From an uncultured Elusimicrobia bacterium (GTDB taxonomy: Bacteria > Elusimicrobiota > Elusimicrobia > UBA1565 > UBA9628): a DNA stretch of 64,000 nt. Made by a program: the position numbers and the translations under genes. Shown here in pieces: positions 1 through 64,000 of the stretch; within the stretch, counting starts at the first letter, position 1, and every line of letters begins with the position of its first letter. The notes under the pieces are model-generated. The model was not told where the DNA came from, did no database searches, and saw nothing but the letters and a program-made list of their open reading frames with translations. Where the stretch lies: NCBI GenBank assembly GCA_965283875.1, contig CBDIQC010000001.1, positions 1,086,378 through 1,150,377 on the forward strand, given 5' to 3'.

Positions 1-161
1 CCCAGGTGGTCTCGCCCAACGGCTCGCTCCTGACCCGCCTCGGCCACGACGCCCCGGCGACGGCCGTGGTCACCGTGGACGCCTGGACCGCCAAGAACAA
101 GAAGGTCCATCCGGCTTGCGACCTGTTCCAGGACCGCCGTCCCAAGCTTTATGCCCGCTAA
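1..161 (+). CDS. 3' end of an upstream gene (partial, start outside window); C-terminus resembles carbon-nitrogen hydrolase family (ends ...FQDRRPKLYAR*)
   Basis: Open frame from window edge to TAA at 159-161; C-terminal RRPxLY-type ending typical of nitrilase/CN-hydrolase superfamily; overlaps next start by 11 nt. Confidence 0.35.
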   Translation, partial: QVVSPNGSLLTRLGHDAPATAVVTVDAWTAKNKKVHPACDLFQDRRPKLYAR

Positions 162-624
162 GAAGCCCTCCCTGCCGGCCAAGGCGGTCCGCGAATCCGT
201 TTCAGACGTGGCGGACCTGATGTTCCCGCCCGACGCCAACATGCACGGCACCGTTTTCGGCGGCAAGGTCCTCCAGATGGTGGACAAGGCCGCCTCGGTG
301 TGCGCCATGCGCCACGCCGGCAAGCCGGTCGTCACCGTCGCCATGGAGCGCGTCGAGTTCCTCGTCCCCATCCGCGTCGGCACCTTTCTCATCGCCAACG
401 CCACGGTCAACCACGTGGGCCGCACCTCCATGGAGATCGGCGTCGAGGTTTACGCCGAGGACATGCCCGGCGGCAGCCGCGTGCACACCAACTCCTGCCT
501 GGTCACCATGGTCGCCGTGGACGACAACGGCCGCCCCTCACCCGTCCCGCCCCTCCTCGTGGAAACCCCCGAGGAAAAGGCCCGCTGGGCCGCCGCCGAA
601 GCCCGCCGCCAAGCCCGCCGCTGA
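151..624 (+). CDS. acyl-CoA thioesterase, hotdog fold (YciA-like)
   Basis: 157 aa ORF; motifs DANMHGTVFGGKVLQMVDKAA...VTVAMERVEFLVPIRVG typical of YciA/4HBT hotdog thioesterases. Confidence 0.8.
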   Translation: MPAKKPSLPAKAVRESVSDVADLMFPPDANMHGTVFGGKVLQMVDKAASVCAMRHAGKPVVTVAMERVEFLVPIRVGTFLIANATVNHVGRTSMEIGVEVYAEDMPGGSRVHTNSCLVTMVAVDDNGRPSPVPPLLVETPEEKARWAAAEARRQARR

Positions 625-759
625 CCTCGGACGCCCCCGTTTACCGGCGGGCCACCCCTGTCACCCCCGCCTGCCCCCCTCTTTGCCCCGCGCCACGGCG
701 CCAAACATCCCCCTCTAGAGGGTGGGAAAAATACCCCCTCAAACGCGAAAAGATGACAC

Positions 760-788
760 TTGACGGACGGTTGTTCCGTGATAAAATC
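760..788 (+). promoter_or_regulatory. putative sigma70-type promoter upstream of cspA (TTGACG - 14-15 nt spacer - GATAAAAT), about 75-nt leader
   Basis: ttgacg at 760-765 and gataaaat at 780-787 read directly; long 5'UTR is usual for csp genes. Confidence 0.3.
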
Positions 789-862
789 AAGGTGGCCCCG
801 TCGACGAGGATGGGGGGCTTCGCCGAGAAGCTCGTGTAAGTCGCATATAGAGGTGTTTACGC

Positions 863-1063
863 ATGCAAGGCAAAGTGAAGTGGTTCAACGATCAGAAGGG
901 ATACGGCTTCATCACTCCCGATGACGGCACCCCGGACGTTTTCGTCCATCACAGCGCGATTCAGGCGCAGGGTTTCCGCTCCCTCTCCGAGAACCAGGCG
1001 GTCCAGTTCGATCTTAACCAGACCGACAAGGGCCCGAAGGCTGCCAACGTCACCAAGCTCTAA
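863..1063 (+). CDS. cspA: cold-shock protein CspA family
   Basis: 66 aa; [21 protein letters not shown]...[12 protein letters not shown]1/RNP2 motifs. Confidence 0.95.
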
Positions 1064-1088
1064 GAGCTGACGTAGGGCCTCACAATGA

Positions 1089-1125
1089 CCCCCCGACCGG
1101 TACACCCGGTCGGGGGGTTTCATTT
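1089..1125 (+). terminator. rho-independent terminator after cspA
   Basis: perfect 12-bp stem ccccccgaccgg/ccggtcgggggg with loop tacac followed by tttcattt. Confidence 0.75.
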
Positions 1126-1167
1126 GGTCCTGGTAGGGCTTGGATTGCCCTGTTATGCTGTCCCTGT

Positions 1168-1518
1168 ATGCGTTATCTGGTGCTGGCCGCCGTCATTTTC
1201 TGCGCCGTCGGCTGCCGCCGCGACCCCATCGGCGCCGCCGACTTGGACCGCTTGGAGGCGTCGCTTGCCCTGACCCCGGCGCAGAGACCGGCCTGGCTGG
1301 CCTTCCGCAAAGAAGCCGAAGCCCTCAACGGCTCTCAAGCCGCCTGGCGGGTCCAACTCAGCGAAGCCCTATCCGGGGAGCGCTTCGATGCCTCGCGCGC
1401 TCACACCGCGGCCGATACCGCCCGAGAGGACGCCGGACGCCTCATCGAGGCCTGGCAGGAGCTGGACGCGACCTTAAGTCCGACTCAGAGGGCTGCCCTC
1501 AAGGACCTCGACCGCTGA
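1168..1518 (+). CDS. periplasmic lipoprotein with LTXXQ motifs (CpxP/Spy-like)
   Basis: signal peptide with lipobox AVGC; two L(T/S)PxQR motifs (LTPAQR, LSPTQR); helical. Confidence 0.5.
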   Translation: MRYLVLAAVIFCAVGCRRDPIGAADLDRLEASLALTPAQRPAWLAFRKEAEALNGSQAAWRVQLSEALSGERFDASRAHTAADTAREDAGRLIEAWQELDATLSPTQRAALKDLDR

Positions 1519-1530
1519 CCCGCGCCGCGT

Positions 1531-1749
1531 TCACGGCTTCGTCGATTGGCCGCTGCGCGGGTCGTGGCGCCAGCCAATCAGGCTGAGCGCCGTCATCAAA
1601 ACGGCCACGAGGCTGAATCGGTTGAGGGCGGAGTTCGGCAGGCCGGCGCTCACGCGCACGCGGTGAAGGACGGTCGCGATGAGACCGGCGACGGCGAACA
1701 GGTTCATCCAGAACCTGGCGTAAGTCTTGTCGGCGCGTCTTGAGGTCAT
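1531..1749 (-). CDS. small membrane protein (72 aa), translationally coupled downstream of rmuC
   Basis: ATG at 1749 overlaps rmuC stop (ATGA); hydrophobic segments NLFAVAGLIATVL and FSLVAVLMTALSLIGW. Confidence 0.4.
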   Translation of the reverse strand: MTSRRADKTYARFWMNLFAVAGLIATVLHRVRVSAGLPNSALNRFSLVAVLMTALSLIGWRHDPRSGQSTKP

Positions 1750-2858
1750 CCCAGGTCGGCGGGGAGCTTGGGCGGCTCGGGCTGCTCTTCGCCTTTGCGG
1801 ACGCGGTCGATCTTCTGCACCGCGCCGTCCAGGCGTTTGAACGACTTCTGCTCGATGTCGTCGTAGAGCTCGCTGACCTTGGCGATCTTCTCGCCGAGGT
1901 CGGCGAAGCGGGCCTTGAAAGTGTCGTAGGTGGCCCCGAACTGGCCGATGAGCTTGAGCACTTCCTGGGTGGCCTGGGTGAAGTGGAAGTGGTCGAAGGC
2001 CTGGCGGACGACGCCGAGCACCGCGTAAAGCGTGAAGGGCGAGCACAACACCACCTTCTGGGCCAACGCCTCATCGCTGATGCCCGGAAAGCTCTCCTGG
2101 ATGTAGGCGTAAACCTGCTCGTTGGGGATGAACAGGAGCACGTAATCGAGCGTCCCCTCCTCGGGGCTGACGTAGCCGCGGGTGGTGACCTCCTTGATGC
2201 GGGCCTTCACGTCCTTCTCGAATTCCTTCTTGAAACGGAGCTTGTCTTCCGGTGTGACCGCGTGCGACAGGCGCAGCCAGTTGTCGAGCGGGAACTTCAC
2301 GTCCATGTTGAGCTTCTTGCTGTCGGGCAGCAGGAAGGTGAAGTCGGGACGCACGGTGGAGGTGTCGAGCGCGCGGTTCTTCTTGTACTGGATGCCCTCC
2401 TGGAGGCCGGACGCCCGCAGGATGTCCTCGGCCATGCGTTCGCCCCACTGGCCGCGGGCGCGCGAGTTGTCGAGCATGGAGCGCAGGCCCTCGGTCGAGG
2501 TCGCGAGCTTGGCGGTCTGGTCGGCGGCGTCTTTGAGCCCCTTCTCGAGCGAGCCGTATTTGGTCGCCCGGTCGGCCTCGAACTTGCGGACCAGCTCCTC
2601 GTAGTTCTTGAGGCGCTCGGACAGCTTCTCGACCGCGTTCTCGACGGCGACGCGTTTCTCGTCGAGGTCCCCCTTCTGCTTGACGCGCTCGGTCTCGAAC
2701 TTCTGCTCGGCCAGCTCGAGGAAGCGGCGGAAGTCCTCGGTCTGCTGCAAACGCGTCGCCTCCTGGTTCTTGGCGGAGGAGAAGAAAACGAGGTAGAAGA
2801 CGACGCCCGAGATGGCGGCGCCGGCGAGCACGGCGAGCACGACGGTGAGCGCGTTCAT
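1746..2858 (-). CDS. rmuC: DNA recombination protein RmuC
   Basis: N-terminal TM (MNALTVVLAVLAGAAISGVVFYLVF) then long coiled coil and conserved RmuC C-terminal region (LLFIPNEQVYAYIQE...VVLCSPFTLYAVLGVV); start chosen at MNAL (ATG 2858), longer ORF to 3116 rejected. Confidence 0.85.
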   Translation of the reverse strand: MNALTVVLAVLAGAAISGVVFYLVFFSSAKNQEATRLQQTEDFRRFLELAEQKFETERVKQKGDLDEKRVAVENAVEKLSERLKNYEELVRKFEADRATKYGSLEKGLKDAADQTAKLATSTEGLRSMLDNSRARGQWGERMAEDILRASGLQEGIQYKKNRALDTSTVRPDFTFLLPDSKKLNMDVKFPLDNWLRLSHAVTPEDKLRFKKEFEKDVKARIKEVTTRGYVSPEEGTLDYVLLFIPNEQVYAYIQESFPGISDEALAQKVVLCSPFTLYAVLGVVRQAFDHFHFTQATQEVLKLIGQFGATYDTFKARFADLGEKIAKVSELYDDIEQKSFKRLDGAVQKIDRVRKGEEQPEPPKLPADLG

Positions 2859-3379
2859 TTCTTCTTGCGGGACAGGATGCGGACGGTCTCGAGGTCGATC
2901 ACCTCGTCCTTGCAGGTCTTGCCCGTCTCGATGTAGAGCTTCAGCTTGGCGACGCAGTCCTCCCAAGCCCGCGCGTAGCGGTCGTAGTGGCCGTCGGCCG
3001 CGGCCGGGAAACCCGCGTGCAGGAGCGACACCTCGCAGCTCTTCAGCCGCGGGTTGATAAAAAAGGAGGAGAGCGGCGGCACGTCCTTCTCGCCGCGGAC
3101 CGGCTTCCACATCCACGCGACCTTGCGGCCGGGCTCGAGATCCACGAAGAACCCCTCGCGCTCCCCGAAGCCCGACGCGGGCTTGGTCTTAGGCCAGACC
3201 AAGCGCAGGCGTCCGGCGTTGCGCGCGTCGGTCTCGGCGCCCAGCAGCCACCAGCGCGTCAGCTCGCGCGCGGACGTCAGCGCGGCATAGACGCGTTCGG
3301 GCGCGGCTTTCAGCGGCACCTCGTAGCGGATGTCGCGCGTCGCGCCCCGGCGGGGACGGGTGGTATCGGCGGGGGCCAT
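2855..3379 (-). CDS. SRPBCC-superfamily protein (AHSA1/Activator-of-Hsp90-ATPase-homolog-like domain)
   Basis: 174 aa; IRYEVPLKAAPERVYAALTSARELTRWW pattern typical of AHSA1/SRPBCC; ATGA overlap with rmuC start. Confidence 0.65.
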   Translation of the reverse strand: MAPADTTRPRRGATRDIRYEVPLKAAPERVYAALTSARELTRWWLLGAETDARNAGRLRLVWPKTKPASGFGEREGFFVDLEPGRKVAWMWKPVRGEKDVPPLSSFFINPRLKSCEVSLLHAGFPAAADGHYDRYARAWEDCVAKLKLYIETGKTCKDEVIDLETVRILSRKKK

Positions 3380-3421
3380 CGCCGTCTAGTTTAGCACGCG
3401 ACCGCGACCGCGGCCAGGGGG

Positions 3422-4117
3422 TCAGTTATCGACGGCCGAGCCGCTTTTGCCCGGTCCCGGCAGGCGGATCTTGCGGCCGCCCGGGCCGCGCGTGATGGGC
3501 AGGAAGGAGCTGACGAGCTGGTTGAAGTTCTCGTCGTACTTGTTATAACCGCCGCGCGTCGCGGGATAGGTCAACACGTAGAAACCCTCGCCCATGGGGA
3601 CGACGACGTAGGCGTGCTGGCGCACGTTGTAGGTGATGCCCGCCTCCTCGTCCACCTCGACGCCGTTGCGCGTCGCGGCCGGAACGGGAATGCGCGACAG
3701 CACCACGAACAGGCGCGCCTTGAGACCCGACTGGCGCAGATCGATGTCCTTGAGCGGGGTCTTGAACTCGTATTCCGGGCCGTAGATCTCGTTGAGCGTG
3801 CGCTTGATGAAGTCGTCGGCGCTCGCGTACGACTCGAGGCGACCGTCGCGCATCATGCGGGGCCAGAAATTGCGGTACCAGCGCACGCTCATGCTCGGCA
3901 CGCCCAGATAGAAGGAAGGATCGAAAGGTCCGACGAAATTGACGTGGGCGAAGGCCGTGCCGTCGCCTTCCTGGTCGGTGATGACCTGCCAGCCCCAGGG
4001 CACGGCGGCCGTGAAGTCACCGTTGACCGCGCGATAGGAGACGTATTTCGGAGGGGTGCAGCCGGCGGCCAGCAGGCAGGCCGCCGCGACGAGGGTGAGG
4101 GCGCGATTTTTAAGCAT
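3422..4117 (-). CDS. hypothetical lipoprotein
   Basis: start taken at MLKNRALTLVAAACLLAAGC (lipobox); no recognisable catalytic motif. Confidence 0.5.
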   Translation of the reverse strand: MLKNRALTLVAAACLLAAGCTPPKYVSYRAVNGDFTAAVPWGWQVITDQEGDGTAFAHVNFVGPFDPSFYLGVPSMSVRWYRNFWPRMMRDGRLESYASADDFIKRTLNEIYGPEYEFKTPLKDIDLRQSGLKARLFVVLSRIPVPAATRNGVEVDEEAGITYNVRQHAYVVVPMGEGFYVLTYPATRGGYNKYDENFNQLVSSFLPITRGPGGRKIRLPGPGKSGSAVDN

Positions 4118-4160
4118 CAGCGAGACCGGAGTATAACAGGACTCGGGGGCTTTGTCCATG

Positions 4161-6029
4161 TCACGGCTCCCGCGCCGCGTCGGCGAGCGCCGCGAGGCGG
4201 GCCGCGATACGTTTGGCTTCGCCCGGCTCGACGGCCGCGAGCAGCCGCTCGAGGATGGCGGCCTCCGACGCGGCCTCGCGCCGGCGGCGGGCCTCGCGCG
4301 CGGCGCGGCGCAACGCGGCGGCGCCGTCCGAGGCGCGGCCCAACGCCTGCAGCACCGCGCCGTGCATGGCCAATATCTCCGGGTCGCGGCCTCGCCCGAG
4401 ACGCTCGCTCGCCTGCCCCAGCAGCCACTCAGCCTTGTCTTTGAGGCCGAGCCGATGCAGCACGTACGCCTTCCAAATCAGCGGCTGCACCGCCGCGGGA
4501 ACCGACACCATCCACGCGTCGAGCTCCTCGAGCACCTTGGCCGCGCGGCGCGGATCGGCGATGGCGGCGTCGAGCGTCTCGGGCCAGAGCCGGTTGGGCG
4601 CGACGAGGCGCGGCGGCGTCTGGTTGAAGAGCACCGCGTTGGGACCGTCGCGTTTGACGTACACGAGCGCGTCGTCGTCGGCGAACGCCAGGCGCCAGGC
4701 CGGGTCCGCGTCGAGCGGCGACGCCGGCGCGCCCGCGCGACGGTTGGGCAGGACGGCGTAATCGAAGCGATAGATGCCGTCGAGATGCGCCCAAAGCCGC
4801 GGCCAATCGCGCGCGTCGCGCAGGAACTGGGCGGTATAAAGGCCCGCGCGCCCGTCCGTGAACACCGGCCGGTCGGTCAGACCGATGAGCTCCGCGCCCA
4901 GCTCCGGCGGGTTGAACAACCGGCCCGCCACGCCAGACGATTTCAGGTAATGAGCCGCGCCCTCGAGCACCGGGGCGCCGTAGCCCCGAGCATAGGACAG
5001 CGGCGCGACCGCGACGCGGTGCACCACGAGCAGGGCGAACGCGAGCACCGACCAACGCAGGACCCGCGGCCAGGTGTCGTCGCGCGGCCGCAGAACGTGG
5101 CCCAAGGCGAGCGCGATGACCGGGCAGGCCGCCAGTACGGCCAGCGGCCGCAAGGCGGGCAACGCGAAGGACAAGGCGATGCAGGTCGCCGCGATGAGGG
5201 TGGTCACGAATTCCTGCTGCAGCGTCATCCAGCAGGCGGCCAGCCCTCCGAGCGCGAAAAGTGTCCACAACGAGAGCCACGAGGCCGTCCACCCGCCGAG
5301 GAACGGCACCCCGTCGGAGAACGTGCGCCCGAGCAATCCCCAGCCGTGAGGGTTCCACGACAAGGCGAGCACGGCGACGATGGCCAACACCCAGTAGCCC
5401 GCGCGCTCCCTCGCGGCCGTGCGCAGGGACGCCTTGAACGCCTTCAGGCCCACGAACCACACCGCGAGGATGGCCGAGGAGCCGTGCAGGTTCGCCCAAA
5501 GCGCGGTGAGCAGGGCGGCCGTCGCCGCGTCCTTCCAGCGGAAACGGGTGCGCGGCCGAAGCAGGCGGATGAACAGGGCGGTAAATAGCAGGTCGAAGAC
5601 GGCGGGGGTCTCAGTGAAGCCCGGCCATGCCGCGCAGGCGCCCAAGGCCAGCAAGGTCGCGGCCGCCAGCGGGCTGCCGTGGTTGACCGGCAGCAGCAGC
5701 GCGAAGGCGAACGCCAGCACCACGCTCTTGAGGACGAACAGCGCGCGCCGGCCGCCGGCCTGCTCGGTTTTGGCCATGACGACGTCGGCCAGCCAGGAGT
5801 CCGTGCTCCAGCGCGCGCCCGAAACGCCGGCGGAGAACGGGTCCGTGCCGGGCAGCGCGCCCTCGGCGACGATGCGTTGGCCGGTCTTGAGGTGCAGCCA
5901 GGTCCGCGGCTCGTGCGCCGATCGCAGCCCGAGCAGCAGGACGAAGACGAACAGGAGGACCGATAACGGCCAATGCGGGTGGTGCGGCTTCTCATGCGCG
6001 TGCGCCGGCGCGCGGCCGTGGGCCTTCAT
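4161..6029 (-). CDS. polytopic membrane protein with C-terminal TPR-like helical domain (possibly ArnT/PMT-like glycosyltransferase fold)
   Basis: about 10 predicted TM helices then Ala/Arg-rich TPR-like tail; start at MKAHGRA (ATG 6029), upstream extension is low-complexity and overlaps divergent acd promoter region. Confidence 0.5.
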   Translation of the reverse strand: MKAHGRAPAHAHEKPHHPHWPLSVLLFVFVLLLGLRSAHEPRTWLHLKTGQRIVAEGALPGTDPFSAGVSGARWSTDSWLADVVMAKTEQAGGRRALFVLKSVVLAFAFALLLPVNHGSPLAAATLLALGACAAWPGFTETPAVFDLLFTALFIRLLRPRTRFRWKDAATAALLTALWANLHGSSAILAVWFVGLKAFKASLRTAARERAGYWVLAIVAVLALSWNPHGWGLLGRTFSDGVPFLGGWTASWLSLWTLFALGGLAACWMTLQQEFVTTLIAATCIALSFALPALRPLAVLAACPVIALALGHVLRPRDDTWPRVLRWSVLAFALLVVHRVAVAPLSYARGYGAPVLEGAAHYLKSSGVAGRLFNPPELGAELIGLTDRPVFTDGRAGLYTAQFLRDARDWPRLWAHLDGIYRFDYAVLPNRRAGAPASPLDADPAWRLAFADDDALVYVKRDGPNAVLFNQTPPRLVAPNRLWPETLDAAIADPRRAAKVLEELDAWMVSVPAAVQPLIWKAYVLHRLGLKDKAEWLLGQASERLGRGRDPEILAMHGAVLQALGRASDGAAALRRAAREARRRREAASEAAILERLLAAVEPGEAKRIAARLAALADAAREP

Positions 6030-6105
6030 TGGCCCGAATTCTACCAATAAGAGGAAGGCTCCTCGGCCCCGGAAAACGCTAGAATCGGCGGACAACGGAG
6101 AACCC

Positions 6106-7257
6106 ATGGATTTCGAACCCACTGACGAGCAGAAAACCATCCGCGACACGGTCCGCAAGTTCGCGGAGGCCAAGATCAAGCCCGCCGCCCACGAACTCGA
6201 CGAGAAGGAGGAGTTCTCCGCGGAGCTGACGCGCGGCATGGGCGAGCTGGGCATCTTCGGCATCATCGTGCCCGAGGAGTTCGGCGGCCAGGGCCTGAAA
6301 TACGCCGAATACTGCATCGCCGTCGAGGAGCTCGCGCGCGTGGACGGCTCGCACGCGGCGACCGTCGCGGCGGGCGTGTCGCTGGGCATCGCGCCCATCC
6401 TCTACTTCGGCAGCGACGAGCAGAAGAAGAAGTACCTCCCCCGCCTCGCGGCCGGCGAGGGGCTGTTCGCCTTCGGCCTCACCGAGCCCGGGGCCGGCTC
6501 CGACTCGCGCGGCTCCAAAACGACCGCGGTCGAGAACGCGGACGGCAGCTGGACCATCGACGGCGCCAAGATCTTCATCACCAACGGCTCGACCGAGATG
6601 ACCGACGGCGTCATCGTGCAGGCCGTCAGCGGCCGCAACGAATCCGGCGACCCGGAGTTCACCTGCTTCATCGTGCCCAAGGGCACGAAAGGCTTCTCGA
6701 CCAAGACGATGCACAAGAAGCTGATGTGGCGCGCCTCCAACACCGCGGAGCTCTACTTCGACAAGGTGAAGGTGCCCGCGTCGAACATGCTCGGCAAACG
6801 CGGCGCGGGCTCGCGCCAGATGCTCAAGACGCTCGACGCCGGCCGCCTATCCATCGCGGCCATGGGCCTGGGCTGCGCGCAAGGCGCTTACGAAGCGGCG
6901 CTCGCCTACGCCCAGCAGCGCCAGCAGTTCGGCAAACCCCTCTCGCGCTTCCAGGCCATCGCCTTCAAGCTCGCCGACATGGCGCTCAAGATCGAACACG
7001 CCCGCGTGTTCCTCGCCAAGGCCTGCTGGCTGCGCGACAACGGCAAACCCTTCGGCAAGGAATCGGCCATGGCCAAGCTGTACTGCTCCGAGGTGGCCCA
7101 AGAGGTCGCCAACGAGGCGGTGCAAATCCACGGCGGCTACGGCCTCATGAAGGAGTTCGACGTCGAGCGCTTCTACCGGGACCAGCGCCTGCTCCAGATC
7201 GGCGAAGGCACCTCGGAGATCCAGCGCCTCGTCATCAGCCGCGCCATCGGCTGCTGA
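6106..7257 (+). CDS. acyl-CoA dehydrogenase
   Basis: 383 aa; TEPGAGSD, GxKxFITNG, and C-terminal QIHGGYG...YRDQRLLQIGEGTSEIQR motifs; start at MDFEPTDEQK (ATG 6106), not the 5419 track start. Confidence 0.9.
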   Translation: MDFEPTDEQKTIRDTVRKFAEAKIKPAAHELDEKEEFSAELTRGMGELGIFGIIVPEEFGGQGLKYAEYCIAVEELARVDGSHAATVAAGVSLGIAPILYFGSDEQKKKYLPRLAAGEGLFAFGLTEPGAGSDSRGSKTTAVENADGSWTIDGAKIFITNGSTEMTDGVIVQAVSGRNESGDPEFTCFIVPKGTKGFSTKTMHKKLMWRASNTAELYFDKVKVPASNMLGKRGAGSRQMLKTLDAGRLSIAAMGLGCAQGAYEAALAYAQQRQQFGKPLSRFQAIAFKLADMALKIEHARVFLAKACWLRDNGKPFGKESAMAKLYCSEVAQEVANEAVQIHGGYGLMKEFDVERFYRDQRLLQIGEGTSEIQRLVISRAIGC

Positions 7258-7267
7258 CCGACGGGCG

Positions 7268-8923
7268 TCAGTCCGCGTCGGCCGCGCGTTCGGCGAGGCG
7301 CCGGCGCACGAAGACGACGAGAAGCGCCGTGAGCCCGGCCATGAAGGCGCCCAACAGGAATCGGCGCAGGCCGCCGCCATCGTCCGGCGCGGGAAGCTCG
7401 GCGGGCATCTGCCGCATGCGGACCACGTCGCTCTGGCGGGCCCCGGGCTCGACGGCGGCGCCTTCCGCGCCCGGCGCGGCGCGTTCCACGCCGTAATCCA
7501 GGGTCGATTCGTAGTCGCGCGCCGAAGAGCCGGCATCCGCCGCGCCGCCGGCGCCGTTATCGCCGCCTGCGCCCAGCGCCCCCGATAACGCCTCGAGCAA
7601 AGCGCCCAAGCGGCTCTTCTTGCCGCCGCCGGCCGCGGGTTTACGGCTCGCCTCCTCCTCCGCGAGCTTCTTCTGGAACTCCTCGTCCTCCTTCTGCAGG
7701 CGGTCCCAGAACTCCTGGCCTCGTTTCGCGCGGGGCTTCTCTTCCTTCTTCGCCGTCTCCGCGCCGCCCGCGGCCAGCCGCTTCGTCGCGTCGAGCGACA
7801 TGTTCTTGAGGTCCTCGGGCGCCACGTAGCGGCCCTTGGAATACGAGCCCTGCGTCGCGTTGGGATTGCAGTTGCCGTCGAGGCGGCCGCATGTGCGGCT
7901 CCATTGGAAGTCGCGGACCTCCGGCGTCGCGGTGACGTCCCTAAACGTGCTGGCGCGCAGCTCGGGTTTGGTCGCGTAATGCGAGCGCAGCTCCTGGAAC
8001 TTGTCGCGCGGCAGAACCTGATGGAAATCCGGGCGCTGCATCTGCGCCAGCGGCTCGCGCCCGAGCCGGCTCTGGAGCTCGGCCACCTCCGCCGCCGAGG
8101 CCGGGGAGCCGTCCTTGCGCAGCACGGCCGCGCGCCCGCCGGCGCCTTCCCCCACCTTCAGCCCCATGTCGCGAAACGGCTGGCCCAGGCCGCCCGACTG
8201 AGCCACCTGCAGGTCGGACATACTCATGGCGGCGCCCAGGCCGCCCGTCGCTCCGCCCATGGACGCCCCGCCGCGCGAGCTGCCCGAGCCCGATGAGCCG
8301 CTAAAGCCTGACGAGCCGGCGCCGGATGAGCCCGAGCCCGAAGAGCCGACGCCCCCCGAGCCCCCTTCGCGCGGCCGGAACAGCCGCTGGATCATGCCCG
8401 TGAGACCACGCACCGAGCGTTCGGCGCGCTCCTGTCCCTCGGGCGCGATTCGAGTCGTATCAACGCGTTCGGCCGTATCACGCGCCGCTCTTTCGCCGGC
8501 GACCGCGGCCTCGGCCTGCGCGCGCGCGATGAAAGCATCGGTCGTTTCGCCATCCTGCCTGATTATCGGCGACACCAACGGAAGCGCCGCCGGCTCGGCG
8601 AGTTCACGCACAGTCGGACGTTCAATCGTCTCCACCAAAGGCACCAAAGGCGCTACCGTGAGTTGTGGCGCCGGGTTCTCTTTCGGCGTGACCGCCCGGT
8701 CTCTCGACGGCACGGGAATAAGCGGCAGGCCGCGTGCGGCCCGCTCGACGTTTTGACGCGCCACGTTTTCTTCATAAGACCGCCTCGTGAGATACCCCGC
8801 CACCTCGCTGTCGGACGGTACCGGCCGAAGCTCCCGGTTCTTTAGCCACTGCTCGATGTATGCATCGTCCGCGGCGCCGGCGCTTAGCGCCGTCAGCAGG
8901 GCTAGTCCGGCCAAGAAGTTCAC
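7268..8923 (-). CDS. secreted, C-terminally membrane-anchored protein, paralog A of tandem pair
   Basis: N-terminal signal peptide, Gly/Ser low-complexity linker, conserved 2-Cys domain (WSRTCGRLDGNCNPNATQG), C-terminal TM (LLGAFMAGLTALLVVFV). Confidence 0.6.
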   Translation of the reverse strand: MNFLAGLALLTALSAGAADDAYIEQWLKNRELRPVPSDSEVAGYLTRRSYEENVARQNVERAARGLPLIPVPSRDRAVTPKENPAPQLTVAPLVPLVETIERPTVRELAEPAALPLVSPIIRQDGETTDAFIARAQAEAAVAGERAARDTAERVDTTRIAPEGQERAERSVRGLTGMIQRLFRPREGGSGGVGSSGSGSSGAGSSGFSGSSGSGSSRGGASMGGATGGLGAAMSMSDLQVAQSGGLGQPFRDMGLKVGEGAGGRAAVLRKDGSPASAAEVAELQSRLGREPLAQMQRPDFHQVLPRDKFQELRSHYATKPELRASTFRDVTATPEVRDFQWSRTCGRLDGNCNPNATQGSYSKGRYVAPEDLKNMSLDATKRLAAGGAETAKKEEKPRAKRGQEFWDRLQKEDEEFQKKLAEEEASRKPAAGGGKKSRLGALLEALSGALGAGGDNGAGGAADAGSSARDYESTLDYGVERAAPGAEGAAVEPGARQSDVVRMRQMPAELPAPDDGGGLRRFLLGAFMAGLTALLVVFVRRRLAERAADAD

Positions 8924-10569
8924 GCGGTCTCCTTCATCCGCCGCCTCACGAAGACGGCGAGCAGGAAGGCGAGGCCCGCCATGAAGCCTCCCAACAAGTA
9001 GCGCCGCAGGTTCGCGCCCGCCGGCGGCGACTTGGTCACCTGGCGCATCCGCGTGACGTCACTGTCGCGGCGCGGCGCGCCCGCTTCGACGCCGGCGCCC
9101 GCGGCGCCCGACGCGGCGGCCGCGTCACCGTAGCTCGGCGCCTCGGCGCTCGCCCCGTAGTCCGTCGCGGCGGAGCCGGCCTCACCGGACCCGCCGCCCA
9201 GCGCGCGCGACAACGCGTCGAGCATGGCGCCGAAGCCGCTGCGGCCCGCGGGCGCCCCGCCGGCTGCTTGGCGGCTCTCCCGTTCCTTGGCGACGTTTCG
9301 ACGGTATTCGGCGTCCTCCGCGCGCAGCTTCTCCCAGAAGCTTTTGCTGGAGCTCTCCGTCGGTTTGGCGTCCTTCTTCTCCTGCGCTCCGTCCGCGGCG
9401 AGCCGCTTCGTCGCGTCGAGCGACATGTTGTTGAGGTCCTCGGGCGCCACGTAGCGGCCCTTGGTGTAGGCGCCCTGCGTCGCGTTGGGGTTGCAGTTCC
9501 CATCAAGGCGCCCGCACGTGCGGCTCCACTGGAAGTCGCGGACGTCCGCCGTCGCGGCCACGTCTTTGAAGGTGCTCCCGCGCAGCTCGGGTTTGCTCGC
9601 GTATCGCGTACGAAGCTCCGCGAACTTATCACGCGGGATGACCTGATGGAAATCCGGCCGCTGCATCTGCGCCAGCGGCTCGCGGCCGAGCCGCTTCTGC
9701 AGCTCGCCGATTTCCGCGGCCGATGCCGGAGCGCCGTCGGCGCGCATCACCGCCGCAGCGCCGCCGGGACCGGCGCCGACCTTAAGCCCCATGTCGCGGA
9801 AAGGCTGGCCCAGTCCGCCCGACTGCGCCACCTGCATCTCGGACAGGCTCATGGCGCCGGGAGCGCCGCCGCTGCCGCTCATCGACGGTTTGGGAGCCGA
9901 CATCGTCTTGCCGCCGGCGCCGGGAGAGCCGGGTCCGCCAGGTGAGCCGCCGCCGGGCAACGCAGCGGCGTCCGGGTCCGCAGGTTTGAACAGGCTCTGG
10001 AACAGCCCGGTCAGCCCCTGCGCGTTCTGCTCCGCGCGGGCCTGCTGTTGGGCCGTGATTTGCGGAGCGGCGGCGGCCGGATTGCTCATCGCCAGGGCCA
10101 CGCGTTCACGGTAGGCCGCGTCCGATTCGCCTTCCAAACGCGGCGGCGGCGCGTCGGGAAGCGGCGCGGACACCGCTCCGTTGGGGGTGACGACGCCGGA
10201 CGGTGCGACGAGTCCGACGGGAGCGACGCCGTCGCCGGACGGCGGCGTGTCCTGCCCGGCGGCGCTGGTCCGCGCGGCGGCACGTCTTCGCATCGCCTCT
10301 ACAATCCCGCCAGAGGTACGGCGTCGGCGATGGTCGAGCGGGTCAGGGGCCGGCGCTGGCGTCACGACGTCGTCGCGCTGCGGCAATAACCCGCGCTCTC
10401 GTCGCCATTCCACACCGGCCGGTGAAACGAGGAAGTCGGCGATATAAGCGTCCGTAGGCTTCACGCCGTTGTTCATATCGGTCAAATAAGCAGTGATGTC
10501 GTTGCGGTCGGCCGCTTTCACGGACGCTGCAAACAATAAGAAAAAGACGGTGGTGGCGAACAAGCGCAA
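8920..10569 (-). CDS. secreted, C-terminally membrane-anchored protein, paralog B of tandem pair
   Basis: same architecture and about 150-aa near-identical core as 7268..8923; ATGA overlap between the two. Confidence 0.6.
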   Translation of the reverse strand: MRLFATTVFFLLFAASVKAADRNDITAYLTDMNNGVKPTDAYIADFLVSPAGVEWRRERGLLPQRDDVVTPAPAPDPLDHRRRRTSGGIVEAMRRRAAARTSAAGQDTPPSGDGVAPVGLVAPSGVVTPNGAVSAPLPDAPPPRLEGESDAAYRERVALAMSNPAAAAPQITAQQQARAEQNAQGLTGLFQSLFKPADPDAAALPGGGSPGGPGSPGAGGKTMSAPKPSMSGSGGAPGAMSLSEMQVAQSGGLGQPFRDMGLKVGAGPGGAAAVMRADGAPASAAEIGELQKRLGREPLAQMQRPDFHQVIPRDKFAELRTRYASKPELRGSTFKDVAATADVRDFQWSRTCGRLDGNCNPNATQGAYTKGRYVAPEDLNNMSLDATKRLAADGAQEKKDAKPTESSSKSFWEKLRAEDAEYRRNVAKERESRQAAGGAPAGRSGFGAMLDALSRALGGGSGEAGSAATDYGASAEAPSYGDAAAASGAAGAGVEAGAPRRDSDVTRMRQVTKSPPAGANLRRYLLGGFMAGLAFLLAVFVRRRMKETA

Positions 10570-10600
10570 TTACTCTAATTATTCGCCCGCAACGCCACCC

Positions 10601-10629
10601 TGTCAAGGCCGTCCCGAGAGGGGTAGAAT
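10601..10629 (+). promoter_or_regulatory. putative sigma70 promoter (TGTCAA-17-TAGAAT) giving a very short leader for the CHASE2-cyclase gene
   Basis: tgtcaa 10601-06, tagaat 10624-29, ATG at 10642. Confidence 0.3.
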
Positions 10630-10635
10630 ACACCC

Positions 10636-12758
10636 GTGGCCATGCCCGCCGGCGGTTTAAAACGCCTTCTGCCTCTCTTGGCGCTCCTCGCCGCGGTCGG
10701 CGCGTTGAGCCTGGTCGCGCGTTCGACCGACCTCGGCCGCGTGGCCGAGCTCAAAACCGTGGACTGGCGCTTCCGTTCCTACAGCACGGCGTCTCGCCAC
10801 GACCCGGACATCGTGCTCGTGGTCGTGGACCAGGCCAGCCTCGACCATTTCGAGAAGGACGGCGTGTATTGGCCCTGGCCGCGCAGCATCTACGGCGCCG
10901 CGTTATCCTTCCTTAAGAAAGGCGGGGCCCGCGCGGTCGTCCTCGACATCCTCTTCAGCAACCCCTCCGCCATCGGGGCCGACCAGGACGTCGAGCTCGC
11001 CAGAGCGTTCAAGGATTTCGGCAACGTCGTCGCGGCGATGGAGACCAGCCCGTACCCCGACGAGCGGCGCGCCGCCGCGCCGCCGGCGCGGTTCGCGACG
11101 GCCGCGCCGGCGCTGGCCGCCGCGGCACCGGCGCGGCAATCCGTCGCGGCCGCCGAAGGCCTGAGCTGGCCAGCCGCCGCCCGCTTCCTCGGCGACACCT
11201 CCATGCCGCCCGACCTCGACGGGATTTTTCGGCGAGTGCCGCTGGCCGTGCGTTTCGGCGACGCGTTGTACCCGACCTTGCCCTCCGCCGCCGCGATGGC
11301 GGCCACGGGCAAATCCTCGCCGAGCTCGCGCCGCCCGAAGGCGGCCCGTTGCCCGTGCGTTTTCACGGCAAAAGCTCGAGCCAAGACCCGCGCCTCAAGA
11401 CCTACGAGGTCCACCCCATCGGGGACCTCATCCTCGCCTGGCAGGCGCTCTCCGAGGGCCGCAAACCCGCGCTCGACCCGGCGCGCTTCAAGGACAAAAC
11501 CGTCTTCATCGGCATGACCGCCGCGGGCCTGCTCGACAACCGCCCCTCCCCCGTCTCGCCCGTCTTCCCCGGCACGGAGATTCTCGCCGCCGCGACCGAC
11601 AACCTCGTCAACCGCGATTTCCTGAAAACGTGCGGGACGGGCTCGGCGCTGGCGCTCATCCTCGCCGGCCTGCTCGCGGCCGGGCTCGCGTCGCGGCTGT
11701 CGAAATACGCGTGGATGTCCTTCGGCCTCGCCTTGGCCGCGTCCGCCGCGTTGGCCGGCGTCGCGGTCGCGGCCTTCCGCCACGGCCTCCTGCTCGACGT
11801 CGCCGCGCCGCAGCTCGCGCTCTGGCTCGGCTTCGCCGCCGCTTCCGCCTGGAGCTACGCCGTCGAAGGCCGCCAGCACCGCTACATCCAGGGCGCCTTC
11901 GGCCACTACCTCTCCCCCGAGATCGTGCGCCGCATCTCGGAGAGCCCCGAGAGCCTGCGCCTGGGCGGCGAACGGCGCGAGGTCACGTTCTACTTCTCCG
12001 ACATCGCGGGCTTCACCACCTTCTCCGAGAAGCTCGAGCCCGAGGCGTTGACCAAGCTGATGAACACCTACCTCGGCGAGATGACCGACACCGTGCTCGA
12101 AACCGGCGGCACGCTCGACAAATACATCGGCGACGCCGTGATGGCGTTCTGGGGCGCGCCGCTGCCCATGGACGGCCACGCGCTGGTCGCCTGCAAGGTC
12201 GCGCTGACCAACCAGAAGAAGCTGGTGCGCCTGCGCGAGGAGTGGGCCAAGGCCGGCTGGCCGCCGGTCCACAACCGCATCGGCCTCAACTCGGGCCCGG
12301 CCATCATCGGGAACATGGGCTCTCCCAAACGCTTCAGCTACACCGCCATCGGCGACAACGTCAACCTCGCCTCGCGCCTGGAAGGCGCCAACAAGCCTTA
12401 CGGCACGGGCATCATGATCTCGGAGTCCACGCGCCTGGCCGCCGGCGACGCCATCGAGGTCCGCGAGCTTGACTACATCAAGGTGAAAGGAAAGAATCTC
12501 CCCATCCGCGTCTTCGAGCTGCTCGGCCTCAAGGGCGAGACGGACCCGAAGCTCCTGGCCAAGGCGCGGCGCTTCGAGGCGGGCCTGGCGCATCTGCGCG
12601 CGCGCCGGCTCGACGAGGCGGAGGCGGCGTTTCGCGCCGTCGTCGCGGAGCACGGCCCGGACGACTCGTGCGAGCTTTTCCTCGAACGCTGCGCCGAGGT
12701 CCGCGCCGAGCCGCCGCCGCCGGATTGGGACGGGTCGTTCGCGTTGACGGAGAAATAG
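10636..12758 (+). CDS. CHASE2 sensor domain - class III adenylate/guanylate cyclase, interrupted by a 1-nt frameshift near 11311-11313
   Basis: N-terminal TM + CHASE2-like periplasmic region, two further TMs, cyclase motifs FSDIAGFTTFSE...GDAVMAFWGAP...IGLNSGPAIIGNMG; reading frame switches between track ORFs 10636..11517 and 11349..12758 at an aaa run. Confidence 0.75.
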
Positions 12759-12765
12759 GAGCCTT

Positions 12766-13233
12766 ATGAAGAAGAAGATCGCCGTCCTGCTCGCGGCCGC
12801 GGGCTTTCCCGCCGCCGCGCTCGCCGCCACGGTCACCGTGCTGGTCCAAGAGACCGCCGTGCGCAAGAAGCCCCAGTTCTTCGCCCCCTCCGTCGGCGCC
12901 GCCAAGCTCGGCCAGTCCTTCGAGGCCGAAGGCCCCGACGACGGCTGGTACAAGGTGGACGGCCGCCTCGACGGCTACATCCACGCCAGCGCGGTCACCG
13001 CCAAGAAGGTGAAGATCGGCGCCGGCGACACGGTGGGCGGCGGCGCCAGCGCCGAAGAGGTCACCCTCGCGGGCAAAGGCTTCAACGCCCAGGTCGAGAA
13101 GTCCTACGGCGCCAAAAACGGCTCCGCGGACTTCTCCGCGGTCAACGCGATGGAGCGCCGCGGCGTGTCGGAGAACGCCGTGCTCGACTTCATGCGCGCG
13201 GGCGGCCTGCTGCCCGAGGGAGGCGCCCGATGA
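12766..13233 (+). CDS. secreted protein with bacterial SH3-like domain
   Basis: signal peptide MKKKIAVLLAAAGFPAAALA; ...VRKKPQFFAPSVGAAKLGQSFEAEGPDDGWYKVDGRLDGYIHASAV resembles SH3b. Confidence 0.5.
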   Translation: MKKKIAVLLAAAGFPAAALAATVTVLVQETAVRKKPQFFAPSVGAAKLGQSFEAEGPDDGWYKVDGRLDGYIHASAVTAKKVKIGAGDTVGGGASAEEVTLAGKGFNAQVEKSYGAKNGSADFSAVNAMERRGVSENAVLDFMRAGGLLPEGGAR

Positions 13234-14105
13234 AACGCGCGCTCCCGCTGCTGCTCCTGCTGCTCGCCGGCTGCGCCGGCCTCGAGCAATACGGCCTGGG
13301 CGCCGACAGCGCCGTCGGCCAGCGCCTCAAGAAGGTCGATCTCGACAAGGTCGGCAAAGGCGTCACCGCGCTGCGCAAAGGCGTCGAGGAGATCTCCGAG
13401 AGCGAGGAGTATTACATCGGCCGCGCGGTGTCCGCGCAGATTCTCGCCCGCTACAAACCCTGGCGCAACGAGGCCGCCAACCTCTACGCCCAGAAGGTCC
13501 TGCAGGCGGTCGCCATGGCTTCCGACCGTCCGAACACCTTCAAGGGCTGGCACGTCCAGCTCCTCGACAGCGACGAGGTCAACGCCTTCGCCGCGCCCGG
13601 CGGCTTCGTTTTCGTCACCCGCGGCATGGTCAAGCGCACCAAGACCGAGGACGAGCTGGCCGGCGTGCTCGCCCACGAGGTCGCGCACGTGGTCAAGAAA
13701 CACGGCCTCAAGACCATCCAGACCGCGCGCCTGACCTCCGCGTTCACCATCCTCGGCTCCGAAGCCGCCAAGAGCTACACGCCCCAGCAGGTCTCGCAGC
13801 TGACGTCCGCCTTCGAAGGCGCGGTCGAGGACGTGGTCAACAAGCTCGTGGTCAACGGCTACAGCCGCGACAAGGAGTTCGAGTCCGACCGGCTCGGCGC
13901 GGACTACGCCAAGGCCGCGAACTACGACCCCAACGCGCTGAAGGCCTTCCTGGAGCGCCTCGGCTCCGACGACAAGGGCGGCGGCGTGTTCAAGACGCAC
14001 CCCTCGTCGGCCAAACGCGTGGACGAGCTGGGCTCGCTATCCGCCTCGGCCTCGCACAAGAAGCCCGGCGTGCGCCAGGCCCGCTACAACGCCGCGCTGC
14101 GTTAG
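13230..14105 (+). CDS. M48-family zinc metalloprotease lipoprotein (BepA/YcaL-like)
   Basis: lipobox LLAGC; HEVAHVVKKH (HExxH) with downstream E; ATGA overlap with upstream gene. Confidence 0.85.
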   Translation: MKRALPLLLLLLAGCAGLEQYGLGADSAVGQRLKKVDLDKVGKGVTALRKGVEEISESEEYYIGRAVSAQILARYKPWRNEAANLYAQKVLQAVAMASDRPNTFKGWHVQLLDSDEVNAFAAPGGFVFVTRGMVKRTKTEDELAGVLAHEVAHVVKKHGLKTIQTARLTSAFTILGSEAAKSYTPQQVSQLTSAFEGAVEDVVNKLVVNGYSRDKEFESDRLGADYAKAANYDPNALKAFLERLGSDDKGGGVFKTHPSSAKRVDELGSLSASASHKKPGVRQARYNAALR

Positions 14106-14192
14106 AACCCCGGGCCATTTGGCCGCCCCCGTGGGGGTCCCACGGCCCATGCGGCTCGCGTGCTTCCTCTATACAATGAAGCCGTGAGCGAC

Positions 14193-15680
14193 ATGCGGCC
14201 TTTTTGGCTGCTTCTGCTGGCCGTTCCCGCCTCCGCGACCCGCGTCGTGGTGCCCCGGGTGCCCTCGGTGACGTCCGTCTCACCGCTGGGAACCGGCATG
14301 GCGGCGCCGACCCTGCGCCTGACGGGAACCACCTCCCCGCTCTCGGCGCCGCTCGGCGCCCCGACCGTCGGTTTCCCCCAGCTGCCGCCGGCGCCCGCGC
14401 TCGCCTTGCCCCGGCAGGCCGCGCCGGCCGACGCGCCGAAGCCTCTCGTGCCGGGCCTGCCCGCGGTGCCGATGCCCAATTTCATCCCGCAGGCCGCCCG
14501 CGCCGACGCCCCGCTCGAGGACCTCACCGGCGGCGGCCGCGCGCAGTTCGATCTGGCCGCGCCCGCCAAAGGCGCGGTGGACGTCTCCGGCGCGCGCGCC
14601 GCGTCGCCCTCCGGACCCGCGCTCGAGCCGGGCTGGACGCTCGGCTCCTTCGAGGGCGATGGCGGGCTCCCCGTCAGCTACAAACGCCGCGCGGGCGCCG
14701 ACGCGACGGCCCCCGCCCGCGTGTTCTCCGGAGGCCTGGCGCTCAACGAGAGCTACGACACCCTTTTCGCCGGACGCCCGGCCGCCCGCGACGAATATTT
14801 CCTATGGACCCGCGCCCACGCCCCGACCGGCTGGACGCCGACGCGTTCGCCGCTCGACGCGGACGCGCGCGACCTCGCGCGTATGCTCGTGACCGCGGCC
14901 CGCGAGAACGCCTCCGGCAAAACCGAGCTCGTGCTGCATTCCTTCGGCACGCTCGTCTTCCAGCGCCTGCTCCAGCTGCGCGGCGAACCCGTCGTGGACG
15001 CGGCGCTGGCGACCTTGGCGGGCCAACGCGTCGTGTTCCTGCACGGCACCACGCGTTACGAAGGCTCGGAGCGGCGCGCCGGCCGCGAGTTCGAGCAGAT
15101 GGGCCAGGCCACGCGCGCCTTCACCGACTGGCTCAACACCGCCGATTCGATGGTCGAGCTCTGGGAGAGCACCGCGCGCCTCAACCCGCTGCTGGGCCCG
15201 GCCGTGGAGATGTGGCTCGCGCAGTGGCGCGTGCAGCGCCGGCAGGTGCTCGCGATGGCCTCGCGCGACGCGGTGGCCATGATGCGCCAGGACCTCGCCG
15301 AGCCCTGGGCGCCCGAGCTCGAGCCCCACCGCCGCCGCTTCCAGGCCGCGCTCGAACGCGACGCGCTCGACCCGGGCTGGCAGGAGGCGCTGCTGCGCCG
15401 CTCCGGCGACATGTTCCGCCTCGCCATGACCCCCGCCGACGTCAAACACCTGCGCAAGCTCGGCGTCCAGCTCGAGATGGTCCACGCCCGCGGCGACAAG
15501 CTCCTCAACTGGGAGACCGCCCGCGCGCTCTACGATTTGTACGGCGTGAAATCCCCCGCCGAGCTTCCGCCCGCCGGCACCGTGCTCGAAGGCCGCGGCG
15601 CGCGCGCCATCGTCGTGGACGGCGACCACTACTGGCCGCTCAAGCGCCCCGGCGAGCTCGCCCGCCTCCTCGACCGATGA
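14193..15680 (+). CDS. secreted Pro-rich protein with putative alpha/beta-hydrolase-like C-terminal domain
   Basis: signal peptide MRPFWLLLLAVPASA, long P/A-rich linker, LHSFGT nucleophile-elbow-like motif; function uncertain. Confidence 0.4.
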   Translation: MRPFWLLLLAVPASATRVVVPRVPSVTSVSPLGTGMAAPTLRLTGTTSPLSAPLGAPTVGFPQLPPAPALALPRQAAPADAPKPLVPGLPAVPMPNFIPQAARADAPLEDLTGGGRAQFDLAAPAKGAVDVSGARAASPSGPALEPGWTLGSFEGDGGLPVSYKRRAGADATAPARVFSGGLALNESYDTLFAGRPAARDEYFLWTRAHAPTGWTPTRSPLDADARDLARMLVTAARENASGKTELVLHSFGTLVFQRLLQLRGEPVVDAALATLAGQRVVFLHGTTRYEGSERRAGREFEQMGQATRAFTDWLNTADSMVELWESTARLNPLLGPAVEMWLAQWRVQRRQVLAMASRDAVAMMRQDLAEPWAPELEPHRRRFQAALERDALDPGWQEALLRRSGDMFRLAMTPADVKHLRKLGVQLEMVHARGDKLLNWETARALYDLYGVKSPAELPPAGTVLEGRGARAIVVDGDHYWPLKRPGELARLLDR

Positions 15681-16846
15681 AGGCCGTCCGCGCCCTCGGG
15701 CTGCAGCTGGGCCTGCCGCGCGTTCCCGTGTACGCCGCGCGCGAGACGGAAGATCTCACCACGCGCGCCGAGCGCGCGGCGAACTCGGTGCACCTCGACG
15801 CCCAGCACATCGCTCCGCCGAAATCATTCTGGACCCCTTTGCCCAAGGCCGTGCCCGGCCTCCTCGTCGAGGGCACCTTGGCGCCGGACCATCACGCGCG
15901 TTATCTTCTGCGCGTTCCCAAAGATTGGAACGGCCGTCTCGTCGTCGCGGCCGCCTCCGGCGTGACCGGCGAGCGCACCTACGACCTCTACCTCTCCGAC
16001 TACCTGCTGTCGAAAGGCTACGCCTTCGCCGCCACCGACAAAGGCGTCCACCTGGGCCTGGTGGACGACGTCATCGTCATCCCGCAGACGCCGGAGTCCT
16101 CGCTGCGCCGCTGGGCCGGCCGACTCGAGGACCTCGCCGTCGCCGCGAGCGCGGAGTGCGCCAAGGCCCGCGGCAAGAAGCCCGCCTACGTGTACGCCGC
16201 GGGCCTGTCCAACGGCGGCTACGTCGCGCGCAAGGCCGCGGAATCCTCCAGCGGCCTGTTCGCCGGCGCCATCGAGGTGTCGGGCGTGCTCTGGCGCGCC
16301 GACGCCGGCAACATCCTGCGCGAGCTGCCCGCCGCCCTGCGCGCCGCGGTCGCCGCGCCCTTCGACCGCAAGGCGCTCGCCGCCGCCGGCTACCCGGCCT
16401 TCGACGCGAAGTGGGAGCCGGTCGTGGCCTGGTACCGCGACATGTATTGGTCGGCCGTGCTGCACATGTTCATCGGCGACCTCGATCCGACTTACGCGGG
16501 CGAGGCGGAGCGCTACGACTTCTCAGCGCGCCCCGCCGCCATCGAAGCCGTCCGCGCCTTCGAGAACACCGGCGACCTCAAGGTGCCTCTCGTCTCCATC
16601 GCCGGCCGCCAGGACTGGCTCATCCCCTGCGCGTCCCACGCCGAAGCCTACGCCGCGTTGATCCGGAAGGCCGGCAAGTCGGCCCTGCACACGCTCGAGG
16701 TGGTCGAGGACGCCGCGCACATCGACACCAACGCCGAGACCTTCCCCTTCATCGCCCCGCTCATGCCGCGCCTGCACGCGGCCTTCGACGCCCTGACGGT
16801 CCGCGTCGAGAGCGCTACTGCGCCGTCCAGCCCCCGTCCACGCTGA
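15677..16846 (+). CDS. alpha/beta hydrolase (possible 3-hydroxybutyrate-oligomer hydrolase-type esterase)
   Basis: GLSNGGY (GxSxG) nucleophile elbow; ATGA overlap with upstream gene; convergent and 32-nt overlapping with bdhA. Confidence 0.55.
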   Translation: MKAVRALGLQLGLPRVPVYAARETEDLTTRAERAANSVHLDAQHIAPPKSFWTPLPKAVPGLLVEGTLAPDHHARYLLRVPKDWNGRLVVAAASGVTGERTYDLYLSDYLLSKGYAFAATDKGVHLGLVDDVIVIPQTPESSLRRWAGRLEDLAVAASAECAKARGKKPAYVYAAGLSNGGYVARKAAESSSGLFAGAIEVSGVLWRADAGNILRELPAALRAAVAAPFDRKALAAAGYPAFDAKWEPVVAWYRDMYWSAVLHMFIGDLDPTYAGEAERYDFSARPAAIEAVRAFENTGDLKVPLVSIAGRQDWLIPCASHAEAYAALIRKAGKSALHTLEVVEDAAHIDTNAETFPFIAPLMPRLHAAFDALTVRVESATAPSSPRPR

Positions 16847-17600
16847 GCGAAGAGCCGCTCATCTGCGCGGCCGCGTCCGAGCACAGGAACACCGCAAGGC
16901 CGCCGATCTGCTCGGGCGTGGCGAAGTCCCCGGAAGGCTGCTTCTCGGCGAGCAGGCGTTTGCGCGCCGCCTCCTCGCTGAGCCCCTCGCGTTTGGCGAG
17001 CGCGTCGATCTGCTTCTGGACGAGCGGGGTGAGCACCCAGCCCGGGCAGATGGCGTTGCACGTGATGCCCGACCCCGCGGTCTCGAGCGCGGTCACCTTG
17101 GTCAGCCCGACCAGCCCGTGTTTGGCCGCCACGTAGGCGGCTTTGCCCGTCGAGGCGACCAGCCCGTGCGCGGACGCCAGGTTGATGATGCGGCCCCAGC
17201 CGCGCCGGCGCATGCCCGGCAAAGCGGCCTTGATGCTGTGGAAGCTCGATGAGAGGTTGATGGCGAGCACGGCGTCCCATTTGTCCTCGGGGAACTCCTC
17301 GATGGGCGCGACGTGCTGGATGCCGGCGTTGTTGACCAGGATGTCCACCGCGCCCAGCTCCTTCTCGCCGGCGCGCACGAGGTGCACGATGTCCGCGGGT
17401 TTGGACATGTCGGCGCCGTGGTAGCCCACGCGCGCGCCCGACAGGCGGGCCAGCCCCTCGCGCAGCTCCTCGATGAGCGCCTTGTCGCCGAAGCCGTTGA
17501 GCATCACCGCCGCGCCCTGCGACGCCAGCGCCCGGGCGATGCCCAGCCCGATGCCGCTCGTCGAACCCGTCACCACCGCCGCCTTGCCCTTGAGAGTCAC
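16815..17600 (-). CDS. bdhA: 3-hydroxybutyrate dehydrogenase (SDR family)
   Basis: 261 aa; TGSTSGIG Rossmann motif, NNAG, YVAAKHG (YxxxK) catalytic motif, strong similarity pattern to BdhA. Confidence 0.85.
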   Translation of the reverse strand: MTLKGKAAVVTGSTSGIGLGIARALASQGAAVMLNGFGDKALIEELREGLARLSGARVGYHGADMSKPADIVHLVRAGEKELGAVDILVNNAGIQHVAPIEEFPEDKWDAVLAINLSSSFHSIKAALPGMRRRGWGRIINLASAHGLVASTGKAAYVAAKHGLVGLTKVTALETAGSGITCNAICPGWVLTPLVQKQIDALAKREGLSEEAARKRLLAEKQPSGDFATPEQIGGLAVFLCSDAAAQMSGSSLSVDGGWTAQ

Positions 17601-17625
17601 GCGCGCCCCCGTGTGTTCAAATCAA

Positions 17626-17696
17626 AGCCCCCTCCCAGAATCGAACTGGGGTAGCTTGTTTACAAAACAAGTGCTCTACCACTGAGCTAAGGGGGC
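17626..17696 (-). tRNA. tRNA-Thr (anticodon UGU)
   Basis: cloverleaf read by hand on minus strand: GCCCCCT/AGGGGGC acceptor, GCTC-AGTGGTA-GAGC D arm, CTTGT-TTTGTAA-ACAAG anticodon arm, CCCAG-TTCGATT-CTGGG T arm; no encoded CCA. Confidence 0.8.
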
Positions 17697-18784
17697 GTCA
17701 CGACGGAGTTTAACAGGTTGGGCCGGGCTTGGGGAGGGGTGCGGCGGCCCAGCGTCCGGTCCGCGTAACGAACGACCTCCTCCCAATAACCGCGGTCCAT
17801 GGTGTGCCAGGTCCAGCGGCGGTGTTGGACCGCGCGTCCGGGGGCGCCGAGCAGGCGGTACACGGCCTCGGCGCGGCGCAGGCTCTCCGCCGCGCTCCAG
17901 TAGTTCGACCACACGTCCAGACGTCCCTCGGTGTCGAGCAGCGGGCGCGGCGCCACGAGCGCGACCAGCTCGTCTTGGTCCACCGGCAGACGACTCGGAT
18001 CGTCGGCGTAGCCGCGGAAGGCGTCCGCGAACCAATGCGGGTAATCCCGCGTGATGCGGCCGACGCTCTCGAGGCGGTTGCCGCGACTGAGCGCCATGCC
18101 GCCCGTGCCCGACTGGTGCGGCACGACCAGCGCGAAACGTTCGTCGAGCGCTCCGGCCAGCAGCGCCGCCTTGCCGCGCCGCGAATGGCCCCAGACGATG
18201 AGGCGCGCCGGGTCCACGTCGGGGTCGCGCGCGAGTTGGTCGGCGACGCGCCGCAGGCCCCACGCCCAGGCGGCGACGGCGCCCCAGGAGCCCGGCAGGT
18301 CGCGGCGCACGCCGTCGCCGTCGGGCCGGTCGAGCTCGACGTCGCTTTCATGAAAGGTGGCGAGCGCGTAGCCCGACGCGAGCAGCGTCTCCACCGACCA
18401 GAACGCCGTCTGCCCGCCGCGGCGGCTCCAGCGGAAGAAGCCGCAGGCCGGATGGAGCCACGCCTTCGTCTCGCGCAGGACCGGGTCCGGGAGCACGGCC
18501 TGGTTGCCGCATTTGTTGGCCGCGACGATGACGGGGAAGGGCCCGGGGCCCGGCGGGAGGAACACCGCGAGCTCGATGACGCGGCGCGTGCCTTCGAGCC
18601 GCAGGGCGGCCTGTTTCACGCGGCCGTTTTTAAGCTGCGCGGCCTCGGCTCGTTCGACGACGACCCGCCGCGGCGGCGGCGCCTCGCCGTACACGTGCCT
18701 TTCGAAGAGGCGGATGAGCTCCGGGCGACGAACCTCGCGCCATTGCTTCGGCGTGAGCACGGGTTTCCCGTCGGACGTCGTCAA
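17687..18784 (-). CDS. alpha/beta hydrolase, carbohydrate esterase family 15 (glucuronoyl esterase)-like
   Basis: GHSRRGK matches CE15 G-C/x-S-R-x-G nucleophile motif; 3' end overlaps tRNA-Thr 5' end by 10 nt. Confidence 0.5.
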   Translation of the reverse strand: MTTSDGKPVLTPKQWREVRRPELIRLFERHVYGEAPPPRRVVVERAEAAQLKNGRVKQAALRLEGTRRVIELAVFLPPGPGPFPVIVAANKCGNQAVLPDPVLRETKAWLHPACGFFRWSRRGGQTAFWSVETLLASGYALATFHESDVELDRPDGDGVRRDLPGSWGAVAAWAWGLRRVADQLARDPDVDPARLIVWGHSRRGKAALLAGALDERFALVVPHQSGTGGMALSRGNRLESVGRITRDYPHWFADAFRGYADDPSRLPVDQDELVALVAPRPLLDTEGRLDVWSNYWSAAESLRRAEAVYRLLGAPGRAVQHRRWTWHTMDRGYWEEVVRYADRTLGRRTPPQARPNLLNSVVTPP

Positions 18785-18833
18785 CGCGTCCGCGCCGCGC
18801 GCGCGGGCATCAGGGCAGCGAGCGCGAGAAAAG

Positions 18834-19598
18834 TTAAGGCGCGGCGGGACACGGCCCGTTGGCGTAGCCGAGCGTGCGGTTCTCGGCCTGCTCGACGCAC
18901 CACAGGTGGCAGCGCAGGTAGGTCTTGCCGTTATGGCAGGCGAGCTCGTTGACCGGGTCGATGCCGTCCTGCCACAGGTCGCCGCAGCCCGACACGGCGC
19001 GCCCGACGCGGTTGAGCGACACGCAATCGTCGCCGCGGCTGTCCGAGGTGAACTGGACCAGGTGGAGCCACGGCGCCGCCGCGCTGCGGCCCGTTTCGAA
19101 AGCGGGCAACGCGCCGTTGACGCCGTAAACGGACGGCGCGATGAGCGCGCGCGCGCCCATGCGCATCAGGATGTACTCCGGGCTGATGAGCGCGGGCCGC
19201 CCCACGAGCTGGGCGATGACAGCGCTCGAATCGCTCCACGGCCCGATGATGTTGCTCTCGATGAGCATGGGCTGCGTTTCGGCCCCGTTCTCGTTGACGA
19301 CCCACGAGGCGGCGATCAGCCCCGGGCGCGAGCCCGGCCAGCGGTTGCCGACGATGTCGCGCGCCGGGTCGCCCGCGCGGCGCCGCGCCGGGTCGATGAG
19401 ATGGCGGTAGGTCGAACGCGGGCCGCCGGGCCAGCGCAACGACGCTTCGTGCCGGGCGCGCTCCTCGGGGGTCTCGGCGACCGCGAGAAACGGCTTCGTC
19501 ATCCCGGCCGTCGCTTCGTCGAAGCTCAGCGGCGTAAAAGGCGGCAGGACCGCCTGCGCGGACGCGACGCCGGCCAGGAGCATCAAGAGGTTGATCAT
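18834..19598 (-). CDS. secreted Cys-containing hypothetical protein
   Basis: start at MINLLMLLAGVASAQA signal peptide (ATG 19598); 8 Cys in C-terminal half; longer track ORF to 20114 is an antisense extension over the 19738 gene. Confidence 0.5.
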   Translation of the reverse strand: MINLLMLLAGVASAQAVLPPFTPLSFDEATAGMTKPFLAVAETPEERARHEASLRWPGGPRSTYRHLIDPARRRAGDPARDIVGNRWPGSRPGLIAASWVVNENGAETQPMLIESNIIGPWSDSSAVIAQLVGRPALISPEYILMRMGARALIAPSVYGVNGALPAFETGRSAAAPWLHLVQFTSDSRGDDCVSLNRVGRAVSGCGDLWQDGIDPVNELACHNGKTYLRCHLWCVEQAENRTLGYANGPCPAAP

Positions 19599-19682
19599 GG
19601 GCCCTGATTCTACACCTCTCGCGCGGGGCCGGGGCCGCAATCTGCGGGAAAAACGCCGCTTTTTTCGCCCTCCCCCCCGGGG

Positions 19683-19711
19683 TTGACGGCCGGCGCGACG
19701 CGCCTTACACT
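19683..19711 (+). promoter_or_regulatory. putative sigma70 promoter TTGACG-17-TACACT with AGGAGG RBS at 19723
   Basis: read directly; correctly spaced from ATG 19738. Confidence 0.4.
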
Positions 19712-19737
19712 GGACGCGCGACAGGAGGATCAACGAC

Positions 19738-20202
19738 ATGGGTCCCGAGCGCCAGGACGTGCAGAAAACGACGCCGTCGGGCTTGACCTTCGAGCAGTTC
19801 ATCAAGGACGTGGCCTCGAAGGCCAAGCTCAACGTGATGGTGAAGGGCCCCGAGATGGTCGTGGTCCCCTGGGACATCTCCGAGGGTCGTAAGCAGAACA
19901 CGTTCGTGCGCCCGCTCGGCACCACCGGCATCGGGCTCATCATCTCCTTCTTCTCCCCCACCCGCAAGATCGTCACCGGCTCGGAACTCGACCTCGCCGC
20001 CGCGCTCGACATGCTGCGCAAAAACGCGCGCATCCCGCACGGCGCCTGGGCCATCGCCAGCGTCATGGGCGAGGAGTACCTGGGCGTGCAGGACACCCAG
20101 CTCGCCCACACCATGCAGCCCGACGAGTTCTACGCGTCCGCGCTCGCGGTCGCCCGGCTGGCCGACGAGGCGGAGCAGAAGCTCGGGACCGACACCTTCT
20201 AG
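19738..20202 (+). CDS. YbjN-like (putative sensory-transduction regulator / T3SS-chaperone-like fold) protein
   Basis: 154 aa soluble; overall pattern resembles YbjN domain; low certainty. Confidence 0.5.
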   Translation: MGPERQDVQKTTPSGLTFEQFIKDVASKAKLNVMVKGPEMVVVPWDISEGRKQNTFVRPLGTTGIGLIISFFSPTRKIVTGSELDLAAALDMLRKNARIPHGAWAIASVMGEEYLGVQDTQLAHTMQPDEFYASALAVARLADEAEQKLGTDTF

Positions 20203-20206
20203 CGGC

Positions 20207-21229
20207 GTGCCCCGGCGCGAGGCGCACATCATCGGCCCGGTCGCGGACTGGGCGCATCTCATCCTCGCGCCGCTGTGGGCCCTGGGCCTGGGTCTCCTGC
20301 TCGGCGCCGGCCCGCTCGCCCGCGGCCGCGTATCGGCCTTCGGCCTCTCCGCCTCCCCGACCGACGCCTTCATCGGCGCCTTCATCATGGCGCACCTCGC
20401 GCTCGTGTTCGCGCGCAGCCATCTCGACGCCGCGGTGCGCGAGCGCCACCCGGTGCGTTTCTTCGTCGTGCCCCCGCTGCTGCTCGCCGTGCTCCTGGCT
20501 TCGCCCACGGCGCGCGCCGTCGCCGTGGTCCTCGCGGTGTGGTGGGACGTCTATCATTCGAGCCTGCAGACCTTCGGCCTCGGCCGGATGCTCGACCGGA
20601 AGGCGGGCAACGACGCGGAGGCCGGGCGCGGCCTCGATTTCGCGCTGAACCTGTTCCTCTATATAGGGCCGGTATTGTCCGGCTCCTTGCTGCTGTTCCA
20701 CGCCAGCTCGTTTTACGAGTTGGCGGATTCTAATCTCGCCGTTTTGACCCGGATACCCGACGCCATGAAAGGCGCCCAAGCCGTCATTCGACAAGCCTTG
20801 CTCATATCATTCGTTCCGTTCCTCGCCTATTACCTCTGGCGTTACCGACGCCTCGTCGCCGGCGGCTACGTGACGGATAAACGGAAGATCTGGCTCTACC
20901 TCGGCACCGCGTTGTGCTCGGTCTGGGCGTGGGGCTTCAACCCGCTCGGCATGGGGCTGTTCATCATGAACTTCTTCCACGCGTGGCAGTATTACGCGTT
21001 GGTCTGGCGCTACGAGGGCGACAACGTGGCCGCCGCCGTCGGCGTGAAAGGCCCGCGCCGCGGCGCCGTCGCGCTGGCGCTGCTCGTTGGGGCGGGTTTC
21101 CTCTACGGCGGCGTGTTCGGGTTCCTGGGCGAGCTCACCGACGCCGGCCTGTGCGTCACCCTCGTCGTCAGCCTGCTGCATTTCTGGTACGACGGCTTCG
21201 TCTGGTCGGTCCGGGCGGAGCACGTCTAG
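20207..21229 (+). CDS. hypothetical polytopic membrane protein (GTG start)
   Basis: about 8 TM helices; no known motif recognised. Confidence 0.5.
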   Translation: MPRREAHIIGPVADWAHLILAPLWALGLGLLLGAGPLARGRVSAFGLSASPTDAFIGAFIMAHLALVFARSHLDAAVRERHPVRFFVVPPLLLAVLLASPTARAVAVVLAVWWDVYHSSLQTFGLGRMLDRKAGNDAEAGRGLDFALNLFLYIGPVLSGSLLLFHASSFYELADSNLAVLTRIPDAMKGAQAVIRQALLISFVPFLAYYLWRYRRLVAGGYVTDKRKIWLYLGTALCSVWAWGFNPLGMGLFIMNFFHAWQYYALVWRYEGDNVAAAVGVKGPRRGAVALALLVGAGFLYGGVFGFLGELTDAGLCVTLVVSLLHFWYDGFVWSVRAEHV

Positions 21230-21249
21230 GATTTGATAACCTCCCCCTC

Positions 21250-22482
21250 ATGAAAGACCGAATCTCCCCCGAATTTATCCGCGCCATCCCCAAGTCGGAC
21301 CTGCATCTCCACCTCGACGGCTCCTTGCGTTTGAAGACGCTCATCGAGCTGGCGCGCGAGGCCAAGGTCAAGCTTCCCTCCTACACCGAAGCGGGGCTGC
21401 GGCGCCTGGTCTTCAAGGACGCCTACAAGGACCTGCCCGACTACCTGCACGGCTTCATGTACACCTGCGGCGTGCTCAACGGCGAGCTCGACAACCTCTC
21501 GCGCGTCGCCCAGGAGCTCGTCGAGGATAACGCCGAAGAGGGCGTGCGCTACATCGAGGTGCGCTTCGCCCCGCAGCTGCACGTGACGTCGGCCATCGGC
21601 GTGCGCGACGTCGTGCGCGCCGTCAACAAGGGCCTGGCCGCCGGCGCCAAGGCGCACAACGCGTCTCGCGCCGTCAAATCGGGCGAGGACCTCCCGTTCC
21701 ACTACGGCATGATCCTCTGCGCCATGCGCCGCTTCAAACGCGGCATGTCGCCGTATTTCGCCGACATGCTGCGCCTCATGGAGCATTCACCCAAGGACGA
21801 GGTGTACGCGGCCGCGTCCCTCGAGCTGGCGCGCGCGGGCGTCGAACTCGCGGAAGAAGGCCTTCCCGTCGTGGCCTTCGACCTGGCCGGCGAGGAGTCG
21901 GGTTACCCGCCCGCCGACCACTGGGCCGCCTACCAGTACGCCCACAACCACTTCCTGAGGAAGACGGTGCACGCCGGCGAAGCCTACGGCCCCGAATCCA
22001 TCTGGCAGGCCGTCACGCAGTGCCACGCCAACCGCATCGGCCACGGCACCTTCCTCTTCGCCCACGACCTCATCGCCGACCCCAAGATCGAGGACCGGCG
22101 CAAATACGTGGACGACCTGGCCAACTACCTCGCCAGCCAGCGCATCGGCATCGAGGTCTGCGTCACCAGCAACCTGCAGACCATCCCGTCCATCAAGTCC
22201 ATCGCCCATCACCCCATCCGCAAGTTGCTCGACTACGGCCTGTCGGTCTCGGTGTGCACCGACAACCGCCTGGTCTCCAACACCACCGTGAGCCGCGAGA
22301 TGGGCCTCATCGTCGAGCACGCCAAGCTCTCGCGCTCCGAGCTGCGTCGCCTCGTCATCGCCGGCTTCAAAGGCAGCTTCTTCCACGGCACCTTCGGCGA
22401 GAAGCGCAAGTTCGTCTCCGCCGTCGGCGCCCGCTACGACGCCCTCGAAGCAACTAAGCTGGGGGACAGGCCCTCAGCTTAG
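21250..22482 (+). CDS. add: adenosine deaminase
   Basis: HLHLDGSL, VRYIEVRF, HAGE, CHANRIGHG, SVCTDN motifs of the Add metal-dependent hydrolase family. Confidence 0.9.
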   Translation: MKDRISPEFIRAIPKSDLHLHLDGSLRLKTLIELAREAKVKLPSYTEAGLRRLVFKDAYKDLPDYLHGFMYTCGVLNGELDNLSRVAQELVEDNAEEGVRYIEVRFAPQLHVTSAIGVRDVVRAVNKGLAAGAKAHNASRAVKSGEDLPFHYGMILCAMRRFKRGMSPYFADMLRLMEHSPKDEVYAAASLELARAGVELAEEGLPVVAFDLAGEESGYPPADHWAAYQYAHNHFLRKTVHAGEAYGPESIWQAVTQCHANRIGHGTFLFAHDLIADPKIEDRRKYVDDLANYLASQRIGIEVCVTSNLQTIPSIKSIAHHPIRKLLDYGLSVSVCTDNRLVSNTTVSREMGLIVEHAKLSRSELRRLVIAGFKGSFFHGTFGEKRKFVSAVGARYDALEATKLGDRPSA

Positions 22483-22503
22483 CTGACCTGGCACTGGGCT
22501 TCG
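22452..22503. repeat. copy L of a 52-55 bp palindromic element (internal hairpin ctaagctg-N13-cagcttag)
   Basis: aactaagctgggggacaggccctcagcttagctgacctggcactgggcttcg; inverted copy at 23222-23280. Confidence 0.6.
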
Positions 22504-22522
22504 TTTCAACGTAGCGCGGTAG

Positions 22523-22816
22523 CTACGGCGTGGGTTGTGTGCGACCGCAGGAAAAGGCAACGATGGCGACCAGCATGACCAGGCCCGCCGCCGCCGAGAA
22601 CAACCAGGGGCCGTAGGCCTTGGGCTTCGCCGCTACGTGCGGCCGACGGCCCGGGCCCAGAGGCGGAAGCGCCACCATCGCGGCGTCAATTTCGGCTTCG
22701 GTGAACTTCTTCTTAGCGAGCAGCGCGCGCACCTCGCCGTCCACGCGTTTCTCGCGCTCGGCGAAGGCCAGCACCATCGCGTCGTGCACCCGCGCAGGAT
22801 CCGGCGCGTCGCTCAT
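22523..22816 (-). CDS. small C-terminally membrane-anchored hypothetical protein
   Basis: 97 aa; C-terminal TM WLFSAAAGLVMLVAIVAF; ATGA coupling with cupin gene. Confidence 0.5.
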   Translation of the reverse strand: MSDAPDPARVHDAMVLAFAEREKRVDGEVRALLAKKKFTEAEIDAAMVALPPLGPGRRPHVAAKPKAYGPWLFSAAAGLVMLVAIVAFSCGRTQPTP

Positions 22817-23178
22817 GCTGGGTCGCGTTTAACGGTATCAGGCGAGAACGCCGGCACACACACGGCCACGTACTCCGCTCCGTCGGCACCCGGCGTAGAG
22901 TAACGCACCCACTCGCCCTTCGGCGTGATGACAGCCTGTCCGGCGCGGACCTGAATGGTGCCGGCCTTGGTCTCCACCTGGAGTACGCCCGCGAGCACGA
23001 CGGTGTATTCGTCAAACTGCGGCGTCTGCCCTGGCTCGACCCAGCCGCCCGGACTTTTCATTCGCGCCACGCTGACCGTAGACGTCCCGGAGTTCACGCG
23101 GCCGACGAATTCCTGAATAAGCTTGGGTTTTGTGCCCACGGCTTCGACGACGGAGGGTTTTTCAATCAGCGTAGCCAT
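22813..23178 (-). CDS. cupin-domain protein
   Basis: 121 aa; beta-rich, GxWVExGQ...VxLAGVLQV...GxAVIxPxGEWVRY cupin_2-like pattern. Confidence 0.65.
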   Translation of the reverse strand: MATLIEKPSVVEAVGTKPKLIQEFVGRVNSGTSTVSVARMKSPGGWVEPGQTPQFDEYTVVLAGVLQVETKAGTIQVRAGQAVITPKGEWVRYSTPGADGAEYVAVCVPAFSPDTVKRDPA

Positions 23179-23221
23179 GTTCTAATTCTAGGAAATGTTG
23201 GCTACGGAACAGCCCCATTGT

Positions 23222-23280
23222 CGACTAAGCTGAGTGCCAGGTCAACTAAGCCAGGGGCCTGTCCCCCAGCTTAGTTGGAC
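23222..23280. repeat. copy R (inverted) of the palindromic element; overlaps pepN stop codon
   Basis: reverse complement of 23221-23280 = gtccaactaagctgggggacaggcccctggcttagttgacctggcactcagcttagtcga, about 45/52 identical to copy L. Confidence 0.6.
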
Positions 23281-26276
23281 CAGGCTTTCAGGGAGGCGGA
23301 CTGGGTGGCGCGCAGGCGCAGGCCCAGGTCGATGGTCTCGAGGGTCTGGTCGAGGGTTTTGCGGGCCATCTCGACGTCGTTGGCGGGCGCGCGGAAGAAG
23401 GCCTCGACCTCGGCGCGCCACTCGGGCGAGACGAGGCCGCCGGCCGCCGCGACGACGCGGGTCGCGCCGCGCGGGCCGACCTTGGCGACGAGGGCCGGCC
23501 AGTGGGCCTTCACGAACTCCCAGGCGCGGGCGCGCGAGAGCGGGTTCGACAACAGCCACACGAAGGGCTTCCACGCGTCCTGGGCGCGGATCTCGGGCGA
23601 CAGCGTCATCGCCAGGTAAGACTCGAGCAGCGCGGGCTGCGTGAACTCGGCGAGCGCGCGCAGCATCAGCTCCTTCTGCTCGGGCGTGCGCGGGGAGGCG
23701 AGACGCTCGCGGTACGCGTCGAAGAGCGCCGCGTCGCCGGCGCGGGCGGCGGCGGTGAGCACGACGGGCTGGATGGCGGCGTCCACGGCCGCCGGGTCGT
23801 CGAGGTAGGCGGCCATGCGCGGCGCGACGCCGTCGGCCACGGCCTGGGGCGCGAGCAGCGCGAGAGCGTTGAGCACGGTGGGACGCGTGAGCGTGGCGTC
23901 GGCGGATTCCTTGGGCTTCTTGTCCCAGCCCAGCCGCGCGAGCGCGGGCGCGAAGAAATCCGCGGTGAACGCGGCGAGGCGCGTCCTCTCGACGTCGGTC
24001 GAAGCCAGCTCCTGGCGCAAGGTCTTCAGGTAGCCGGCCGCGTCCTCGAGCAGGAGGCGCGACGGGTCGCCCTTGAAGGCGGCCAACGCGTCGAGGAACT
24101 GATCCACGGGCATCACGCCCGCGCGGGTCTGCGCCCACAGGTGGTTGAGCAGGCCCGAGCTTTCCTCGACGCTCAGCTCCTTGCGATACGCGAGCAGCCC
24201 GGAGAGGGTCCGCGCGTCGAAGGAGAGCCGGTAGTAGCCGACCTCGCCGGCGTTGGGATACGCCCAGAGGACCTCGCCTTTCCCGGGCAGCGTCACGCGC
24301 GCCTGGCGTCCGTCGAGCAGCACGCGGCTCACGCGGGTCTTGCGCTCGCCTTTGAGGCGGTAGCGCACGGTCACGGGCACGGGCCACAGCGACGCGTCCT
24401 CGCGCCCGAACGCGGAGAAACGTTTCTGCGTCAGCGTCAGCTCGCGCCCGGAAAGCGCGGCGCTCACCACGGGCACGCCCGGCCGCTCCAGCCACGCCTC
24501 GGCCATGGCGCGGATGGGTTTGCCCGACGCGGTCTCGATCTCGCGCCAGAAGTGCGCGGACTCGGCGTTTTTGTAGGCGTAACGCTTCATGTAGGCGCGC
24601 ACGCCCTTGAGGAAATCCTTCTCGCCGACGTAGGCCTCGATCATGCGCAGCAGGGCGCCGCCTTTCTCGTAGGACATCGGGTCGAACATGGCCTGGATCT
24701 CGGCGGGCGTGGACGCCTGGGAGCGCACGGCGCGCGTGCCCGGCAGCGCGTCGATGGACAACGGCGCGCGTTTGCCCTGGCCGAAGTCCTCCCACACCTT
24801 CCAGCCCGGCTTCCAGTCGTGCACGACCTTGTAGGCGACCCAGGTGGCGAAAGCTTCGTTGAGCCACAGGTCGTTCCACCAGCCCATCGTCACAAGGTTG
24901 CCGAACCACTGGTGCACGACCTCGTGGCTGACCACCTCGGCCACGCGGCGTTTGGCCGCGTCGGAGGAAAGCTTCGGATCGATGAGGAACGACGCGTCCC
25001 TGAACAGGATGGCGCCCCAGTTCTCCATGGCGCCCGAGGCGAAGTCGGGCGAGACCACGAGGTCGAGCTTGGGCAGCATGTACGGGTAGGCGAACCACTT
25101 GTTGAGGAAGCCGAGCGCCTGCACCGCCGCGTCGAGCGCGAAATCGGCCTGCGCGAGCTGCTCCGGCGGCGCCCACACCGTCACCACGGTTTTGCCGACC
25201 TTGCGGCTCTTGGGCGACAGGCGCGCGGCGAACACGGCGAGCAGATAGGAGGACATCTTCGGCGTCTCGGCGAAGCTCACGACGCGCCGTCCGTCGGCCG
25301 TGACGTCGGACGTCGCGGGCATGTTCGACAACGGCTGCAGGCCCGCCGGCACGTCGAGCGTGAGGCGGAAGGACGCCTTGAAGGCGGGCTCGTCCCAGGA
25401 CGGCAGCACGCGCCGCGCGTGCGTGGGCTCGAGGTGCGTGAACGCCCAGGCCTCTTCCTTGCCGCCGGTTTTGCCGCGCGCCTTGAACAAGCCGCGCATC
25501 AGCTCGTTCATCTTCCCGGAATACTCCAGCTCGACGACGGCGGCGCCCTTTTTGAGCGGCTGCTCGAGAATCAAGGTCACGGTCTCGGCCTTGTCGTCCA
25601 CTAATACCCGCGACGCGTCGAGAACGCGGCCGTTGACCAGCACCCGGTCGTAAGAGAGGTCCAACGAGTTCATCACGAGACGAGTCGTCGGTTCCGTCGC
25701 GTTCAAGCTCGTTTTAACGCGGCCTTTGAACGTTCCGGTCTCCGGCTCGAGCGCGAGGCGCAGGTCGTAACGTTTGGGCTTGACCGACTTCGGCAGGCGG
25801 CCCGCCGGCGCCGCGGGCGTCGCCGGGCTCGCCGGACGCAGGCTCGCGCCGGGCATGTCGGAAAGGCTCCCGCTGGGATTGCAGCCCGCGCAGGCCGGCG
25901 CCAGCTCGCCGAGCTCGCGCGGCAGCAACGCGTCGAAGCCGGCGTCGAGCGCGGCGGCCGGGGCGTCGTGCGCGGCCGTGATGGCGGCGTCGAGGGCTTC
26001 GAGCGCGGCCTTCGGCGCGGCCGCGACGGCGGCGGGCGCCGCGGCGAGCGGCGCGGGGGCGGGAGCGATCGCGGGAGACGGCAGGAAAGACGCGAGCGGC
26101 GCGGCGCTGAAAGGGGCGTTGTTCATGGGTTGGAGGGACGGCGCTCTAGTTGGAACAACGATGAGGCCGCTCAGCGGCCTCACGGACGGCGCGACGCGCG
26201 CGACCGTGCCGGCCGACGCGGGCGAGACGAGGAGCAGCGAAGCGGCGAACGCGCGCGCGGCCTTCATCCCCCGCAT
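23271..26276 (-). CDS. pepN: aminopeptidase N (M1 family), secreted, with N-terminal Ala/Pro-rich linker
   Basis: GAMENWG and HEVVHQWFGNLVTMGWWNDLWLNEAFA (HExxH-18-E) motifs; signal peptide. Confidence 0.9.
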   Translation of the reverse strand: MRGMKAARAFAASLLLVSPASAGTVARVAPSVRPLSGLIVVPTRAPSLQPMNNAPFSAAPLASFLPSPAIAPAPAPLAAAPAAVAAAPKAALEALDAAITAAHDAPAAALDAGFDALLPRELGELAPACAGCNPSGSLSDMPGASLRPASPATPAAPAGRLPKSVKPKRYDLRLALEPETGTFKGRVKTSLNATEPTTRLVMNSLDLSYDRVLVNGRVLDASRVLVDDKAETVTLILEQPLKKGAAVVELEYSGKMNELMRGLFKARGKTGGKEEAWAFTHLEPTHARRVLPSWDEPAFKASFRLTLDVPAGLQPLSNMPATSDVTADGRRVVSFAETPKMSSYLLAVFAARLSPKSRKVGKTVVTVWAPPEQLAQADFALDAAVQALGFLNKWFAYPYMLPKLDLVVSPDFASGAMENWGAILFRDASFLIDPKLSSDAAKRRVAEVVSHEVVHQWFGNLVTMGWWNDLWLNEAFATWVAYKVVHDWKPGWKVWEDFGQGKRAPLSIDALPGTRAVRSQASTPAEIQAMFDPMSYEKGGALLRMIEAYVGEKDFLKGVRAYMKRYAYKNAESAHFWREIETASGKPIRAMAEAWLERPGVPVVSAALSGRELTLTQKRFSAFGREDASLWPVPVTVRYRLKGERKTRVSRVLLDGRQARVTLPGKGEVLWAYPNAGEVGYYRLSFDARTLSGLLAYRKELSVEESSGLLNHLWAQTRAGVMPVDQFLDALAAFKGDPSRLLLEDAAGYLKTLRQELASTDVERTRLAAFTADFFAPALARLGWDKKPKESADATLTRPTVLNALALLAPQAVADGVAPRMAAYLDDPAAVDAAIQPVVLTAAARAGDAALFDAYRERLASPRTPEQKELMLRALAEFTQPALLESYLAMTLSPEIRAQDAWKPFVWLLSNPLSRARAWEFVKAHWPALVAKVGPRGATRVVAAAGGLVSPEWRAEVEAFFRAPANDVEMARKTLDQTLETIDLGLRLRATQSASLKAWSN

Positions 26277-26482
26277 TCTAGCGGACCTCCCTATTAAAGG
26301 AGATGGGACCTCCGGGGCGTCTCGGGCAGGGCAGAGAGCCTAGACCCGAGAGGCGGAAGGCCCATACCGGAAGTCCCAGTCGGACCCGCGCGAAGGCCCA
26401 CGCGGGATAGGGCTACTACCGCGCCCGAACCGGGACCTAGGCCTCATCTCTCCGAACGGGGGCCGCAATTACAATATCCGAC

Positions 26483-29400
26483 ATGATCAAGCGTTCCCTT
26501 TCCCTCCTTATCGCCCTCCTTCTCACCAACCTTCCCGCCGCGGCCGCCGTCACCGTCGGCTCCACCGTCAAAACCTCCCGCGTCGGCGCCGCCGCGACCG
26601 CCGGCGCCGCCAACGCCGGCGCCGGCTTGGGCCTCGTCGCGCCCGCCGTCGGCCTGACCCCTTCGCTGCCCCTCGCCCCGGCCCCCGCCTTGCTCGCCAT
26701 CTCCCGCGTCGAAGCCGGTTCGCCCGACGCCGTGCGGCTGCTCGCCGCCGACGCCGCCCCGGCGGCCGCCTTCGTCGCCGCCGTCGCCGCGCGCCCCGCT
26801 TTGCTCGCCGACGCCGCCGTGCGCGCCGGCGCCGTCTCCGCCCTCGGTGAAGCCGCCGTCGTCCGCCTCGAAGCCGCCGCCGCCTCGTTGTCGGCCCGCG
26901 CGACGACCGACCCCGCCCTCGACGCCGCGTTGACCACGTTGCGCCGCGAGACCCCCGTGGTCTCCCCCGCCAAGGCCCAGGACGCGCTCGCGCGCGTCGC
27001 CCGCGAGCTCGGCGAGATGACGGCCGCCGCCGACGCGCCCGCGCCTTCCGCCGCCCCCGTCGCCGCCCTCAAACCCGCGGCGCGCCGCCCGGGCGCCCTG
27101 CGCCGCTTCGCCATCGCCGCGCTGGCCGCGATGACCCTCTCGCAGGCCGTGCCCGCCGTCTCTCTCGCGCAGGAACACGTCCAGGCGCCCGTGACCGCCG
27201 TCTCCGTCCAGCTCGGCGACCTGCTCGCCCAGGCCGGGCAGCGCCAGGCCGACTACGTCGAGTTCCGCACCGCCGACGACCTCGTCGCGCGCTGGGACGC
27301 CGACACCCATCTTTACGTGAACGGCGACGTCGGCCTCGACCGCGCGGCCCTGCGCCGCCTGGCCGCCTTCCTCGCCGATAAACACTGGACCGTCGTGCTC
27401 GTCCAGGACGGCTCCGGCTTCCGCTGGACCGACGCGCAGGGCCGCACGCACCATGGCGACGTCGCGCTCGAATACGCGACCGGCCAGGGCATCTTCGCCA
27501 AAGGCGGCTTCACCGGCCAAGTGAACGCGGCCACCGGCCAGCGCGACGGCTCCATCATCACCATCGTGCTCCAGCAGCGCGTGCTGCTGCTGCGCAACTC
27601 CGAGGCGCAGAAGACCCGCGGCCTCGACGGCGAGACCCAGTTCCGCGGCAACCTCGACCAGTGGGCCGTCTCCAACATGCGCAACGGCGGCGACCTCTAC
27701 GGCGCCGTGACCGAGACCGTCGAGAACGTCGATCGACTTCTCGCGCAGGCCATCGCCTCCGAGCAGGCCACCGCCGCGACCGCGCTCGCCGAAGCAAAAT
27801 CCCTCCTCTCGCAGTACGAGACCGCTCGCTCCGGCTTCGTCGGCCGCCACCCCGCCGCGACCGTCGGCCGCGCCGACGTCTCCGCCGCGCGCCGCGCCGT
27901 GGCCGAGGCCGAAGCCCTCATCGCCCAGCGCCAGACCGGCCGCGCCGCGACCGTCGCCAACGGCGTCGTGCGCGACCTGCGCTCCGCCGTCGAGCAGATG
28001 AACGGGTTCGACCGCGCCGCGACGTCGGCCGCGGAACGCCTCGCGACCGCGCGCGCCGAGCTCGACGCGCTCGACCGCGCCGCCGCCGCGTACCGCTCGT
28101 CGCACCGCGACGCCTCCGGCGACCTGGCGCGCCCCGGCGTGACCGCCTGGCGCGAGACCCTCGCCGCGGCCGCCCGCCAGCAGGCCGCCGACCCGCGCGC
28201 CGCCGAAGCGACGGCCGCGAGCGTGCTCAACGAGGTGCGCGCCGTCTCCGCCGCCTTGGCCGCCCACCCGTCGGGCGAGCGCCTGATTTCCGAAGCCCGC
28301 GAGCTTCAGGGCTCGCTCGCCGGCCGCCTGCGCGCGGGCGAAGCCCAGCCCCAGCTCACCGCCGCCGCGCAGGCCCTGCGCGAGGCCGCCTCCGCTCACG
28401 AGAACGGCGCCTCGGCCTGGTCCGCGCAGCTCGAGACCGCCAAAACCTCGCTCGCCGAGGCCGAACGCGTCATCGACGCCGCCGACGCCGCGGCCCGGAC
28501 CAAGCTCATCATGTTCTGGGTGTTCAACGTCCTCGGCGGCCTGCTGACCTTGGGCGCGCTCGCCTTCCTCAACCGCCGCGCCGCCCGCGCCGGCCGCAAG
28601 GCCGAGGAAGCGCTGACGGAGTGGGACGGCATCCTCGAGAAGAAGCTCGAGGCCATCTACGGCGGGTCTAAGCCGGGCGAGGCCCTTAATAGCCTCGAAG
28701 CCAAGATCGAAGCCTACGTCGGCCCGACCACGGGCGAGAAGTCGCGCGGCTGGGTCGGCGACACGGCGACGCTGACGGCCGCCATCCGCAAGGACTCCGG
28801 CTACGCCAAGCTCCTGCTCGCCAAGGCGCGTTCCGTGCACGACGAGGCGACCGCGCTGGTGCGCCCGAAGGCGTGGACCACGCTCGGCTGGTGGCGCAAC
28901 CTCGTGTGGCCTTCGGGCTACGCGCTCGCGGAGCGCAAGCTCTCCACCGAGCCCGTCGAGTTCAAGCCCGAGGACGGCCTGCTCGACGCCGCCGGCAAGA
29001 AGTCCGACTGGCGCGACGACCTCTACGGCGAGACCGAGAGCTACAAGCCCTTCAAGCTGCCGTTCAAGGACCTCATGGCGCAGTTCAACGCCAGCGCCAA
29101 GTCCGCCGTCGATGCGGTCACCCGCCTCGAATACGCGGTGACCCAGTCCGGCTCCGTGTTCGACGCGCTCGACGGGAAGATCGCCGCGGCCGCCAAGACG
29201 CGGGCCGGCCTCGTCGTCGCCGACGGCCTGTTCGCCGCGGCCGCCCTCTACGAGAAGGCCCTGCCCGCCGCGAGCGAGCAGGTCAAGACCTCCCGCGTCA
29301 CCGCCCAGAAGGACCCCATCACCGGCATCTACGGCGGCGGCGCCGAAGCCACGCGCATCGTCGAGGACGCCGAGGCTCTCGTGGCCATGCTGACGAAGGC

Positions 29401-31189
29401 GCGGACCGGCTCCTTGGCCGCGGCCGACGCCGCGGCCCTGACCATCGCCGCCAACGCGGTGGAGAACGGCTGGATCGCCGACGACAAGAAGAAGCTCTCG
29501 GCCAAAGCCGACAAGATCGCCGCCGAGACCGCGACGACGGCCGTGTCCGAACGCGTCGCCGAGCTGTCGCTCGAGCTCACCGCGCTCGCCGTGAAAGCCG
29601 CGGACATCGCCAAAGGCGCCGAGGCGCTCACCGCCCTGCGCAAGAGCGTGGACGCCACCGAGACCGCGACGGCCGCCGCCCGCGCGACCATCGGCGCCGC
29701 CCTCGGCCTGCCCGTCGAGAAGATGCTCGTCGAGAAGGGCTCCAACCCCACCGAGTTCGTCGCCACCGCCCGCGAGTTCGCGGAGAAGACGGACGCCCTG
29801 CTCGGCAAAGGCAAACTCGCCGAAGCCAAGGAAGCGTTCGCCTCGGCCGAGATCGCCGCGCGCGCCGCGGCGGCCGTCGTGGCCGCCGGCCTCGAATCCC
29901 TGCGCAGCCACTCCGCCGTCGAGACCGCCCGCCGCGCCGAGACCGAACGCCTCGAAGGCCTCGTGCCCGACCGCCAGCGCGTGCTCGCGTCCATCGAGCG
30001 CGACTTCGCGGCCTCCGTGCTCGCGCTCAACGCGGGCGACGCCGCCCACCCCAACTCCAACGGCACCGTGAAGGACAACGTGGATGAGGCCGAGGCCGCG
30101 CTGTCGGCCGCGACGACGAAGCGCGAGCAGGCCCTGCGCGCGTTCACCGAGGGCAAGGTCATCTCCGCCGCCGACCTCCTCTCCCAGGTCGCCGCGCACC
30201 AGGCCATCGCCCAGCACCGCCTCGACGAGATCGCCGAGAAGCGGACGCGCCTGGACGCCGCCGTCGCCGCCAACAAGTCCCTGCGCGAGAAGCTCGAGGC
30301 GAAGGTCCTCGAATACAAGCGCACCGTCGTCGGTGACCGCCGCACGATGAAGCCGACGCTCAAGACCTACGACGCCGCCGCGCGCGGCCTGGCCGAAGCC
30401 TCCGCGCAGATCGACGCCGCCCAGGGCGACCCGTTCAAGGCCGCCGCCGCGCTCGCGGCCGCGACCGCCGCCCTCGAGCAGGTCTGGGTGTCGGCCCGCA
30501 ACGACTTCGACGCCTACGCCGAGGTCGAACGCAGCCTGCAGGCCGCCTACAACCAGCTCGGCGCGGCCGGCGCGCTCGCCAAGCAGGCGCAAGGCGACAA
30601 CACCGCCGACAGCCCGGCCATCACCGCGGCCTACCGCGAGCTGTCCGCCCTCGAGACCGCCTACCGCTCCGCGGTGGACGCGGCCAAGGGCGAACACGGC
30701 GACTGGAACGCGCTCGACCGCGAATCCGACCGCATCACCAACGAAGCGGCCCACGTGGCCGCCTCGCTCAAGGGCGAGCTCGCCGCCGCCGCGTCGGCCA
30801 CCAGCGCGGTGTCCTCCGCCGCGTCGAAGGTGCGCGAGGCCACGAACTGGTCCGGCTCCTACGGCGTCTATATCCCGGGCTCCCCGGGCGCCTCCCAGCT
30901 CGACAACGCGCGCGCCGCGCTGAGCCGGGGCGACTACCAGGGCGCCATCAGCTCCGCCGAAAGCGCGCGCCGCGCCGCCGCGTCGGCCATCGCCACGGCC
31001 GAGGCCGAGGTGGAGCGCCACCGCGAGGAGGAGCGCCGCCGGCGCCAGCGCGAGGAAGAAGAGCGCCGCCGCCGACAACAGGAAGAAGAGGACCGCCGCC
31101 GCTCGTCGAGCAGCTCCAGCTCGGGCTCCGGCTCCGGCGGCTCGTCGTGGGGCGGCTCGAGCTCCGGCTCCGGCCGGTCGGGCTGGTAA
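26483..31189 (+). CDS. giant (1568 aa) Ala-rich secreted/membrane protein with putative TPM-like domain, central TM helix, coiled-coil C-terminal half and Gly/Ser-rich ...SGW tail
   Basis: signal peptide MIKRSLSLLIALLLTNLPAAAA; region ~aa 270-370 (LDRAALRRLAAFLADKHWTVVLVQ...DGSIITIVLQQRVLLL) resembles TPM/YgcG fold; TM LIMFWVFNVLGGLLTLGALAFL; tail EEERRRRQ...SSSSGSGSGGSSWGGSSSGSGRSGW. Confidence 0.6.
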   Translation: MIKRSLSLLIALLLTNLPAAAAVTVGSTVKTSRVGAAATAGAANAGAGLGLVAPAVGLTPSLPLAPAPALLAISRVEAGSPDAVRLLAADAAPAAAFVAAVAARPALLADAAVRAGAVSALGEAAVVRLEAAAASLSARATTDPALDAALTTLRRETPVVSPAKAQDALARVARELGEMTAAADAPAPSAAPVAALKPAARRPGALRRFAIAALAAMTLSQAVPAVSLAQEHVQAPVTAVSVQLGDLLAQAGQRQADYVEFRTADDLVARWDADTHLYVNGDVGLDRAALRRLAAFLADKHWTVVLVQDGSGFRWTDAQGRTHHGDVALEYATGQGIFAKGGFTGQVNAATGQRDGSIITIVLQQRVLLLRNSEAQKTRGLDGETQFRGNLDQWAVSNMRNGGDLYGAVTETVENVDRLLAQAIASEQATAATALAEAKSLLSQYETARSGFVGRHPAATVGRADVSAARRAVAEAEALIAQRQTGRAATVANGVVRDLRSAVEQMNGFDRAATSAAERLATARAELDALDRAAAAYRSSHRDASGDLARPGVTAWRETLAAAARQQAADPRAAEATAASVLNEVRAVSAALAAHPSGERLISEARELQGSLAGRLRAGEAQPQLTAAAQALREAASAHENGASAWSAQLETAKTSLAEAERVIDAADAAARTKLIMFWVFNVLGGLLTLGALAFLNRRAARAGRKAEEALTEWDGILEKKLEAIYGGSKPGEALNSLEAKIEAYVGPTTGEKSRGWVGDTATLTAAIRKDSGYAKLLLAKARSVHDEATALVRPKAWTTLGWWRNLVWPSGYALAERKLSTEPVEFKPEDGLLDAAGKKSDWRDDLYGETESYKPFKLPFKDLMAQFNASAKSAVDAVTRLEYAVTQSGSVFDALDGKIAAAAKTRAGLVVADGLFAAAALYEKALPAASEQVKTSRVTAQKDPITGIYGGGAEATRIVEDAEALVAMLTKARTGSLAAADAAALTIAANAVENGWIADDKKKLSAKADKIAAETATTAVSERVAELSLELTALAVKAADIAKGAEALTALRKSVDATETATAAARATIGAALGLPVEKMLVEKGSNPTEFVATAREFAEKTDALLGKGKLAEAKEAFASAEIAARAAAAVVAAGLESLRSHSAVETARRAETERLEGLVPDRQRVLASIERDFAASVLALNAGDAAHPNSNGTVKDNVDEAEAALSAATTKREQALRAFTEGKVISAADLLSQVAAHQAIAQHRLDEIAEKRTRLDAAVAANKSLREKLEAKVLEYKRTVVGDRRTMKPTLKTYDAAARGLAEASAQIDAAQGDPFKAAAALAAATAALEQVWVSARNDFDAYAEVERSLQAAYNQLGAAGALAKQAQGDNTADSPAITAAYRELSALETAYRSAVDAAKGEHGDWNALDRESDRITNEAAHVAASLKGELAAAASATSAVSSAASKVREATNWSGSYGVYIPGSPGASQLDNARAALSRGDYQGAISSAESARRAAASAIATAEAEVERHREEERRRRQREEEERRRRQQEEEDRRRSSSSSSSGSGSGGSSWGGSSSGSGRSGW

Positions 31190-31193
31190 AACC

Positions 31194-32963
31194 TTGCTGA
31201 TCCGGCTCGTCGCGCTCGCCGTCGTCGCCCTGGGGCTCAGCCCCGCGGCGGCGAGCGTGCGCGCGGTCCGGCCCGTCGCCGCGGCTTCTTCCGTTCGTCC
31301 CGTCGTTTTACCCGTCGTGCCGTTCGCCCTCGACCTCGCGCCGTCCGCCGGCATCCGGGCCGCTCTCACGCCGACGCTCCGCGCGCCCAACGACGCGCCC
31401 AAGTCGGCGTCCCAACTGCGCGCCGAGGCCGCCGATGCCGTGGCTCAATGGCGCGCAAGCCGTGCTCCGGCGACCGCCGTCGCTGCCGCCGCGCCCGTCG
31501 CCGCCGTTAACGTCGCCCCGCTCACGCCGGCCGAAGCCATCGCCACCGCGCAGACGAGCGGCCAGGCGCTGTCGCGCCTGGTCGAACTAGGAGTCATCAA
31601 ACCCCAGGACATCCCCGAAGGCGAGACCGACCGCGTCGCCCTCCTTAAAAGGGTCTGGGACGGCGTTTCCGCGAAGCTGACCTCCGACGTCCTGCCGGTC
31701 GATGCCTCCTGGGCCGTGCCCGCCATCACCGTCAAACGCGACGGCAAAACCTACCTCGTGCACGGCGTCGCCCACGGCGAGCTGTACCCGCCGAACCGCC
31801 GCCAGGTGGCGCGCCTCGTGGCCCAGATCGAGAAAAACGGCCACGCCTTGCTCTCCGAGCAGAACCTGCCCGCGCATTACGGCTTCGCCTACGGCCAGGA
31901 GACTATGGACCAGGCGGTCGATCGCCACGGCGTGCCGGCGCGCGTCACCGACGCGGCCGGCGGTCCGGCCTCCGGCGGCATCGCCGCGGTGCACGCCGTG
32001 CTGCGCTGGGCCGCGCTCGGCGGGACGGGTTACGCCTGGCTGCGCGCGGCGCTTTCCCCGACCGACCCGCTGGTCTGGGCGCTGGCCGTCGGCGTCTCGC
32101 TCGGCCTGTGGCTGCTCGCCCGCGGCCTGCAGCCCCTCAACCGCCTCGCGTTGCTTTCGGCCGCGCGCGACGCCGAGCGCCTCGGCTCCAAAGACCTCGC
32201 CGCCCACCTGCGTCGCGAAGCGCGCGCCTTCTTCGGCCCGCGCGGCGTGAAGGCCGAGGACATCCTGCGCCTGCACCTGCCGCCGGGACCGGGCGCGGCG
32301 TCCGATTCGTTGTCCCCCCGCTCATCGGCCATCGCGGGCGCCGCGCTCGCCGCCTCCGCCTCGGTCGTGCACGTGCTGGTCGGCTACCGCCACGCCGCCG
32401 AGATCGCTTGGCGCCTGGCCGGCGCGGACGCCGCCGTCGGGACCGCGGCGCGGGCGACCGGAGCCTCCGAGCGCAACGGCGGTTCGGTGACGAAGCCCTT
32501 GTTCTTCGGCGTGCTCGGCGCCGTCGCTTTGGCCTTCGGGCTCGCTCAGATGAACACGGGCTACATGCTCGCCGGCGGCTTCTGGCTGGGGTCGGCCCTG
32601 TGGGACTACCTTAATAAGGACAAACCCGCCGAAGCCATGACGGCGCGCGCGCTGCTCGGCTACCCGCCCCATGTCTATCTGCTGATGGCCGCCGCCTTCG
32701 TCACCGCCGTGGTCGCCCCCGTCGCCGCGCCGCTCGCGATGCTCGGGCTCGCCGCCTGGTCCGCGCTGACGAGCAAGACGGCCCGGGAATACTTCGACGC
32801 CTCCCAGGCGTTATTCACCCTTTCCATCGGCCTCGGCTTCGGGGCCCTGCTGGCGTACGGCTTGCACGGCTTCGACATCGGCTTCATCGCCGCCGGCGTC
32901 TCCGCCGTGCTGGCCAACATCATCGGCAAACTCATGAAATTCGCCGCGATCCGGAAGTCCTAG
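31194..32963 (+). CDS. TraB/GumN-like protein with C-terminal polytopic membrane domain (TTG start)
   Basis: signal/TM N-terminus, KTYLVHGVAHGE resembles TraB/GumN (Y)LxGTxH motif, about 6 C-terminal TM helices. Confidence 0.4.
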   Translation: MLIRLVALAVVALGLSPAAASVRAVRPVAAASSVRPVVLPVVPFALDLAPSAGIRAALTPTLRAPNDAPKSASQLRAEAADAVAQWRASRAPATAVAAAAPVAAVNVAPLTPAEAIATAQTSGQALSRLVELGVIKPQDIPEGETDRVALLKRVWDGVSAKLTSDVLPVDASWAVPAITVKRDGKTYLVHGVAHGELYPPNRRQVARLVAQIEKNGHALLSEQNLPAHYGFAYGQETMDQAVDRHGVPARVTDAAGGPASGGIAAVHAVLRWAALGGTGYAWLRAALSPTDPLVWALAVGVSLGLWLLARGLQPLNRLALLSAARDAERLGSKDLAAHLRREARAFFGPRGVKAEDILRLHLPPGPGAASDSLSPRSSAIAGAALAASASVVHVLVGYRHAAEIAWRLAGADAAVGTAARATGASERNGGSVTKPLFFGVLGAVALAFGLAQMNTGYMLAGGFWLGSALWDYLNKDKPAEAMTARALLGYPPHVYLLMAAAFVTAVVAPVAAPLAMLGLAAWSALTSKTAREYFDASQALFTLSIGLGFGALLAYGLHGFDIGFIAAGVSAVLANIIGKLMKFAAIRKS

Positions 32964-33093
32964 GCCCGCCGTCCCGAGGACCCGGATTGGCTAGGCCCAA
33001 AGAATTCGCGAAATGACCCCTGTGGTCTCATTCGCCCGAACGACGGTCCGCGATAGAATCAGGATTCGACGTACCCAAATCAGTGGAGGCCTA

Positions 33094-36000
33094 ATGCTTA
33101 AGAAGTCCCTTGCGACGACCATCTCCGCCGCGCTTATCCTCACCGGCCCCGGCCGCGCCGCCGTCTCCGCCGCCGTCAATGTGGCCCGCCCCGTCGCGGC
33201 GCCCCGCCTGACCACCCCTCTCGTAACCGCTTACGGCGCGCCGCGCATGGCGCCCCTGTCCACGAACCTGCTGACCGCGTCCGGCGCCCGCCTCGCGCCC
33301 GCGTTCCCGGCCCCCAACGCCGCGCCCGCCGCCTCCGTCATCAACGGCAACGTCGCGACGCCCGCCGGCGCCCCCGTCGCCGCGCCCGCCCCGGCCGACG
33401 CCCCGACCGCTCTCGGCTCCGTGTCCGTCGCCGCCGAAGCCGTCTCCGCTCCGAACGCTTCCCCCGCCGCCCAGACCGGCGCGCTCGACGGCCTCTACGA
33501 AGGCGCCGTGCGCTCCGATGACGCCGGCGACGTGCTCGGCGGCGTTTCCGCCGGCTCCGCGCGCCTGGCGCCCGTCAGCGCGGCCCCGGCCTCGGCCCGC
33601 GCGTCGGTTCCCTCCGCCAAAAACGGCGGACTGCTGCTCGAAGTCGGCATCGGCGCCGCGGTCATCACCGTGATCGCCCTCGTCTCCAAACCTTTCCGCG
33701 ACATCCTCGCCCGCCTGTGGAACGTGACGCTCGGCCGCCTCTCCATCTTCGCCAAGAAGGCCGAGACCCCCGAGGTGCTCGCCCAGCGCATCGTGGACCA
33801 GCTCAACGCCGCCAAACCCGTCTATAACCGCAAGGTCCAGGAAGCCTCCACCCTCGTCGAGAAGCTGAAGCTCCAGATTGATTCTGAAAAGGCGAAAGTT
33901 GCTGATTTGGAAACCAGCATCACCGCCCTGCTCTCCGACTCCGACCCGGCCAACGACACCATGGCGGCCGGCCTCATCAACCAGCAGAAGACGCTCGCCG
34001 GCTCCATCGCGACCTCCGAGGAGCAGCTCAAGCTCTCCGAAGTCACGCTCCAGGACATCAAGGACGAGCGCACCCGTTTCTTCGCCGAGCGCGAGGAGAC
34101 CATCGCCAAGATCAACGCCAAGCTGACCCAGGCCAAGGCCGCCGAAATCCGCAAACAAATGGCCGAGCTCAAGGGCGGCTTCCAGATCGGCGATCTTAAG
34201 GACAACCTCGACCGCCTCGACCAGGCCGTCAACGATAAGATCGCCGACGCCAACGGCACGGCCGACTCCGTCGCCTCCAACCCCGACGAGATCCTCAAGA
34301 AGGCCAAGGACTCGGTCCGCAACAACGAGGCCCTCGCCGAAATCGAGCGCCGCAAGAAGGAGATCGCCGAGAAGGCCGCTCAGAAGAACGGCGGCGCCAT
34401 CGGCCAGATGACCTGGGTCGGGATCGGAGCCGCGACGTTAATCGCCGTCGGAATGATCTACGGCTCGGTGTTCACGATCGGCGCCGCCGTCGCGGCGTTC
34501 GCGGTCACGACGCTTTACGCCGTCGCCACCAAGCGGGCCTCCAGCGCGGCCGCTCCGGCTCGCGACCTGACCATGACCGAAGTCCAGGTCCTCAACGTGG
34601 TCGGCATCGCCGTCTCCATTGGCGCCGGTTTCTACTTCGACGCCATCCTGCTGGGCTTGCTCGGCACCTTCGTCGCCCCCATCCCCGTCATCGTGGGCTA
34701 CGTGCTCCTGGAGAACCTGTCCGGCAACAAGGTGAACATGCCGGGCTTCCGCTTCGCCCCCAGCTTCAAGTGGAACGGCAAACCCCAGGACCCGTCCGAT
34801 AAAAACGGTGGCGACGTCTTGACCATCGCCGGCGCCGCCCTGGCCGTCGTCGCGGTCGCCGCCGTCGCCTCCAAATCGTTCCGCGACATCCTCGCCCGCC
34901 TGTGGAACGTGACGCTCGGCCGCCTGTCCATCTTCGCCAAGAAGGCCGAGACGCCAGAGGTGCTCGCCCAGCGCATCATCGACCAGCTCAACGCCGCCAA
35001 GCCCCTCTACAACCGCAAGGTCGCCGACGCCTCCACCTTGGTCGAGAGCCTCAAGCTCCAGATCCAGTCGCAGAAGGAGAAGTCCGCCGAGCTCGACGCC
35101 AACGTGACCGCGCTGCTCTCCGACGCGGACGCGAGCAACGACCTGATGGCCGCGACCCTCCTCAACCAGAAGAAGACCATCGACGCGTCCACCGCCGCCT
35201 CAGAGGAGCAGCTCAAGATCTCCGAGGTCACCCTCCAGAACATCAAAGACGAGCGCACCTCCTTCTTCGCCGAGCGCGAGGAGACCATCGCCAAGATCAA
35301 CGCCAAGCTGACCCAGGCGAAGGCCGCCGAGATCCGCAAGCAGATGGCCGAGCTCAAGGGCGGCTTCCAGATCGGCGACCTCAAGGACAACCTCGACCGC
35401 CTCGACCAGGCCGTCAACGACAAGATCGCCGACGCCAACGGCGCCGCCGACTCCGTCGCCTCCAACCCCGACGAGATCCTCAAGAAGGCCAAGGACTCGG
35501 TGCGCAACTCCGACGCGCTCGCCGAGATCGAACGCCGCAAGAAGGCCATCGCCGAAGCCGCCGCCAAGAAGAACGGCGGCGACGTCTTGACCATCGCCGG
35601 CGTCGCCCTGGCCGTCGTCGCGGTCGCCGCCGTCGCCTCCAAATCGTTCCGCGACATCCTCGCCCGCCTGTGGAACGTGACGCTCGGCCGCCTCTCCATC
35701 TTCGCCAAGAAGGCCGAGACCCCCGAGGTGCTCGCCCAGCGCATCGTGGACCAGCTCAACGCGGCCAAACCCGTCTATAACCGCAAAGTTCAGGAAGCTT
35801 CTACGCTCGTTGAAAAGCTCCGGCTCCAAATCGCTAGCGAAAGGGCCAAAGTCGCCGACCTCGAAACCAGCATCACCGCCTTGCTCTCCGACTCCGACCC
35901 GGCCAACGACACCATGGCGGCCGGCCTCATCAACCAGCAGAAGACGCTCGCCGGCTCCATCGCCGCGTCCGAGGAGCAGCTCGCGCTTTCCGAGGTCACC

Positions 36001-38163
36001 CTCCAGAACATCAAGGACGAGCGCACCTCCTTCTTCGCCGAGCGCGAAGAGACCATCGCCAAGATTAACGCCAAGCTGACCCAGGCGAAGGCCGCCGAGA
36101 TCCGCAAGCAGATGGCCGAGCTCAAGGGCGGCTTCCAGATCGGCGATCTTAAGGACAACCTCGACCGCCTCGACCAGGCCGTCAACGACAAAATCGCCGA
36201 CGCCAACGGCGCCGCCGACTCCGTCGCCTCCAACCCCGACGAGATCCTCAAGAAGGCCAAGGATTCGGTCCGCAACAACGAGGCCCTCGCCGAAATCGAG
36301 CGCCGCAAGAAGGAGATCGCCGAGAAGGCCGCGCAGAAGAACGGCGGCGCCATCTCCCAGGCGACCGCGCTCAGCCTCTTCGGTAAAGCCATCGCGGTCG
36401 GCTTCGCGCTCGCGATGCCCATCGTCGCGTCCCTCGTCATCGCCGGTGCCGGCCTGCTCTCCTTGGTCCTGCCTTCCGAGAACGGCCGCAAGGTCGGCCG
36501 CCAGCTCGCCGTCATCGGCCTGCTGACCCTCGTGGTCGGCGCGGTGCCGCTGCTGCTGGGCGTCAACATGGGCTTCCTGGGCATCGCCACCTTCGGCGGC
36601 TCCTTCGGCTTCCTCATCCCCGGCGGCCTCGCGTTGATGGGCGGCATCCTCGCCAACCTCAAGGCCAACAAGTCGGACGCCTCCGTCGCGGCGTCGGTGC
36701 CCCAGGCCACCGCGCCCGTCGTGGTCGCGGCCCCGACGGCTCCTTCGACTCCCGTCGAGACCGCCGCGCCGTCGAAGGGCGCTTCGTTCTCCATCAAGCC
36801 GCTCCTCGACATCATGTCGCGGGTGTGGAACGCCTTGCTCGGCGCCCTCGGCCTGGGCGTGCGCAAGCTCGAAACTCCGGAAATCCTCGCCCAGCGCGTC
36901 ATCGACCAGCTCAACGCCGCCAAGCTCGCCTACAACAACAAGGTCAAGGACGCGTCCACCTTGGTCGAGAGCCTCAAGCTCCAGATCGGCAAGCAGAAGT
37001 CGGACTCGGCCAAGCTCGACGAGGCCGTGACCATCCTGCTGTCGGACTCCGACACGGCCAACGACCTCCAGGCCGCCGGCATCCTCAACCAGAAGAAGAC
37101 GCTCGACGCCTCCACGGCCGCGACCGAGGAGCAGCTCGCCATCGCCCAGCAGGGCCTGCAGGGCATCAAGGAAGACCGGGCCCGCTTCTTCGCCGAGCGC
37201 GAGGAGACGATGGCCAAGATCACCGCCAAGCTGACCCAGGCCAAGGCCGCCGAGATCCGCGCCCAGATGGCCGCGCTTAAGGGCGGCTTCTCCATCGGCG
37301 ACTTGAAAGACAACCTCGACCGCCTCGACTCCGCCGTCAACGACCGCGTCGCCGGCGCCAACGGCGCGGCCGACTCCGTCGCCTCCAACCCCGACGAGAT
37401 TCTCAAGAAGGCCAAAGACGCCGCCCGTTCCTCCGAGGTCAACGACGAGCTCGAGCGCCGCAAGCGCGAGATCGCCGAAGCCGCCGCCAAGAAAAACGGC
37501 GGGCAGATTCCCGGCCTCGTCTGGGCCGGCGCGCTCGCAGGCCTGGCGCTCCAGGTCGCGGCCGTGATGACCATCGGCTGGACCGCGGCGCTGCCGCTGC
37601 TCGGCGTGATGGGTTGGTCGGGCCTGGCGGCCGGCGTCGTCAGCTATTTCGTTCCCGACACCCGCACCGGCGCCATCGCCGGCGCCATCGCGGGCGCCAT
37701 CCTCGTCGCGCTTTCGGCCGTCGCCTCGCCCGAGATGCTCCTGCTCGGCGCGGCCTCCGGCTCCTTCGTGGGCTGGTTCGGCGCGCACGGCAACAATCAG
37801 CCCGGCATCGGCGGCTTCATCGGCGCCACGTTCGGCGGCATGATGGTCGGCATGACGCTCCCGGCCTGGCTGGGCGCGCTCGGCGCCAAGAAGCTGCTCG
37901 ACAACGCCGGAAACCGCAACGGCGGCTCGGTGACGTTGCTGCCCGTGCTGGCCGGCGCCACCGGCCTGGCGGCGTTAGCCGCCCTCATCGGCGGCGGCAT
38001 CGCGGGGTTCGTCATCGGCGCGGCGCTCGGCTACGTCTATCTCGAGCACCTCTCGGCCCATAAGAACAGCCGCGACATCAACGACCTCGTCTTCGGCGTC
38101 ATCGGCTACGGCGCCATCGGCGCCATCATCACCGCCATCGGCTCCGTCCTCTACTTCATCTAA
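33094..38163 (+). CDS. giant (~1690 aa) membrane protein with four tandem PspA/IM30 (Vipp1/LiaH, ESCRT-III-like) domains
   Basis: RBS ggagg 33085-89; signal peptide; four ~245-aa units each preceded by a TM helix and each containing (I)LARLWNV..G.LSIFAKKAETPEVLAQRI(V/I)DQLNAAK... matching the PspA N-terminal consensus (f.r.wd....LdkaEdPekmldQ.irdm) followed by long coiled coil; multi-TM Gly-rich C-terminus. Confidence 0.7.
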   Translation: MLKKSLATTISAALILTGPGRAAVSAAVNVARPVAAPRLTTPLVTAYGAPRMAPLSTNLLTASGARLAPAFPAPNAAPAASVINGNVATPAGAPVAAPAPADAPTALGSVSVAAEAVSAPNASPAAQTGALDGLYEGAVRSDDAGDVLGGVSAGSARLAPVSAAPASARASVPSAKNGGLLLEVGIGAAVITVIALVSKPFRDILARLWNVTLGRLSIFAKKAETPEVLAQRIVDQLNAAKPVYNRKVQEASTLVEKLKLQIDSEKAKVADLETSITALLSDSDPANDTMAAGLINQQKTLAGSIATSEEQLKLSEVTLQDIKDERTRFFAEREETIAKINAKLTQAKAAEIRKQMAELKGGFQIGDLKDNLDRLDQAVNDKIADANGTADSVASNPDEILKKAKDSVRNNEALAEIERRKKEIAEKAAQKNGGAIGQMTWVGIGAATLIAVGMIYGSVFTIGAAVAAFAVTTLYAVATKRASSAAAPARDLTMTEVQVLNVVGIAVSIGAGFYFDAILLGLLGTFVAPIPVIVGYVLLENLSGNKVNMPGFRFAPSFKWNGKPQDPSDKNGGDVLTIAGAALAVVAVAAVASKSFRDILARLWNVTLGRLSIFAKKAETPEVLAQRIIDQLNAAKPLYNRKVADASTLVESLKLQIQSQKEKSAELDANVTALLSDADASNDLMAATLLNQKKTIDASTAASEEQLKISEVTLQNIKDERTSFFAEREETIAKINAKLTQAKAAEIRKQMAELKGGFQIGDLKDNLDRLDQAVNDKIADANGAADSVASNPDEILKKAKDSVRNSDALAEIERRKKAIAEAAAKKNGGDVLTIAGVALAVVAVAAVASKSFRDILARLWNVTLGRLSIFAKKAETPEVLAQRIVDQLNAAKPVYNRKVQEASTLVEKLRLQIASERAKVADLETSITALLSDSDPANDTMAAGLINQQKTLAGSIAASEEQLALSEVTLQNIKDERTSFFAEREETIAKINAKLTQAKAAEIRKQMAELKGGFQIGDLKDNLDRLDQAVNDKIADANGAADSVASNPDEILKKAKDSVRNNEALAEIERRKKEIAEKAAQKNGGAISQATALSLFGKAIAVGFALAMPIVASLVIAGAGLLSLVLPSENGRKVGRQLAVIGLLTLVVGAVPLLLGVNMGFLGIATFGGSFGFLIPGGLALMGGILANLKANKSDASVAASVPQATAPVVVAAPTAPSTPVETAAPSKGASFSIKPLLDIMSRVWNALLGALGLGVRKLETPEILAQRVIDQLNAAKLAYNNKVKDASTLVESLKLQIGKQKSDSAKLDEAVTILLSDSDTANDLQAAGILNQKKTLDASTAATEEQLAIAQQGLQGIKEDRARFFAEREETMAKITAKLTQAKAAEIRAQMAALKGGFSIGDLKDNLDRLDSAVNDRVAGANGAADSVASNPDEILKKAKDAARSSEVNDELERRKREIAEAAAKKNGGQIPGLVWAGALAGLALQVAAVMTIGWTAALPLLGVMGWSGLAAGVVSYFVPDTRTGAIAGAIAGAILVALSAVASPEMLLLGAASGSFVGWFGAHGNNQPGIGGFIGATFGGMMVGMTLPAWLGALGAKKLLDNAGNRNGGSVTLLPVLAGATGLAALAALIGGGIAGFVIGAALGYVYLEHLSAHKNSRDINDLVFGVIGYGAIGAIITAIGSVLYFI
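33688..37500 (+). repeat. four ~750-bp intragenic tandem repeats encoding the PspA-like units (units 1 and 3 >90% nt identity)
   Basis: direct comparison of 33691-34260 with 35644-36210; also produces repeated antisense ORFs in the track. Confidence 0.8.
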
Positions 38164-38181
38164 CAACGTCGCTTCGAACCG

Positions 38182-38218
38182 AAGGCCCCGCGCTCCCACG
38201 CGGGGCCTTCTTCTTTTC
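38182..38218 (+). terminator. rho-independent terminator after the tetra-PspA gene
   Basis: aaggccccgcg-ctccca-cgcggggcctt followed by cttcttttc. Confidence 0.75.
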
Positions 38219-38284
38219 ACGGGTATGAGCCGTGTCGCCGGTTCTATTCGTTAGTCTCCGCGTATGCCGGTTCAAACCGCCCGA

Positions 38285-39166
38285 TTAGAAACGCCAGCCG
38301 AGGTCGAAGCGGTGGGCGCGGCCGAGCTCGCCCATCGGCTTGATGGCGTAATCGACGCGCAGCGCGCCGAACTCGACGCCCAGGCCGAAGGCGAGGCCTT
38401 TGGCCGCATCGAGGCTGGACCCGCCGCCGACGGCGCCTTTGGTTGAGTAACCGCCGCGCAGCGCCACGCCGGGTCGCGCCGTCCACTCCGCGCCGAAGCC
38501 GGCGTCGTTTTGTCCCACGCGCGGGCGGTATTCGTAGTCGAGCCCCAGGCGCAACGCGTCGCGTTTCCAAGACAGGCCCGCGGCCGTAGCCAGCGGCAGG
38601 TCGTTAGTCTGGTCTCGGTAACGCAGGCCGGGGCCGAGGTTGCGTACGGCCGCGGCGGCCGTGAAGTCGCCGATGACTCGCGAGAAGCCGACGTCGGCCG
38701 CGAGGCCTTGCGCCTCGGCCTCGGCGATGTGCGAGCGCAGATATTTGACCGTCGCGCCCAACGAACCCGCGTCGTGCTTGCGAGCGTAGCCGAATGCCAA
38801 CGCAGCGTCCGAGGCGCCGAAATTCCCGGTGGGACGCCCCGCCGCGTCGCGCCCAGACAGGTTTCCGTGGCTGAGATAGGTGAACGCCGCGCCGATGGCG
38901 CCGCCCATAGCGGGGTGTGCGTAGCCGCCGTAGTCCAGGCGCGTGGAGTCTGCTAGTTCGGCGTGCGTGAACACGGCGTCGCGTTTCTCAAGCACCGCGA
39001 TTCCCGCGGGATTCCAGTAAATCGCCGTAGCGTCGGCGGCCATCGCCGTGCCCGCGCCGCCCAACGCCACGGCGCGTGCGCCCACGGGCAATTCCAGAAA
39101 CGAAGCCGTCTCCGCGGCGCGAAGACCGGCCGGCGCGAACAGAAGGGCGAGAAGCAAGCCCCTCAT
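38285..39166 (-). CDS. T9SS-associated outer-membrane beta-barrel protein, PorV/PorP(SprF) family-like
   Basis: signal peptide; N-terminal FLELPVGARAVALGGAGTAMAADATAIYWNPAGIA (NPAG motif), C-terminal aromatic residue (…DLGWRF); ATGA-coupled directly downstream of the CTD-cargo gene. Confidence 0.55.
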   Translation of the reverse strand: MRGLLLALLFAPAGLRAAETASFLELPVGARAVALGGAGTAMAADATAIYWNPAGIAVLEKRDAVFTHAELADSTRLDYGGYAHPAMGGAIGAAFTYLSHGNLSGRDAAGRPTGNFGASDAALAFGYARKHDAGSLGATVKYLRSHIAEAEAQGLAADVGFSRVIGDFTAAAAVRNLGPGLRYRDQTNDLPLATAAGLSWKRDALRLGLDYEYRPRVGQNDAGFGAEWTARPGVALRGGYSTKGAVGGGSSLDAAKGLAFGLGVEFGALRVDYAIKPMGELGRAHRFDLGWRF

Positions 39167-42100
39167 TTGATCACCCCGACTTTACCGCGCGTCGTCACGT
39201 CGCCTCGACCGGCCCGTTTGGCGACGATGACGTAGTGATAGACGCCTGAGGCGACGCCCGACACGTTCCAAACGTGGTCGTAAGTGTGTTGTGCGCCTTT
39301 GCCGTTGCCGTCATCGAAGGAGGCCGACAAGGCGAAGTTGGAAGACGAGTGGATTTTGCGGCCCGCCAAGTCGTACACGCGTACTTCCACCGAATCCGCC
39401 AGGCCCGGCTGCACGCGGAAGGTGACCGCCGCGCCCGAGCGCGATGGATTGGGGAAGGCGTAGTGGTCGCGCAAGCCGAAGTCATCGACGGCTGCAACGC
39501 CGATGCCGGGGGCCAGGGGCTGGTAAAGCGAGAAATGGTCGGTGCGGGCGATGAGCACACGACGGGCCGCATCTACCTGGGTGGGCAGCGGCGTCCAGGT
39601 CCGCGCCGCCGGATCGAAGTAGTGGACGGCGAGGGTCGCCGGCGGGCCGCCGGGGAACAGTGACGGGTCGTAGGGCAGTTCGATGGTGACAGGAACGGAA
39701 AAACGCGTGCCCTCCGGGCCGAACTCGATGGGCTCGCCTGCCGCGCCCAGGCCTTCTCGCGCGAGCGCGGCCGCGCGAGCCGCCTTGTGGCTGTCGCGGT
39801 CGCGAGCGACCGTGATGACGGCGTCGGCTTCGAGCGCGCCGGGCGGCACGGTCACGGCGGCCTGCGCGGGCGTCTCGACGCGTCCGCCCTCCTCGGCGGG
39901 CAAGTTGAGACCGCCTTCGAAGTTCATATCGGGTTGGGCCGACAGCGCCGAGAAACCCGACAAGGCGGCGGGGCCGAAGGTCGTGCCCTTGGTGAACTCG
40001 ACGGGCGCGCTTGAAACGGAGCCGCCGGCGGGATGGCGAGCGACGATCACCTCATGCGGACCGTCGGGTAGGCTTGCGGGCACGGTCCAGCGGATCGTGG
40101 CGTCGTTCCATACCGACACGGTCACCGTGCTGCCGCCCACGAGCAGGCGCGTGGCCGCCCCCGCGTAAGGTCCGAAGCCATGCCCGGTCACGGTGACCAC
40201 GGTCCCCGTCGGCCCGAAAGACGGCGTGATGCTCGATATAGTCGGCAGGAGCACCGCAAAGTCGAACGGCGCGGCAGCCGAGACGGCCGCCCCCACCGCG
40301 CGTTCGACAACGACGCTCACCGTGCCCGTTGATAAGACGCCGGGCACCGTGCCCTTGATAGTCGAATCATTCCACACCGAGATGGGCGCGACCACGCCGC
40401 CGAACTTAACGCGCGTATTGGCGCCCGCGTAGGGACCGAAAGCCGTACCTGTGAGGGTGAACGGCGCGCCGATAGGCGCCGAAGACGGCTCGACGCTTTG
40501 AACGTCGAGCGCCAGCACCGTGAAGGTCGAGGCCTCGCTGTCGGTCGGCGTCCCGGCCTGTAGGCGGCGCACCAGCAACGGGTGCTCGCCGGCTTCAAGC
40601 GCCGGAACAGTGCCTTTGATGGTCGTGTCGTTCCACACCGACACGGCCGCCGTGACCGTTCCGAACAAAACGAGCGTATTGGCCCCGCCGTAGGTCCCGA
40701 AGCCCGCGCCCGTGAGGGTAAAGGGCACGCCGATGGCGCCCGACGACGGGGTCAAAGCGTTCACGGTCGGGGTCAACACTTCAAAATAGACGGTGTTGCT
40801 GGCCTGTAGGCCCGTGCCCGCTCGGCGTTCGAGCCACAACGGGTGCGCGCCCGCGGGAAGGGTCAGAACCGTCCCGGTGATGGTCGTGTCGTTCCACACC
40901 GACACCGGTACTGTCGCCCCGCCCAGAAGCAAACGCGTGTTAGTCACGGCGTAGGGACCAAATCCCGCGCCGTTTAAGGTGAAGCTCACACCCGCCGGGC
41001 CTGAAGACGGCGTGGGCGCCGTCAAAACGAGCTCGGTCAAGGTGAACGCTCCTGCGTTGCTCATGGACAGTCCTGAGCCCGAGACGCGTTCGACCGTGAC
41101 GGCGTGCGCGCCCGGCGTCAGCAAGGGGATGGTGCCCGTGATGGTGGAGTCGTTCCACACCGACACCGGCGCCGTCGTGCCGCTAAACAACACCCGTGTG
41201 TTGGCCCCGCCGTAAGCTCCGAATCCAGCGCCCGTGACGGTGAAGGGCACGCCCACGGGCCCGGAAGACGGCGTGACCGAATTTATGAACTGGCCCACGA
41301 CTTGGAACTCGACGGTGGCGGAACGCGACAACGCGCCGGCGTAGGCGCGTTCGACAAGCAACGGATAAGTCCCCGTGGGCAGCGACCCCGGCACCGTGCC
41401 CTTGATGGTCGCGTCGTTCCACACCGACACGGCCGCCGTCGCCCCGCCAAGCAAGACCCGCGTATTGGCCCCGCCGTACGGGCCGAAGCCGTGTCCGGCC
41501 AATGTGAAAATCGCTCCGATGGCGCCCGATGAAGGACTCAAAGACGCGATGACGGGCGTGAGCACCTCGAAATACGCGGTATTACTGGACTGCAGGCCCG
41601 CGCCCGAGCGGCGTTCGATCCACAACGACTGAATGCCCGCTGCGACGGCCGGAACCACACCCGAAATGACCGCATCGTTCCATACCGACACGGCCACGGT
41701 CGCCCCGCCCAGCAAAAGCCGCGTGTTGGCGCCCGCGTAAGGCCCGAAACCGGAGCCCGTCAAGGTGAACGGCGCGCCAATCGGCGCTGAAGACGGCACG
41801 GGCGGGGGCAGCGCCAACTCGGTTAAAGTGAAGGTCGTAGGCAGGCTTAACTCCTCGCCGCCGCCTTGCGCGCGGCGCACCACCACCGCGTAAGCCCCCG
41901 TGGAGAGAGACGGCACCGTGCCCTTGATGGTCGTGTCGTTCCACACCGATACGGCGGCCGCCGTCGAGCCGAAGAAGACCTGGGTGTTCGCCCCGCCATA
42001 GGCGCCGAACCCCGCCCCCGTCAGAGTGAAGGGTACGCCGATTGGACCCGTCGAAGGCGTGAGCGCGGAGACGGCGATGCCCGAGACTTGGAAATACACC

Positions 42101-45100
42101 GTGTTCGAGCGCGCCAGGCCGCCGTCCCCGGTTTGACGTTCCACTGATAGGTCGTATACGCCGGGTTCAAGCGTCCCAGGCACGGTGCCCACGATACGCG
42201 CGTCGTTCCAAATCGACACCGGCGTCGTGGCCCCGCCGATAAGCACCCGCGTGTTGCTCCCGCCATAAGGCCCGAAGGCCGCCCCGTCCAGCGTGAAGGT
42301 CGCGCCGATGGGCCCCGACGACGGCGCCACCGCCACCACCGTGGGCGTCAGCACCGTGAATACGCCTAAAGACGCCGTCACCGTCGCGCCGTCCTGCAGC
42401 GCCGTCAGCGAGAGCGGGTAATCCCCGCTCGCCAGCCCCGGCACGGTGGCCGTGACCTGCGCGTCGTTCCAAACGGACACCGATGCCGCGACCGTGCCGA
42501 AGCGCAAAGCGGTCAGCGGCGGCGTCCATACGCCGAACCCGGACCCAAGGATGGTAATGGGTTGCCCTATCGGGCCGGAGGAACGGCTGACTGAGGCGAC
42601 CACGGGTCCGTAGTTGACCGTGATCGTCACCGACGAGATTCCCGTTTCGTTTCCAACCGAGTCCGTCGCCAGGTAATAAATCGTGTGGGAGCCGGGACTA
42701 AGAGTGAAAGGTCCGGAATAGACGCTGTTCGCGCAAGTGCCTGGCGCCGCCGCAGAGCTCTCTTCGACCCCGTCGCATGATTCCGGACTCGCGTCGATAA
42801 GAAAGTTCAACTCGCTTAGTCCTGACGACGCTCCGGCGACGTCCGGGTCCGTCGCGTCGAACTCGAACGTTCCGCCGGGGCCTTCGCTGAGCGTCACGGT
42901 GGGAGGCGTCCGGTCGACGTAGATGGTGCTCGAAACCAAGGTTTCGAAATTTCCGGCCCGATCTCTCGCGCCGAATACGATGTCGCGCCGACCTTCCGAC
43001 AGCGTAAGAGTCGAAGCGTAACGGTCGAACATGCCGGCGCTGGCGGCGTTGAGGCCGGTCGCGACGAGGGTCGAAGACGGGTCGACGGCGTAATAGACGG
43101 CGAGCACGCCGGAGTCGTTATCCACGCTGTTGAGGGACAGCGTCGCGGCAGGGCTTACGTAAAGCCGCCCGATTCCATCGATAAAGCGCCCGCGCTCGCC
43201 GAATAAAGCGACGTCGAGCGTCGTTGCCGGGGCGGCCGTGTCAGCCGGAACGAGCCCGGTGGCGATGAAAATCGCGAACGGGGAGGCGGACGTGCTGTGC
43301 CCGGACACGCGCCGCCCTGAAGTATCCACCCCGATAGTCACGTCTTCCCAGCCGCCGCCCGCGAGAAGATGGAACACCTTGAGATGTTGGCCGAGGCTCG
43401 TCGGCACCTGCTGTAGATACGGAATGTCGATGCTGATGCCATCGTTGACCGCCGCTTCGAGGATTAAATCGATACCGCGATCGGCGGGCATGCCCGGAGG
43501 AGTACGGTATCCCGGAGGCGGAGTGACGGGAAAATCATCCACCATGGCGACGCGGCCGCCAGGCGCGCTCACGTCATGCAGGGTCACGCCGACGCCGTTC
43601 AAGTTTAAGGTGATGTTCTGCCCGGGACCGGCGACGAAAGACGGCACGTCTCTACGCGCCGCTCCGCCAAGAGCGTCGATGGTGATTCCGACGTCCGCGC
43701 TCCCGGTCACCATGAACTCGAGTTGGCCGCCCACGAGGATGTCCGGCCCGACCTCGGTCAGGGGCGGCTGCCCTCCGACTTCCTCGCTCGTTAACTGGGC
43801 AATCATGAAGGTGCCAGGTAGCTGCCCGCCCACCAGATTGATGACGGCATCCTTCGGGTCGGCGCTGCTGGCCCAACGTCCCCAGACGGTCGCGCTGCCG
43901 GTGTTTCCCACGAGCCGTACTCTTCGAATCCAGTTGGCGATCTCGCCGGTCCCGCTCAACGTCGTCCAGCCCGCGCCTTCCGTCAGCAAGCGGTCATCCA
44001 GCTTGAGGCGGTACAAGGATATCGGGTTGAAGTCGCTCGCCAAGGTCGCCGCATCCGCCGCGCTGATGTTTCGCGTCGTCTCGCCCATGATAAGCACCGT
44101 ATGGGGCGCGTTCGATATGAAAAACGTCTGGCTGAGACTTTCGTCGCCGCGAGTGGTCGGCGCGGACGACAGGTCGATGTCCATGCCGAACTGCGCGATG
44201 CCGGAGCCGTCGTCCGAGGCGACGACGGGCGCCTCGACTTGAAGGGTCATGCCGGGCTCCGTGCCGACCATCACGGGAACGCGGGTGATTCGAAGGGAGT
44301 AGTCCACGGTAGGCGGCTTGCTGTCCACGTTGAACGGCAGCATGGTCTGATTGCCTTGTCGGTCGCGCACCAGCAGGTTATACGCGGGTCCTTCTTCGCC
44401 CGCCGCGAAAGACGGGTGATCTTCGAGGATGCGCGCGTCAACCGACGTAAACATGGTCTGAGTCGGATATTCCGCCTTAAGCTCCAGCGGCGGCGGCGTG
44501 TTTCTGGTTATAGTCGTGTCCAGCACCCCGGACAGGTCGTCCGTCAGTTCAAAGCGCAGGCCGTTGAGGCCGCCTTCGTCCGAAATCAAACCGTTGCTGA
44601 GCCAATGCGCCTGTCCTTGGGGTCCTGTAAATGGGCCGGGCGTCGGCCCTAATTTGCGGCCGCCGGACACGCCCTCCGTGATGGCGATGGTGGGCGGCGT
44701 GTTATCTTCGCCGACACGAATGTTCACCTCACGCGCGACGCGTCTTCCGGCGCGGTCTAGCACCTCGATGGTGAGCAGGAATTCATCATCCCCGACCATG
44801 AACGGCGCTAACGGCGCGTTTAATCCGATGACGAGCTGATGCTCCAGTTCGTCCGGCGTCGCGTCCTCCGGCACGCTGACGTTGAGCGGTATGTCGTTCC
44901 CATCGATTCGCGCCGTGAAAGCGGAGGTTGACGCGTAGTCGAATCCGCTGTATTCGTCACGCATCCGGACGAACAGATTGACGGGCGATGATGGCGCGAA
45001 AACGTCGCCGGACAAGGGCTCGACTATTTCGAAGACGGGATCTTTGGCGTCCACCCGAATCGTGACGGTCGAGGTGTTGCCGACCGCATCGTCCACGGAG

Positions 45101-45747
45101 ACAGCCCATTCTCCGGACGGGAGGTCCGGCACTCCTCCGCCCGGCGGCAACTGCGCGGTCCCGCTTTCTTGGGGCGGCGCTAGTTCGACCACGTAAGGTT
45201 CTCGCCCCGCGGGGAATTCGCCCAGGGGCGTGGCCGTGAAGCGTTTGATGAAGGTGCCGGAATCAGCCGCGTTCACATAGAGCGGCGTATAGAGGACGTA
45301 GCCGGCCGCGCTAGTGGGCACGAGGTCACCGAGCAAATCGAGCACCGTGACCGTGGGCGCCGTGTTGTCCACGTGGAAAAGCAACGACTCGTTGAAGCTC
45401 TCGAGACCCGGTATGAGGTTCTTCGTCACCGCGTCTAAGCCGAAATTGAACGTTCGCAATCCGTCTTGCGCCGACGCGGTGACCGCGTAATTGACGGCGA
45501 AGGTGCGGATTACTCCGGGCGCGATATCATCCGTAGCGGGCGTCACGGACACGTTGAACCCGAAAGGCGCCTCGTAGATCGCGCCGGCGCCGATGACGGA
45601 GCCCGTGCTCGCGTTGCTGTTTGCGAGCGGGAAGAAGATATCGCCCGCGTCGCCCGCGCGCACGAGGATGGCGGCGGCGCGCGCGTCCGAAGGGACCAGT
45701 CCCGCCAGAATCCCTAAAGCGATTAACACGGCTGCTCGGCTCAGCAT
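39163..45747 (-). CDS. giant (2194 aa) cell-surface protein: signal peptide, Ig/cadherin-like N-terminal region, ~14 IPT/TIG repeats, C-terminal T9SS sorting domain (CTD)
   Basis: repeated ~85-aa units PSSGPIGxPFTLTGxGFGxYGGANTRVLxGGxxAxVSVWNDxxIxGTVP; C-terminus ...VEVRVYDLAGRKIHSSS...GVASGVYHYVIVAKRAGRGDVTTRGKVGVIK matches Por secretion tail pattern. Confidence 0.75.
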   Translation of the reverse strand: MLSRAAVLIALGILAGLVPSDARAAAILVRAGDAGDIFFPLANSNASTGSVIGAGAIYEAPFGFNVSVTPATDDIAPGVIRTFAVNYAVTASAQDGLRTFNFGLDAVTKNLIPGLESFNESLLFHVDNTAPTVTVLDLLGDLVPTSAAGYVLYTPLYVNAADSGTFIKRFTATPLGEFPAGREPYVVELAPPQESGTAQLPPGGGVPDLPSGEWAVSVDDAVGNTSTVTIRVDAKDPVFEIVEPLSGDVFAPSSPVNLFVRMRDEYSGFDYASTSAFTARIDGNDIPLNVSVPEDATPDELEHQLVIGLNAPLAPFMVGDDEFLLTIEVLDRAGRRVAREVNIRVGEDNTPPTIAITEGVSGGRKLGPTPGPFTGPQGQAHWLSNGLISDEGGLNGLRFELTDDLSGVLDTTITRNTPPPLELKAEYPTQTMFTSVDARILEDHPSFAAGEEGPAYNLLVRDRQGNQTMLPFNVDSKPPTVDYSLRITRVPVMVGTEPGMTLQVEAPVVASDDGSGIAQFGMDIDLSSAPTTRGDESLSQTFFISNAPHTVLIMGETTRNISAADAATLASDFNPISLYRLKLDDRLLTEGAGWTTLSGTGEIANWIRRVRLVGNTGSATVWGRWASSADPKDAVINLVGGQLPGTFMIAQLTSEEVGGQPPLTEVGPDILVGGQLEFMVTGSADVGITIDALGGAARRDVPSFVAGPGQNITLNLNGVGVTLHDVSAPGGRVAMVDDFPVTPPPGYRTPPGMPADRGIDLILEAAVNDGISIDIPYLQQVPTSLGQHLKVFHLLAGGGWEDVTIGVDTSGRRVSGHSTSASPFAIFIATGLVPADTAAPATTLDVALFGERGRFIDGIGRLYVSPAATLSLNSVDNDSGVLAVYYAVDPSSTLVATGLNAASAGMFDRYASTLTLSEGRRDIVFGARDRAGNFETLVSSTIYVDRTPPTVTLSEGPGGTFEFDATDPDVAGASSGLSELNFLIDASPESCDGVEESSAAAPGTCANSVYSGPFTLSPGSHTIYYLATDSVGNETGISSVTITVNYGPVVASVSRSSGPIGQPITILGSGFGVWTPPLTALRFGTVAASVSVWNDAQVTATVPGLASGDYPLSLTALQDGATVTASLGVFTVLTPTVVAVAPSSGPIGATFTLDGAAFGPYGGSNTRVLIGGATTPVSIWNDARIVGTVPGTLEPGVYDLSVERQTGDGGLARSNTVYFQVSGIAVSALTPSTGPIGVPFTLTGAGFGAYGGANTQVFFGSTAAAVSVWNDTTIKGTVPSLSTGAYAVVVRRAQGGGEELSLPTTFTLTELALPPPVPSSAPIGAPFTLTGSGFGPYAGANTRLLLGGATVAVSVWNDAVISGVVPAVAAGIQSLWIERRSGAGLQSSNTAYFEVLTPVIASLSPSSGAIGAIFTLAGHGFGPYGGANTRVLLGGATAAVSVWNDATIKGTVPGSLPTGTYPLLVERAYAGALSRSATVEFQVVGQFINSVTPSSGPVGVPFTVTGAGFGAYGGANTRVLFSGTTAPVSVWNDSTITGTIPLLTPGAHAVTVERVSGSGLSMSNAGAFTLTELVLTAPTPSSGPAGVSFTLNGAGFGPYAVTNTRLLLGGATVPVSVWNDTTITGTVLTLPAGAHPLWLERRAGTGLQASNTVYFEVLTPTVNALTPSSGAIGVPFTLTGAGFGTYGGANTLVLFGTVTAAVSVWNDTTIKGTVPALEAGEHPLLVRRLQAGTPTDSEASTFTVLALDVQSVEPSSAPIGAPFTLTGTAFGPYAGANTRVKFGGVVAPISVWNDSTIKGTVPGVLSTGTVSVVVERAVGAAVSAAAPFDFAVLLPTISSITPSFGPTGTVVTVTGHGFGPYAGAATRLLVGGSTVTVSVWNDATIRWTVPASLPDGPHEVIVARHPAGGSVSSAPVEFTKGTTFGPAALSGFSALSAQPDMNFEGGLNLPAEEGGRVETPAQAAVTVPPGALEADAVITVARDRDSHKAARAAALAREGLGAAGEPIEFGPEGTRFSVPVTIELPYDPSLFPGGPPATLAVHYFDPAARTWTPLPTQVDAARRVLIARTDHFSLYQPLAPGIGVAAVDDFGLRDHYAFPNPSRSGAAVTFRVQPGLADSVEVRVYDLAGRKIHSSSNFALSASFDDGNGKGAQHTYDHVWNVSGVASGVYHYVIVAKRAGRGDVTTRGKVGVIK

Positions 45748-45820
45748 CCGCGGCCTATATAACCCCGTGGGGGCGGTATGTCAATCAATTTCAAATACAA
45801 CCTTCGCTCCTTGCGCGACC

Positions 45821-45849
45821 TTGCGGGAATCCGGTTGAGGCCTTATAAT
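45821..45849 (+). promoter_or_regulatory. putative sigma70 promoter TTGCGG-17-TATAAT for response-regulator gene
   Basis: read directly; about 22 nt upstream of ATG 45872. Confidence 0.3.
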
Positions 45850-45871
45850 CTCGCTCACATCACTCCTTAAT

Positions 45872-46622
45872 ATGGCTAAGCCTCCTCTTGAACCGTCACC
45901 GCGAATCGCCGAGGTCGTACACATCGAAGACGATCCGGATTGGTCGAGCCTCGTCGGCCGATGGGTGCGGCAAATAAGGACTCACCTTCCATTCTGTCCG
46001 CTCCCGCGACGAGCTTAAAGCCTATCTGAGCCGCGTGGAGTCTGCGCCGCGCTGCGTCATCATCGACGCGGGCCTTGGCGCTGACAGCGGACTGGACCTT
46101 TGCGAGAGGCTCAAGGATTCTCCGAGCCTCCAGGCCGCTCCGATTATCGTGTTGACGGGGGGCGGCGTATCAAGCGATGAGTGTCTGAAACGCGGCGCCC
46201 TCCAAGTCGTTTTGAAGGACGGGCGGACAGAACAGTCCTTAAACGCGGTGCTGGGCGCGGTATTAGACCAGCATGAACGCTCGCGCGGTGTTGTGCAAGC
46301 GGGTGATTTGAACCTCGATCCGAGGGAGCGCACGGTTACGGCGACTAACGGTCGAGCCGTCGTGTTGGCGCCAGGCCTATTCGCCGCTTTTATGAGACTG
46401 GTGTCGCTCACCCCGGAGACGGTTGCGGACATCGAGCTTTATACGGCCTTCATCGAGCGTCGTCCCTACGACAAGCGCGACCATGAGTTGTCCGTCAGGG
46501 GCACTCTTCGCAATTACGTCTCACGACTACGCGGCGAGTTGGGGCCGGTCATCGGCGCGCGCATCATGAGGCGTCCTGCCGGCTATGCGTACGTTCCGGC
46601 CAACCCCGTGCCGCGGCTATAG
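45872..46622 (+). CDS. OmpR-family (winged-helix) response regulator, receiver domain interrupted by frameshift near 45970-45980
   Basis: MAKPPLEPSPRIAEVVHIEDDPDW... (receiver start) runs into stop at 46017; continuation ...GLTFHSVRSRDELKAYLSRVESAPRCVIIDAGL... in another frame (stop at 45975 upstream) joins ORF 46035..46622 with trans_reg_C-like C-terminus. Confidence 0.55.
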
Positions 46623-46645
46623 CCGATTGATGTATTTGAAATTGA

Positions 46646-46674
46646 TTGACAGCCCCCGGGCGCGGGGCTATATA
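46646..46674 (+). promoter_or_regulatory. strong consensus-like sigma70 promoter TTGACA-17-TATATA directly upstream of RHS1; transcript would be leaderless or nearly so
   Basis: ttgaca 46646-51, tatata 46669-74, ATG 46684; the same ggggctatataggtgttcgcATG block recurs before RHS3 (56416-56437). Confidence 0.5.
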
Positions 46675-46683
46675 GGTGTTCGC

Positions 46684-49600
46684 ATGCCCCTCTTTCGCCG
46701 CCGCCTGTCCGTCGTTCTTAGCGCGCTGATAGCCTGCCCGTCATCTCTCCTGGCGCGCGTGCTCGACCCCATCGTCTTGCCCACCGCCGTGGTCACCGTC
46801 GTGCCCGCTCGAGATGACAATCCCAAGGGCCCCACGACCAGCGCCGCGCCCATCCCCGACGCCGTCTCGGCGTCTTTAGGCGCCGGCGACTCGCCCGCGA
46901 CTGACGGCGCAGACGGCAAAGTCGCGCTTCAGTCCACGCCCGCCTCACGGCTTCCCTGCGGCTCGCCGGCCCTCGACGCCGCGCCGCGTTTCCACAGCGG
47001 CAGCACGGTATCCACGCCTTGGGGCCTGGGCTGGTCCTCCGACCTCGATCATCAGCTCATCGTCGAGTCATCCCACACGGTGGTCTGGCTTGACGGCAAC
47101 GCCAACCGCGTCAGGCTGTTTAGAAGCGGCTCTAACCCGGCCCCGCCCCACGTCTATAACGCGCCTTCGGGGCTTTTCGTCAGGTTGACCGTCACCGGGC
47201 TGCTCTCAGGTCAACCCGGCACCGCCTCGCTTCGCGAAAAAGACGGCACCGTGCGTACTTTTAGCCGTCTCAACACGAATACGCCGCTCTACCTCACCGG
47301 CCTCACCGACCGCAACGGCAACACCGTCGCCTATACCCGCGTCTCGGGCCTGCTCACCAAAGTCTTAGACGTCCACGGCCGCTTCATCGACCTCACCTAC
47401 GACGCCTCAGACCGCGTCGCGTCCTTAACCGACTCGGCCGGGCGCACCTTCACCCACACCTACGACGCCCAAGGCCGCCGGCTCACTGAAAACGGCCCTG
47501 ACGGCTTGACCACCTACGCCTATGACGCGGGTAACCGCATCTCCCGGCTGACTTACCCCGACGGCGGCGTTAAGAACTTCACCTACGACGCCCAAGGCCG
47601 CGTGCTCACCGAAGACGACGGCGCGGGCGTTAACCGCCGCGCCTACGAATACCTAGCCGACCGCACCCGCGTTACCGACGCCGATAACGGCGTGACTACC
47701 ACCGAGTTCATCCAACGCGACGGCCTTAAAAAGCCCACCCGCGTCACCGACCCCGAAGGCCGCGTAACGACCTACACCTATGACGCGGCCTTTAACCTCG
47801 CCACCGTCACCGACCCCTTAAGCCGAATCACGCGTTACACCTACGACGCCCGCGGCAACGTCACCGTGACCCAGGACCCCGCCGGTGGATTCACCTTAGC
47901 CAGCTACGAGCCGGTTTTCGACATGCCCACCCAACTCACCAGCCCGCGAAGCCTCGTGACCACCTTAAGCTACGACGCCAAGGGCAACCTGACCACCGCG
48001 CTCGACCCCGCCGGTCAAAGCACCCAAAGAACCTACGACAGCTTCGGCCACCTCGCCACCGAGCGCGACCCCCGCAGCCAAACCACCGCCTTCACCTATA
48101 AAAGCGCCAACGGCGCGCTGGCCACGGTCACCGACCCAGAAGGCCGGGTGACCACGCTTACCACCGACGCCTTAAGCCGCGTTACCCGCAGCCTCGACGC
48201 CAAGGGCAAGGCCACCGATTACCAATACGACGCCTCGGGCAACCTGACCCAGGTCACCGACGACTTGGGCGGGGTGACCAGCTATCAATACGAACCCGGC
48301 CGTCCCAGCAAGCGCCTAATTAGCGTCACCGACGCCAAGAACCACACGACCAGCTTCCAGTACGACGGCCACGGCCGCTTAATCTCGGTAAGCAACGCCT
48401 TAAACCAGGCCCGCGGCTCGGTCTATGACGCCAAGGGCATGTTAACCCAGACCACTAATGCCCGCGGCCAGGTCATCAGCTACGACTACGACGGGGCGGG
48501 ACGCTTAACGGGCAAGGCCACGCCTGATGGTGCCTACAGCTACGCCTATGACCTAGCGGGCAACCTCACCTCGGTGAGCAACCAAAACGGCTCAGTCGCC
48601 ATGACCTACGACGCGCTTAACCGCGTCATCCAGGTGACCCAAAGCGTGCCCCCCGCAGCGCCGGTAATCATCGCCTATAGCTACGACGCCGACGGCAACC
48701 GCATCACGATGACAACGCCTTGGGGCAACTTCGCCTATGCCTACGACAACGCTAATCGCCTGACACGCATCACTAACCCCCAAAACGGCCACTTCGACTT
48801 CGATTACGACCTGGCAAGCCGACGGACAGAGCTGACTTACCCTAACGGCGTCATCACCACCTACGCCTATGACGACGCGGGTCAGGCCACGAGCATCGTC
48901 CACCGCAAAGGCGCCGGCGGCCCGATTATCGCGCGGGCCGACTACCAATACGACCTGGCGGGCAACCGGACCTCGATGACGGACCAAGACGGCCTGCACG
49001 CCTTCGACTACGACGACCTGCACCGCTTAACCGAGGCATTACACCCCAGCACGAACACCTTAGTCCAAGCCGAGACCTTCAGCTACGACGCGGTGGGCAA
49101 CCGGCTGGCGGATGCCCAAATCACGGGCTACACTTACGACAACGCCGACAGGCTGACGCAAAGCAGCAGCTTCACCTATACCTACGACGCCGACGGCAAC
49201 ATGACCAGTCGCACCGACCGGGCCACGAACTTGACGACCACCTTCGACTACGACAGCGAGAACCGGCTTACCGGCGCGCAACTGCCGGGCGGGCCCAATT
49301 GGACCTACAAGTACGACGCGTTAGGCCGACGCGTCCAGAAGTCGTCGGGGACCGCACCCAGCCAAATCACGCGCTACAGCTACGACGGCCAAGACATCAT
49401 CGCGACCAAGGCGGGTGACGACGCGTTAACCGGCGTGTACACCCACGGCGGGGGCATAGACGAGCCATTGGCGCTAGTGGCGAGCCAAGTCCACTTCATG
49501 CACGCTGATGCGCTCGGCTCGATAGTCGCTCACACGAGCCTGACCGGCGACCTACAGGAGCGCGTCAGCTACACGGCTTACGGGCAGGCAAGATTTAGCA

Positions 49601-50157
49601 ATGTCAGTGGTAGCACGAGCGCGGTGTCAGCGACGGGGAGCCCGTTCGCGTTTACGGCCCGAGAACTAGATGACGAGACGGGCCTATACTTCCACCGCAA
49701 CCGCCAGACTTATGAACCCGGGGCGGGGAGGTTCTTTCAGGCTGATCCGATAGGAATTGCGGGTGGGGTAAATACATACGCATACGTTGATTCCAACCCT
49801 CAGCGGTTTACCGACGCGTTTGGATTAAGCCCTGTCGAAGCAGACGTAAGTAATCAACGTGATTGGGGTGAGCAGGGAATTGAGCCTACGTACTTAGAGG
49901 TAGACGCCGTCTTGGCTGGAGTTGGTGGCGCCCCTTTCGCTGCAAACCGAATGTGCCAATTGAGTACTGGAAAGCCATTGAAGGCGTTCTTTAGATTTGA
50001 GATTGGCTCGTTCGGCAATCTGAGCGCTTCCGGTGCCGCCGGGAAAATAAGAACAAGACATTTCAATATAGGCGAACTCCATATTTTGATTAATCCTTTT
50101 AAGTACAGATATCTGACCGGGTCAGTATTTAAATTTTGGTGGAAGAAGCCAAAATGA
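46684..50157 (+). CDS. RHS-repeat polymorphic toxin 1 (full length, Sec signal peptide, YD repeats, RHS core ending ...DPxGL, ~110-aa unknown C-terminal toxin)
   Basis: signal peptide MPLFRRRLSVVLSALIACPSSLLA; dozens of YD repeats (YxYDxxGN/R); ...GRFFQADPIGIAGG...NPQRFTDAFGL then divergent AT-richer tip. Confidence 0.9.
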   Translation: MPLFRRRLSVVLSALIACPSSLLARVLDPIVLPTAVVTVVPARDDNPKGPTTSAAPIPDAVSASLGAGDSPATDGADGKVALQSTPASRLPCGSPALDAAPRFHSGSTVSTPWGLGWSSDLDHQLIVESSHTVVWLDGNANRVRLFRSGSNPAPPHVYNAPSGLFVRLTVTGLLSGQPGTASLREKDGTVRTFSRLNTNTPLYLTGLTDRNGNTVAYTRVSGLLTKVLDVHGRFIDLTYDASDRVASLTDSAGRTFTHTYDAQGRRLTENGPDGLTTYAYDAGNRISRLTYPDGGVKNFTYDAQGRVLTEDDGAGVNRRAYEYLADRTRVTDADNGVTTTEFIQRDGLKKPTRVTDPEGRVTTYTYDAAFNLATVTDPLSRITRYTYDARGNVTVTQDPAGGFTLASYEPVFDMPTQLTSPRSLVTTLSYDAKGNLTTALDPAGQSTQRTYDSFGHLATERDPRSQTTAFTYKSANGALATVTDPEGRVTTLTTDALSRVTRSLDAKGKATDYQYDASGNLTQVTDDLGGVTSYQYEPGRPSKRLISVTDAKNHTTSFQYDGHGRLISVSNALNQARGSVYDAKGMLTQTTNARGQVISYDYDGAGRLTGKATPDGAYSYAYDLAGNLTSVSNQNGSVAMTYDALNRVIQVTQSVPPAAPVIIAYSYDADGNRITMTTPWGNFAYAYDNANRLTRITNPQNGHFDFDYDLASRRTELTYPNGVITTYAYDDAGQATSIVHRKGAGGPIIARADYQYDLAGNRTSMTDQDGLHAFDYDDLHRLTEALHPSTNTLVQAETFSYDAVGNRLADAQITGYTYDNADRLTQSSSFTYTYDADGNMTSRTDRATNLTTTFDYDSENRLTGAQLPGGPNWTYKYDALGRRVQKSSGTAPSQITRYSYDGQDIIATKAGDDALTGVYTHGGGIDEPLALVASQVHFMHADALGSIVAHTSLTGDLQERVSYTAYGQARFSNVSGSTSAVSATGSPFAFTARELDDETGLYFHRNRQTYEPGAGRFFQADPIGIAGGVNTYAYVDSNPQRFTDAFGLSPVEADVSNQRDWGEQGIEPTYLEVDAVLAGVGGAPFAANRMCQLSTGKPLKAFFRFEIGSFGNLSASGAAGKIRTRHFNIGELHILINPFKYRYLTGSVFKFWWKKPK

Positions 50158-50750
50158 ACACCTCAGAATCTGATTACGTCATCATGAAACAACCAGTAGA
50201 TGCTTGGGCCCGTGATGCGGGCTGGGCCGACTACGACTCGAGCATTCAAATCTTCACGTTAAACCCCGGAATTATTTGCAACGAACAAGGCTGCCTCCTT
50301 GCGGAGTTGCTGGGGGCTTTTAGGAGTGGCCATCCGCACTCGGGTTTTATCATTGAGGATAAGTGGGCTCTGGGTCTCCATAAAGAAATTGGTGGCGCGC
50401 GGCAGATTGTCAAAAACGGAGCAAGCTACCTCTTTATTCAAGATCCCGCACTCGACGAGATCTCGAGTCTGTTTCGTCAGCACTGGAATGATATTGGGTT
50501 CGTTTTTACGGTTCGCTCTCAGCTGGAATCCGAGCGCAGCGTAGATGCGCTAATTACTGCATACGAAACAGAGCGGTGTGGACAGTTCCTGGAAAATTCC
50601 ATAGCCCACCTGCTGACTACCGGACACGATAACAACTTTATTTTTCTAGCGACAAAATCCGAGTTCACCGCCCTACAAGCACAAATAAAATCTATGTGTG
50701 AGAAATACGGCAAAACACTAAAAATTATCACGGGAGCTCGAAGAGGATAG
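50154..50750 (+). CDS. putative cognate immunity protein 1 (soluble, 198 aa)
   Basis: ATGA overlap with RHS1 stop; AT-rich; no TM, consistent with cytoplasm-acting toxin. Confidence 0.55.
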   Translation: MNTSESDYVIMKQPVDAWARDAGWADYDSSIQIFTLNPGIICNEQGCLLAELLGAFRSGHPHSGFIIEDKWALGLHKEIGGARQIVKNGASYLFIQDPALDEISSLFRQHWNDIGFVFTVRSQLESERSVDALITAYETERCGQFLENSIAHLLTTGHDNNFIFLATKSEFTALQAQIKSMCEKYGKTLKIITGARRG

Positions 50751-53700
50751 TTGTCGCGGTTTTTTTCGTGCCGCCGCCTGTGCGTCGTTCTCTGCGCGCT
50801 GATAGCCTGCCCGTCATCTCTCCTGGCGCGCGTGCTCGACCCCATCGTCTTGCCCACCGCCGTGGTCACCGTCGTGCCCGCTCGAGATGACAATCCCAAG
50901 GGCCCCACGACCAGCGCCGCGCCCATCCCGGACGCCGTGTCGTCATCTTTAGGCGCGGGCGACTCGCCCGCGACTGACGGCGCAGACGGCAAAGTCGCGC
51001 TTCAGTCCACTCCCGTCTCACGCCTTCCCTGCGGCTCCCCGGCGCTCGACGCCGCCCCGCGTTTCCACAGCGGCAGCACGGTCTTAACGCCTTGGGGCCT
51101 GGGCTGGTCCTCCGACCTCGACCACCAGCTCATCGTCGAATCATCTCACACGGTGGTCTGGCTCGACGGCAACGCTAATCGCGTCCGGCTGTTTCGCAGC
51201 GGCTCTAACCCGGCACCGCCACACGTCTATAACGCGCCTTCGGGGCTCTTCGTCAGGCTTACCGTCACCGGGCTGCTATCAGGCCAGCCGGGGACCGCCT
51301 CTCTTCGCGAAAAAGATGGCACTGTTCGCACCTTTAATCGTAGCAACGTCAACACGCCGCTCTACCTCACCGGCCTCATCGACCGCAACGGCAACACCGT
51401 CGCTTACACCCGCGTCTCGGGCCTGCTCACCAAAGTCTTAGACGTCCACGGCCGCTTCATCGACCTCACCTACGACGCCTCAGACCGCGTCGCGTCCTTA
51501 ACCGACTCGGCCGGGCGCACCTTCACCCACACCTACGACGCCCAAGGCCGCCGGCTCACTGAAAACGGCCCTGACGGCTTGACCACCTACGCCTATGACG
51601 CGGGTAACCGCATCTCCCGGCTGACTTACCCCGACGGCGGCGTTAAGAACTTCACCTACGACGCCCAAGGCCGCGTGCTCACCGAAGACGACGGCGCGGG
51701 CGTTAACCGCCGCGCCTATGAATACCTAGCCGACCGCACCCGCGTCACCGACGCCGATAACGGCGTGACTACCACCGAGTTCATCCAACGCGACGGCCTT
51801 AAAAAGCCCACCCGCGTCACCGACCCCGAAGGCCGCGTAACGACCTACACCTATGACGCGGCCTTTAACCTCGCCACCGTCACCGACCCCTTAAGCCGAA
51901 TCACGCGTTACACCTACGACGCCCGCGGCAACGTCACCGTGACCCAGGACCCCGCCGGTGGATTCACCTTAGCCAGCTACGAGCCGGTTTTCGACATGCC
52001 CACCCAACTCACCAGCCCGCGAAGCCTCGTGACCACCTTAAGCTACGACGCCAAGGGCAACCTGACCACCGCGCTCGACCCCGCCGGTCAAAGCACCCAA
52101 AGAACCTACGACAGCTTCGGCCACCTCGCCACCGAGCGCGACCCCCGCAGCCAAACCACCGCCTTCACCTATAAAAGCGCCAACGGCGCGCTGGCCACGG
52201 TCACCGACCCAGAAGGCCGGGTGACCACGCTTACCACCGACGCCTTAAGCCGCGTTACCCGCAGCCTCGACGCCAAGGGCAAGGCCACCGATTACCAATA
52301 CGACGCCTCGGGCAACCTGACCCAGGTCACCGACGACTTGGGCGGGGTGACCAGCTATCAATACGAACCCGGCCGTCCCAGCAAGCGCCTAATTAGCGTG
52401 ACCGACGCCAAGAACCACACGACCAGCTTCCAGTACGACGGCCACGGCCGCTTAATCTCGGTAAGCAACGCCTTAAACCAGGCCCGCGGCTCGGTCTATG
52501 ACGCCAAGGGCATGTTAACCCAGACCACTAATGCCCGCGGCCAGGTCATCAGCTACGACTACGACGGGGCGGGACGCTTAACGGGCAAGGCCACGCCTGA
52601 TGGTGCCTACAGCTACGCCTATGACCTAGCGGGCAACCTCACCTCGGTGAGCAACCAAAACGGCTCAGTCGCCATGACCTACGACGCGCTTAACCGCGTC
52701 ATCCAGGTGACCCAAAGCGTGCCCCCCGCAGCGCCGGTAATCATCGCCTATAGCTACGACGCCGACGGCAACCGCATCACGATGACAACGCCTTGGGGCA
52801 ACTTCGCCTATGCCTACGACAACGCTAATCGCCTGACACGCATCACCAACCCCCAAAACGGCCACTTCGACTTCGATTACGACCTGGCAAGCCGACGGAC
52901 CAGGCTGACTTACCCTAACGGCGTCATCACCACCTACGCTTACGACGACGCGGGTCAGGCGACCAGCATCGTCCACCGCAAAGGCGCCGGCGGCCCGATT
53001 ATCGCGCGGGCCGACTACCAATACGACCTGGCGGGCAACCGGACCTCGATGACGGACCAAGACGGCCTGCACGCCTTCGACTACGACGACCTGCACCGCT
53101 TAACCGAGGCATTACACCCCAGCACGAACACCTTAGTCCAAGCCGAGACCTTCAGCTACGACGCGGTGGGCAACCGGCTGGCGGATGCGCTCATTGGGGG
53201 CTACACTTACGACAGCGCCGATAGGCTCACGCAAAGCAGCAGCTTCACCTATACCTACGACGCCGACGGCAACATGACCAGTCGCACCGACCGGGCCACG
53301 AACTTGACGACCACCTTCGACTACGACAGCGAGAACCGGCTTACCGGCGCGCAACTGCCGGGCGGGCCCAATTGGACCTACAAGTACGACGCGTTAGGCA
53401 GACGCGTTCAGAAGTCGTCGGGGACCGCACCCAGTCAAATCACGCGCTACAGCTACGACGGCCAGGACATCATCGCGATGAGGGCGGGCGACGACGGGCT
53501 TAAGGCGGTCTATACGCACGGCGGGGGCATAGACGAGCCATTGGCGCTAGCGGCGAGCCAAGTCCACTTCATGCACGCTGATGCGCTCGGCTCGATAGTC
53601 GCTCACACGAGCCTGACCGGCGACCTACAGGAACGAATCAGCTACACGGCTTACGGGCAGGCAAGATTTAGCAATCTCAGTGGTAGCACGAGCGCGGTGT

Positions 53701-54263
53701 CGGTGACGGGCAGCCCGTTCGCGTTTACGGCGCGCGAGCTCGACGACGAGGCCGGGTTGTATTTCCACCGCAACCGCCAGACTTATGAGCCCGGGGCGGG
53801 GAGGTTTTTTCAGGCCGATCCGATCGGCATGCATGGCGGAATAAATCTTTTCGCGTATGGTGAAAACAACCCACTATCTAAAATCGATCCTTTCGGGACC
53901 GATGTGCTTCTTGTCCGTCAAGGCGCAAAAGAGTTTTTCCATGAGGTGGTGTATATCGGAAACCCACAGGCGGGATATACCAAGTTCGAATTCTCCCCAG
54001 CGACTTCAAGAACGCTACTGGTTTTGCCACTCGATTGGCCCGGGGTAGCATTTTATACGCCGTTAGCGCCAAAAGTGAAAGGTACAGTCGTTCGGCAATT
54101 TCCGCAAAGTGCCGATTTAGATGCGCTTGCTGTTATCCGTGGGCGCTCCAAAATCAAAGCCGGATGGGAAGACATGCCGTACAACCTTTACTCGAGAAAT
54201 TGTCGGGCGTTCTCGAGAACACTCTACTCAGAACTTACGACGAGCATGGGGCCATCACGGTGA
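50751..54263 (+). CDS. RHS-repeat polymorphic toxin 2 (TTG start; >95% identical body to RHS1; LRAT/NlpC-P60-like C-terminal toxin)
   Basis: same signal peptide core (ALIACPSSLLARVLDPIV); tip after ...NPLSKIDPFGT contains H (FFHEVVYIG) and C (YNLYSRNCRAF) in LRAT-like order. Confidence 0.85.
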   Translation: MSRFFSCRRLCVVLCALIACPSSLLARVLDPIVLPTAVVTVVPARDDNPKGPTTSAAPIPDAVSSSLGAGDSPATDGADGKVALQSTPVSRLPCGSPALDAAPRFHSGSTVLTPWGLGWSSDLDHQLIVESSHTVVWLDGNANRVRLFRSGSNPAPPHVYNAPSGLFVRLTVTGLLSGQPGTASLREKDGTVRTFNRSNVNTPLYLTGLIDRNGNTVAYTRVSGLLTKVLDVHGRFIDLTYDASDRVASLTDSAGRTFTHTYDAQGRRLTENGPDGLTTYAYDAGNRISRLTYPDGGVKNFTYDAQGRVLTEDDGAGVNRRAYEYLADRTRVTDADNGVTTTEFIQRDGLKKPTRVTDPEGRVTTYTYDAAFNLATVTDPLSRITRYTYDARGNVTVTQDPAGGFTLASYEPVFDMPTQLTSPRSLVTTLSYDAKGNLTTALDPAGQSTQRTYDSFGHLATERDPRSQTTAFTYKSANGALATVTDPEGRVTTLTTDALSRVTRSLDAKGKATDYQYDASGNLTQVTDDLGGVTSYQYEPGRPSKRLISVTDAKNHTTSFQYDGHGRLISVSNALNQARGSVYDAKGMLTQTTNARGQVISYDYDGAGRLTGKATPDGAYSYAYDLAGNLTSVSNQNGSVAMTYDALNRVIQVTQSVPPAAPVIIAYSYDADGNRITMTTPWGNFAYAYDNANRLTRITNPQNGHFDFDYDLASRRTRLTYPNGVITTYAYDDAGQATSIVHRKGAGGPIIARADYQYDLAGNRTSMTDQDGLHAFDYDDLHRLTEALHPSTNTLVQAETFSYDAVGNRLADALIGGYTYDSADRLTQSSSFTYTYDADGNMTSRTDRATNLTTTFDYDSENRLTGAQLPGGPNWTYKYDALGRRVQKSSGTAPSQITRYSYDGQDIIAMRAGDDGLKAVYTHGGGIDEPLALAASQVHFMHADALGSIVAHTSLTGDLQERISYTAYGQARFSNLSGSTSAVSVTGSPFAFTARELDDEAGLYFHRNRQTYEPGAGRFFQADPIGMHGGINLFAYGENNPLSKIDPFGTDVLLVRQGAKEFFHEVVYIGNPQAGYTKFEFSPATSRTLLVLPLDWPGVAFYTPLAPKVKGTVVRQFPQSADLDALAVIRGRSKIKAGWEDMPYNLYSRNCRAFSRTLYSELTTSMGPSR

Positions 54264-54562
54264 TACAAGCCACTCCAATCGTTCGTTCGATTGGCAAAGC
54301 GTTATCCTGGCTTCTGACGGCCTATCTGCTCCTCTACCTTACAGGGTTCGTGTTCGCCTACATGCAAAGCATTCCGGATCGTTGGGAATCGCCGTTGCTA
54401 CGGGGGTTCGGCTACGTTCTAACGGCAACTGCACTAATTCTGGCGTACGCAATTCCGCTGATGTACGTAAATGCAAAGAAGTCAGATTATCAATCAAGGT
54501 TGCGTCGATGGTTTGCTGTGGAAGTTGTCTCGATAGCACTTCTTATTGCGTATACATATTAG
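54260..54562 (+). CDS. putative immunity protein 2 (small 3-TM membrane protein, GTG start overlapping RHS2 stop)
   Basis: GTGA overlap; hydrophobic helices LSWLLTAYLLLYLTGFVFAY, FGYVLTATALILAYAIPLMYV, FAVEVVSIALLIAY. Confidence 0.45.
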   Translation: MIQATPIVRSIGKALSWLLTAYLLLYLTGFVFAYMQSIPDRWESPLLRGFGYVLTATALILAYAIPLMYVNAKKSDYQSRLRRWFAVEVVSIALLIAYTY

Positions 54563-54592
54563 TAGCAAGCCCGAGCATCGGCCTACGACGAC

Positions 54593-55957
54593 ATGGGCCG
54601 CTTAATGCAGACCGTCAACGCCCGCGGCCATACCGCTACCTACGCCTACGACGACGCGGGCCAGGCGACCAGCATCGTCCATCGCAAAGGCGCGGGCGGC
54701 CCGGTTATCGCGCGGGCCGACTACCAATACGACGCGGCAGGCAACCGGACCTCGATGACGGACCAAGACGGCCAGCACGCCTTCGACTACGACGACCTGC
54801 ACCGCTTAACCGAGGCCGTTCACCCCAGCACGAACACCTTAGTCCAAGCCGAGACCTTCAGCTACGACGCGGTGGGCAACCGGCTGGCGGATGCGCTCAT
54901 TGGGGGCTACACTTACGACAGCGCCGATAGGCTCACGCAAAGCAGCAGCTTCACCTATACCTACGACGCCGACGGCAACATGACCAGTCGCACCGACCGG
55001 GCCACGAACTTGACGACCACCTTCGACTACGACAGCGAGAACCGGCTTACCGGCGCGCAACTGCCGGGCGGGCCTAGCTGGACGTATAAATACGACGCCT
55101 TGGGGCGGCGCGTTCAGAAATCGTCGGGGACCGCACCCAGCCAAATCACGCGCTACAGCTACGACGGCCAAGACATCATCGCGACCAAGGCGGGCGACGA
55201 CGGGCTGAAGGCGGTCTATACGCACGGTGGCGGCATAGACGAGCCGCTGGCCCAGGTGGGTGAAGACGTTCACTTCATGCACGCTGATGCGCTCGGCTCA
55301 GTCGTGGCGCACACGAGCCTGACCGGCGACCTACAGGAGCGCGTCAGCTACACGGCTTACGGGCAGGCAAGATTTAGCAATCTCAGTGGTAGCACGAGCG
55401 CGGTGTCAACTACGGGGAGCCCGTTCGCGTTCACGGCCCGAGAACTAGACGACGAGACGGGCCTATACTTCCACCGCAATCGCCAGACTTATGAGCCGGG
55501 GGCGGGGAGGTTCTTTCAGGCCGACCCGATTGGGATTGCGGGTGGAGTGAATGTTTACGCGTATGTAGAAGGGCGACCGACCAAGCTGAGCGACCCCTAC
55601 GGCCTATTTATGTTCGAAGGAGGCATCTCTGGAATCGGTGATTTTATTCACAACTATATCGAGCTTAGAGCTGCGAACCGGGAGCAGAATTTAAGCGGAA
55701 CGGATAAGTACTATCACTGCAAAGCTAACTGTGAGTCGAGCAGCAGAGGTGCGGGAGGATTCGCTGTCGCATGCGCCGCATCGGTAACCCGAGAAGTGTT
55801 AGACATGCGAATCAAATCCTCGCCCGTCGATGACAGCGCCAAGGACATGCTTGCGAACATCTACGGGGCAGCAAGTGGCCGAGGTGCCAGTGCTCCAAGT
55901 CGTTGCCGTCAGATATGCGAGCCATTCCGCCCCAAAACGCTGGATCCAAAATATTAA
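54593..55957 (+). CDS. orphan 5'-truncated RHS C-terminal module with serum-amyloid-A (SAA)-like toxin tip
   Basis: begins mid-repeat after tandem stops (tagtag); RHS core ...RPTKLSDPYGL; tip DKYYHCKANCESSSRGAGGFAVA ... PFRPKTLDPKY aligns with SAA [23 protein letters not shown] ... HFRPAGLPEKY. Confidence 0.7.
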   Translation: MGRLMQTVNARGHTATYAYDDAGQATSIVHRKGAGGPVIARADYQYDAAGNRTSMTDQDGQHAFDYDDLHRLTEAVHPSTNTLVQAETFSYDAVGNRLADALIGGYTYDSADRLTQSSSFTYTYDADGNMTSRTDRATNLTTTFDYDSENRLTGAQLPGGPSWTYKYDALGRRVQKSSGTAPSQITRYSYDGQDIIATKAGDDGLKAVYTHGGGIDEPLAQVGEDVHFMHADALGSVVAHTSLTGDLQERVSYTAYGQARFSNLSGSTSAVSTTGSPFAFTARELDDETGLYFHRNRQTYEPGAGRFFQADPIGIAGGVNVYAYVEGRPTKLSDPYGLFMFEGGISGIGDFIHNYIELRAANREQNLSGTDKYYHCKANCESSSRGAGGFAVACAASVTREVLDMRIKSSPVDDSAKDMLANIYGAASGRGASAPSRCRQICEPFRPKTLDPKY

Positions 55958-55959
55958 CA

Positions 55960-56391
55960 ATGAAAGTCAACGCCCCAATCGCGGCAATACTATTCCTGAC
56001 GGCCGTACTAGCTTCATCGTGTGGATTCGAACGAGTGAATAACTACTACCCGGATTATGTGGCGGCCAACAAAACCTCGAATGATTATCTCCCGAAATTT
56101 ATGCCGAAGAACGCCACGCTGATTTATGAACAGCATGATTTCGACACCAATGAATCTTGGGTAGCGTTTAGGTTTATCGAGCAGGATATTGCGAGCATCG
56201 AGGCGGCGTGCACATCGACAGGGGCGCCGCCTTCGCGTCTACCCATAAATATTATTGGGTTGAAAAGACGCTGGTGGTATCGATACCCACTGGATTCAAC
56301 TGCTACACGCCAACTAATCCGTGGCTGTAGCGGTGGTGGCTCAATATACATCGACCAGCCAAATAGTGTCGCCTATTTCTGGCGTCGGTAA
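55960..56391 (+). CDS. putative immunity lipoprotein for the SAA-like tip
   Basis: starts 3 nt after orphan stop; MKVNAPIAAILFLTAVLASSCG lipoprotein signal; AT-rich. Confidence 0.5.
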   Translation: MKVNAPIAAILFLTAVLASSCGFERVNNYYPDYVAANKTSNDYLPKFMPKNATLIYEQHDFDTNESWVAFRFIEQDIASIEAACTSTGAPPSRLPINIIGLKRRWWYRYPLDSTATRQLIRGCSGGGSIYIDQPNSVAYFWRR

Positions 56392-56434
56392 TTTATTCAC
56401 AGCCTCTTGGCGGCGGGGCTATATAGGTGTTCGC

Positions 56435-59400
56435 ATGCTCCTCTTTCGCCGCCGCCTGTCCGTCGTTCTTAGCGCGCTGATAGCCTGCCCGTCATCTCTC
56501 CTGGCGCGCGTTCTCGACCCCATCGTCTTGCCCACCGCCGTGGTCACCGTCGTGCCCGCTCGAGATGACAATCCCAAGGGCCCCACGACCAGCGCCGCGC
56601 CCATCCCGGACGCCGTGTCGTCATCTTTAGGCGCGGGCGACTCGCCCGCGACTGACGGCGCAGACGGCAAAGTCGCGCTTCAGTCCACTCCCGTCTCACG
56701 CCTTCCCTGCGGCTCCCCGGCGCTCGACGCCGCCCCGCGTTTCCACAGCGGCAGCACGGTCTTAACGCCTTGGGGCCTGGGCTGGTCCTCCGACCTCGAC
56801 CACCAGCTCATCGTCGAATCATCTCACACGGTGGTCTGGCTCGACGGCAACGCTAATCGCGTCCGGCTGTTTCGCAGCGGCTCTAACCCGGCACCGCCAC
56901 ACGTCTATAACGCGCCTTCGGGGCTTTTCGTCAGGTTGACCGTCACCGGGCTGCTCTCAGGTCAGCCGGGTACCGCGTCTTTGCGCGAAAAAGACGGCAC
57001 GGTGCGCACCTTTAACCGCAGCAATATAAACTCGCCGCTATACCTCACCGGCCTCGTTGACCGCAACGGCAACACCGTCAGCTACACCCGCGTCTCGGGC
57101 CTGCTCACCAGGGTCTTAGACGTCCACGGCCGCTTCATCGACCTCACCTACGACGCCTCAGACCGCGTCGCGTCCTTAACCGACTCGGCCGGGCGCACCT
57201 TCACCCACACCTACGACGCCCAAGGCCGCCGGCTCACTGAAAACGGCCCTGACGGCTTGACCACCTACGCCTATGACGCGGGTAACCGCATCTCCCGGCT
57301 GACTTACCCCGACGGCGGCGTTAAGAACTTCACCTACGACGCCCAAGGCCGCGTGCTCACCGAAGACGACGGCGCGGGCGTTAACCGCCGCGCCTATGAA
57401 TACCTAGCCGACCGCACCCGCGTCACCGACGCCGATAACGGCGTGACTACCACCGAGTTCATCCAACGCGACGGCCTTAAAAAGCCCACCCGCGTCACCG
57501 ACCCCGAAGGCCGCGTAACGACCTACACCTATGACGCGGCCTTTAACCTCGCCACCGTCACCGACCCCTTAAGCCGAATCACGCGTTACACCTACGACGC
57601 CCGCGGCAACGTCACCGTGACCCAGGACCCCGCCGGTGGATTCACCTTAGCCAGCTACGAGCCGGTTTTCGACATGCCCACTTTGCTCACCAGCCCGCGA
57701 AGCCTCGTGACCACCTTAAGCTACGACGCCAAGGGCAACCTGACCACCGCGCTCGACCCCGCCGGTCAAAGCACCCAAAGAACCTACGACAGCTTCGGCC
57801 ACCTCGCCACCGAGCGCGACCCCCGCAGCCAAACCACCGCCTTCACCTATAAAAGCGCCAACGGCGCGCTGGCCACGGTCACCGACCCAGAAGGCCGGGT
57901 GACCACGCTTACCACCGACGCCTTAAGCCGCGTTACCCGCAGCCTCGACGCCAAGGGCAAGGCCACCGATTACCAATACGACGCCTCGGGCAACCTGACC
58001 CAGGTCACCGACGACTTGGGCGGGGTGACCAGCTATCAATACGAACCCGGCCGTCCCAGCAAGCGCCTAATTAGCGTCACCGACGCCAAGAACCACACGA
58101 CCAGCTTCCAGTACGACGGCCACGGCCGCTTAATCTCGGTAAGCAACGCCTTAAACCAGGCCCGCGGCTCGACCTACGACGCCAAGGGCATGTTAACCCA
58201 GACCACTAATGCCCGCGGCCAGGTCATCAGCTACGACTACGACGGGGCGGGTCGCTTAACGGGCAAGGCCACGCCTGATGGTGCTTACAGCTACGCCTAT
58301 GACCTAGCGGGCAACCTCACCTCGGTGAGCAACCAAAACGGCTCAGTCGCCATGACCTACGACGCGCTTAACCGCGTCACCCAGGTGACCCAAAGCGTGC
58401 CCCCCGCAGCGCCGGTAATCATCGCCTATAGCTACGACGCCGACGGCAACCGCACAAGCATGACAACGCCTTGGGGCAACTTCGCCTATGCCTACGACAA
58501 CGCTAATCGCCTGACACGCATCACTAACCCCCAAAACGGCCACTTCGACTTCGATTACGACCTGGCAAGCCGACGGACCAGGCTGACTTACCCTAACGGC
58601 GTCATCACCACCTACGCTTACGACGACGCGGGCCAGGCGACCAACATCGTTCACCGCAAAGGCGCCGGCGGCCCGATTATCGCGCGGGCCGACTACCAAT
58701 ACGACGCGGCGGGCAACCGCACGCAGTTAACCGACCTAGACGGCCTGCACGCCTTCGACTACGACGACCTGCACCGCTTAACCGAGGCATTGCACCCCAG
58801 CACGAACACCTTAGTCCAAGCCGAGACCTTCAGCTACGACGCGGTGGGCAACCGACTGGCGGATGCCGAGGTTACGGGCTACACTTACGACAGCGCCAAC
58901 CGGCTCACGCAAAGCAGCAGCTTCACCTATACCTACGACGCCGACGGCAACATGACCAGCCGCACCGACCGGGCCACGAACTTGACGACCACCTTCGACT
59001 ACGACAGCGAGAACCGGCTTACCGGCGCGCAACTGCCGGGCGGGCCCAATTGGACCTACAAGTACGACGCGTTAGGCCGACGCGTCCAGAAGTCGTCGGG
59101 GACCGCACCCAGCCAAATCACGCGCTACAGCTACGACGGCCAGGACATCATCGCGACCAAGGCGGGTGACGACGCGTTAACCGGCGTGTACACCCACGGC
59201 GGGGGCATAGACGAGCCATTGGCGCTAGTGGCGAGCCAAGTTCACTTCATGCACGCCGACGCGCTCGGCTCAGTCGTGGCGCACACGAGCCTGACCGGCG
59301 ACCTACAGGAGCGCGTCAGCTACACGGCTTACGGGCAGGCAAGATTTAGCAGTGTCAACGGCAGCACGAGCGCGGTGTCGGTGACGGGGAGCCCGTTCGC

Positions 59401-60004
59401 GTTCACGGCCCGAGAACTAGACGACGAGACGGGCCTATACTTCCACCGCAACCGCCAGACTTATGAGCCGGGGGCGGGGAGGTTCTTTCAGGCGGACCCC
59501 ATTGGGATTGCGGGTGGGGTGAACGTCTATGCGTATGTCGAGGGGCGGCCGACAAAATTGAGCGATCCTTTGGGGCTAATTCGAGATGACCCTGGCGAAA
59601 ACCTCTACTTCTCAGGCAACAATGCCAGCATCTACGCTCTGGAAGCATCGAATCTTGAACTTATTAGTGATTTCTCTGCTGGATTCGGCGACAATATTAG
59701 TCGCGGCGTTACTCGAAATATCAGAGAACGCTTTATTTCTGGCGGCGGCGTAAATCGGTGCGCGACCGCCTATAGTATTGGAAACGCTACTGGCGTTGGG
59801 TTTTATATCGCAGGCGGTGTTTTAGGTGGAGCTCGAGTAGGTGCGAGCGTTGCTGCCACTCACAGCGGGGCAATTAGTAAATGGTTAAGCCAAGGACAAT
59901 TATGGCGAGTTGGTCGTTCTGGCGGAGCCAACAACCGGGTGCTCCGGATTGGGCCCTGGAAGTCAAAATGGAATCACATCGACTTGTCAATCTTCGGGTA
60001 TTAA
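56435..60004 (+). CDS. RHS-repeat polymorphic toxin 3 (full length; Gly-zipper-rich C-terminal tip)
   Basis: same promoter/leader and signal peptide as RHS1; tip after ...PTKLSDPLGL contains GVGFYIAGGVLGGARVGASVAA glycine-zipper segment. Confidence 0.9.
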   Translation: MLLFRRRLSVVLSALIACPSSLLARVLDPIVLPTAVVTVVPARDDNPKGPTTSAAPIPDAVSSSLGAGDSPATDGADGKVALQSTPVSRLPCGSPALDAAPRFHSGSTVLTPWGLGWSSDLDHQLIVESSHTVVWLDGNANRVRLFRSGSNPAPPHVYNAPSGLFVRLTVTGLLSGQPGTASLREKDGTVRTFNRSNINSPLYLTGLVDRNGNTVSYTRVSGLLTRVLDVHGRFIDLTYDASDRVASLTDSAGRTFTHTYDAQGRRLTENGPDGLTTYAYDAGNRISRLTYPDGGVKNFTYDAQGRVLTEDDGAGVNRRAYEYLADRTRVTDADNGVTTTEFIQRDGLKKPTRVTDPEGRVTTYTYDAAFNLATVTDPLSRITRYTYDARGNVTVTQDPAGGFTLASYEPVFDMPTLLTSPRSLVTTLSYDAKGNLTTALDPAGQSTQRTYDSFGHLATERDPRSQTTAFTYKSANGALATVTDPEGRVTTLTTDALSRVTRSLDAKGKATDYQYDASGNLTQVTDDLGGVTSYQYEPGRPSKRLISVTDAKNHTTSFQYDGHGRLISVSNALNQARGSTYDAKGMLTQTTNARGQVISYDYDGAGRLTGKATPDGAYSYAYDLAGNLTSVSNQNGSVAMTYDALNRVTQVTQSVPPAAPVIIAYSYDADGNRTSMTTPWGNFAYAYDNANRLTRITNPQNGHFDFDYDLASRRTRLTYPNGVITTYAYDDAGQATNIVHRKGAGGPIIARADYQYDAAGNRTQLTDLDGLHAFDYDDLHRLTEALHPSTNTLVQAETFSYDAVGNRLADAEVTGYTYDSANRLTQSSSFTYTYDADGNMTSRTDRATNLTTTFDYDSENRLTGAQLPGGPNWTYKYDALGRRVQKSSGTAPSQITRYSYDGQDIIATKAGDDALTGVYTHGGGIDEPLALVASQVHFMHADALGSVVAHTSLTGDLQERVSYTAYGQARFSSVNGSTSAVSVTGSPFAFTARELDDETGLYFHRNRQTYEPGAGRFFQADPIGIAGGVNVYAYVEGRPTKLSDPLGLIRDDPGENLYFSGNNASIYALEASNLELISDFSAGFGDNISRGVTRNIRERFISGGGVNRCATAYSIGNATGVGFYIAGGVLGGARVGASVAATHSGAISKWLSQGQLWRVGRSGGANNRVLRIGPWKSKWNHIDLSIFGY

Positions 60005-60252
60005 TGAGTCCCCCGAAGAACTGTCCTTCTTGCGGCAACAAGCAAGTTCCCGGCACTGATGCTTGTTCCAAATGCGGGCGCCTGCAGTATCGTCAGTTAG
60101 GCGCGCCGCTGCGTATAAGCGCGGGTGTTTTTTCATGCATCATAGTCGCAGGATTATATTTCAATTCAGCATCCTTCCCATTCTGGTCAAATGTTCTGGC
60201 AGCAATTAATGCCTTCTTTTTCTGCTATCTCGCGCTTTTTGGCCGAGTCTAA
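60004..60252 (+). CDS. putative immunity protein 3: zinc-ribbon (CPSC...CSKC) plus 2-TM membrane protein
   Basis: TAATG overlap with RHS3 stop; alternative upstream ATG at 59968 inside RHS3 less likely. Confidence 0.45.
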   Translation: MSPPKNCPSCGNKQVPGTDACSKCGRLQYRQLGAPLRISAGVFSCIIVAGLYFNSASFPFWSNVLAAINAFFFCYLALFGRV

Positions 60253-60269
60253 CGCTTACGACGACATGC

Positions 60270-62480
60270 ATGCTCGACCCCGCCGGTCAAAGCACCCAAA
60301 GAACCTACGACAGCTTCGGCCATCTCGCCACCGAGCGCGACCCCCGCAGCCAAACCACCGCCTTCACCTATAAAAGCGCCAACGGCGCGCTGGCCACGGT
60401 CACCGACCCAGAAGGCCGGGTGACCACGCTTACCACCGACGCCTTAAGCCGCGTTACCCGCAGCCTCGACGCCAAGGGCAAGGCCACCGATTACCAATAC
60501 GACGCCTCGGGCAACCTGACCCAGGTCACCGACGACTTGGGCGGGGTGACCAGTTACCAATACGAGCCCGGCCGCCCCGCCAAGCGCCTAATTAGCGTCA
60601 CCGACGCCAAGAACCACACGACCAGCTTCCAGTACGACGGCCACGGCCGCTTAATCTCGGTAAGCAACGCCTTAAACCAGGCCCGCGGCTCGACCTACGA
60701 CGCCAAGGGCATGTTAACCCAGACCACTAATGCCCGCGGCCAGGTCATCAGCTACGACTACGACGGGGCGGGACGCTTAACGGGCAAGGCCACGCCTGAT
60801 GGTGCCTACAGCTACGCCTATGACCTAGCGGGTAACCTCACCTCGGTGAGCAACCAAAACGGCTCAGTCGCCATGACCTACGACACGCTTAACCGCGTCA
60901 CCCAGGTGACCCAAAGCGTGCCCCCCGCAGCGCCGGTAATCATCGCCTATAGCTACGACGCCGACGGCAACCGCATCACGATGACCACGCCTTGGGGCAA
61001 CTTCGCCTATGCCTACGACAACGCTAATCGCCTGACACGCATCACTAACCCCCAAAACGGCCACTTCGACTTCGATTACGACCTAGCAAGCCGACGGACA
61101 GAGCTGACTTACCCTAACGGCGTCATCACCACCTACGCCTATGACGACGCGGGCCAGGCGACCAGCATCGTTCACCGCAAAGGCGCCGGCGGCCCGATTA
61201 TCGCGCGGGCCGACTACCAATACGACCTGGCGGGCAACCGCACGCAGTTAACCGACCTAGACGGCCAGCACGCCTTCGACTACGACGACCTGCACCGCTT
61301 AACCGAGGCATTACACCCCAGCACGAACACCTTAGTCCAAGCCGAGACCTTCAGCTACGACGCGGTGGGCAACCGGCTGGCGGATGCGCTCATTGGGGGC
61401 TACACTTACGACAGCGCCGATAGGCTCACGCAAAGCAGCAGCTTCACCTATACCTACGACGCCGACGGCAACATGACCAGTCGCACCGACCGGGCCACGA
61501 ACTTGACGACCACCTTCGACTACGACAGCGAGAACCGGCTTACCGGCGCGCAACTGCCGGGCGGGCCCAATTGGACCTACAAGTACGACGCGTTAGGCCG
61601 ACGCGTTCAGAAATCGTCGGGCACCCTGTCGAGCCAAATCACGCGCTACAGCTACGACGGCCAGGACATCATCGCGACCAAGGCGGGTGACGACGCGTTA
61701 ACCGGCGTGTACACCCACGGCGGGGGCATAGACGAGCCATTGGCGCTAGTGGCGAGCCAAGTCCACTTCATGCACGCCGACGCGCTCGGCTCAGTCGTGG
61801 CGCACACGAGCCTGACCGGCGACCTACAGGAGCGCGTCAGCTACACGGCTTACGGGCAGGCAAGATTTAGCAGTGTCAACGGAAGCACGAGCGCGGTGTC
61901 GATGACGGGCAGCCCGTTCGCGTTCACGGCCCGAGAGCTCGACGGCGAAACGCACTTGCATTACTACCGCGGACGCCAGACTTACGACGCCACAACGGGG
62001 AGATTCGGGCAGGATGACCCGGTCCTGCATCCGGGGTATTCCAATCAGGAGTATGCACTGGGCAATCCAGTCAAATACAGGGATCCGATGGGCACGGATG
62101 TGTTGCTTATCGAACGTCATGCCTGGGGAAAATACCATCAAGAAATCTGGGTTGGCAACATCGGAGGATATACGTCATATGGATTCGTGCCGTCGGCCTT
62201 GGGCAAGTATCAGTCGGTTGCAGGATTCGAAGTGAGCGGATCCATACAACCGAATCGAGGCATGAGCTATTCGAAAATACCCTCGTATATTCCATTTGCC
62301 GGCTACACGCTACTGGGCCGTATTAATCAGGACGAATACTCAGACCTAAGACTACGTGCGTATCTCGAAAGTGGAGAGCTCGCAAAAAACTGGAGCCGCT
62401 ATAGTCTGTACTCGCGGAATTGCCAAGATTTTGCCCAGGATGTATTCAGCAAAGTTCTTCATGAGAAAAAAGCGAGATGA
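60270..62480 (+). CDS. orphan 5'-truncated RHS C-terminal module with LRAT/NlpC-like tip (paralog of RHS2 tip)
   Basis: starts mid-repeat (…LDPAGQSTQRTYD) at an internal ATG; tip YHQEIWVGN...YSLYSRNCQDFAQDVF. Confidence 0.75.
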   Translation: MLDPAGQSTQRTYDSFGHLATERDPRSQTTAFTYKSANGALATVTDPEGRVTTLTTDALSRVTRSLDAKGKATDYQYDASGNLTQVTDDLGGVTSYQYEPGRPAKRLISVTDAKNHTTSFQYDGHGRLISVSNALNQARGSTYDAKGMLTQTTNARGQVISYDYDGAGRLTGKATPDGAYSYAYDLAGNLTSVSNQNGSVAMTYDTLNRVTQVTQSVPPAAPVIIAYSYDADGNRITMTTPWGNFAYAYDNANRLTRITNPQNGHFDFDYDLASRRTELTYPNGVITTYAYDDAGQATSIVHRKGAGGPIIARADYQYDLAGNRTQLTDLDGQHAFDYDDLHRLTEALHPSTNTLVQAETFSYDAVGNRLADALIGGYTYDSADRLTQSSSFTYTYDADGNMTSRTDRATNLTTTFDYDSENRLTGAQLPGGPNWTYKYDALGRRVQKSSGTLSSQITRYSYDGQDIIATKAGDDALTGVYTHGGGIDEPLALVASQVHFMHADALGSVVAHTSLTGDLQERVSYTAYGQARFSSVNGSTSAVSMTGSPFAFTARELDGETHLHYYRGRQTYDATTGRFGQDDPVLHPGYSNQEYALGNPVKYRDPMGTDVLLIERHAWGKYHQEIWVGNIGGYTSYGFVPSALGKYQSVAGFEVSGSIQPNRGMSYSKIPSYIPFAGYTLLGRINQDEYSDLRLRAYLESGELAKNWSRYSLYSRNCQDFAQDVFSKVLHEKKAR

Positions 62481-62842
62481 ACTCTCTCAATAGGATTGTT
62501 TGGGCCATATTGTTGGCCATCATAGTGCTCCCTCTGATGTTATACGGGACATCGCTGGCGTTAGGGCTCGGCTCGTTTGCAGTATATTTAATCGCCAATT
62601 CTCAGCATGCAAACAGAGTCCTTGAGTTATATGCCATGGTGATAGTGGCTGGGTTATTTGGCATCCTGCTATGGGCACTTCCGTTTATAGGTTGGAGAGC
62701 AAAGAATCGCCAATCGCGGACCATGTATGCCATAGCGGCGGCGTGGATTGTCCAGATGCTTGTAATTGCCTGCATAGCAGGCTTTGCGAAACAAAAAACG
62801 CCGGCGTTGTTCAACGAATTGCAGATTCGATATATACGTTAA
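62477..62842 (+). CDS. putative immunity protein 4 (4-TM membrane protein)
   Basis: ATGA overlap; four hydrophobic helices; AT-rich. Confidence 0.55.
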   Translation: MNSLNRIVWAILLAIIVLPLMLYGTSLALGLGSFAVYLIANSQHANRVLELYAMVIVAGLFGILLWALPFIGWRAKNRQSRTMYAIAAAWIVQMLVIACIAGFAKQKTPALFNELQIRYIR

Positions 62843-62865
62843 CTTCCGGCCACGTCGCTACCAAT

Positions 62866-64000
62866 CGCGTTACCCGCAGCCTCGACGCCAAGGGCAAGGC
62901 CACCGATTACCAATACGACGCCTCGGGCAACCTGACCCAGGTCACCGACGACTTGGGCGGGGTGACCAGTTACCAATACGAGCCCGGCCGCCCCGCCAAG
63001 CGCCTAATTAGCGTCACCGACGCCAAGAACCACACGACCAGCTTCCAGTACGACGGCCACGGCCGCTTAATCTCGGTAAGCAACGCCTTAAACCAGGCCC
63101 GCGGCTCGACCTACGACGCCAAGGGCATGTTAACCCAGACCACTAATGCCCGCGGCCAGGTCATCAGCTACGACTACGACGGGGCGGGACGCTTAACGGG
63201 CAAGGCCACGCCTGATGGTGCCTACAGCTACGCCTATGACCTAGCGGGTAACCTCACCTCGGTGAGCAACCAAAACGGCTCAGTCGCCATGACCTACGAC
63301 GCGCTTAACCGCGTCATCCAGGTGACCCAAAGCGTGCCCCCCGCAGCGCCGGTAATCATCGCCTATAGCTACGACGCCGACGGCAACCGCATCACGATGA
63401 CAACGCCTTGGGGCAACTTCGCCTATGCCTACGACAACGCTAATCGCCTGACACGCATCACCAACCCCCAAAACGGCCACTTCGACTTCGATTACGACCT
63501 GGCAAGCCGACGGACAGAGCTGACTTACCCTAACGGCGTCATCACCACCTACGCCTATGACGACGCGGGTCAGGCCACGAGCATCGTCCACCGCAAAGGC
63601 GCCGGCGGCCCGATTATCGCGCGGGCCGACTACCAATACGACCTGGCGGGCAACCGGACCTCGATGACGGACCAAGACGGCCTGCACGCCTTCGACTACG
63701 ACGACCTGCACCGCTTAACCGAGGCATTACACCCCAGCACGAACACCTTAGTCCAAGCCGAGACCTTCAGCTACGACGCGGTGGGCAACCGGCTGGCGGA
63801 TGCCCAAATCACGGGCTACACTTACGACAACGCCGACAGGCTGACGCAAAGCAGCAGCTTCACCTATACCTACGACGCCGACGGCAACATGACCAGTCGC
63901 ACCGACCGGGCCACGAACTTGACGACCACCTTCGACTACGACAGCGAGAACCGGCTTACCGGCGCGCAACTGCCGGGCGGGCCCAATTGGACCTACAAGT
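62866..64000 (+). CDS. third orphan RHS fragment (5'-truncated, continues beyond window end)
   Basis: near-identical to RHS1 from ...RVTRSLDAKGKATDYQYD onward; no stop before position 64000 so absent from ORF track. Confidence 0.7.

Follow-up and report, generated by a model that had tools for sequence, protein, structure and literature searches.

A probable Rhs polymorphic-toxin array with variable C-terminal tips in an Elusimicrobiota bacterium

Orphan toxin-immunity modules and C-terminal displacement in enterobacterial rhs loci were reportedly described by Jackson in 2009 and by Koskiniemi in 2014. In Snodgrassella as in the enterobacteria, one full rhs gene is followed by its immunity gene and then by orphans (Steele 2017; PMC5727410), and RHS toxins bearing a signal peptide have already been classed as a Sec ('T2SS') export group (Zhang et al. 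2012; PMC3482391). The array described here occupies part of a 64,000-nucleotide stretch of DNA (the window) and is very probably a Rhs (YD-repeat) polymorphic-toxin locus of an Elusimicrobiota bacterium, with exported tip toxins and their immunity proteins, grown by C-terminal displacement, duplication and gene conversion. The locus is real and a fairly conventional bacterial weapon, and it does not overturn current understanding; it extends the full-gene-plus-orphans architecture of rhs loci to the Elusimicrobiota, a largely uncultured phylum, and to the Sec-exported Rhs toxins of double-membrane bacteria, a poorly understood class.

The array resembles the enterobacterial and Snodgrassella loci in its conserved cores, imported tips and recombination among cores (PMC5727410), but differs from them in carrying three full-length frames in tandem within one array, in bearing a Sec signal peptide where those proteins have a PAAR or VgrG-linked N-terminus, and in its host, a member of the Elusimicrobiota with 69% GC. 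With WapA of Bacillus subtilis and Streptococcus suis it shares the signal peptide, the YD shell, the polymorphic C-terminal toxin, the downstream immunity gene and independence from a type VI secretion system (T6SS) (PMC12704120). WapA, however, resides in the wall of single-membrane bacteria, whereas no wall-binding domains were detected here, and because this organism encodes PorV/PorQ-type outer-membrane proteins, its Rhs protein, unlike WapA, must also cross an outer membrane. The PAAR-Rhs effectors of the T6SS in Photorhabdus and Salmonella likewise have a YD shell, a C-terminal aspartyl self-cleavage motif, an encapsulated toxin and a cognate immunity gene (PMC8636562), but the proteins of this array contain no PAAR, prePAAR or VgrG-binding region, and a cleavable Sec signal is incompatible with loading on a cytoplasmic T6SS spike.

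Array layout, integrity and family assignment

Between 46.6 and 64.0 kb the window holds six Rhs modules in the same orientation (+ strand), three full-length and three orphans truncated at the 5' end, all six at the coordinates of the original prediction. R1 (46684..50157; 1157 aa) is built of a Sec-type signal peptide, a weak DUF6531, a YD-repeat shell, the Rhs-associated core and tip 1, and its protein is identical to one (P0001) on an NCBI contig of 3,098,302 bp. Together with R2 (50751..54263; 1170 aa counted from TTG) and R3 (56435..60004; 1189 aa) it shows 96% identity across about 3.1 kb, the core of R1 being 96.3% identical to that of R2 (3063 nt) and 95.7% to that of R3 (3134 nt), which bears out the predicted near-identity of the three full-length genes. 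The frames of all three are indeed intact, but only R1 combines a complete promoter with a start codon. R2 has neither an ATG nor an upstream promoter, its frame being opened by a TTG that abuts the stop codon of Imm1, and its public annotation (P0122) begins at an internal GTG 27 codons further in, with loss of the signal peptide.

The orphan C-terminal modules O1 (54593..55957; 454 aa), O2 (60270..62480; 736 aa) and O3 (62866..64000, ended by the window edge) enter homology with the core at 54638, 60272 and 62866, corresponding to R1 positions 48859, 48000 and 48178, and O3 is 99% identical to R1 48178-49312. All three junctions are sharp and lie within a YD repeat, as had been proposed. The O3 junction has no start codon nearby, and at the 5' edges of O1 and O2 there are ATG codons in frame. 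The 45 nt of O1 that precede 54638 code for a divergent YD repeat, which appears to be one retained from the donor. None of the six reading frames (0.4-3.5 kb) contains an internal stop, and given the lack of an ATG and promoter in R2 and of a start codon in O3, some modules may be silent.

Short reads resolve long identical tracts poorly, assemblies of such reads from the same organism stop at the borders of the repeats, and a frameshift in the adjoining regulator gene could be a sequencing error, all of which would suit an artificial repeat structure in which one or two rhs genes had been collapsed, expanded or joined into chimeras. Such a mis-assembly, which would have undone the original prediction, is nevertheless highly improbable: each module is marked by a tip and immunity gene of its own, ~4% of core sites differ among the copies, and five array proteins are recorded on a single 3.1-Mb contig. 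Moreover, two Logan short-read contigs, assembled independently from two other samples, reproduce two of the five internal junctions at 100% identity, and these two are therefore not chimeras. One (L002) equals window 49712-50823, contains Imm1 and crosses from it into R2, ending 73 nt into the repeat; the other (L001) equals 61871-62895, contains Imm5 and crosses into O3, ending 30 nt into the repeat. No exact protein match was obtained for Imm2, the putative immunity protein of the SAA tip or Imm3, and an exact search of species-representative genomes with a 42-mer of Imm5 gave no match. A protein-guided scan of those genomes returned a single relative (L003), 29% identical and located on an alphaproteobacterial MAG, so that the lineage itself is absent from the set. 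A further related locus (L004) comprises one full gene and one orphan.

The repeats that define the family are plentiful, with PF05593 matched at E 1e-27 to 1e-107 in all five complete modules and PF05593 and TIGR01643, both above their cutoffs, together marking 4-19 YD stretches per module. The Rhs-associated core (TIGR03696) scores 46-65 bits against a cutoff of 32.5 in each of the five. The cores are 90-100% identical and the identity falls to background past R1 position ~49790, leaving the variable tip expected of such proteins. Each complete module also has a self-cleavage motif (DAFGL, DPFGT, DPYGL, DPLGL and DPMGT, or D[AP]xG[LT]), in which the R1 version, DAFGL, replaces the Pro of the canonical DPxGL by Ala. 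The enterobacterial RHS element core (NF041261) is matched at 183-195 bits against a cutoff of 2000, short of a full-length match. All the sequence-level hallmarks of the family that could be tested were found, and they support assignment to the Rhs polymorphic toxins.

The N-terminus reads by inspection as a Sec signal peptide, a feature kept in relatives of 44-50% identity. Pfam and NCBIfam scans of the array proteins found no PAAR, prePAAR, VgrG or other trafficking domain, and there are no T6SS genes within the window; together with the signal peptide, the absence of PAAR argues that delivery does not follow the familiar T6SS route. Proteins without T6SS markers whose shell matches the teneurin/TcC-type YD shell (PF25023) might also be taken for the TcC-like part of an ABC (Tc) toxin that targets eukaryotic hosts instead of bacteria. 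That assignment is extremely improbable, as neither a TcA/TcB-type gene nor an SpvB or TcdB (TcdB_toxin_midN) domain was found in the window and five related loci, a small gene adjoins every tip as in antibacterial systems, and the proteins begin with a Sec signal peptide. As members of the Rhs family, the full-length proteins would be exported through Sec with a cleavable signal peptide, and the YD-repeat shell would fold around the C-terminal tip. Self-cleavage at D[AP]xG[LT] would then precede delivery of the tip to competing bacteria, while the small gene 3' of each tip would protect the producer.

Mosaic cores and base composition

The 180 polymorphic sites among R1, R2 and R3 fall into only 69 runs where 125±6 are expected (10,000 permutations, none as low), and this clustering indicates gene conversion. 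Stretches without a single difference, as long as 653 nt, connect changing pairs of copies, and tracts of 538 nt (R1=O3) and 331 nt (R2=O2) join orphans to full-length genes, from which it follows that orphans exchange sequence with expressed genes. The locus offers a clean instance, in nature, of tandem toxin genes undergoing gene conversion. Base composition descends in steps, from a GC of 0.692 in the flank to 0.62-0.64 in the cores, 0.46-0.52 in the tips and 0.47-0.49 in the immunity genes, a drop from 69% that suggests import of the tips and their immunity genes. A toxin-tip reservoir of classic architecture, reshuffled by recombination within a high-GC genome, had been predicted from the outset: the flank has a GC of 0.69, the architecture agrees with the published C-terminal displacement model (PMC5727410), and the mosaic polymorphism, the shared identical tracts and the stepwise fall in GC lend support to recombination. 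Tip switching by recombination within the array is thus a plausible outcome.

Codon differences among the copies are mainly synonymous (e.g. 76 vs 23), which, with the lack of internal stops, indicates past purifying selection on the copies. This bears on an alternative account in which the array is mostly a graveyard and no tip-switching reservoir: R1, perhaps with R3, would alone be active, and R2 and the orphans would be inert leftovers of displacement, kept only for immunity against neighbours still firing those tips. The confinement of a complete promoter element to R1, the missing ATG and promoter of R2 and the missing start codon of O3 are what such decay would leave, and in some species, for example Serratia, orphans are silenced (PMC5727410). 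Six of six frames intact over 0.4-3.5 kb, the mainly synonymous differences and the conversion tracts joining orphans to full-length genes speak against it, and although it deserves serious thought, this account is considered unlikely.

The most likely order of events begins with imported low-GC core-tip-immunity cassettes that recombined into the core, older tips being displaced downstream as promoterless orphans. Whole-gene duplication would have come about by unequal crossing-over, and continuing gene conversion would hold the cores 96% identical and mosaic. Orphan tips could regain use through recombination with a full-length copy.

Tips and putative immunity genes

The five visible tips, all on the + strand, start after the D[AP]xG[LT] motif at 49828, 53901, 55607, 59579 and 62097. 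Each is followed by a small ORF at a spacing of -4 to +2 nt, with overlaps of ATGA at 50154 and 62477, GTGA at 54260 and TAATG at 60004. The predicted coupling by such overlaps therefore holds for four of the five tips, but the O1 stop is separated from the next ORF (55960) by a 2-nt gap without overlap. From their position these ORFs, likewise on the + strand, are putative immunity genes. A Pfam run on the tips, which had been proposed as a check, gave a confident result for tip 3 (PF00277) but left the other four of five without a confident functional assignment. PADLOC found no match among tips and immunity proteins, and the profiles of tips 1, 2/5 and 4 had no meaningful match among PDB sequences.

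Tip 1 (49828-50157; 109 aa, on R1) shows a weak relationship to those of two other proteins (P0123 and P0003), and its putative immunity protein, Imm1 (50154..50750; 198 aa), has no TM segment, no signal peptide and no match in Pfam, NCBIfam or PADLOC. Tip 2 (53901-54263; 120 aa, on R2) contains a putative His...Cys papain-like domain resembling PPPDE, and its homologue is tip 5 (62097-62480; 127 aa, on O2), with 29% identity and His14 and Cys101 common to both; the other tips are unrelated. The expectation of at least five distinct tip/immunity pairs thus stands as to the number of pairs, yet the homology of tips 2 and 5 leaves four tip families. Both are matched by Peptidase_C97 (E 7e-4 and 4e-4), at 20.0 and 20.8 bits and so below the cutoff of 29.2, over the Cys half only, and the AlphaFold model of tip 2 is too poor for judging the fold (pLDDT 44). 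The alignment of tips 2 and 5 returned no match when used as a homology query, as R2 and O2 likely sit inside the R1 90% cluster. Imm2 (54260..54562; 100 aa, hydrophobic) and Imm5 (62477..62842; 121 aa) have by inspection about 3 and about 4 TM segments, respectively; family searches with Imm2 gave weak membrane-protein matches only, and BLASTP detected no similarity between the two (E 0.86). Tips 2 and 5 would accordingly act as His-Cys papain-like enzymes, countered by immunity proteins of the membrane.

Tip 3 (55607-55957, on O1) is a serum-amyloid-A-like (prok-SAA) domain, matched by PF00277 (SAA) at E 4e-20 and 72.7 bits, well above the cutoff of 30.8, and by the sequence of the human SAA1 structure (4ip8) at E 1e-7. 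The prok-SAA domains are a described family of polymorphic-toxin tips (Lipocone; Burroughs and Aravind 2025; PMC12419801), predicted to work outside the cytoplasm and bearing a conserved active-site motif, sNxxGR, in helix 4. Tip 3 resembles them in its score above the Pfam cutoff and its C-terminal place on a polymorphic toxin, but the motif reads ANIYGA here, with the Arg unaligned: in the aligned stretch, ANIYGAASGR, the Asn is retained and the Gly-Arg shifted four residues. The targets of the tip would be lipid-linked precursors of the envelope, reached outside the cytoplasm, a location that fits the tip's putative immunity protein (55960..56391; 143 aa, starting 2 nt past the O1 stop), the N-terminus of which, MKVNAPIAAILFLTAVLASSC, resembles a lipoprotein signal by inspection only; this protein has no family match.

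Tip 4 (59579-60004; 141 aa, on R3) is a member of a recurrent family of Rhs tips that carries no annotation, with 75 representative clusters matched at E<=1e-3. Matches end at the C-terminus in 16 aligned sequences, the exception being P0283, whose N-terminal half is unaligned, and all six of the long matches scanned are RHS/YD proteins. Its AlphaFold model is weak (pLDDT 64), and a Foldseek search of PDB with it gave no match at E < 1. The adjoining Imm3 (60004..60252; 82 aa) is a putative immunity protein with a CxxC...CxxC zinc ribbon, matched only weakly (E 0.01), and a hydrophobic C-terminal half.

These pairs might instead act mainly within the producer as growth regulators of a toxin-antitoxin kind, a role reported for Salmonella orphan rhs (PMC7043789), and the in-frame ATG codons at the edges of O1 and O2 would permit it. 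This is very unlikely, as, of the five immunity proteins, three have the look of membrane proteins or lipoproteins, which fits delivered toxins better, the SAA family is predicted to be extracytoplasmic (PMC12419801), and no internal promoters exceed chance. The five tip/immunity pairs are available for testing, including a bacterial serum-amyloid-A-like tip and the recurrent family of tip 4.

Promoters, response regulator and the giant TIG neighbour

The R1 promoter region (46632..46683, + strand) reads GTATTTGAAATTGA-TTGACA (46646), N17, TATATA (46669), 9 nt and ATG. Its 20-mer occurs exactly twice in the window, where 0 copies are expected, and similar elements lie 5' of related Rhs genes at several loci (L004, L007, L015/16 and L017). 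The second copy is inverted (45754..45798, - strand; the same 20-mer, N17, TATATA, 8 nt and ATG) and faces a divergent giant TIG gene, which it would drive. Upstream of R3, homology with the R1 upstream region holds from 56390 on and includes a degenerate copy (56396..56434, + strand; TTCACA, N18, TATATA, 9 nt and ATG). A generic promoter and terminator scan performed at chance level, with no internal promoters above it, and missed the R1 promoter because it demands T as the last -10 base. Transcription would start from the R1 promoter and probably also from the weaker one of R3, while R2, the orphans and all immunity genes would depend on read-through or translational coupling.

Directly 5' of R1 lies an OmpR/PhoB-type response regulator gene (45872..46622, + strand) with a 1-nt frameshift at ~45968-45986; its product is PhoB-like, with PF00072 at 38 bits. 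Once frame-repaired, it aligns end to end, at 41-42% identity, with regulators 5' of Rhs genes in L004 and L007. The giant TIG protein, which has a ZU5 domain, was considered as a polymorphic toxin in its own right and rejected, since it ends in a T9SS type A sorting domain and not in a toxin tip.

In a bolder and rather improbable proposal, the rhs array forms an arm of a larger conserved module, restricted to these Elusimicrobiota, whose arms are regulated together. A promoter element present on both sides of the OmpR-type regulator would drive, one way, a giant TIG adhesin anchored by T9SS, together with its PorV/PorQ partner, and, the other way, the Rhs toxins exported by Sec; contact would come from the adhesin and the payload from Rhs. 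If true, the module would represent contact-dependent toxin delivery independent of both T6SS and two-partner systems. The promoter element common to the Rhs and giant adhesin genes is a testable lead on toxin regulation, perhaps on delivery.

As a separate observation, both the promoter element and the neighbours of the array, namely the response regulator and the giant T9SS adhesin, are conserved. When the response-regulator alignment was used to scan metagenomes, only seven short contigs were returned, and one of these (L008) is the L004 locus again.

Layout and integrity of the Rhs array

Between 46.6 and 64.0 kb, the window carries six Rhs modules, all co-oriented on the + strand. Repeat finding and BLAST delineate three full-length modules, R1 (46684-50157), R2 (50751-54263) and R3 (56435-60004), that are 95.7-96.3% identical to one another across 3.06-3.13 kb (BLAST), together with three 5′-truncated orphan modules that enter the common core at sharp breakpoints within YD repeats: O1 at 54638 (R1 position 48859), O2 at 60272 (R1 48000) and O3, which ends at the window edge, at 62866 (R1 48178). 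The original prediction of at least three orphan modules starting in the middle of a YD repeat is borne out, as is the array as a whole by repeat finding, BLAST and domain profiles. The six frames contain no internal stop, which is far beyond chance. Every complete module bears YD repeats (PF05593, TIGR01643) and the Rhs-associated core domain TIGR03696 (46-65 bits; cutoff 32.5), and identity between modules collapses directly past the motif that ends this domain (DAFGL, DPFGT, DPYGL, DPLGL or DPMGT). The window has just two occurrences of the 12-mer TACGACGACATG, at the 5′ edges of O1 (54584-54595) and O2 (60257-60268), in frame in the former (..YDDM..) and out of frame in the latter; it may be a remnant of donor sequence common to both.

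Repeats of this kind could also be collapsed or mis-assembled copies of a single gene, an explanation opposed by contigs that were assembled independently from short reads of other samples and that cover two of the five internal junctions. L002 (SRR24472965) is 100% identical to window positions 49712-50823 and spans the junction of tip 1, its putative immunity gene Imm1 and R2, while L001 (SRR24472967) is 100% identical to 61871-62895 and spans that of tip 5, Imm5 and O3. These contigs stop 73 (L002) and 30 nt (L001) into the repeat, where a short-read assembler would break. R1, R2, R3 and O2 are all recorded on a single NCBI contig of 3,098,302 bp, as is P0123, a fourth full-length paralogue (1134 aa, including a signal peptide) that lies outside the window on this 3.1-Mb contig. 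The tip of P0123 is 41% identical to tip 1 (the tip of R1) and close to that of P0003, a protein from another metagenome.

The claim of three full-length genes holds for R1, R2 and R3 as reading frames, but not as independently expressed genes. The start of R1 has the arrangement GTATTTGAAATTGA-TTGACA-N17-TATATA-9 nt-ATG, of which R3 has a degenerate copy (TTCACA) because its homology to R1 begins within the -35 box. Both promoter and ATG are gone from R2, whose frame begins at a TTG that directly follows the Imm1 stop; the public annotation of R2 uses an internal GTG start and leaves out the signal peptide. An in-frame ATG is present at the 5′ edges of O1 and O2, and none was found at the module edge of O3.

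Recombination among the cores and diversity of the tips

Among the 180 polymorphic core sites of R1, R2 and R3, the odd copy out shifts in blocks, forming 69 runs where 125±6 are expected (10,000 permutations, none as low), and identical tracts of 230-653 nt join changing pairs of copies. Such tracts also involve the orphans (R1 and O3, 538 nt; R2 and O2, 331 nt; O2 and O3, 435 nt). Patterns of this sort mark repeated gene conversion, and the array is actively recombining. Codon differences between copies are mostly synonymous (synonymous to other, 76:23, 74:29 and 65:33), so the cores have evolved under purifying selection. The GC content falls stepwise from the flank (0.692) through the cores (0.62-0.64) to the tips and immunity genes (0.46-0.52), and O1 retains about 45 nt of divergent YD repeat at its 5′ edge, features that point to imported cassettes. 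The array agrees with the published model of C-terminal displacement (PMC5727410), and a related locus, L004, presents a simple form with one full gene and one orphan. The mosaic runs, identical tracts and GC steps likewise support the earlier interpretation of the locus as a recombining Rhs toxin array.

Five tips are visible in the window, those of R1, R2, O1, R3 and O2 (tips 1-5, respectively). All five differ, as had been proposed, although homology links tips 2 and 5 at 29% identity, with a His and the motif YxLYSRNC conserved in both. When the tips were searched against Pfam, as the original prediction had advised, tips 2 and 5 matched PPPDE/C97 only below the cutoff. Tip 3 is a serum amyloid A (SAA)-like domain (PF00277, 72.7 bits; cutoff 30.8) that also matches human SAA1 (4ip8; E 1e-7). 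Recent work places bacterial SAA domains among the tips of polymorphic toxins, within the Lipocone superfamily, and predicts that they act outside the cytoplasm by cleaving lipid-linked head groups, in the manner of TelC on lipid II (PMC12419801). A lipoprotein-like signal at the start of the gene 3′ of tip 3 is consistent with this predicted site of action. Tip 1 displays a weak relation to the tips of P0123 and P0003.

Tip 4 (59579-60004) has no Pfam family, PDB relative or fold match. A search of 1.84 billion representative proteins returned 75 relatives as representative clusters (P0245-P0319), many of them short orphan-like fragments; all six of the long relatives scanned proved to be RHS/YD proteins. 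In 16 aligned sequences the match runs to the C-terminal end, the exception being P0283, in which the N-terminal half is unaligned, and the strong family motifs comprise SNFSAGFGD, GKWLSQGRYWRLG, PTLRIG and NHIDL. Tip 4 defines an unannotated family of predicted toxin domains at the C-terminus.

A small ORF, a putative immunity gene by its position, comes directly after every tip. The coupling noted for these genes is present as ATGA, GTGA or TAATG overlaps except at O1, where a 2-nt gap intervenes. Those downstream of tips 2 and 5 encode small membrane proteins unrelated to each other.

A promoter-like element shared with a neighbouring adhesin

The 20-mer GTATTTGAAATTGATTGACA with its promoter occurs twice in the window where no copy is expected, once before R1 (46632-46674, +) and once on the other strand before a giant TIG gene (45754-45798, -). 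The element is composed of an AT-rich palindrome, ATTTSAAAT, abutting TTGACA, N17 and (GGGG)YTATAYA, with the ATG often only 7-9 nt on. The inverted pair flanks, on both sides, a gene for an OmpR/PhoB-type response regulator directly 5′ of R1 (45872-46622, +), and the element could be the binding site of a regulator. The regulator gene bears a 1-nt frameshift near 45968-45986, in CGGCAAATAAGG, which would mark a pseudogene or else be a sequencing error in a homopolymer. Once repaired, its product aligns end to end with intact orthologues that hold the same position in L004 and L007, 5′ of related Rhs genes. In L017, the place that the regulator has elsewhere, between the Rhs and giant TIG genes, is taken by a PhD/ParE toxin-antitoxin pair (9436-9938).

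Beyond the regulator, the divergently transcribed TIG gene (39163-45747, -) encodes 2194 aa with 10 TIG domains, one ZU5 domain and a T9SS type A C-terminal sorting domain, a T9SS-type cargo in Elusimicrobiota. It is followed, through an ATGA overlap, by a gene for a PorV/PorQ-family outer-membrane protein (38285-39166, -), and L017 has such a pair beside its related Rhs gene as well. Elements resembling the promoter-like one are present in L004 (9092-9108 and 9984-10000), L007 (about 9930), L015/16 (L015 5577 and 5641) and L017 (9361 and 9961); they lie 5′ of related Rhs genes in all four loci and, in L004 and L017, of the giant divergent gene too. Among the compared loci, L004, L007 and L017 share the giant-gene neighbourhood, and L005 and L015/16 lack it. 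The shared element and recurring neighbourhood suggest that the toxins and the TIG adhesin may be co-regulated, which proves nothing on delivery.

Export class and lineage context

The N-termini of the Rhs proteins read as Sec signal peptides (e.g. MPLFRRRLSVVLSALIACPSSLLA|RV), also present on relatives at 44-50% identity. RHS toxins with such N-termini are listed as a Sec-dependent (‘T2SS’) export class (Zhang et al. 2012; PMC3482391), to which the array proteins are predicted to belong. Domain profile scans revealed no PAAR or Tc-toxin domains in the array's Rhs proteins, and the enterobacterial RHS core family was not matched (about 190 bits versus a cutoff of 2000). Sec export of Rhs proteins in a double-membrane cell would leave them an outer membrane to cross before they could enter a target.

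The locus is a well-preserved example of an established type of Rhs toxin array, located in an unusual phylum. For a neighbouring M1 peptidase, the best named relatives (82% identity, then 64-67%) all come from Elusimicrobiota MAGs; among Rhs proteins, the closest relatives reach only 50-54% identity. Three very large ORFs, at 33013-38163, 26483-31189 and 31194-32963 (all +), are rich in GC at the third codon position and sparsely annotated, if at all; two of these, of 1568 and 589 aa, have no Pfam match, and the third, of 1716 aa, carries a PspA/IM30 domain.

Follow-up and report, generated by a model that had tools for sequence, protein, structure and literature searches.

In 2020, a study of EHEC noted SAA motifs (PF00277) in the tips of its PAAR-Rhs proteins (PMC7216683), and in 2023 Zamocky & Ferianc, as referred to by a citing paper, described SAA proteins from bacteria. 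In a survey by Burroughs, Nicastro and Aravind (eLife 2025, PMC12419801), the 'prok-SAA' Lipocone domain was described as a polymorphic-toxin tip that is delivered by T6SS or MuF systems and paired with transmembrane (TM) or lipoprotein immunity proteins. The network data of this survey show RHS beside prok-SAA and Imm-SAA. TelC, the sole characterised Lipocone toxin, is a lipid II-cleaving enzyme whose activity is confined to sites outside the cytoplasm, according to the survey's account of Whitney et al. (2017).

The locus analysed here lies in a 64,000-nucleotide stretch of DNA from an uncultured Elusimicrobia bacterium (the whole stretch is referred to as the window). It comprises an RHS orphan with an SAA-like toxin tip and, directly downstream, a lipoprotein gene. 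The open reading frame, the coordinates and the peptide strings quoted in a preliminary description of this DNA were all found in the sequence. The features are:

54566..55606, + strand: 5'-truncated RHS core fragment (orphan), with RHS/YD repeats, RHS-associated core and DPYGL at its end
54638..55593, + strand: block about 91% DNA-identical to the 3' core of all other rhs genes in the window (blastn)
55592..55606, + strand: DPYGL cleavage motif of the RHS orphan, at the C-terminal end of the RHS core
55607..55957, + strand: toxin tip, 116 aa plus stop codon, prok-SAA (Lipocone, SAA-Wnt clade) domain by comparison with Pfam SAA and PDB SAA1
55960..56391, + strand: candidate cognate immunity gene, 143-aa lipoprotein of the YbbD_head family (PF26610)
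55960..56022, + strand: signal peptide and lipobox of the immunity protein (MKVNAPIAAILFLTAVLASS followed by C), read from the sequence

The preliminary description had taken an SAA toxin tip to be undescribed. This view has to be abandoned: an SAA domain as an RHS tip is not new, since it was published in 2020 (PMC7216683) and 2025 (PMC12419801), and bacterial SAA proteins were the subject of the 2023 paper as far as the citing work reports it. Judged by its sequence, the tip is a new, divergent member of the prok-SAA family.

Results

The RHS orphan and its paralogues

The orphan frame occupies 54593..55957 with 454 intact codons, and its first ATG is at 54593. Its earlier designation as an RHS orphan was borne out by profile searches, in which RHS_repeat was matched with an E value of 2.5e-27. 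The Rhs_assc_core model TIGR03696 was matched in full (positions 1-76/76) by orphan residues 253-338, of which the last are DPYGL. The open RHS-like frame extends upstream of the ATG to 54566, just behind the triplets TAG TAG at 54560-54565, and abuts the preceding gene. Because the 5' end falls inside the repeat region, the orphan is a cassette and not a complete toxin gene. It has neither an N-terminal signal peptide nor a delivery domain; an N-terminal domain is found instead in the full-length rhs paralogues of the window, which possess Sec signal peptides and in which neither PAAR nor VgrG was seen. A promoter and terminator scan near the orphan gave no signal over shuffled expectation, and no recognisable promoter or Shine-Dalgarno sequence was found for the orphan. 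Given this, and the missing delivery domain, the orphan may be silent.

Blastn against the window showed 90.5-91.5% identity over 824-958 bp between the orphan region and the rhs genes at 48859.., 52932.., 58610.. and 61131.., and 94.7% identity over 437 bp to that at 63547... It is possible that the 956-bp block of about 91% identity serves as a substrate for homologous recombination, which could graft the SAA tip onto a full-length rhs gene. Identity to the paralogues stops at about 55593. The tip and the immunity gene have a lower GC content, with a drop from about 63% to about 53% on entering the tip.

Homology of the tip to serum amyloid A

The preliminary description had proposed that the tip is an SAA homologue, and the corresponding check against Pfam SAA (PF00277) was run. 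The tip scored 72.7 bits (E 3.7e-20), which is 42 bits higher than the gathering cutoff of 30.8 bits, and covered profile positions 6-102 of 102, nearly the whole model. Plain phmmer additionally matched the tip to the structures of human SAA1 (4ip8, E 1.1e-7) and mouse SAA3 (4q5g, E 4e-6). By these scores the homology of the tip to SAA is far beyond chance. A word-indexed protein search with the tip alone and a first genome-contig scan with patterns taken only from the tip both gave no match, because its sequence has diverged too far for methods that rely on exact words; its relatives were recovered by exhaustive HMMER search and an alignment-derived pattern. Prok-SAA domains of the Lipocone SAA-Wnt clade have a core of four helices and a short fifth one; a single-sequence AF2 model of the tip consists of five helices at low confidence (pLDDT 50) and was set aside.

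Animal SAA (Met-SAA, PF00277, 4ip8) is likewise a helical domain, and the motifs DKY[FY]H, RGxGG, S-x-x-RE, D-x-x-AN-x-x-G and FRPxxL..KY are common to both. However, animal SAA is secreted as a free-standing apolipoprotein whose N-terminal segment is amyloidogenic and binds lipid, whereas the tip is fused to an RHS core. Animal SAA also lacks the four conserved cysteines, an RHS carrier and an immunity partner. In the bacterial tips, a counterpart of SAA residues 1-11 is absent or unconserved; the match to the Pfam model begins at profile position 5-6. We therefore rejected the idea that the tip is animal SAA proper (about 104 aa with an amphipathic N-terminus), in view of the RHS fusion, the missing counterpart of residues 1-11 and the four cysteines. 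The earlier characterisation of the tip as an amyloid-forming, lipid-binding helical domain was not supported either, as residues 1-11 lack a conserved counterpart and the invariant positions are polar residues of the active-site type together with four cysteines.

Conserved residues in the tip family

HMMER searches (E<=1e-3) yielded bacterial relatives of the tip in 662 clusters at 50% identity, and the alignment-derived pattern located 126 loci of the family among species-representative genomes. Of the 150 best matches, 139 have the SAA domain at the C-terminus, and several of these are long and contain RHS-repeat motifs; in 74 of the 150, the domain is preceded by a DPxGL-type motif at a distance of up to about 90 residues. 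No other cluster representative is more than about 51% identical to the tip. The nearest locus (L004, from a Nitrospira MAG) is 50% identical and of the YbbD_head type.

Residue numbers refer to the 115-aa tip translated from 55610. Among 148 bacterial representatives, D32, H36, N40, R61, E62, D65, D79, A82, N83, G86 and four cysteines (C37, C41, C99 and C103 in the tip) are invariant or nearly so, and the tip has retained all of them. Conservation amounts to 100% for H36 and D79 and 99% for E62. Based on this pattern, H36, E62, D79 and N83 are predicted as candidate catalytic residues, and C37/C41–C99/C103 disulfides are predicted for the cysteines. The first three fit the active site of Burroughs et al., made up of His (helix H2), Glu (H3) and Asp (H4), if the helices are placed according to the human SAA1 helix boundaries and the description in PMC12419801. 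In the tip motif A82-N83-I-Y-G86-A87, the small residue, Asn and Gly of sNxxGR are retained and the Arg, present at position 87 in 93% of the representatives, is replaced by Ala, which breaks the 'GR' of the motif in the tip. Position 59, which is D, E or N in 91% of the representatives, is Val in the tip, and the alignment with the 148 representatives revealed a rare 4-residue insert in the tip. On account of R87A, V59 and the insert, the tip could be weakened or differ in specificity.

The downstream lipoprotein gene

ATG 55960 is located 2 nt past the stop codon of the RHS orphan. An alternative start at ATG 55915 leads to a 158-aa form (P0151) with an N-terminus 15 aa longer. The lipoprotein N-terminus has the n-region and hydrophobic core of a signal peptide and, at position 21, a Cys (LASSC) that aligns with the lipobox Cys (GC, AAC) in 7 of 8 homologues, and the alignment with homologues contains a conserved Cys pair. 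Scanned against a local copy of Pfam, the immunity protein matched no family up to E 10. Its assignment to YbbD_head is therefore indirect and rests on profile searches and precomputed Pfam annotation, in which PF26610 is carried by P0151 and by 39/39 profile matches; NCBIfam PRK09781 (YbbD) matched the immunity protein with E 0.0013. The AF2 model (pLDDT 79.6) has an alpha+beta fold. The protein does not show the BamE-like fold of the Imm-BamE immunity proteins of Lipocone toxins, a two-helix hairpin followed by three beta-strands.

Homologues of this gene were found 3' of SAA-type tips at 7 of 75 loci (L004, L006, L008, L011, L037, L052 and L055; phmmer E 3e-17 to 8e-8). In the reverse direction, the YbbD_head proteins P0154 and P0161 are encoded directly downstream of SAA-domain genes. 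Since lipoprotein homologues trail SAA-type tips in unrelated bacteria, SAA tip and YbbD_head form a conserved pair, and this conserved synteny indicates that 55960..56391 is the cognate immunity gene. Both the lipoprotein nature and the cognate role that had been suggested for the gene are thus supported. A separate subclade of YbbD_head-paired tips was considered and rejected: mean identity to the tip was near-equal for YbbD_head-paired tips (41.6%) and those paired with a small TM peptide (40.6%), and there was no clear split.

A related gene pair in E. coli

In E. coli K-12 ylbH–ybbD (b0499/b0501) and EHEC RhsD z0651, YbbD likewise comes after an RHS C-terminal fragment or tip whose sequence is SAA-like (TDQFFHCMAFC...); for the EHEC RhsD tip, this similarity was published in 2020 (PMC7216683). 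The SAA-like tip is borne by an orphan in K-12 and by full-length rhsD in other strains. Profile comparison with hhalign connected the tip family to the YlbH tip (96.3% probability, E 1.6e-9) and the immunity family to the YbbD N-terminus (82.5% probability, E 1e-5). By these alignments, the K-12 pair ylbH–ybbD represents the SAA tip and YbbD_head pairing in a diverged form. The E. coli tip is much more divergent than the tip studied here and reaches 20.6 bits against Pfam SAA, under the cutoff. Moreover, YbbD has a TM anchor in place of a lipobox and is split into two ORFs in K-12, and the E. coli Rhs proteins are linked to PAAR/T6SS.

Discussion

Comparison with prok-SAA toxins and TelC

The locus agrees with the prok-SAA toxins of the survey (PMC12419801) in its SAA-homologous C-terminal tip, the polar set of His, Glu, Asp and Asn, the sNxxG motif and the soluble helical domain, as well as in its membrane-anchored or lipoprotein immunity partner and the predicted periplasmic action. 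It differs in that the tip has no Arg in sNxxGR and contains the rare insert of 4 aa. Furthermore, the survey gives T6SS or MuF delivery, whereas the RHS genes of the window encode Sec signal peptides and lack PAAR. What may be new here is YbbD_head as a class of immunity protein, together with the Sec-signal RHS context. Put more strongly, YbbD_head would be an undescribed immunity class, neither Imm-SAA nor Imm-BamE, and the Sec-exported, PAAR/T6SS-independent RHS carriers, in a lineage with T9SS-like genes, would use a delivery route not listed so far; we put this forward tentatively, as a combination that is possible and somewhat doubtful.

As outlined in the survey, TelC–TipC of Streptococcus intermedius also combines a Lipocone-superfamily tip with a membrane-anchored extracytoplasmic immunity protein, and its cut of lipid II at the undecaprenyl-phosphate linkage offers a mechanistic template. 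By the same account, TelC is a Gram-positive toxin that uses T7SS/LXG delivery and falls into another clade of the Lipocone superfamily. TipC and YbbD_head are unrelated.

Mode of action and alternative explanations

We consider it probable that the locus is an orphan, i.e. a 5'-truncated and displaced RHS cassette, with a divergent prok-SAA tip and the YbbD_head lipoprotein as its immunity protein. Toxin would be supplied by recombination onto a full-length Sec-signal rhs gene or by low-level independent expression. The RHS shell would enclose the tip, which would be released by an autoproteolytic cut at DPYGL and delivered into the periplasm of a neighbouring cell. There, the disulfide-stabilised five-helix tip might act as an enzyme on a phosphate-linked head group, with a membrane lipid or, by analogy with TelC on lipid II, an undecaprenyl-linked cell-wall precursor as candidate substrate. 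In sibling cells, the membrane-anchored periplasmic lipoprotein would bind and block the tip. Like TelC, the tip is likely a periplasm-acting enzyme on head groups of lipids or lipid carriers. The lipobox and conserved Cys pair of the immunity protein and the four conserved cysteines of the toxin suggest that the site of action is oxidising and periplasmic, in line with the periplasm- or membrane-directed activity suggested earlier for the pair.

The orphan might instead be a decaying or archival relic that is never expressed, so that only the immunity gene matters, guarding the cell against SAA-tipped toxins of its neighbours. The 5'-truncation directly behind a preceding stop codon, the lack of a signal peptide and of a clear promoter or ribosome-binding site, YbbD_head genes without any toxin gene in S. 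maltophilia and the annotation of the equivalent K-12 pair ylbH–ybbD as pseudogenes are all compatible with such a relic. We nevertheless regard it as rather unlikely, because the 454-codon frame is intact with all family-invariant residues, the RHS-associated core and the cleavage motif are complete, and the 956-bp block permits re-activation via recombination; in addition, the identical 454-aa protein is recorded in a public protein collection as an NCBI sequence.

An enzymatic tip also has to be weighed against a non-enzymatic membrane toxin, in which the SAA-like bundle would bind lipid or membrane or form amyloid- or pore-like assemblies in the target envelope. Animal SAA does bind HDL, lipids and OmpA and forms amyloid, as cited in PMC12419801, and catalysis has so far been demonstrated for no member of the SAA clade. 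However, the lipid-binding and amyloid segment is the very part that the bacterial tips lack or have not conserved, conservation resides in His, Glu, Asp, Asn, Arg and the disulfide cysteines and not in hydrophobic faces, and the related TelC is an enzyme, which makes a non-enzymatic mode improbable. That the tip comes from some unrelated family of toxins and resembles SAA by chance or composition is hardly conceivable: apart from the modest pairwise identity to human SAA1 nothing speaks for it, while the Pfam score far above the cutoff with nearly the whole model covered, the independent phmmer matches to several SAA structures and hundreds of intermediate bacterial sequences connecting tip and SAA speak against it.

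Significance

Searches of the literature brought up no experimental studies of ybbD, Rhs-SAA or Lipocone toxins, and we know of no SAA-type toxin from bacteria that has been characterised by experiment. The 116-aa tip and the 143-aa lipoprotein provide a compact and convenient reagent pair for testing the enzyme prediction for the SAA clade. As ylbH–ybbD is present in about half of the complete E. coli genomes, the family is also testable in a model organism, and a YbbD_head immunity class, if true, would give a function to this long-unexplained K-12 pseudogene pair. Finally, the enzyme prediction for SAA-clade Lipocone domains bears on the biochemical function of animal serum amyloid A.

Results

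The tip of the orphan RHS gene proved to be homologous to serum amyloid A (SAA). The 116 residues past DPYGL matched Pfam SAA (PF00277) with 72.7 bits (E 3.7e-20; gathering cutoff 30.8) over profile positions 6-102 of 102, and a simple phmmer comparison with solved SAA structures returned human SAA1 (4ip8, E 1.1e-7) and mouse SAA3 (4q5g, E 4e-6). The score above the cutoff and the matches to SAA structures show that this homology, proposed in the preliminary description, is real. The RHS gene and the downstream gene were also found as described there:

54593..55957, + strand: orphan RHS ORF, 454 aa, with RHS/YD repeats (Pfam RHS_repeat, E 2.5e-27)
55960..56391, + strand: lipoprotein gene, 143 aa, ATG at 55960, 2 nt past the toxin stop; signal peptide ending LASSC

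The RHS-associated core of the orphan is complete (TIGR03696 positions 1-76 of 76, residues 253-338) and terminates at DPYGL. At the DNA level, 54638..55593 shares 90.5-91.5% identity with the 3′ core of four other rhs genes of the window (from 48859, 52932, 58610 and 61131), and identity reaches 94.7% over 437 bp with one more fragment, from 63547. Upstream of the orphan ATG, an RHS-like frame (…AYDDMGRLMQTVNARGHTATYAYDDAGQ…) stays open back to a double TAG at 54560-54565, with which the preceding, membrane-protein-like gene ends. The orphan lacks the Sec-type signal peptide with which its full-length paralogues start, and scanning its 5′ side gave no convincing promoter or ribosome-binding site. 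GC content, ~63% in the RHS core, goes down to ~52% across the tip and its downstream neighbour, and the same drop occurs at every tip–immunity block of the rhs array (window 46585..64000) to which the pair belongs. This array includes at least three 5′-truncated cassettes, the orphan among them, and three full-length genes, in none of which a PAAR domain was detected:

46585..50157: full-length RHS gene, Sec-type signal peptide
50751..54263: full-length RHS gene, Sec-type signal peptide
54035..54562: membrane-like protein ORF, overlapping the 3′ end of the full-length rhs gene before it (stop 54263) and ending 4 nt before the open frame of the orphan
54566..55957: 5′-truncated cassette of the orphan
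~56435..60004: full-length RHS gene, Sec-type signal peptide
60270..62480: second orphan RHS fragment, 5′-truncated; tip with a weak Peptidase_C97/PPPDE match (E 0.005)
62477..62842: gene for a 121-aa membrane-like protein after the second orphan, weak tetraspanin-like match
from ~63547: 5′-truncated cassette, core fragment

The small low-GC gene after each rhs gene or cassette is presumably its immunity gene. The ORF at 54035..54562, whose start codon is tentative, is probably that of the upstream full-length rhs toxin. Elsewhere in the window, a 2,193-aa protein (38285..45747, − strand) is built of IPT/TIG repeats, includes a ZU5 domain and weakly matches the C-terminal sorting domain of T9SS, and its gene adjoins one for a PorV-like outer-membrane protein. 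This weak match and the PorV-like neighbour hint at a host from a lineage with T9SS.

Searched exhaustively with HMMER, 1.84 billion cluster representatives yielded 662 proteins at E<=1e-3, 223 of them at E<=1e-10. Among the best 150 of the 662 hits, the domain was C-terminal in 139, several of these proteins being 1,000-2,500 aa long and containing RHS-repeat motifs. In 74 of the 150, a motif of the DPxGL type lay no more than ~90 residues upstream of the domain. The closest relative of the tip, the protein itself aside, is only ~51% identical, which explains why word-based searches with the tip recovered no relatives. One pattern derived from the tip alignment yielded 126 loci among species-representative genomes, distributed over Proteobacteria, Nitrospirota, Acidobacteriota, Bacteroidales, cyanobacteria and others.

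Conservation was scored on an alignment of 148 bacterial tips and human SAA1 (numbering of the 115-aa tip translated from 55610). Our tip retains all invariant or nearly invariant positions, namely D32, H36, A39, N40, R46, G47, G50, S58, R61, E62, D65, D79, A82, N83 and G86, and the predicted catalytic residues are thus kept. It also has C37, C41, C99 and C103, which are conserved across the bacterial tips and absent in human SAA1. It deviates at position 87 (Ala; Arg in 93% of representatives) and position 59 (Val; D, E or N in 91%), has an extra cysteine, Cys55, and carries a four-residue insert, EQNL, of a type seen in ~5% of members. SAA residues 1-11 form the amyloidogenic, lipid-binding segment, and the equivalent segment is unconserved among bacterial tips.

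The lipoprotein family is characterized by two conserved cysteines and the signature YPD…GW[IL]PxF[LM]PxxAxxIxExHxxDTNExW…F. All 39 proteins recovered in a profile search have the precomputed Pfam annotation PF26610 (YbbD_head). The first downstream ORF was inspected at 75 tip loci from species-representative genomes. In seven (L004, L006, L008, L011, L037, L052, L055) it was a homologue of our lipoprotein (phmmer E 3e-17 to 8e-8), and in 53 it was a ~50-aa single-pass membrane peptide with the motif IDxCLDxGGxW…C. This peptide (fuller motif IDxCLDxGGxWxxxxxxC) follows bacterial SAA-type tips more often than any other gene product, e.g. at L007, L009, L012-L015 and L018-L020, and possibly corresponds to the 'TM+Imm-SAA' of Burroughs et al., whose text gives four conserved cysteines where the peptide has two. 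In the reverse test, YbbD_head genes were picked regardless of their neighbours; two, P0154 and P0161, lie directly 3′ of genes with Pfam SAA matches, and a third, from S. maltophilia, lacks an adjacent toxin gene and resembles an orphan immunity gene. Hence the pairing of SAA-type toxin and YbbD_head lipoprotein is conserved across lineages, which supports the toxin-plus-immunity interpretation put forward initially.

Two S. maltophilia YbbD_head genes (L091, CP033877.1; 2837..3262 and 6001..6459) have no adjoining SAA-domain gene and may be orphan immunity genes against neighbours' toxins. At two further loci (L087, 5036..5956; L089, 5145..5915), a YbbD_head gene comes after the gene for an SAA-domain protein (256-306 aa) whose Pfam annotation shows no RHS repeats; the toxin domain thus also occurs on shorter, non-RHS proteins.

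The family name YbbD_head led to the rhsD locus of E. coli K-12:

L003 5950..7131 (NC_000913.3 527949..529130): pseudogenes ylbH (RHS orphan with divergent SAA-like tip) and ybbD

The C-terminal end of ylbH (…TYEDMKRLNLGGTDQFFHCMAFC…) gave a sub-threshold match to Pfam SAA (E 6e-4), and matches to our tip (BLASTP E 2e-8) and, by hhalign, to the profile of the tip family (96.3%, E 1.6e-9). The profile of the immunity family matched the following gene, ybbD (82.5%, E 1e-5). Of 5,426 complete E. coli genomes, 2,865 have this module, which some strains carry on full-length rhsD. As a toxin–immunity pair, ylbH–ybbD is of one type with the orphan tip and its lipoprotein.

Discussion

The preliminary description regarded an SAA toxin tip as undescribed, which does not hold. 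EHEC RhsD has a C-terminus that resembles human SAA1, and PF00277 is present in seven O157:H7 PAAR-Rhs proteins (Vazquez-Lopez and Navarro-Garcia 2020, PMC7216683), and bacterial SAA homologues are described by Zamocky and Ferianc (2023). Burroughs, Nicastro and Aravind (2025, PMC12419801) assigned SAA to the Lipocone superfamily, found RHS upstream of Imm-SAA in network data and argued from membrane-anchored immunity proteins that the toxins act at the periplasm or membrane. They inferred a shared active site (a His of helix H2, a Glu of H3 and an Asp of H4) directed at phosphate-linked lipid head groups, with experimental anchors in the lipid II-cleaving TelC and in PTDSS1/2, which are phosphatidylserine synthases. 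Literature searches yielded no experimental work on the bacterial tips, termed prok-SAA toxins. The orphan tip is hence a new, divergent member of an already described kind of toxin tip. The YbbD_head lipoprotein, compared by description, is at odds with the published BamE-like and four-cysteine immunity proteins.

An amyloid or lipid-binding role of the tip, as might be expected from SAA, seems less likely, because conservation falls on polar active-site-like residues and cysteines and not on the amphipathic N-terminal segment of SAA. Most probably, the tip is an enzymatic toxin that would gain function on recombination onto a flanking full-length rhs gene or by low-level expression, and cleavage at DPYGL would free it. 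In the periplasm of a neighbouring cell, an environment that lets the two predicted disulfides form, it would hydrolyse or exchange a head group, either that of an undecaprenyl-linked precursor or that of a membrane lipid, and the lipoprotein would neutralise it in kin cells. The lipoprotein as immunity partner, the connection to ylbH–ybbD of E. coli and the Sec-signal RHS context of the tip may go beyond the published survey.
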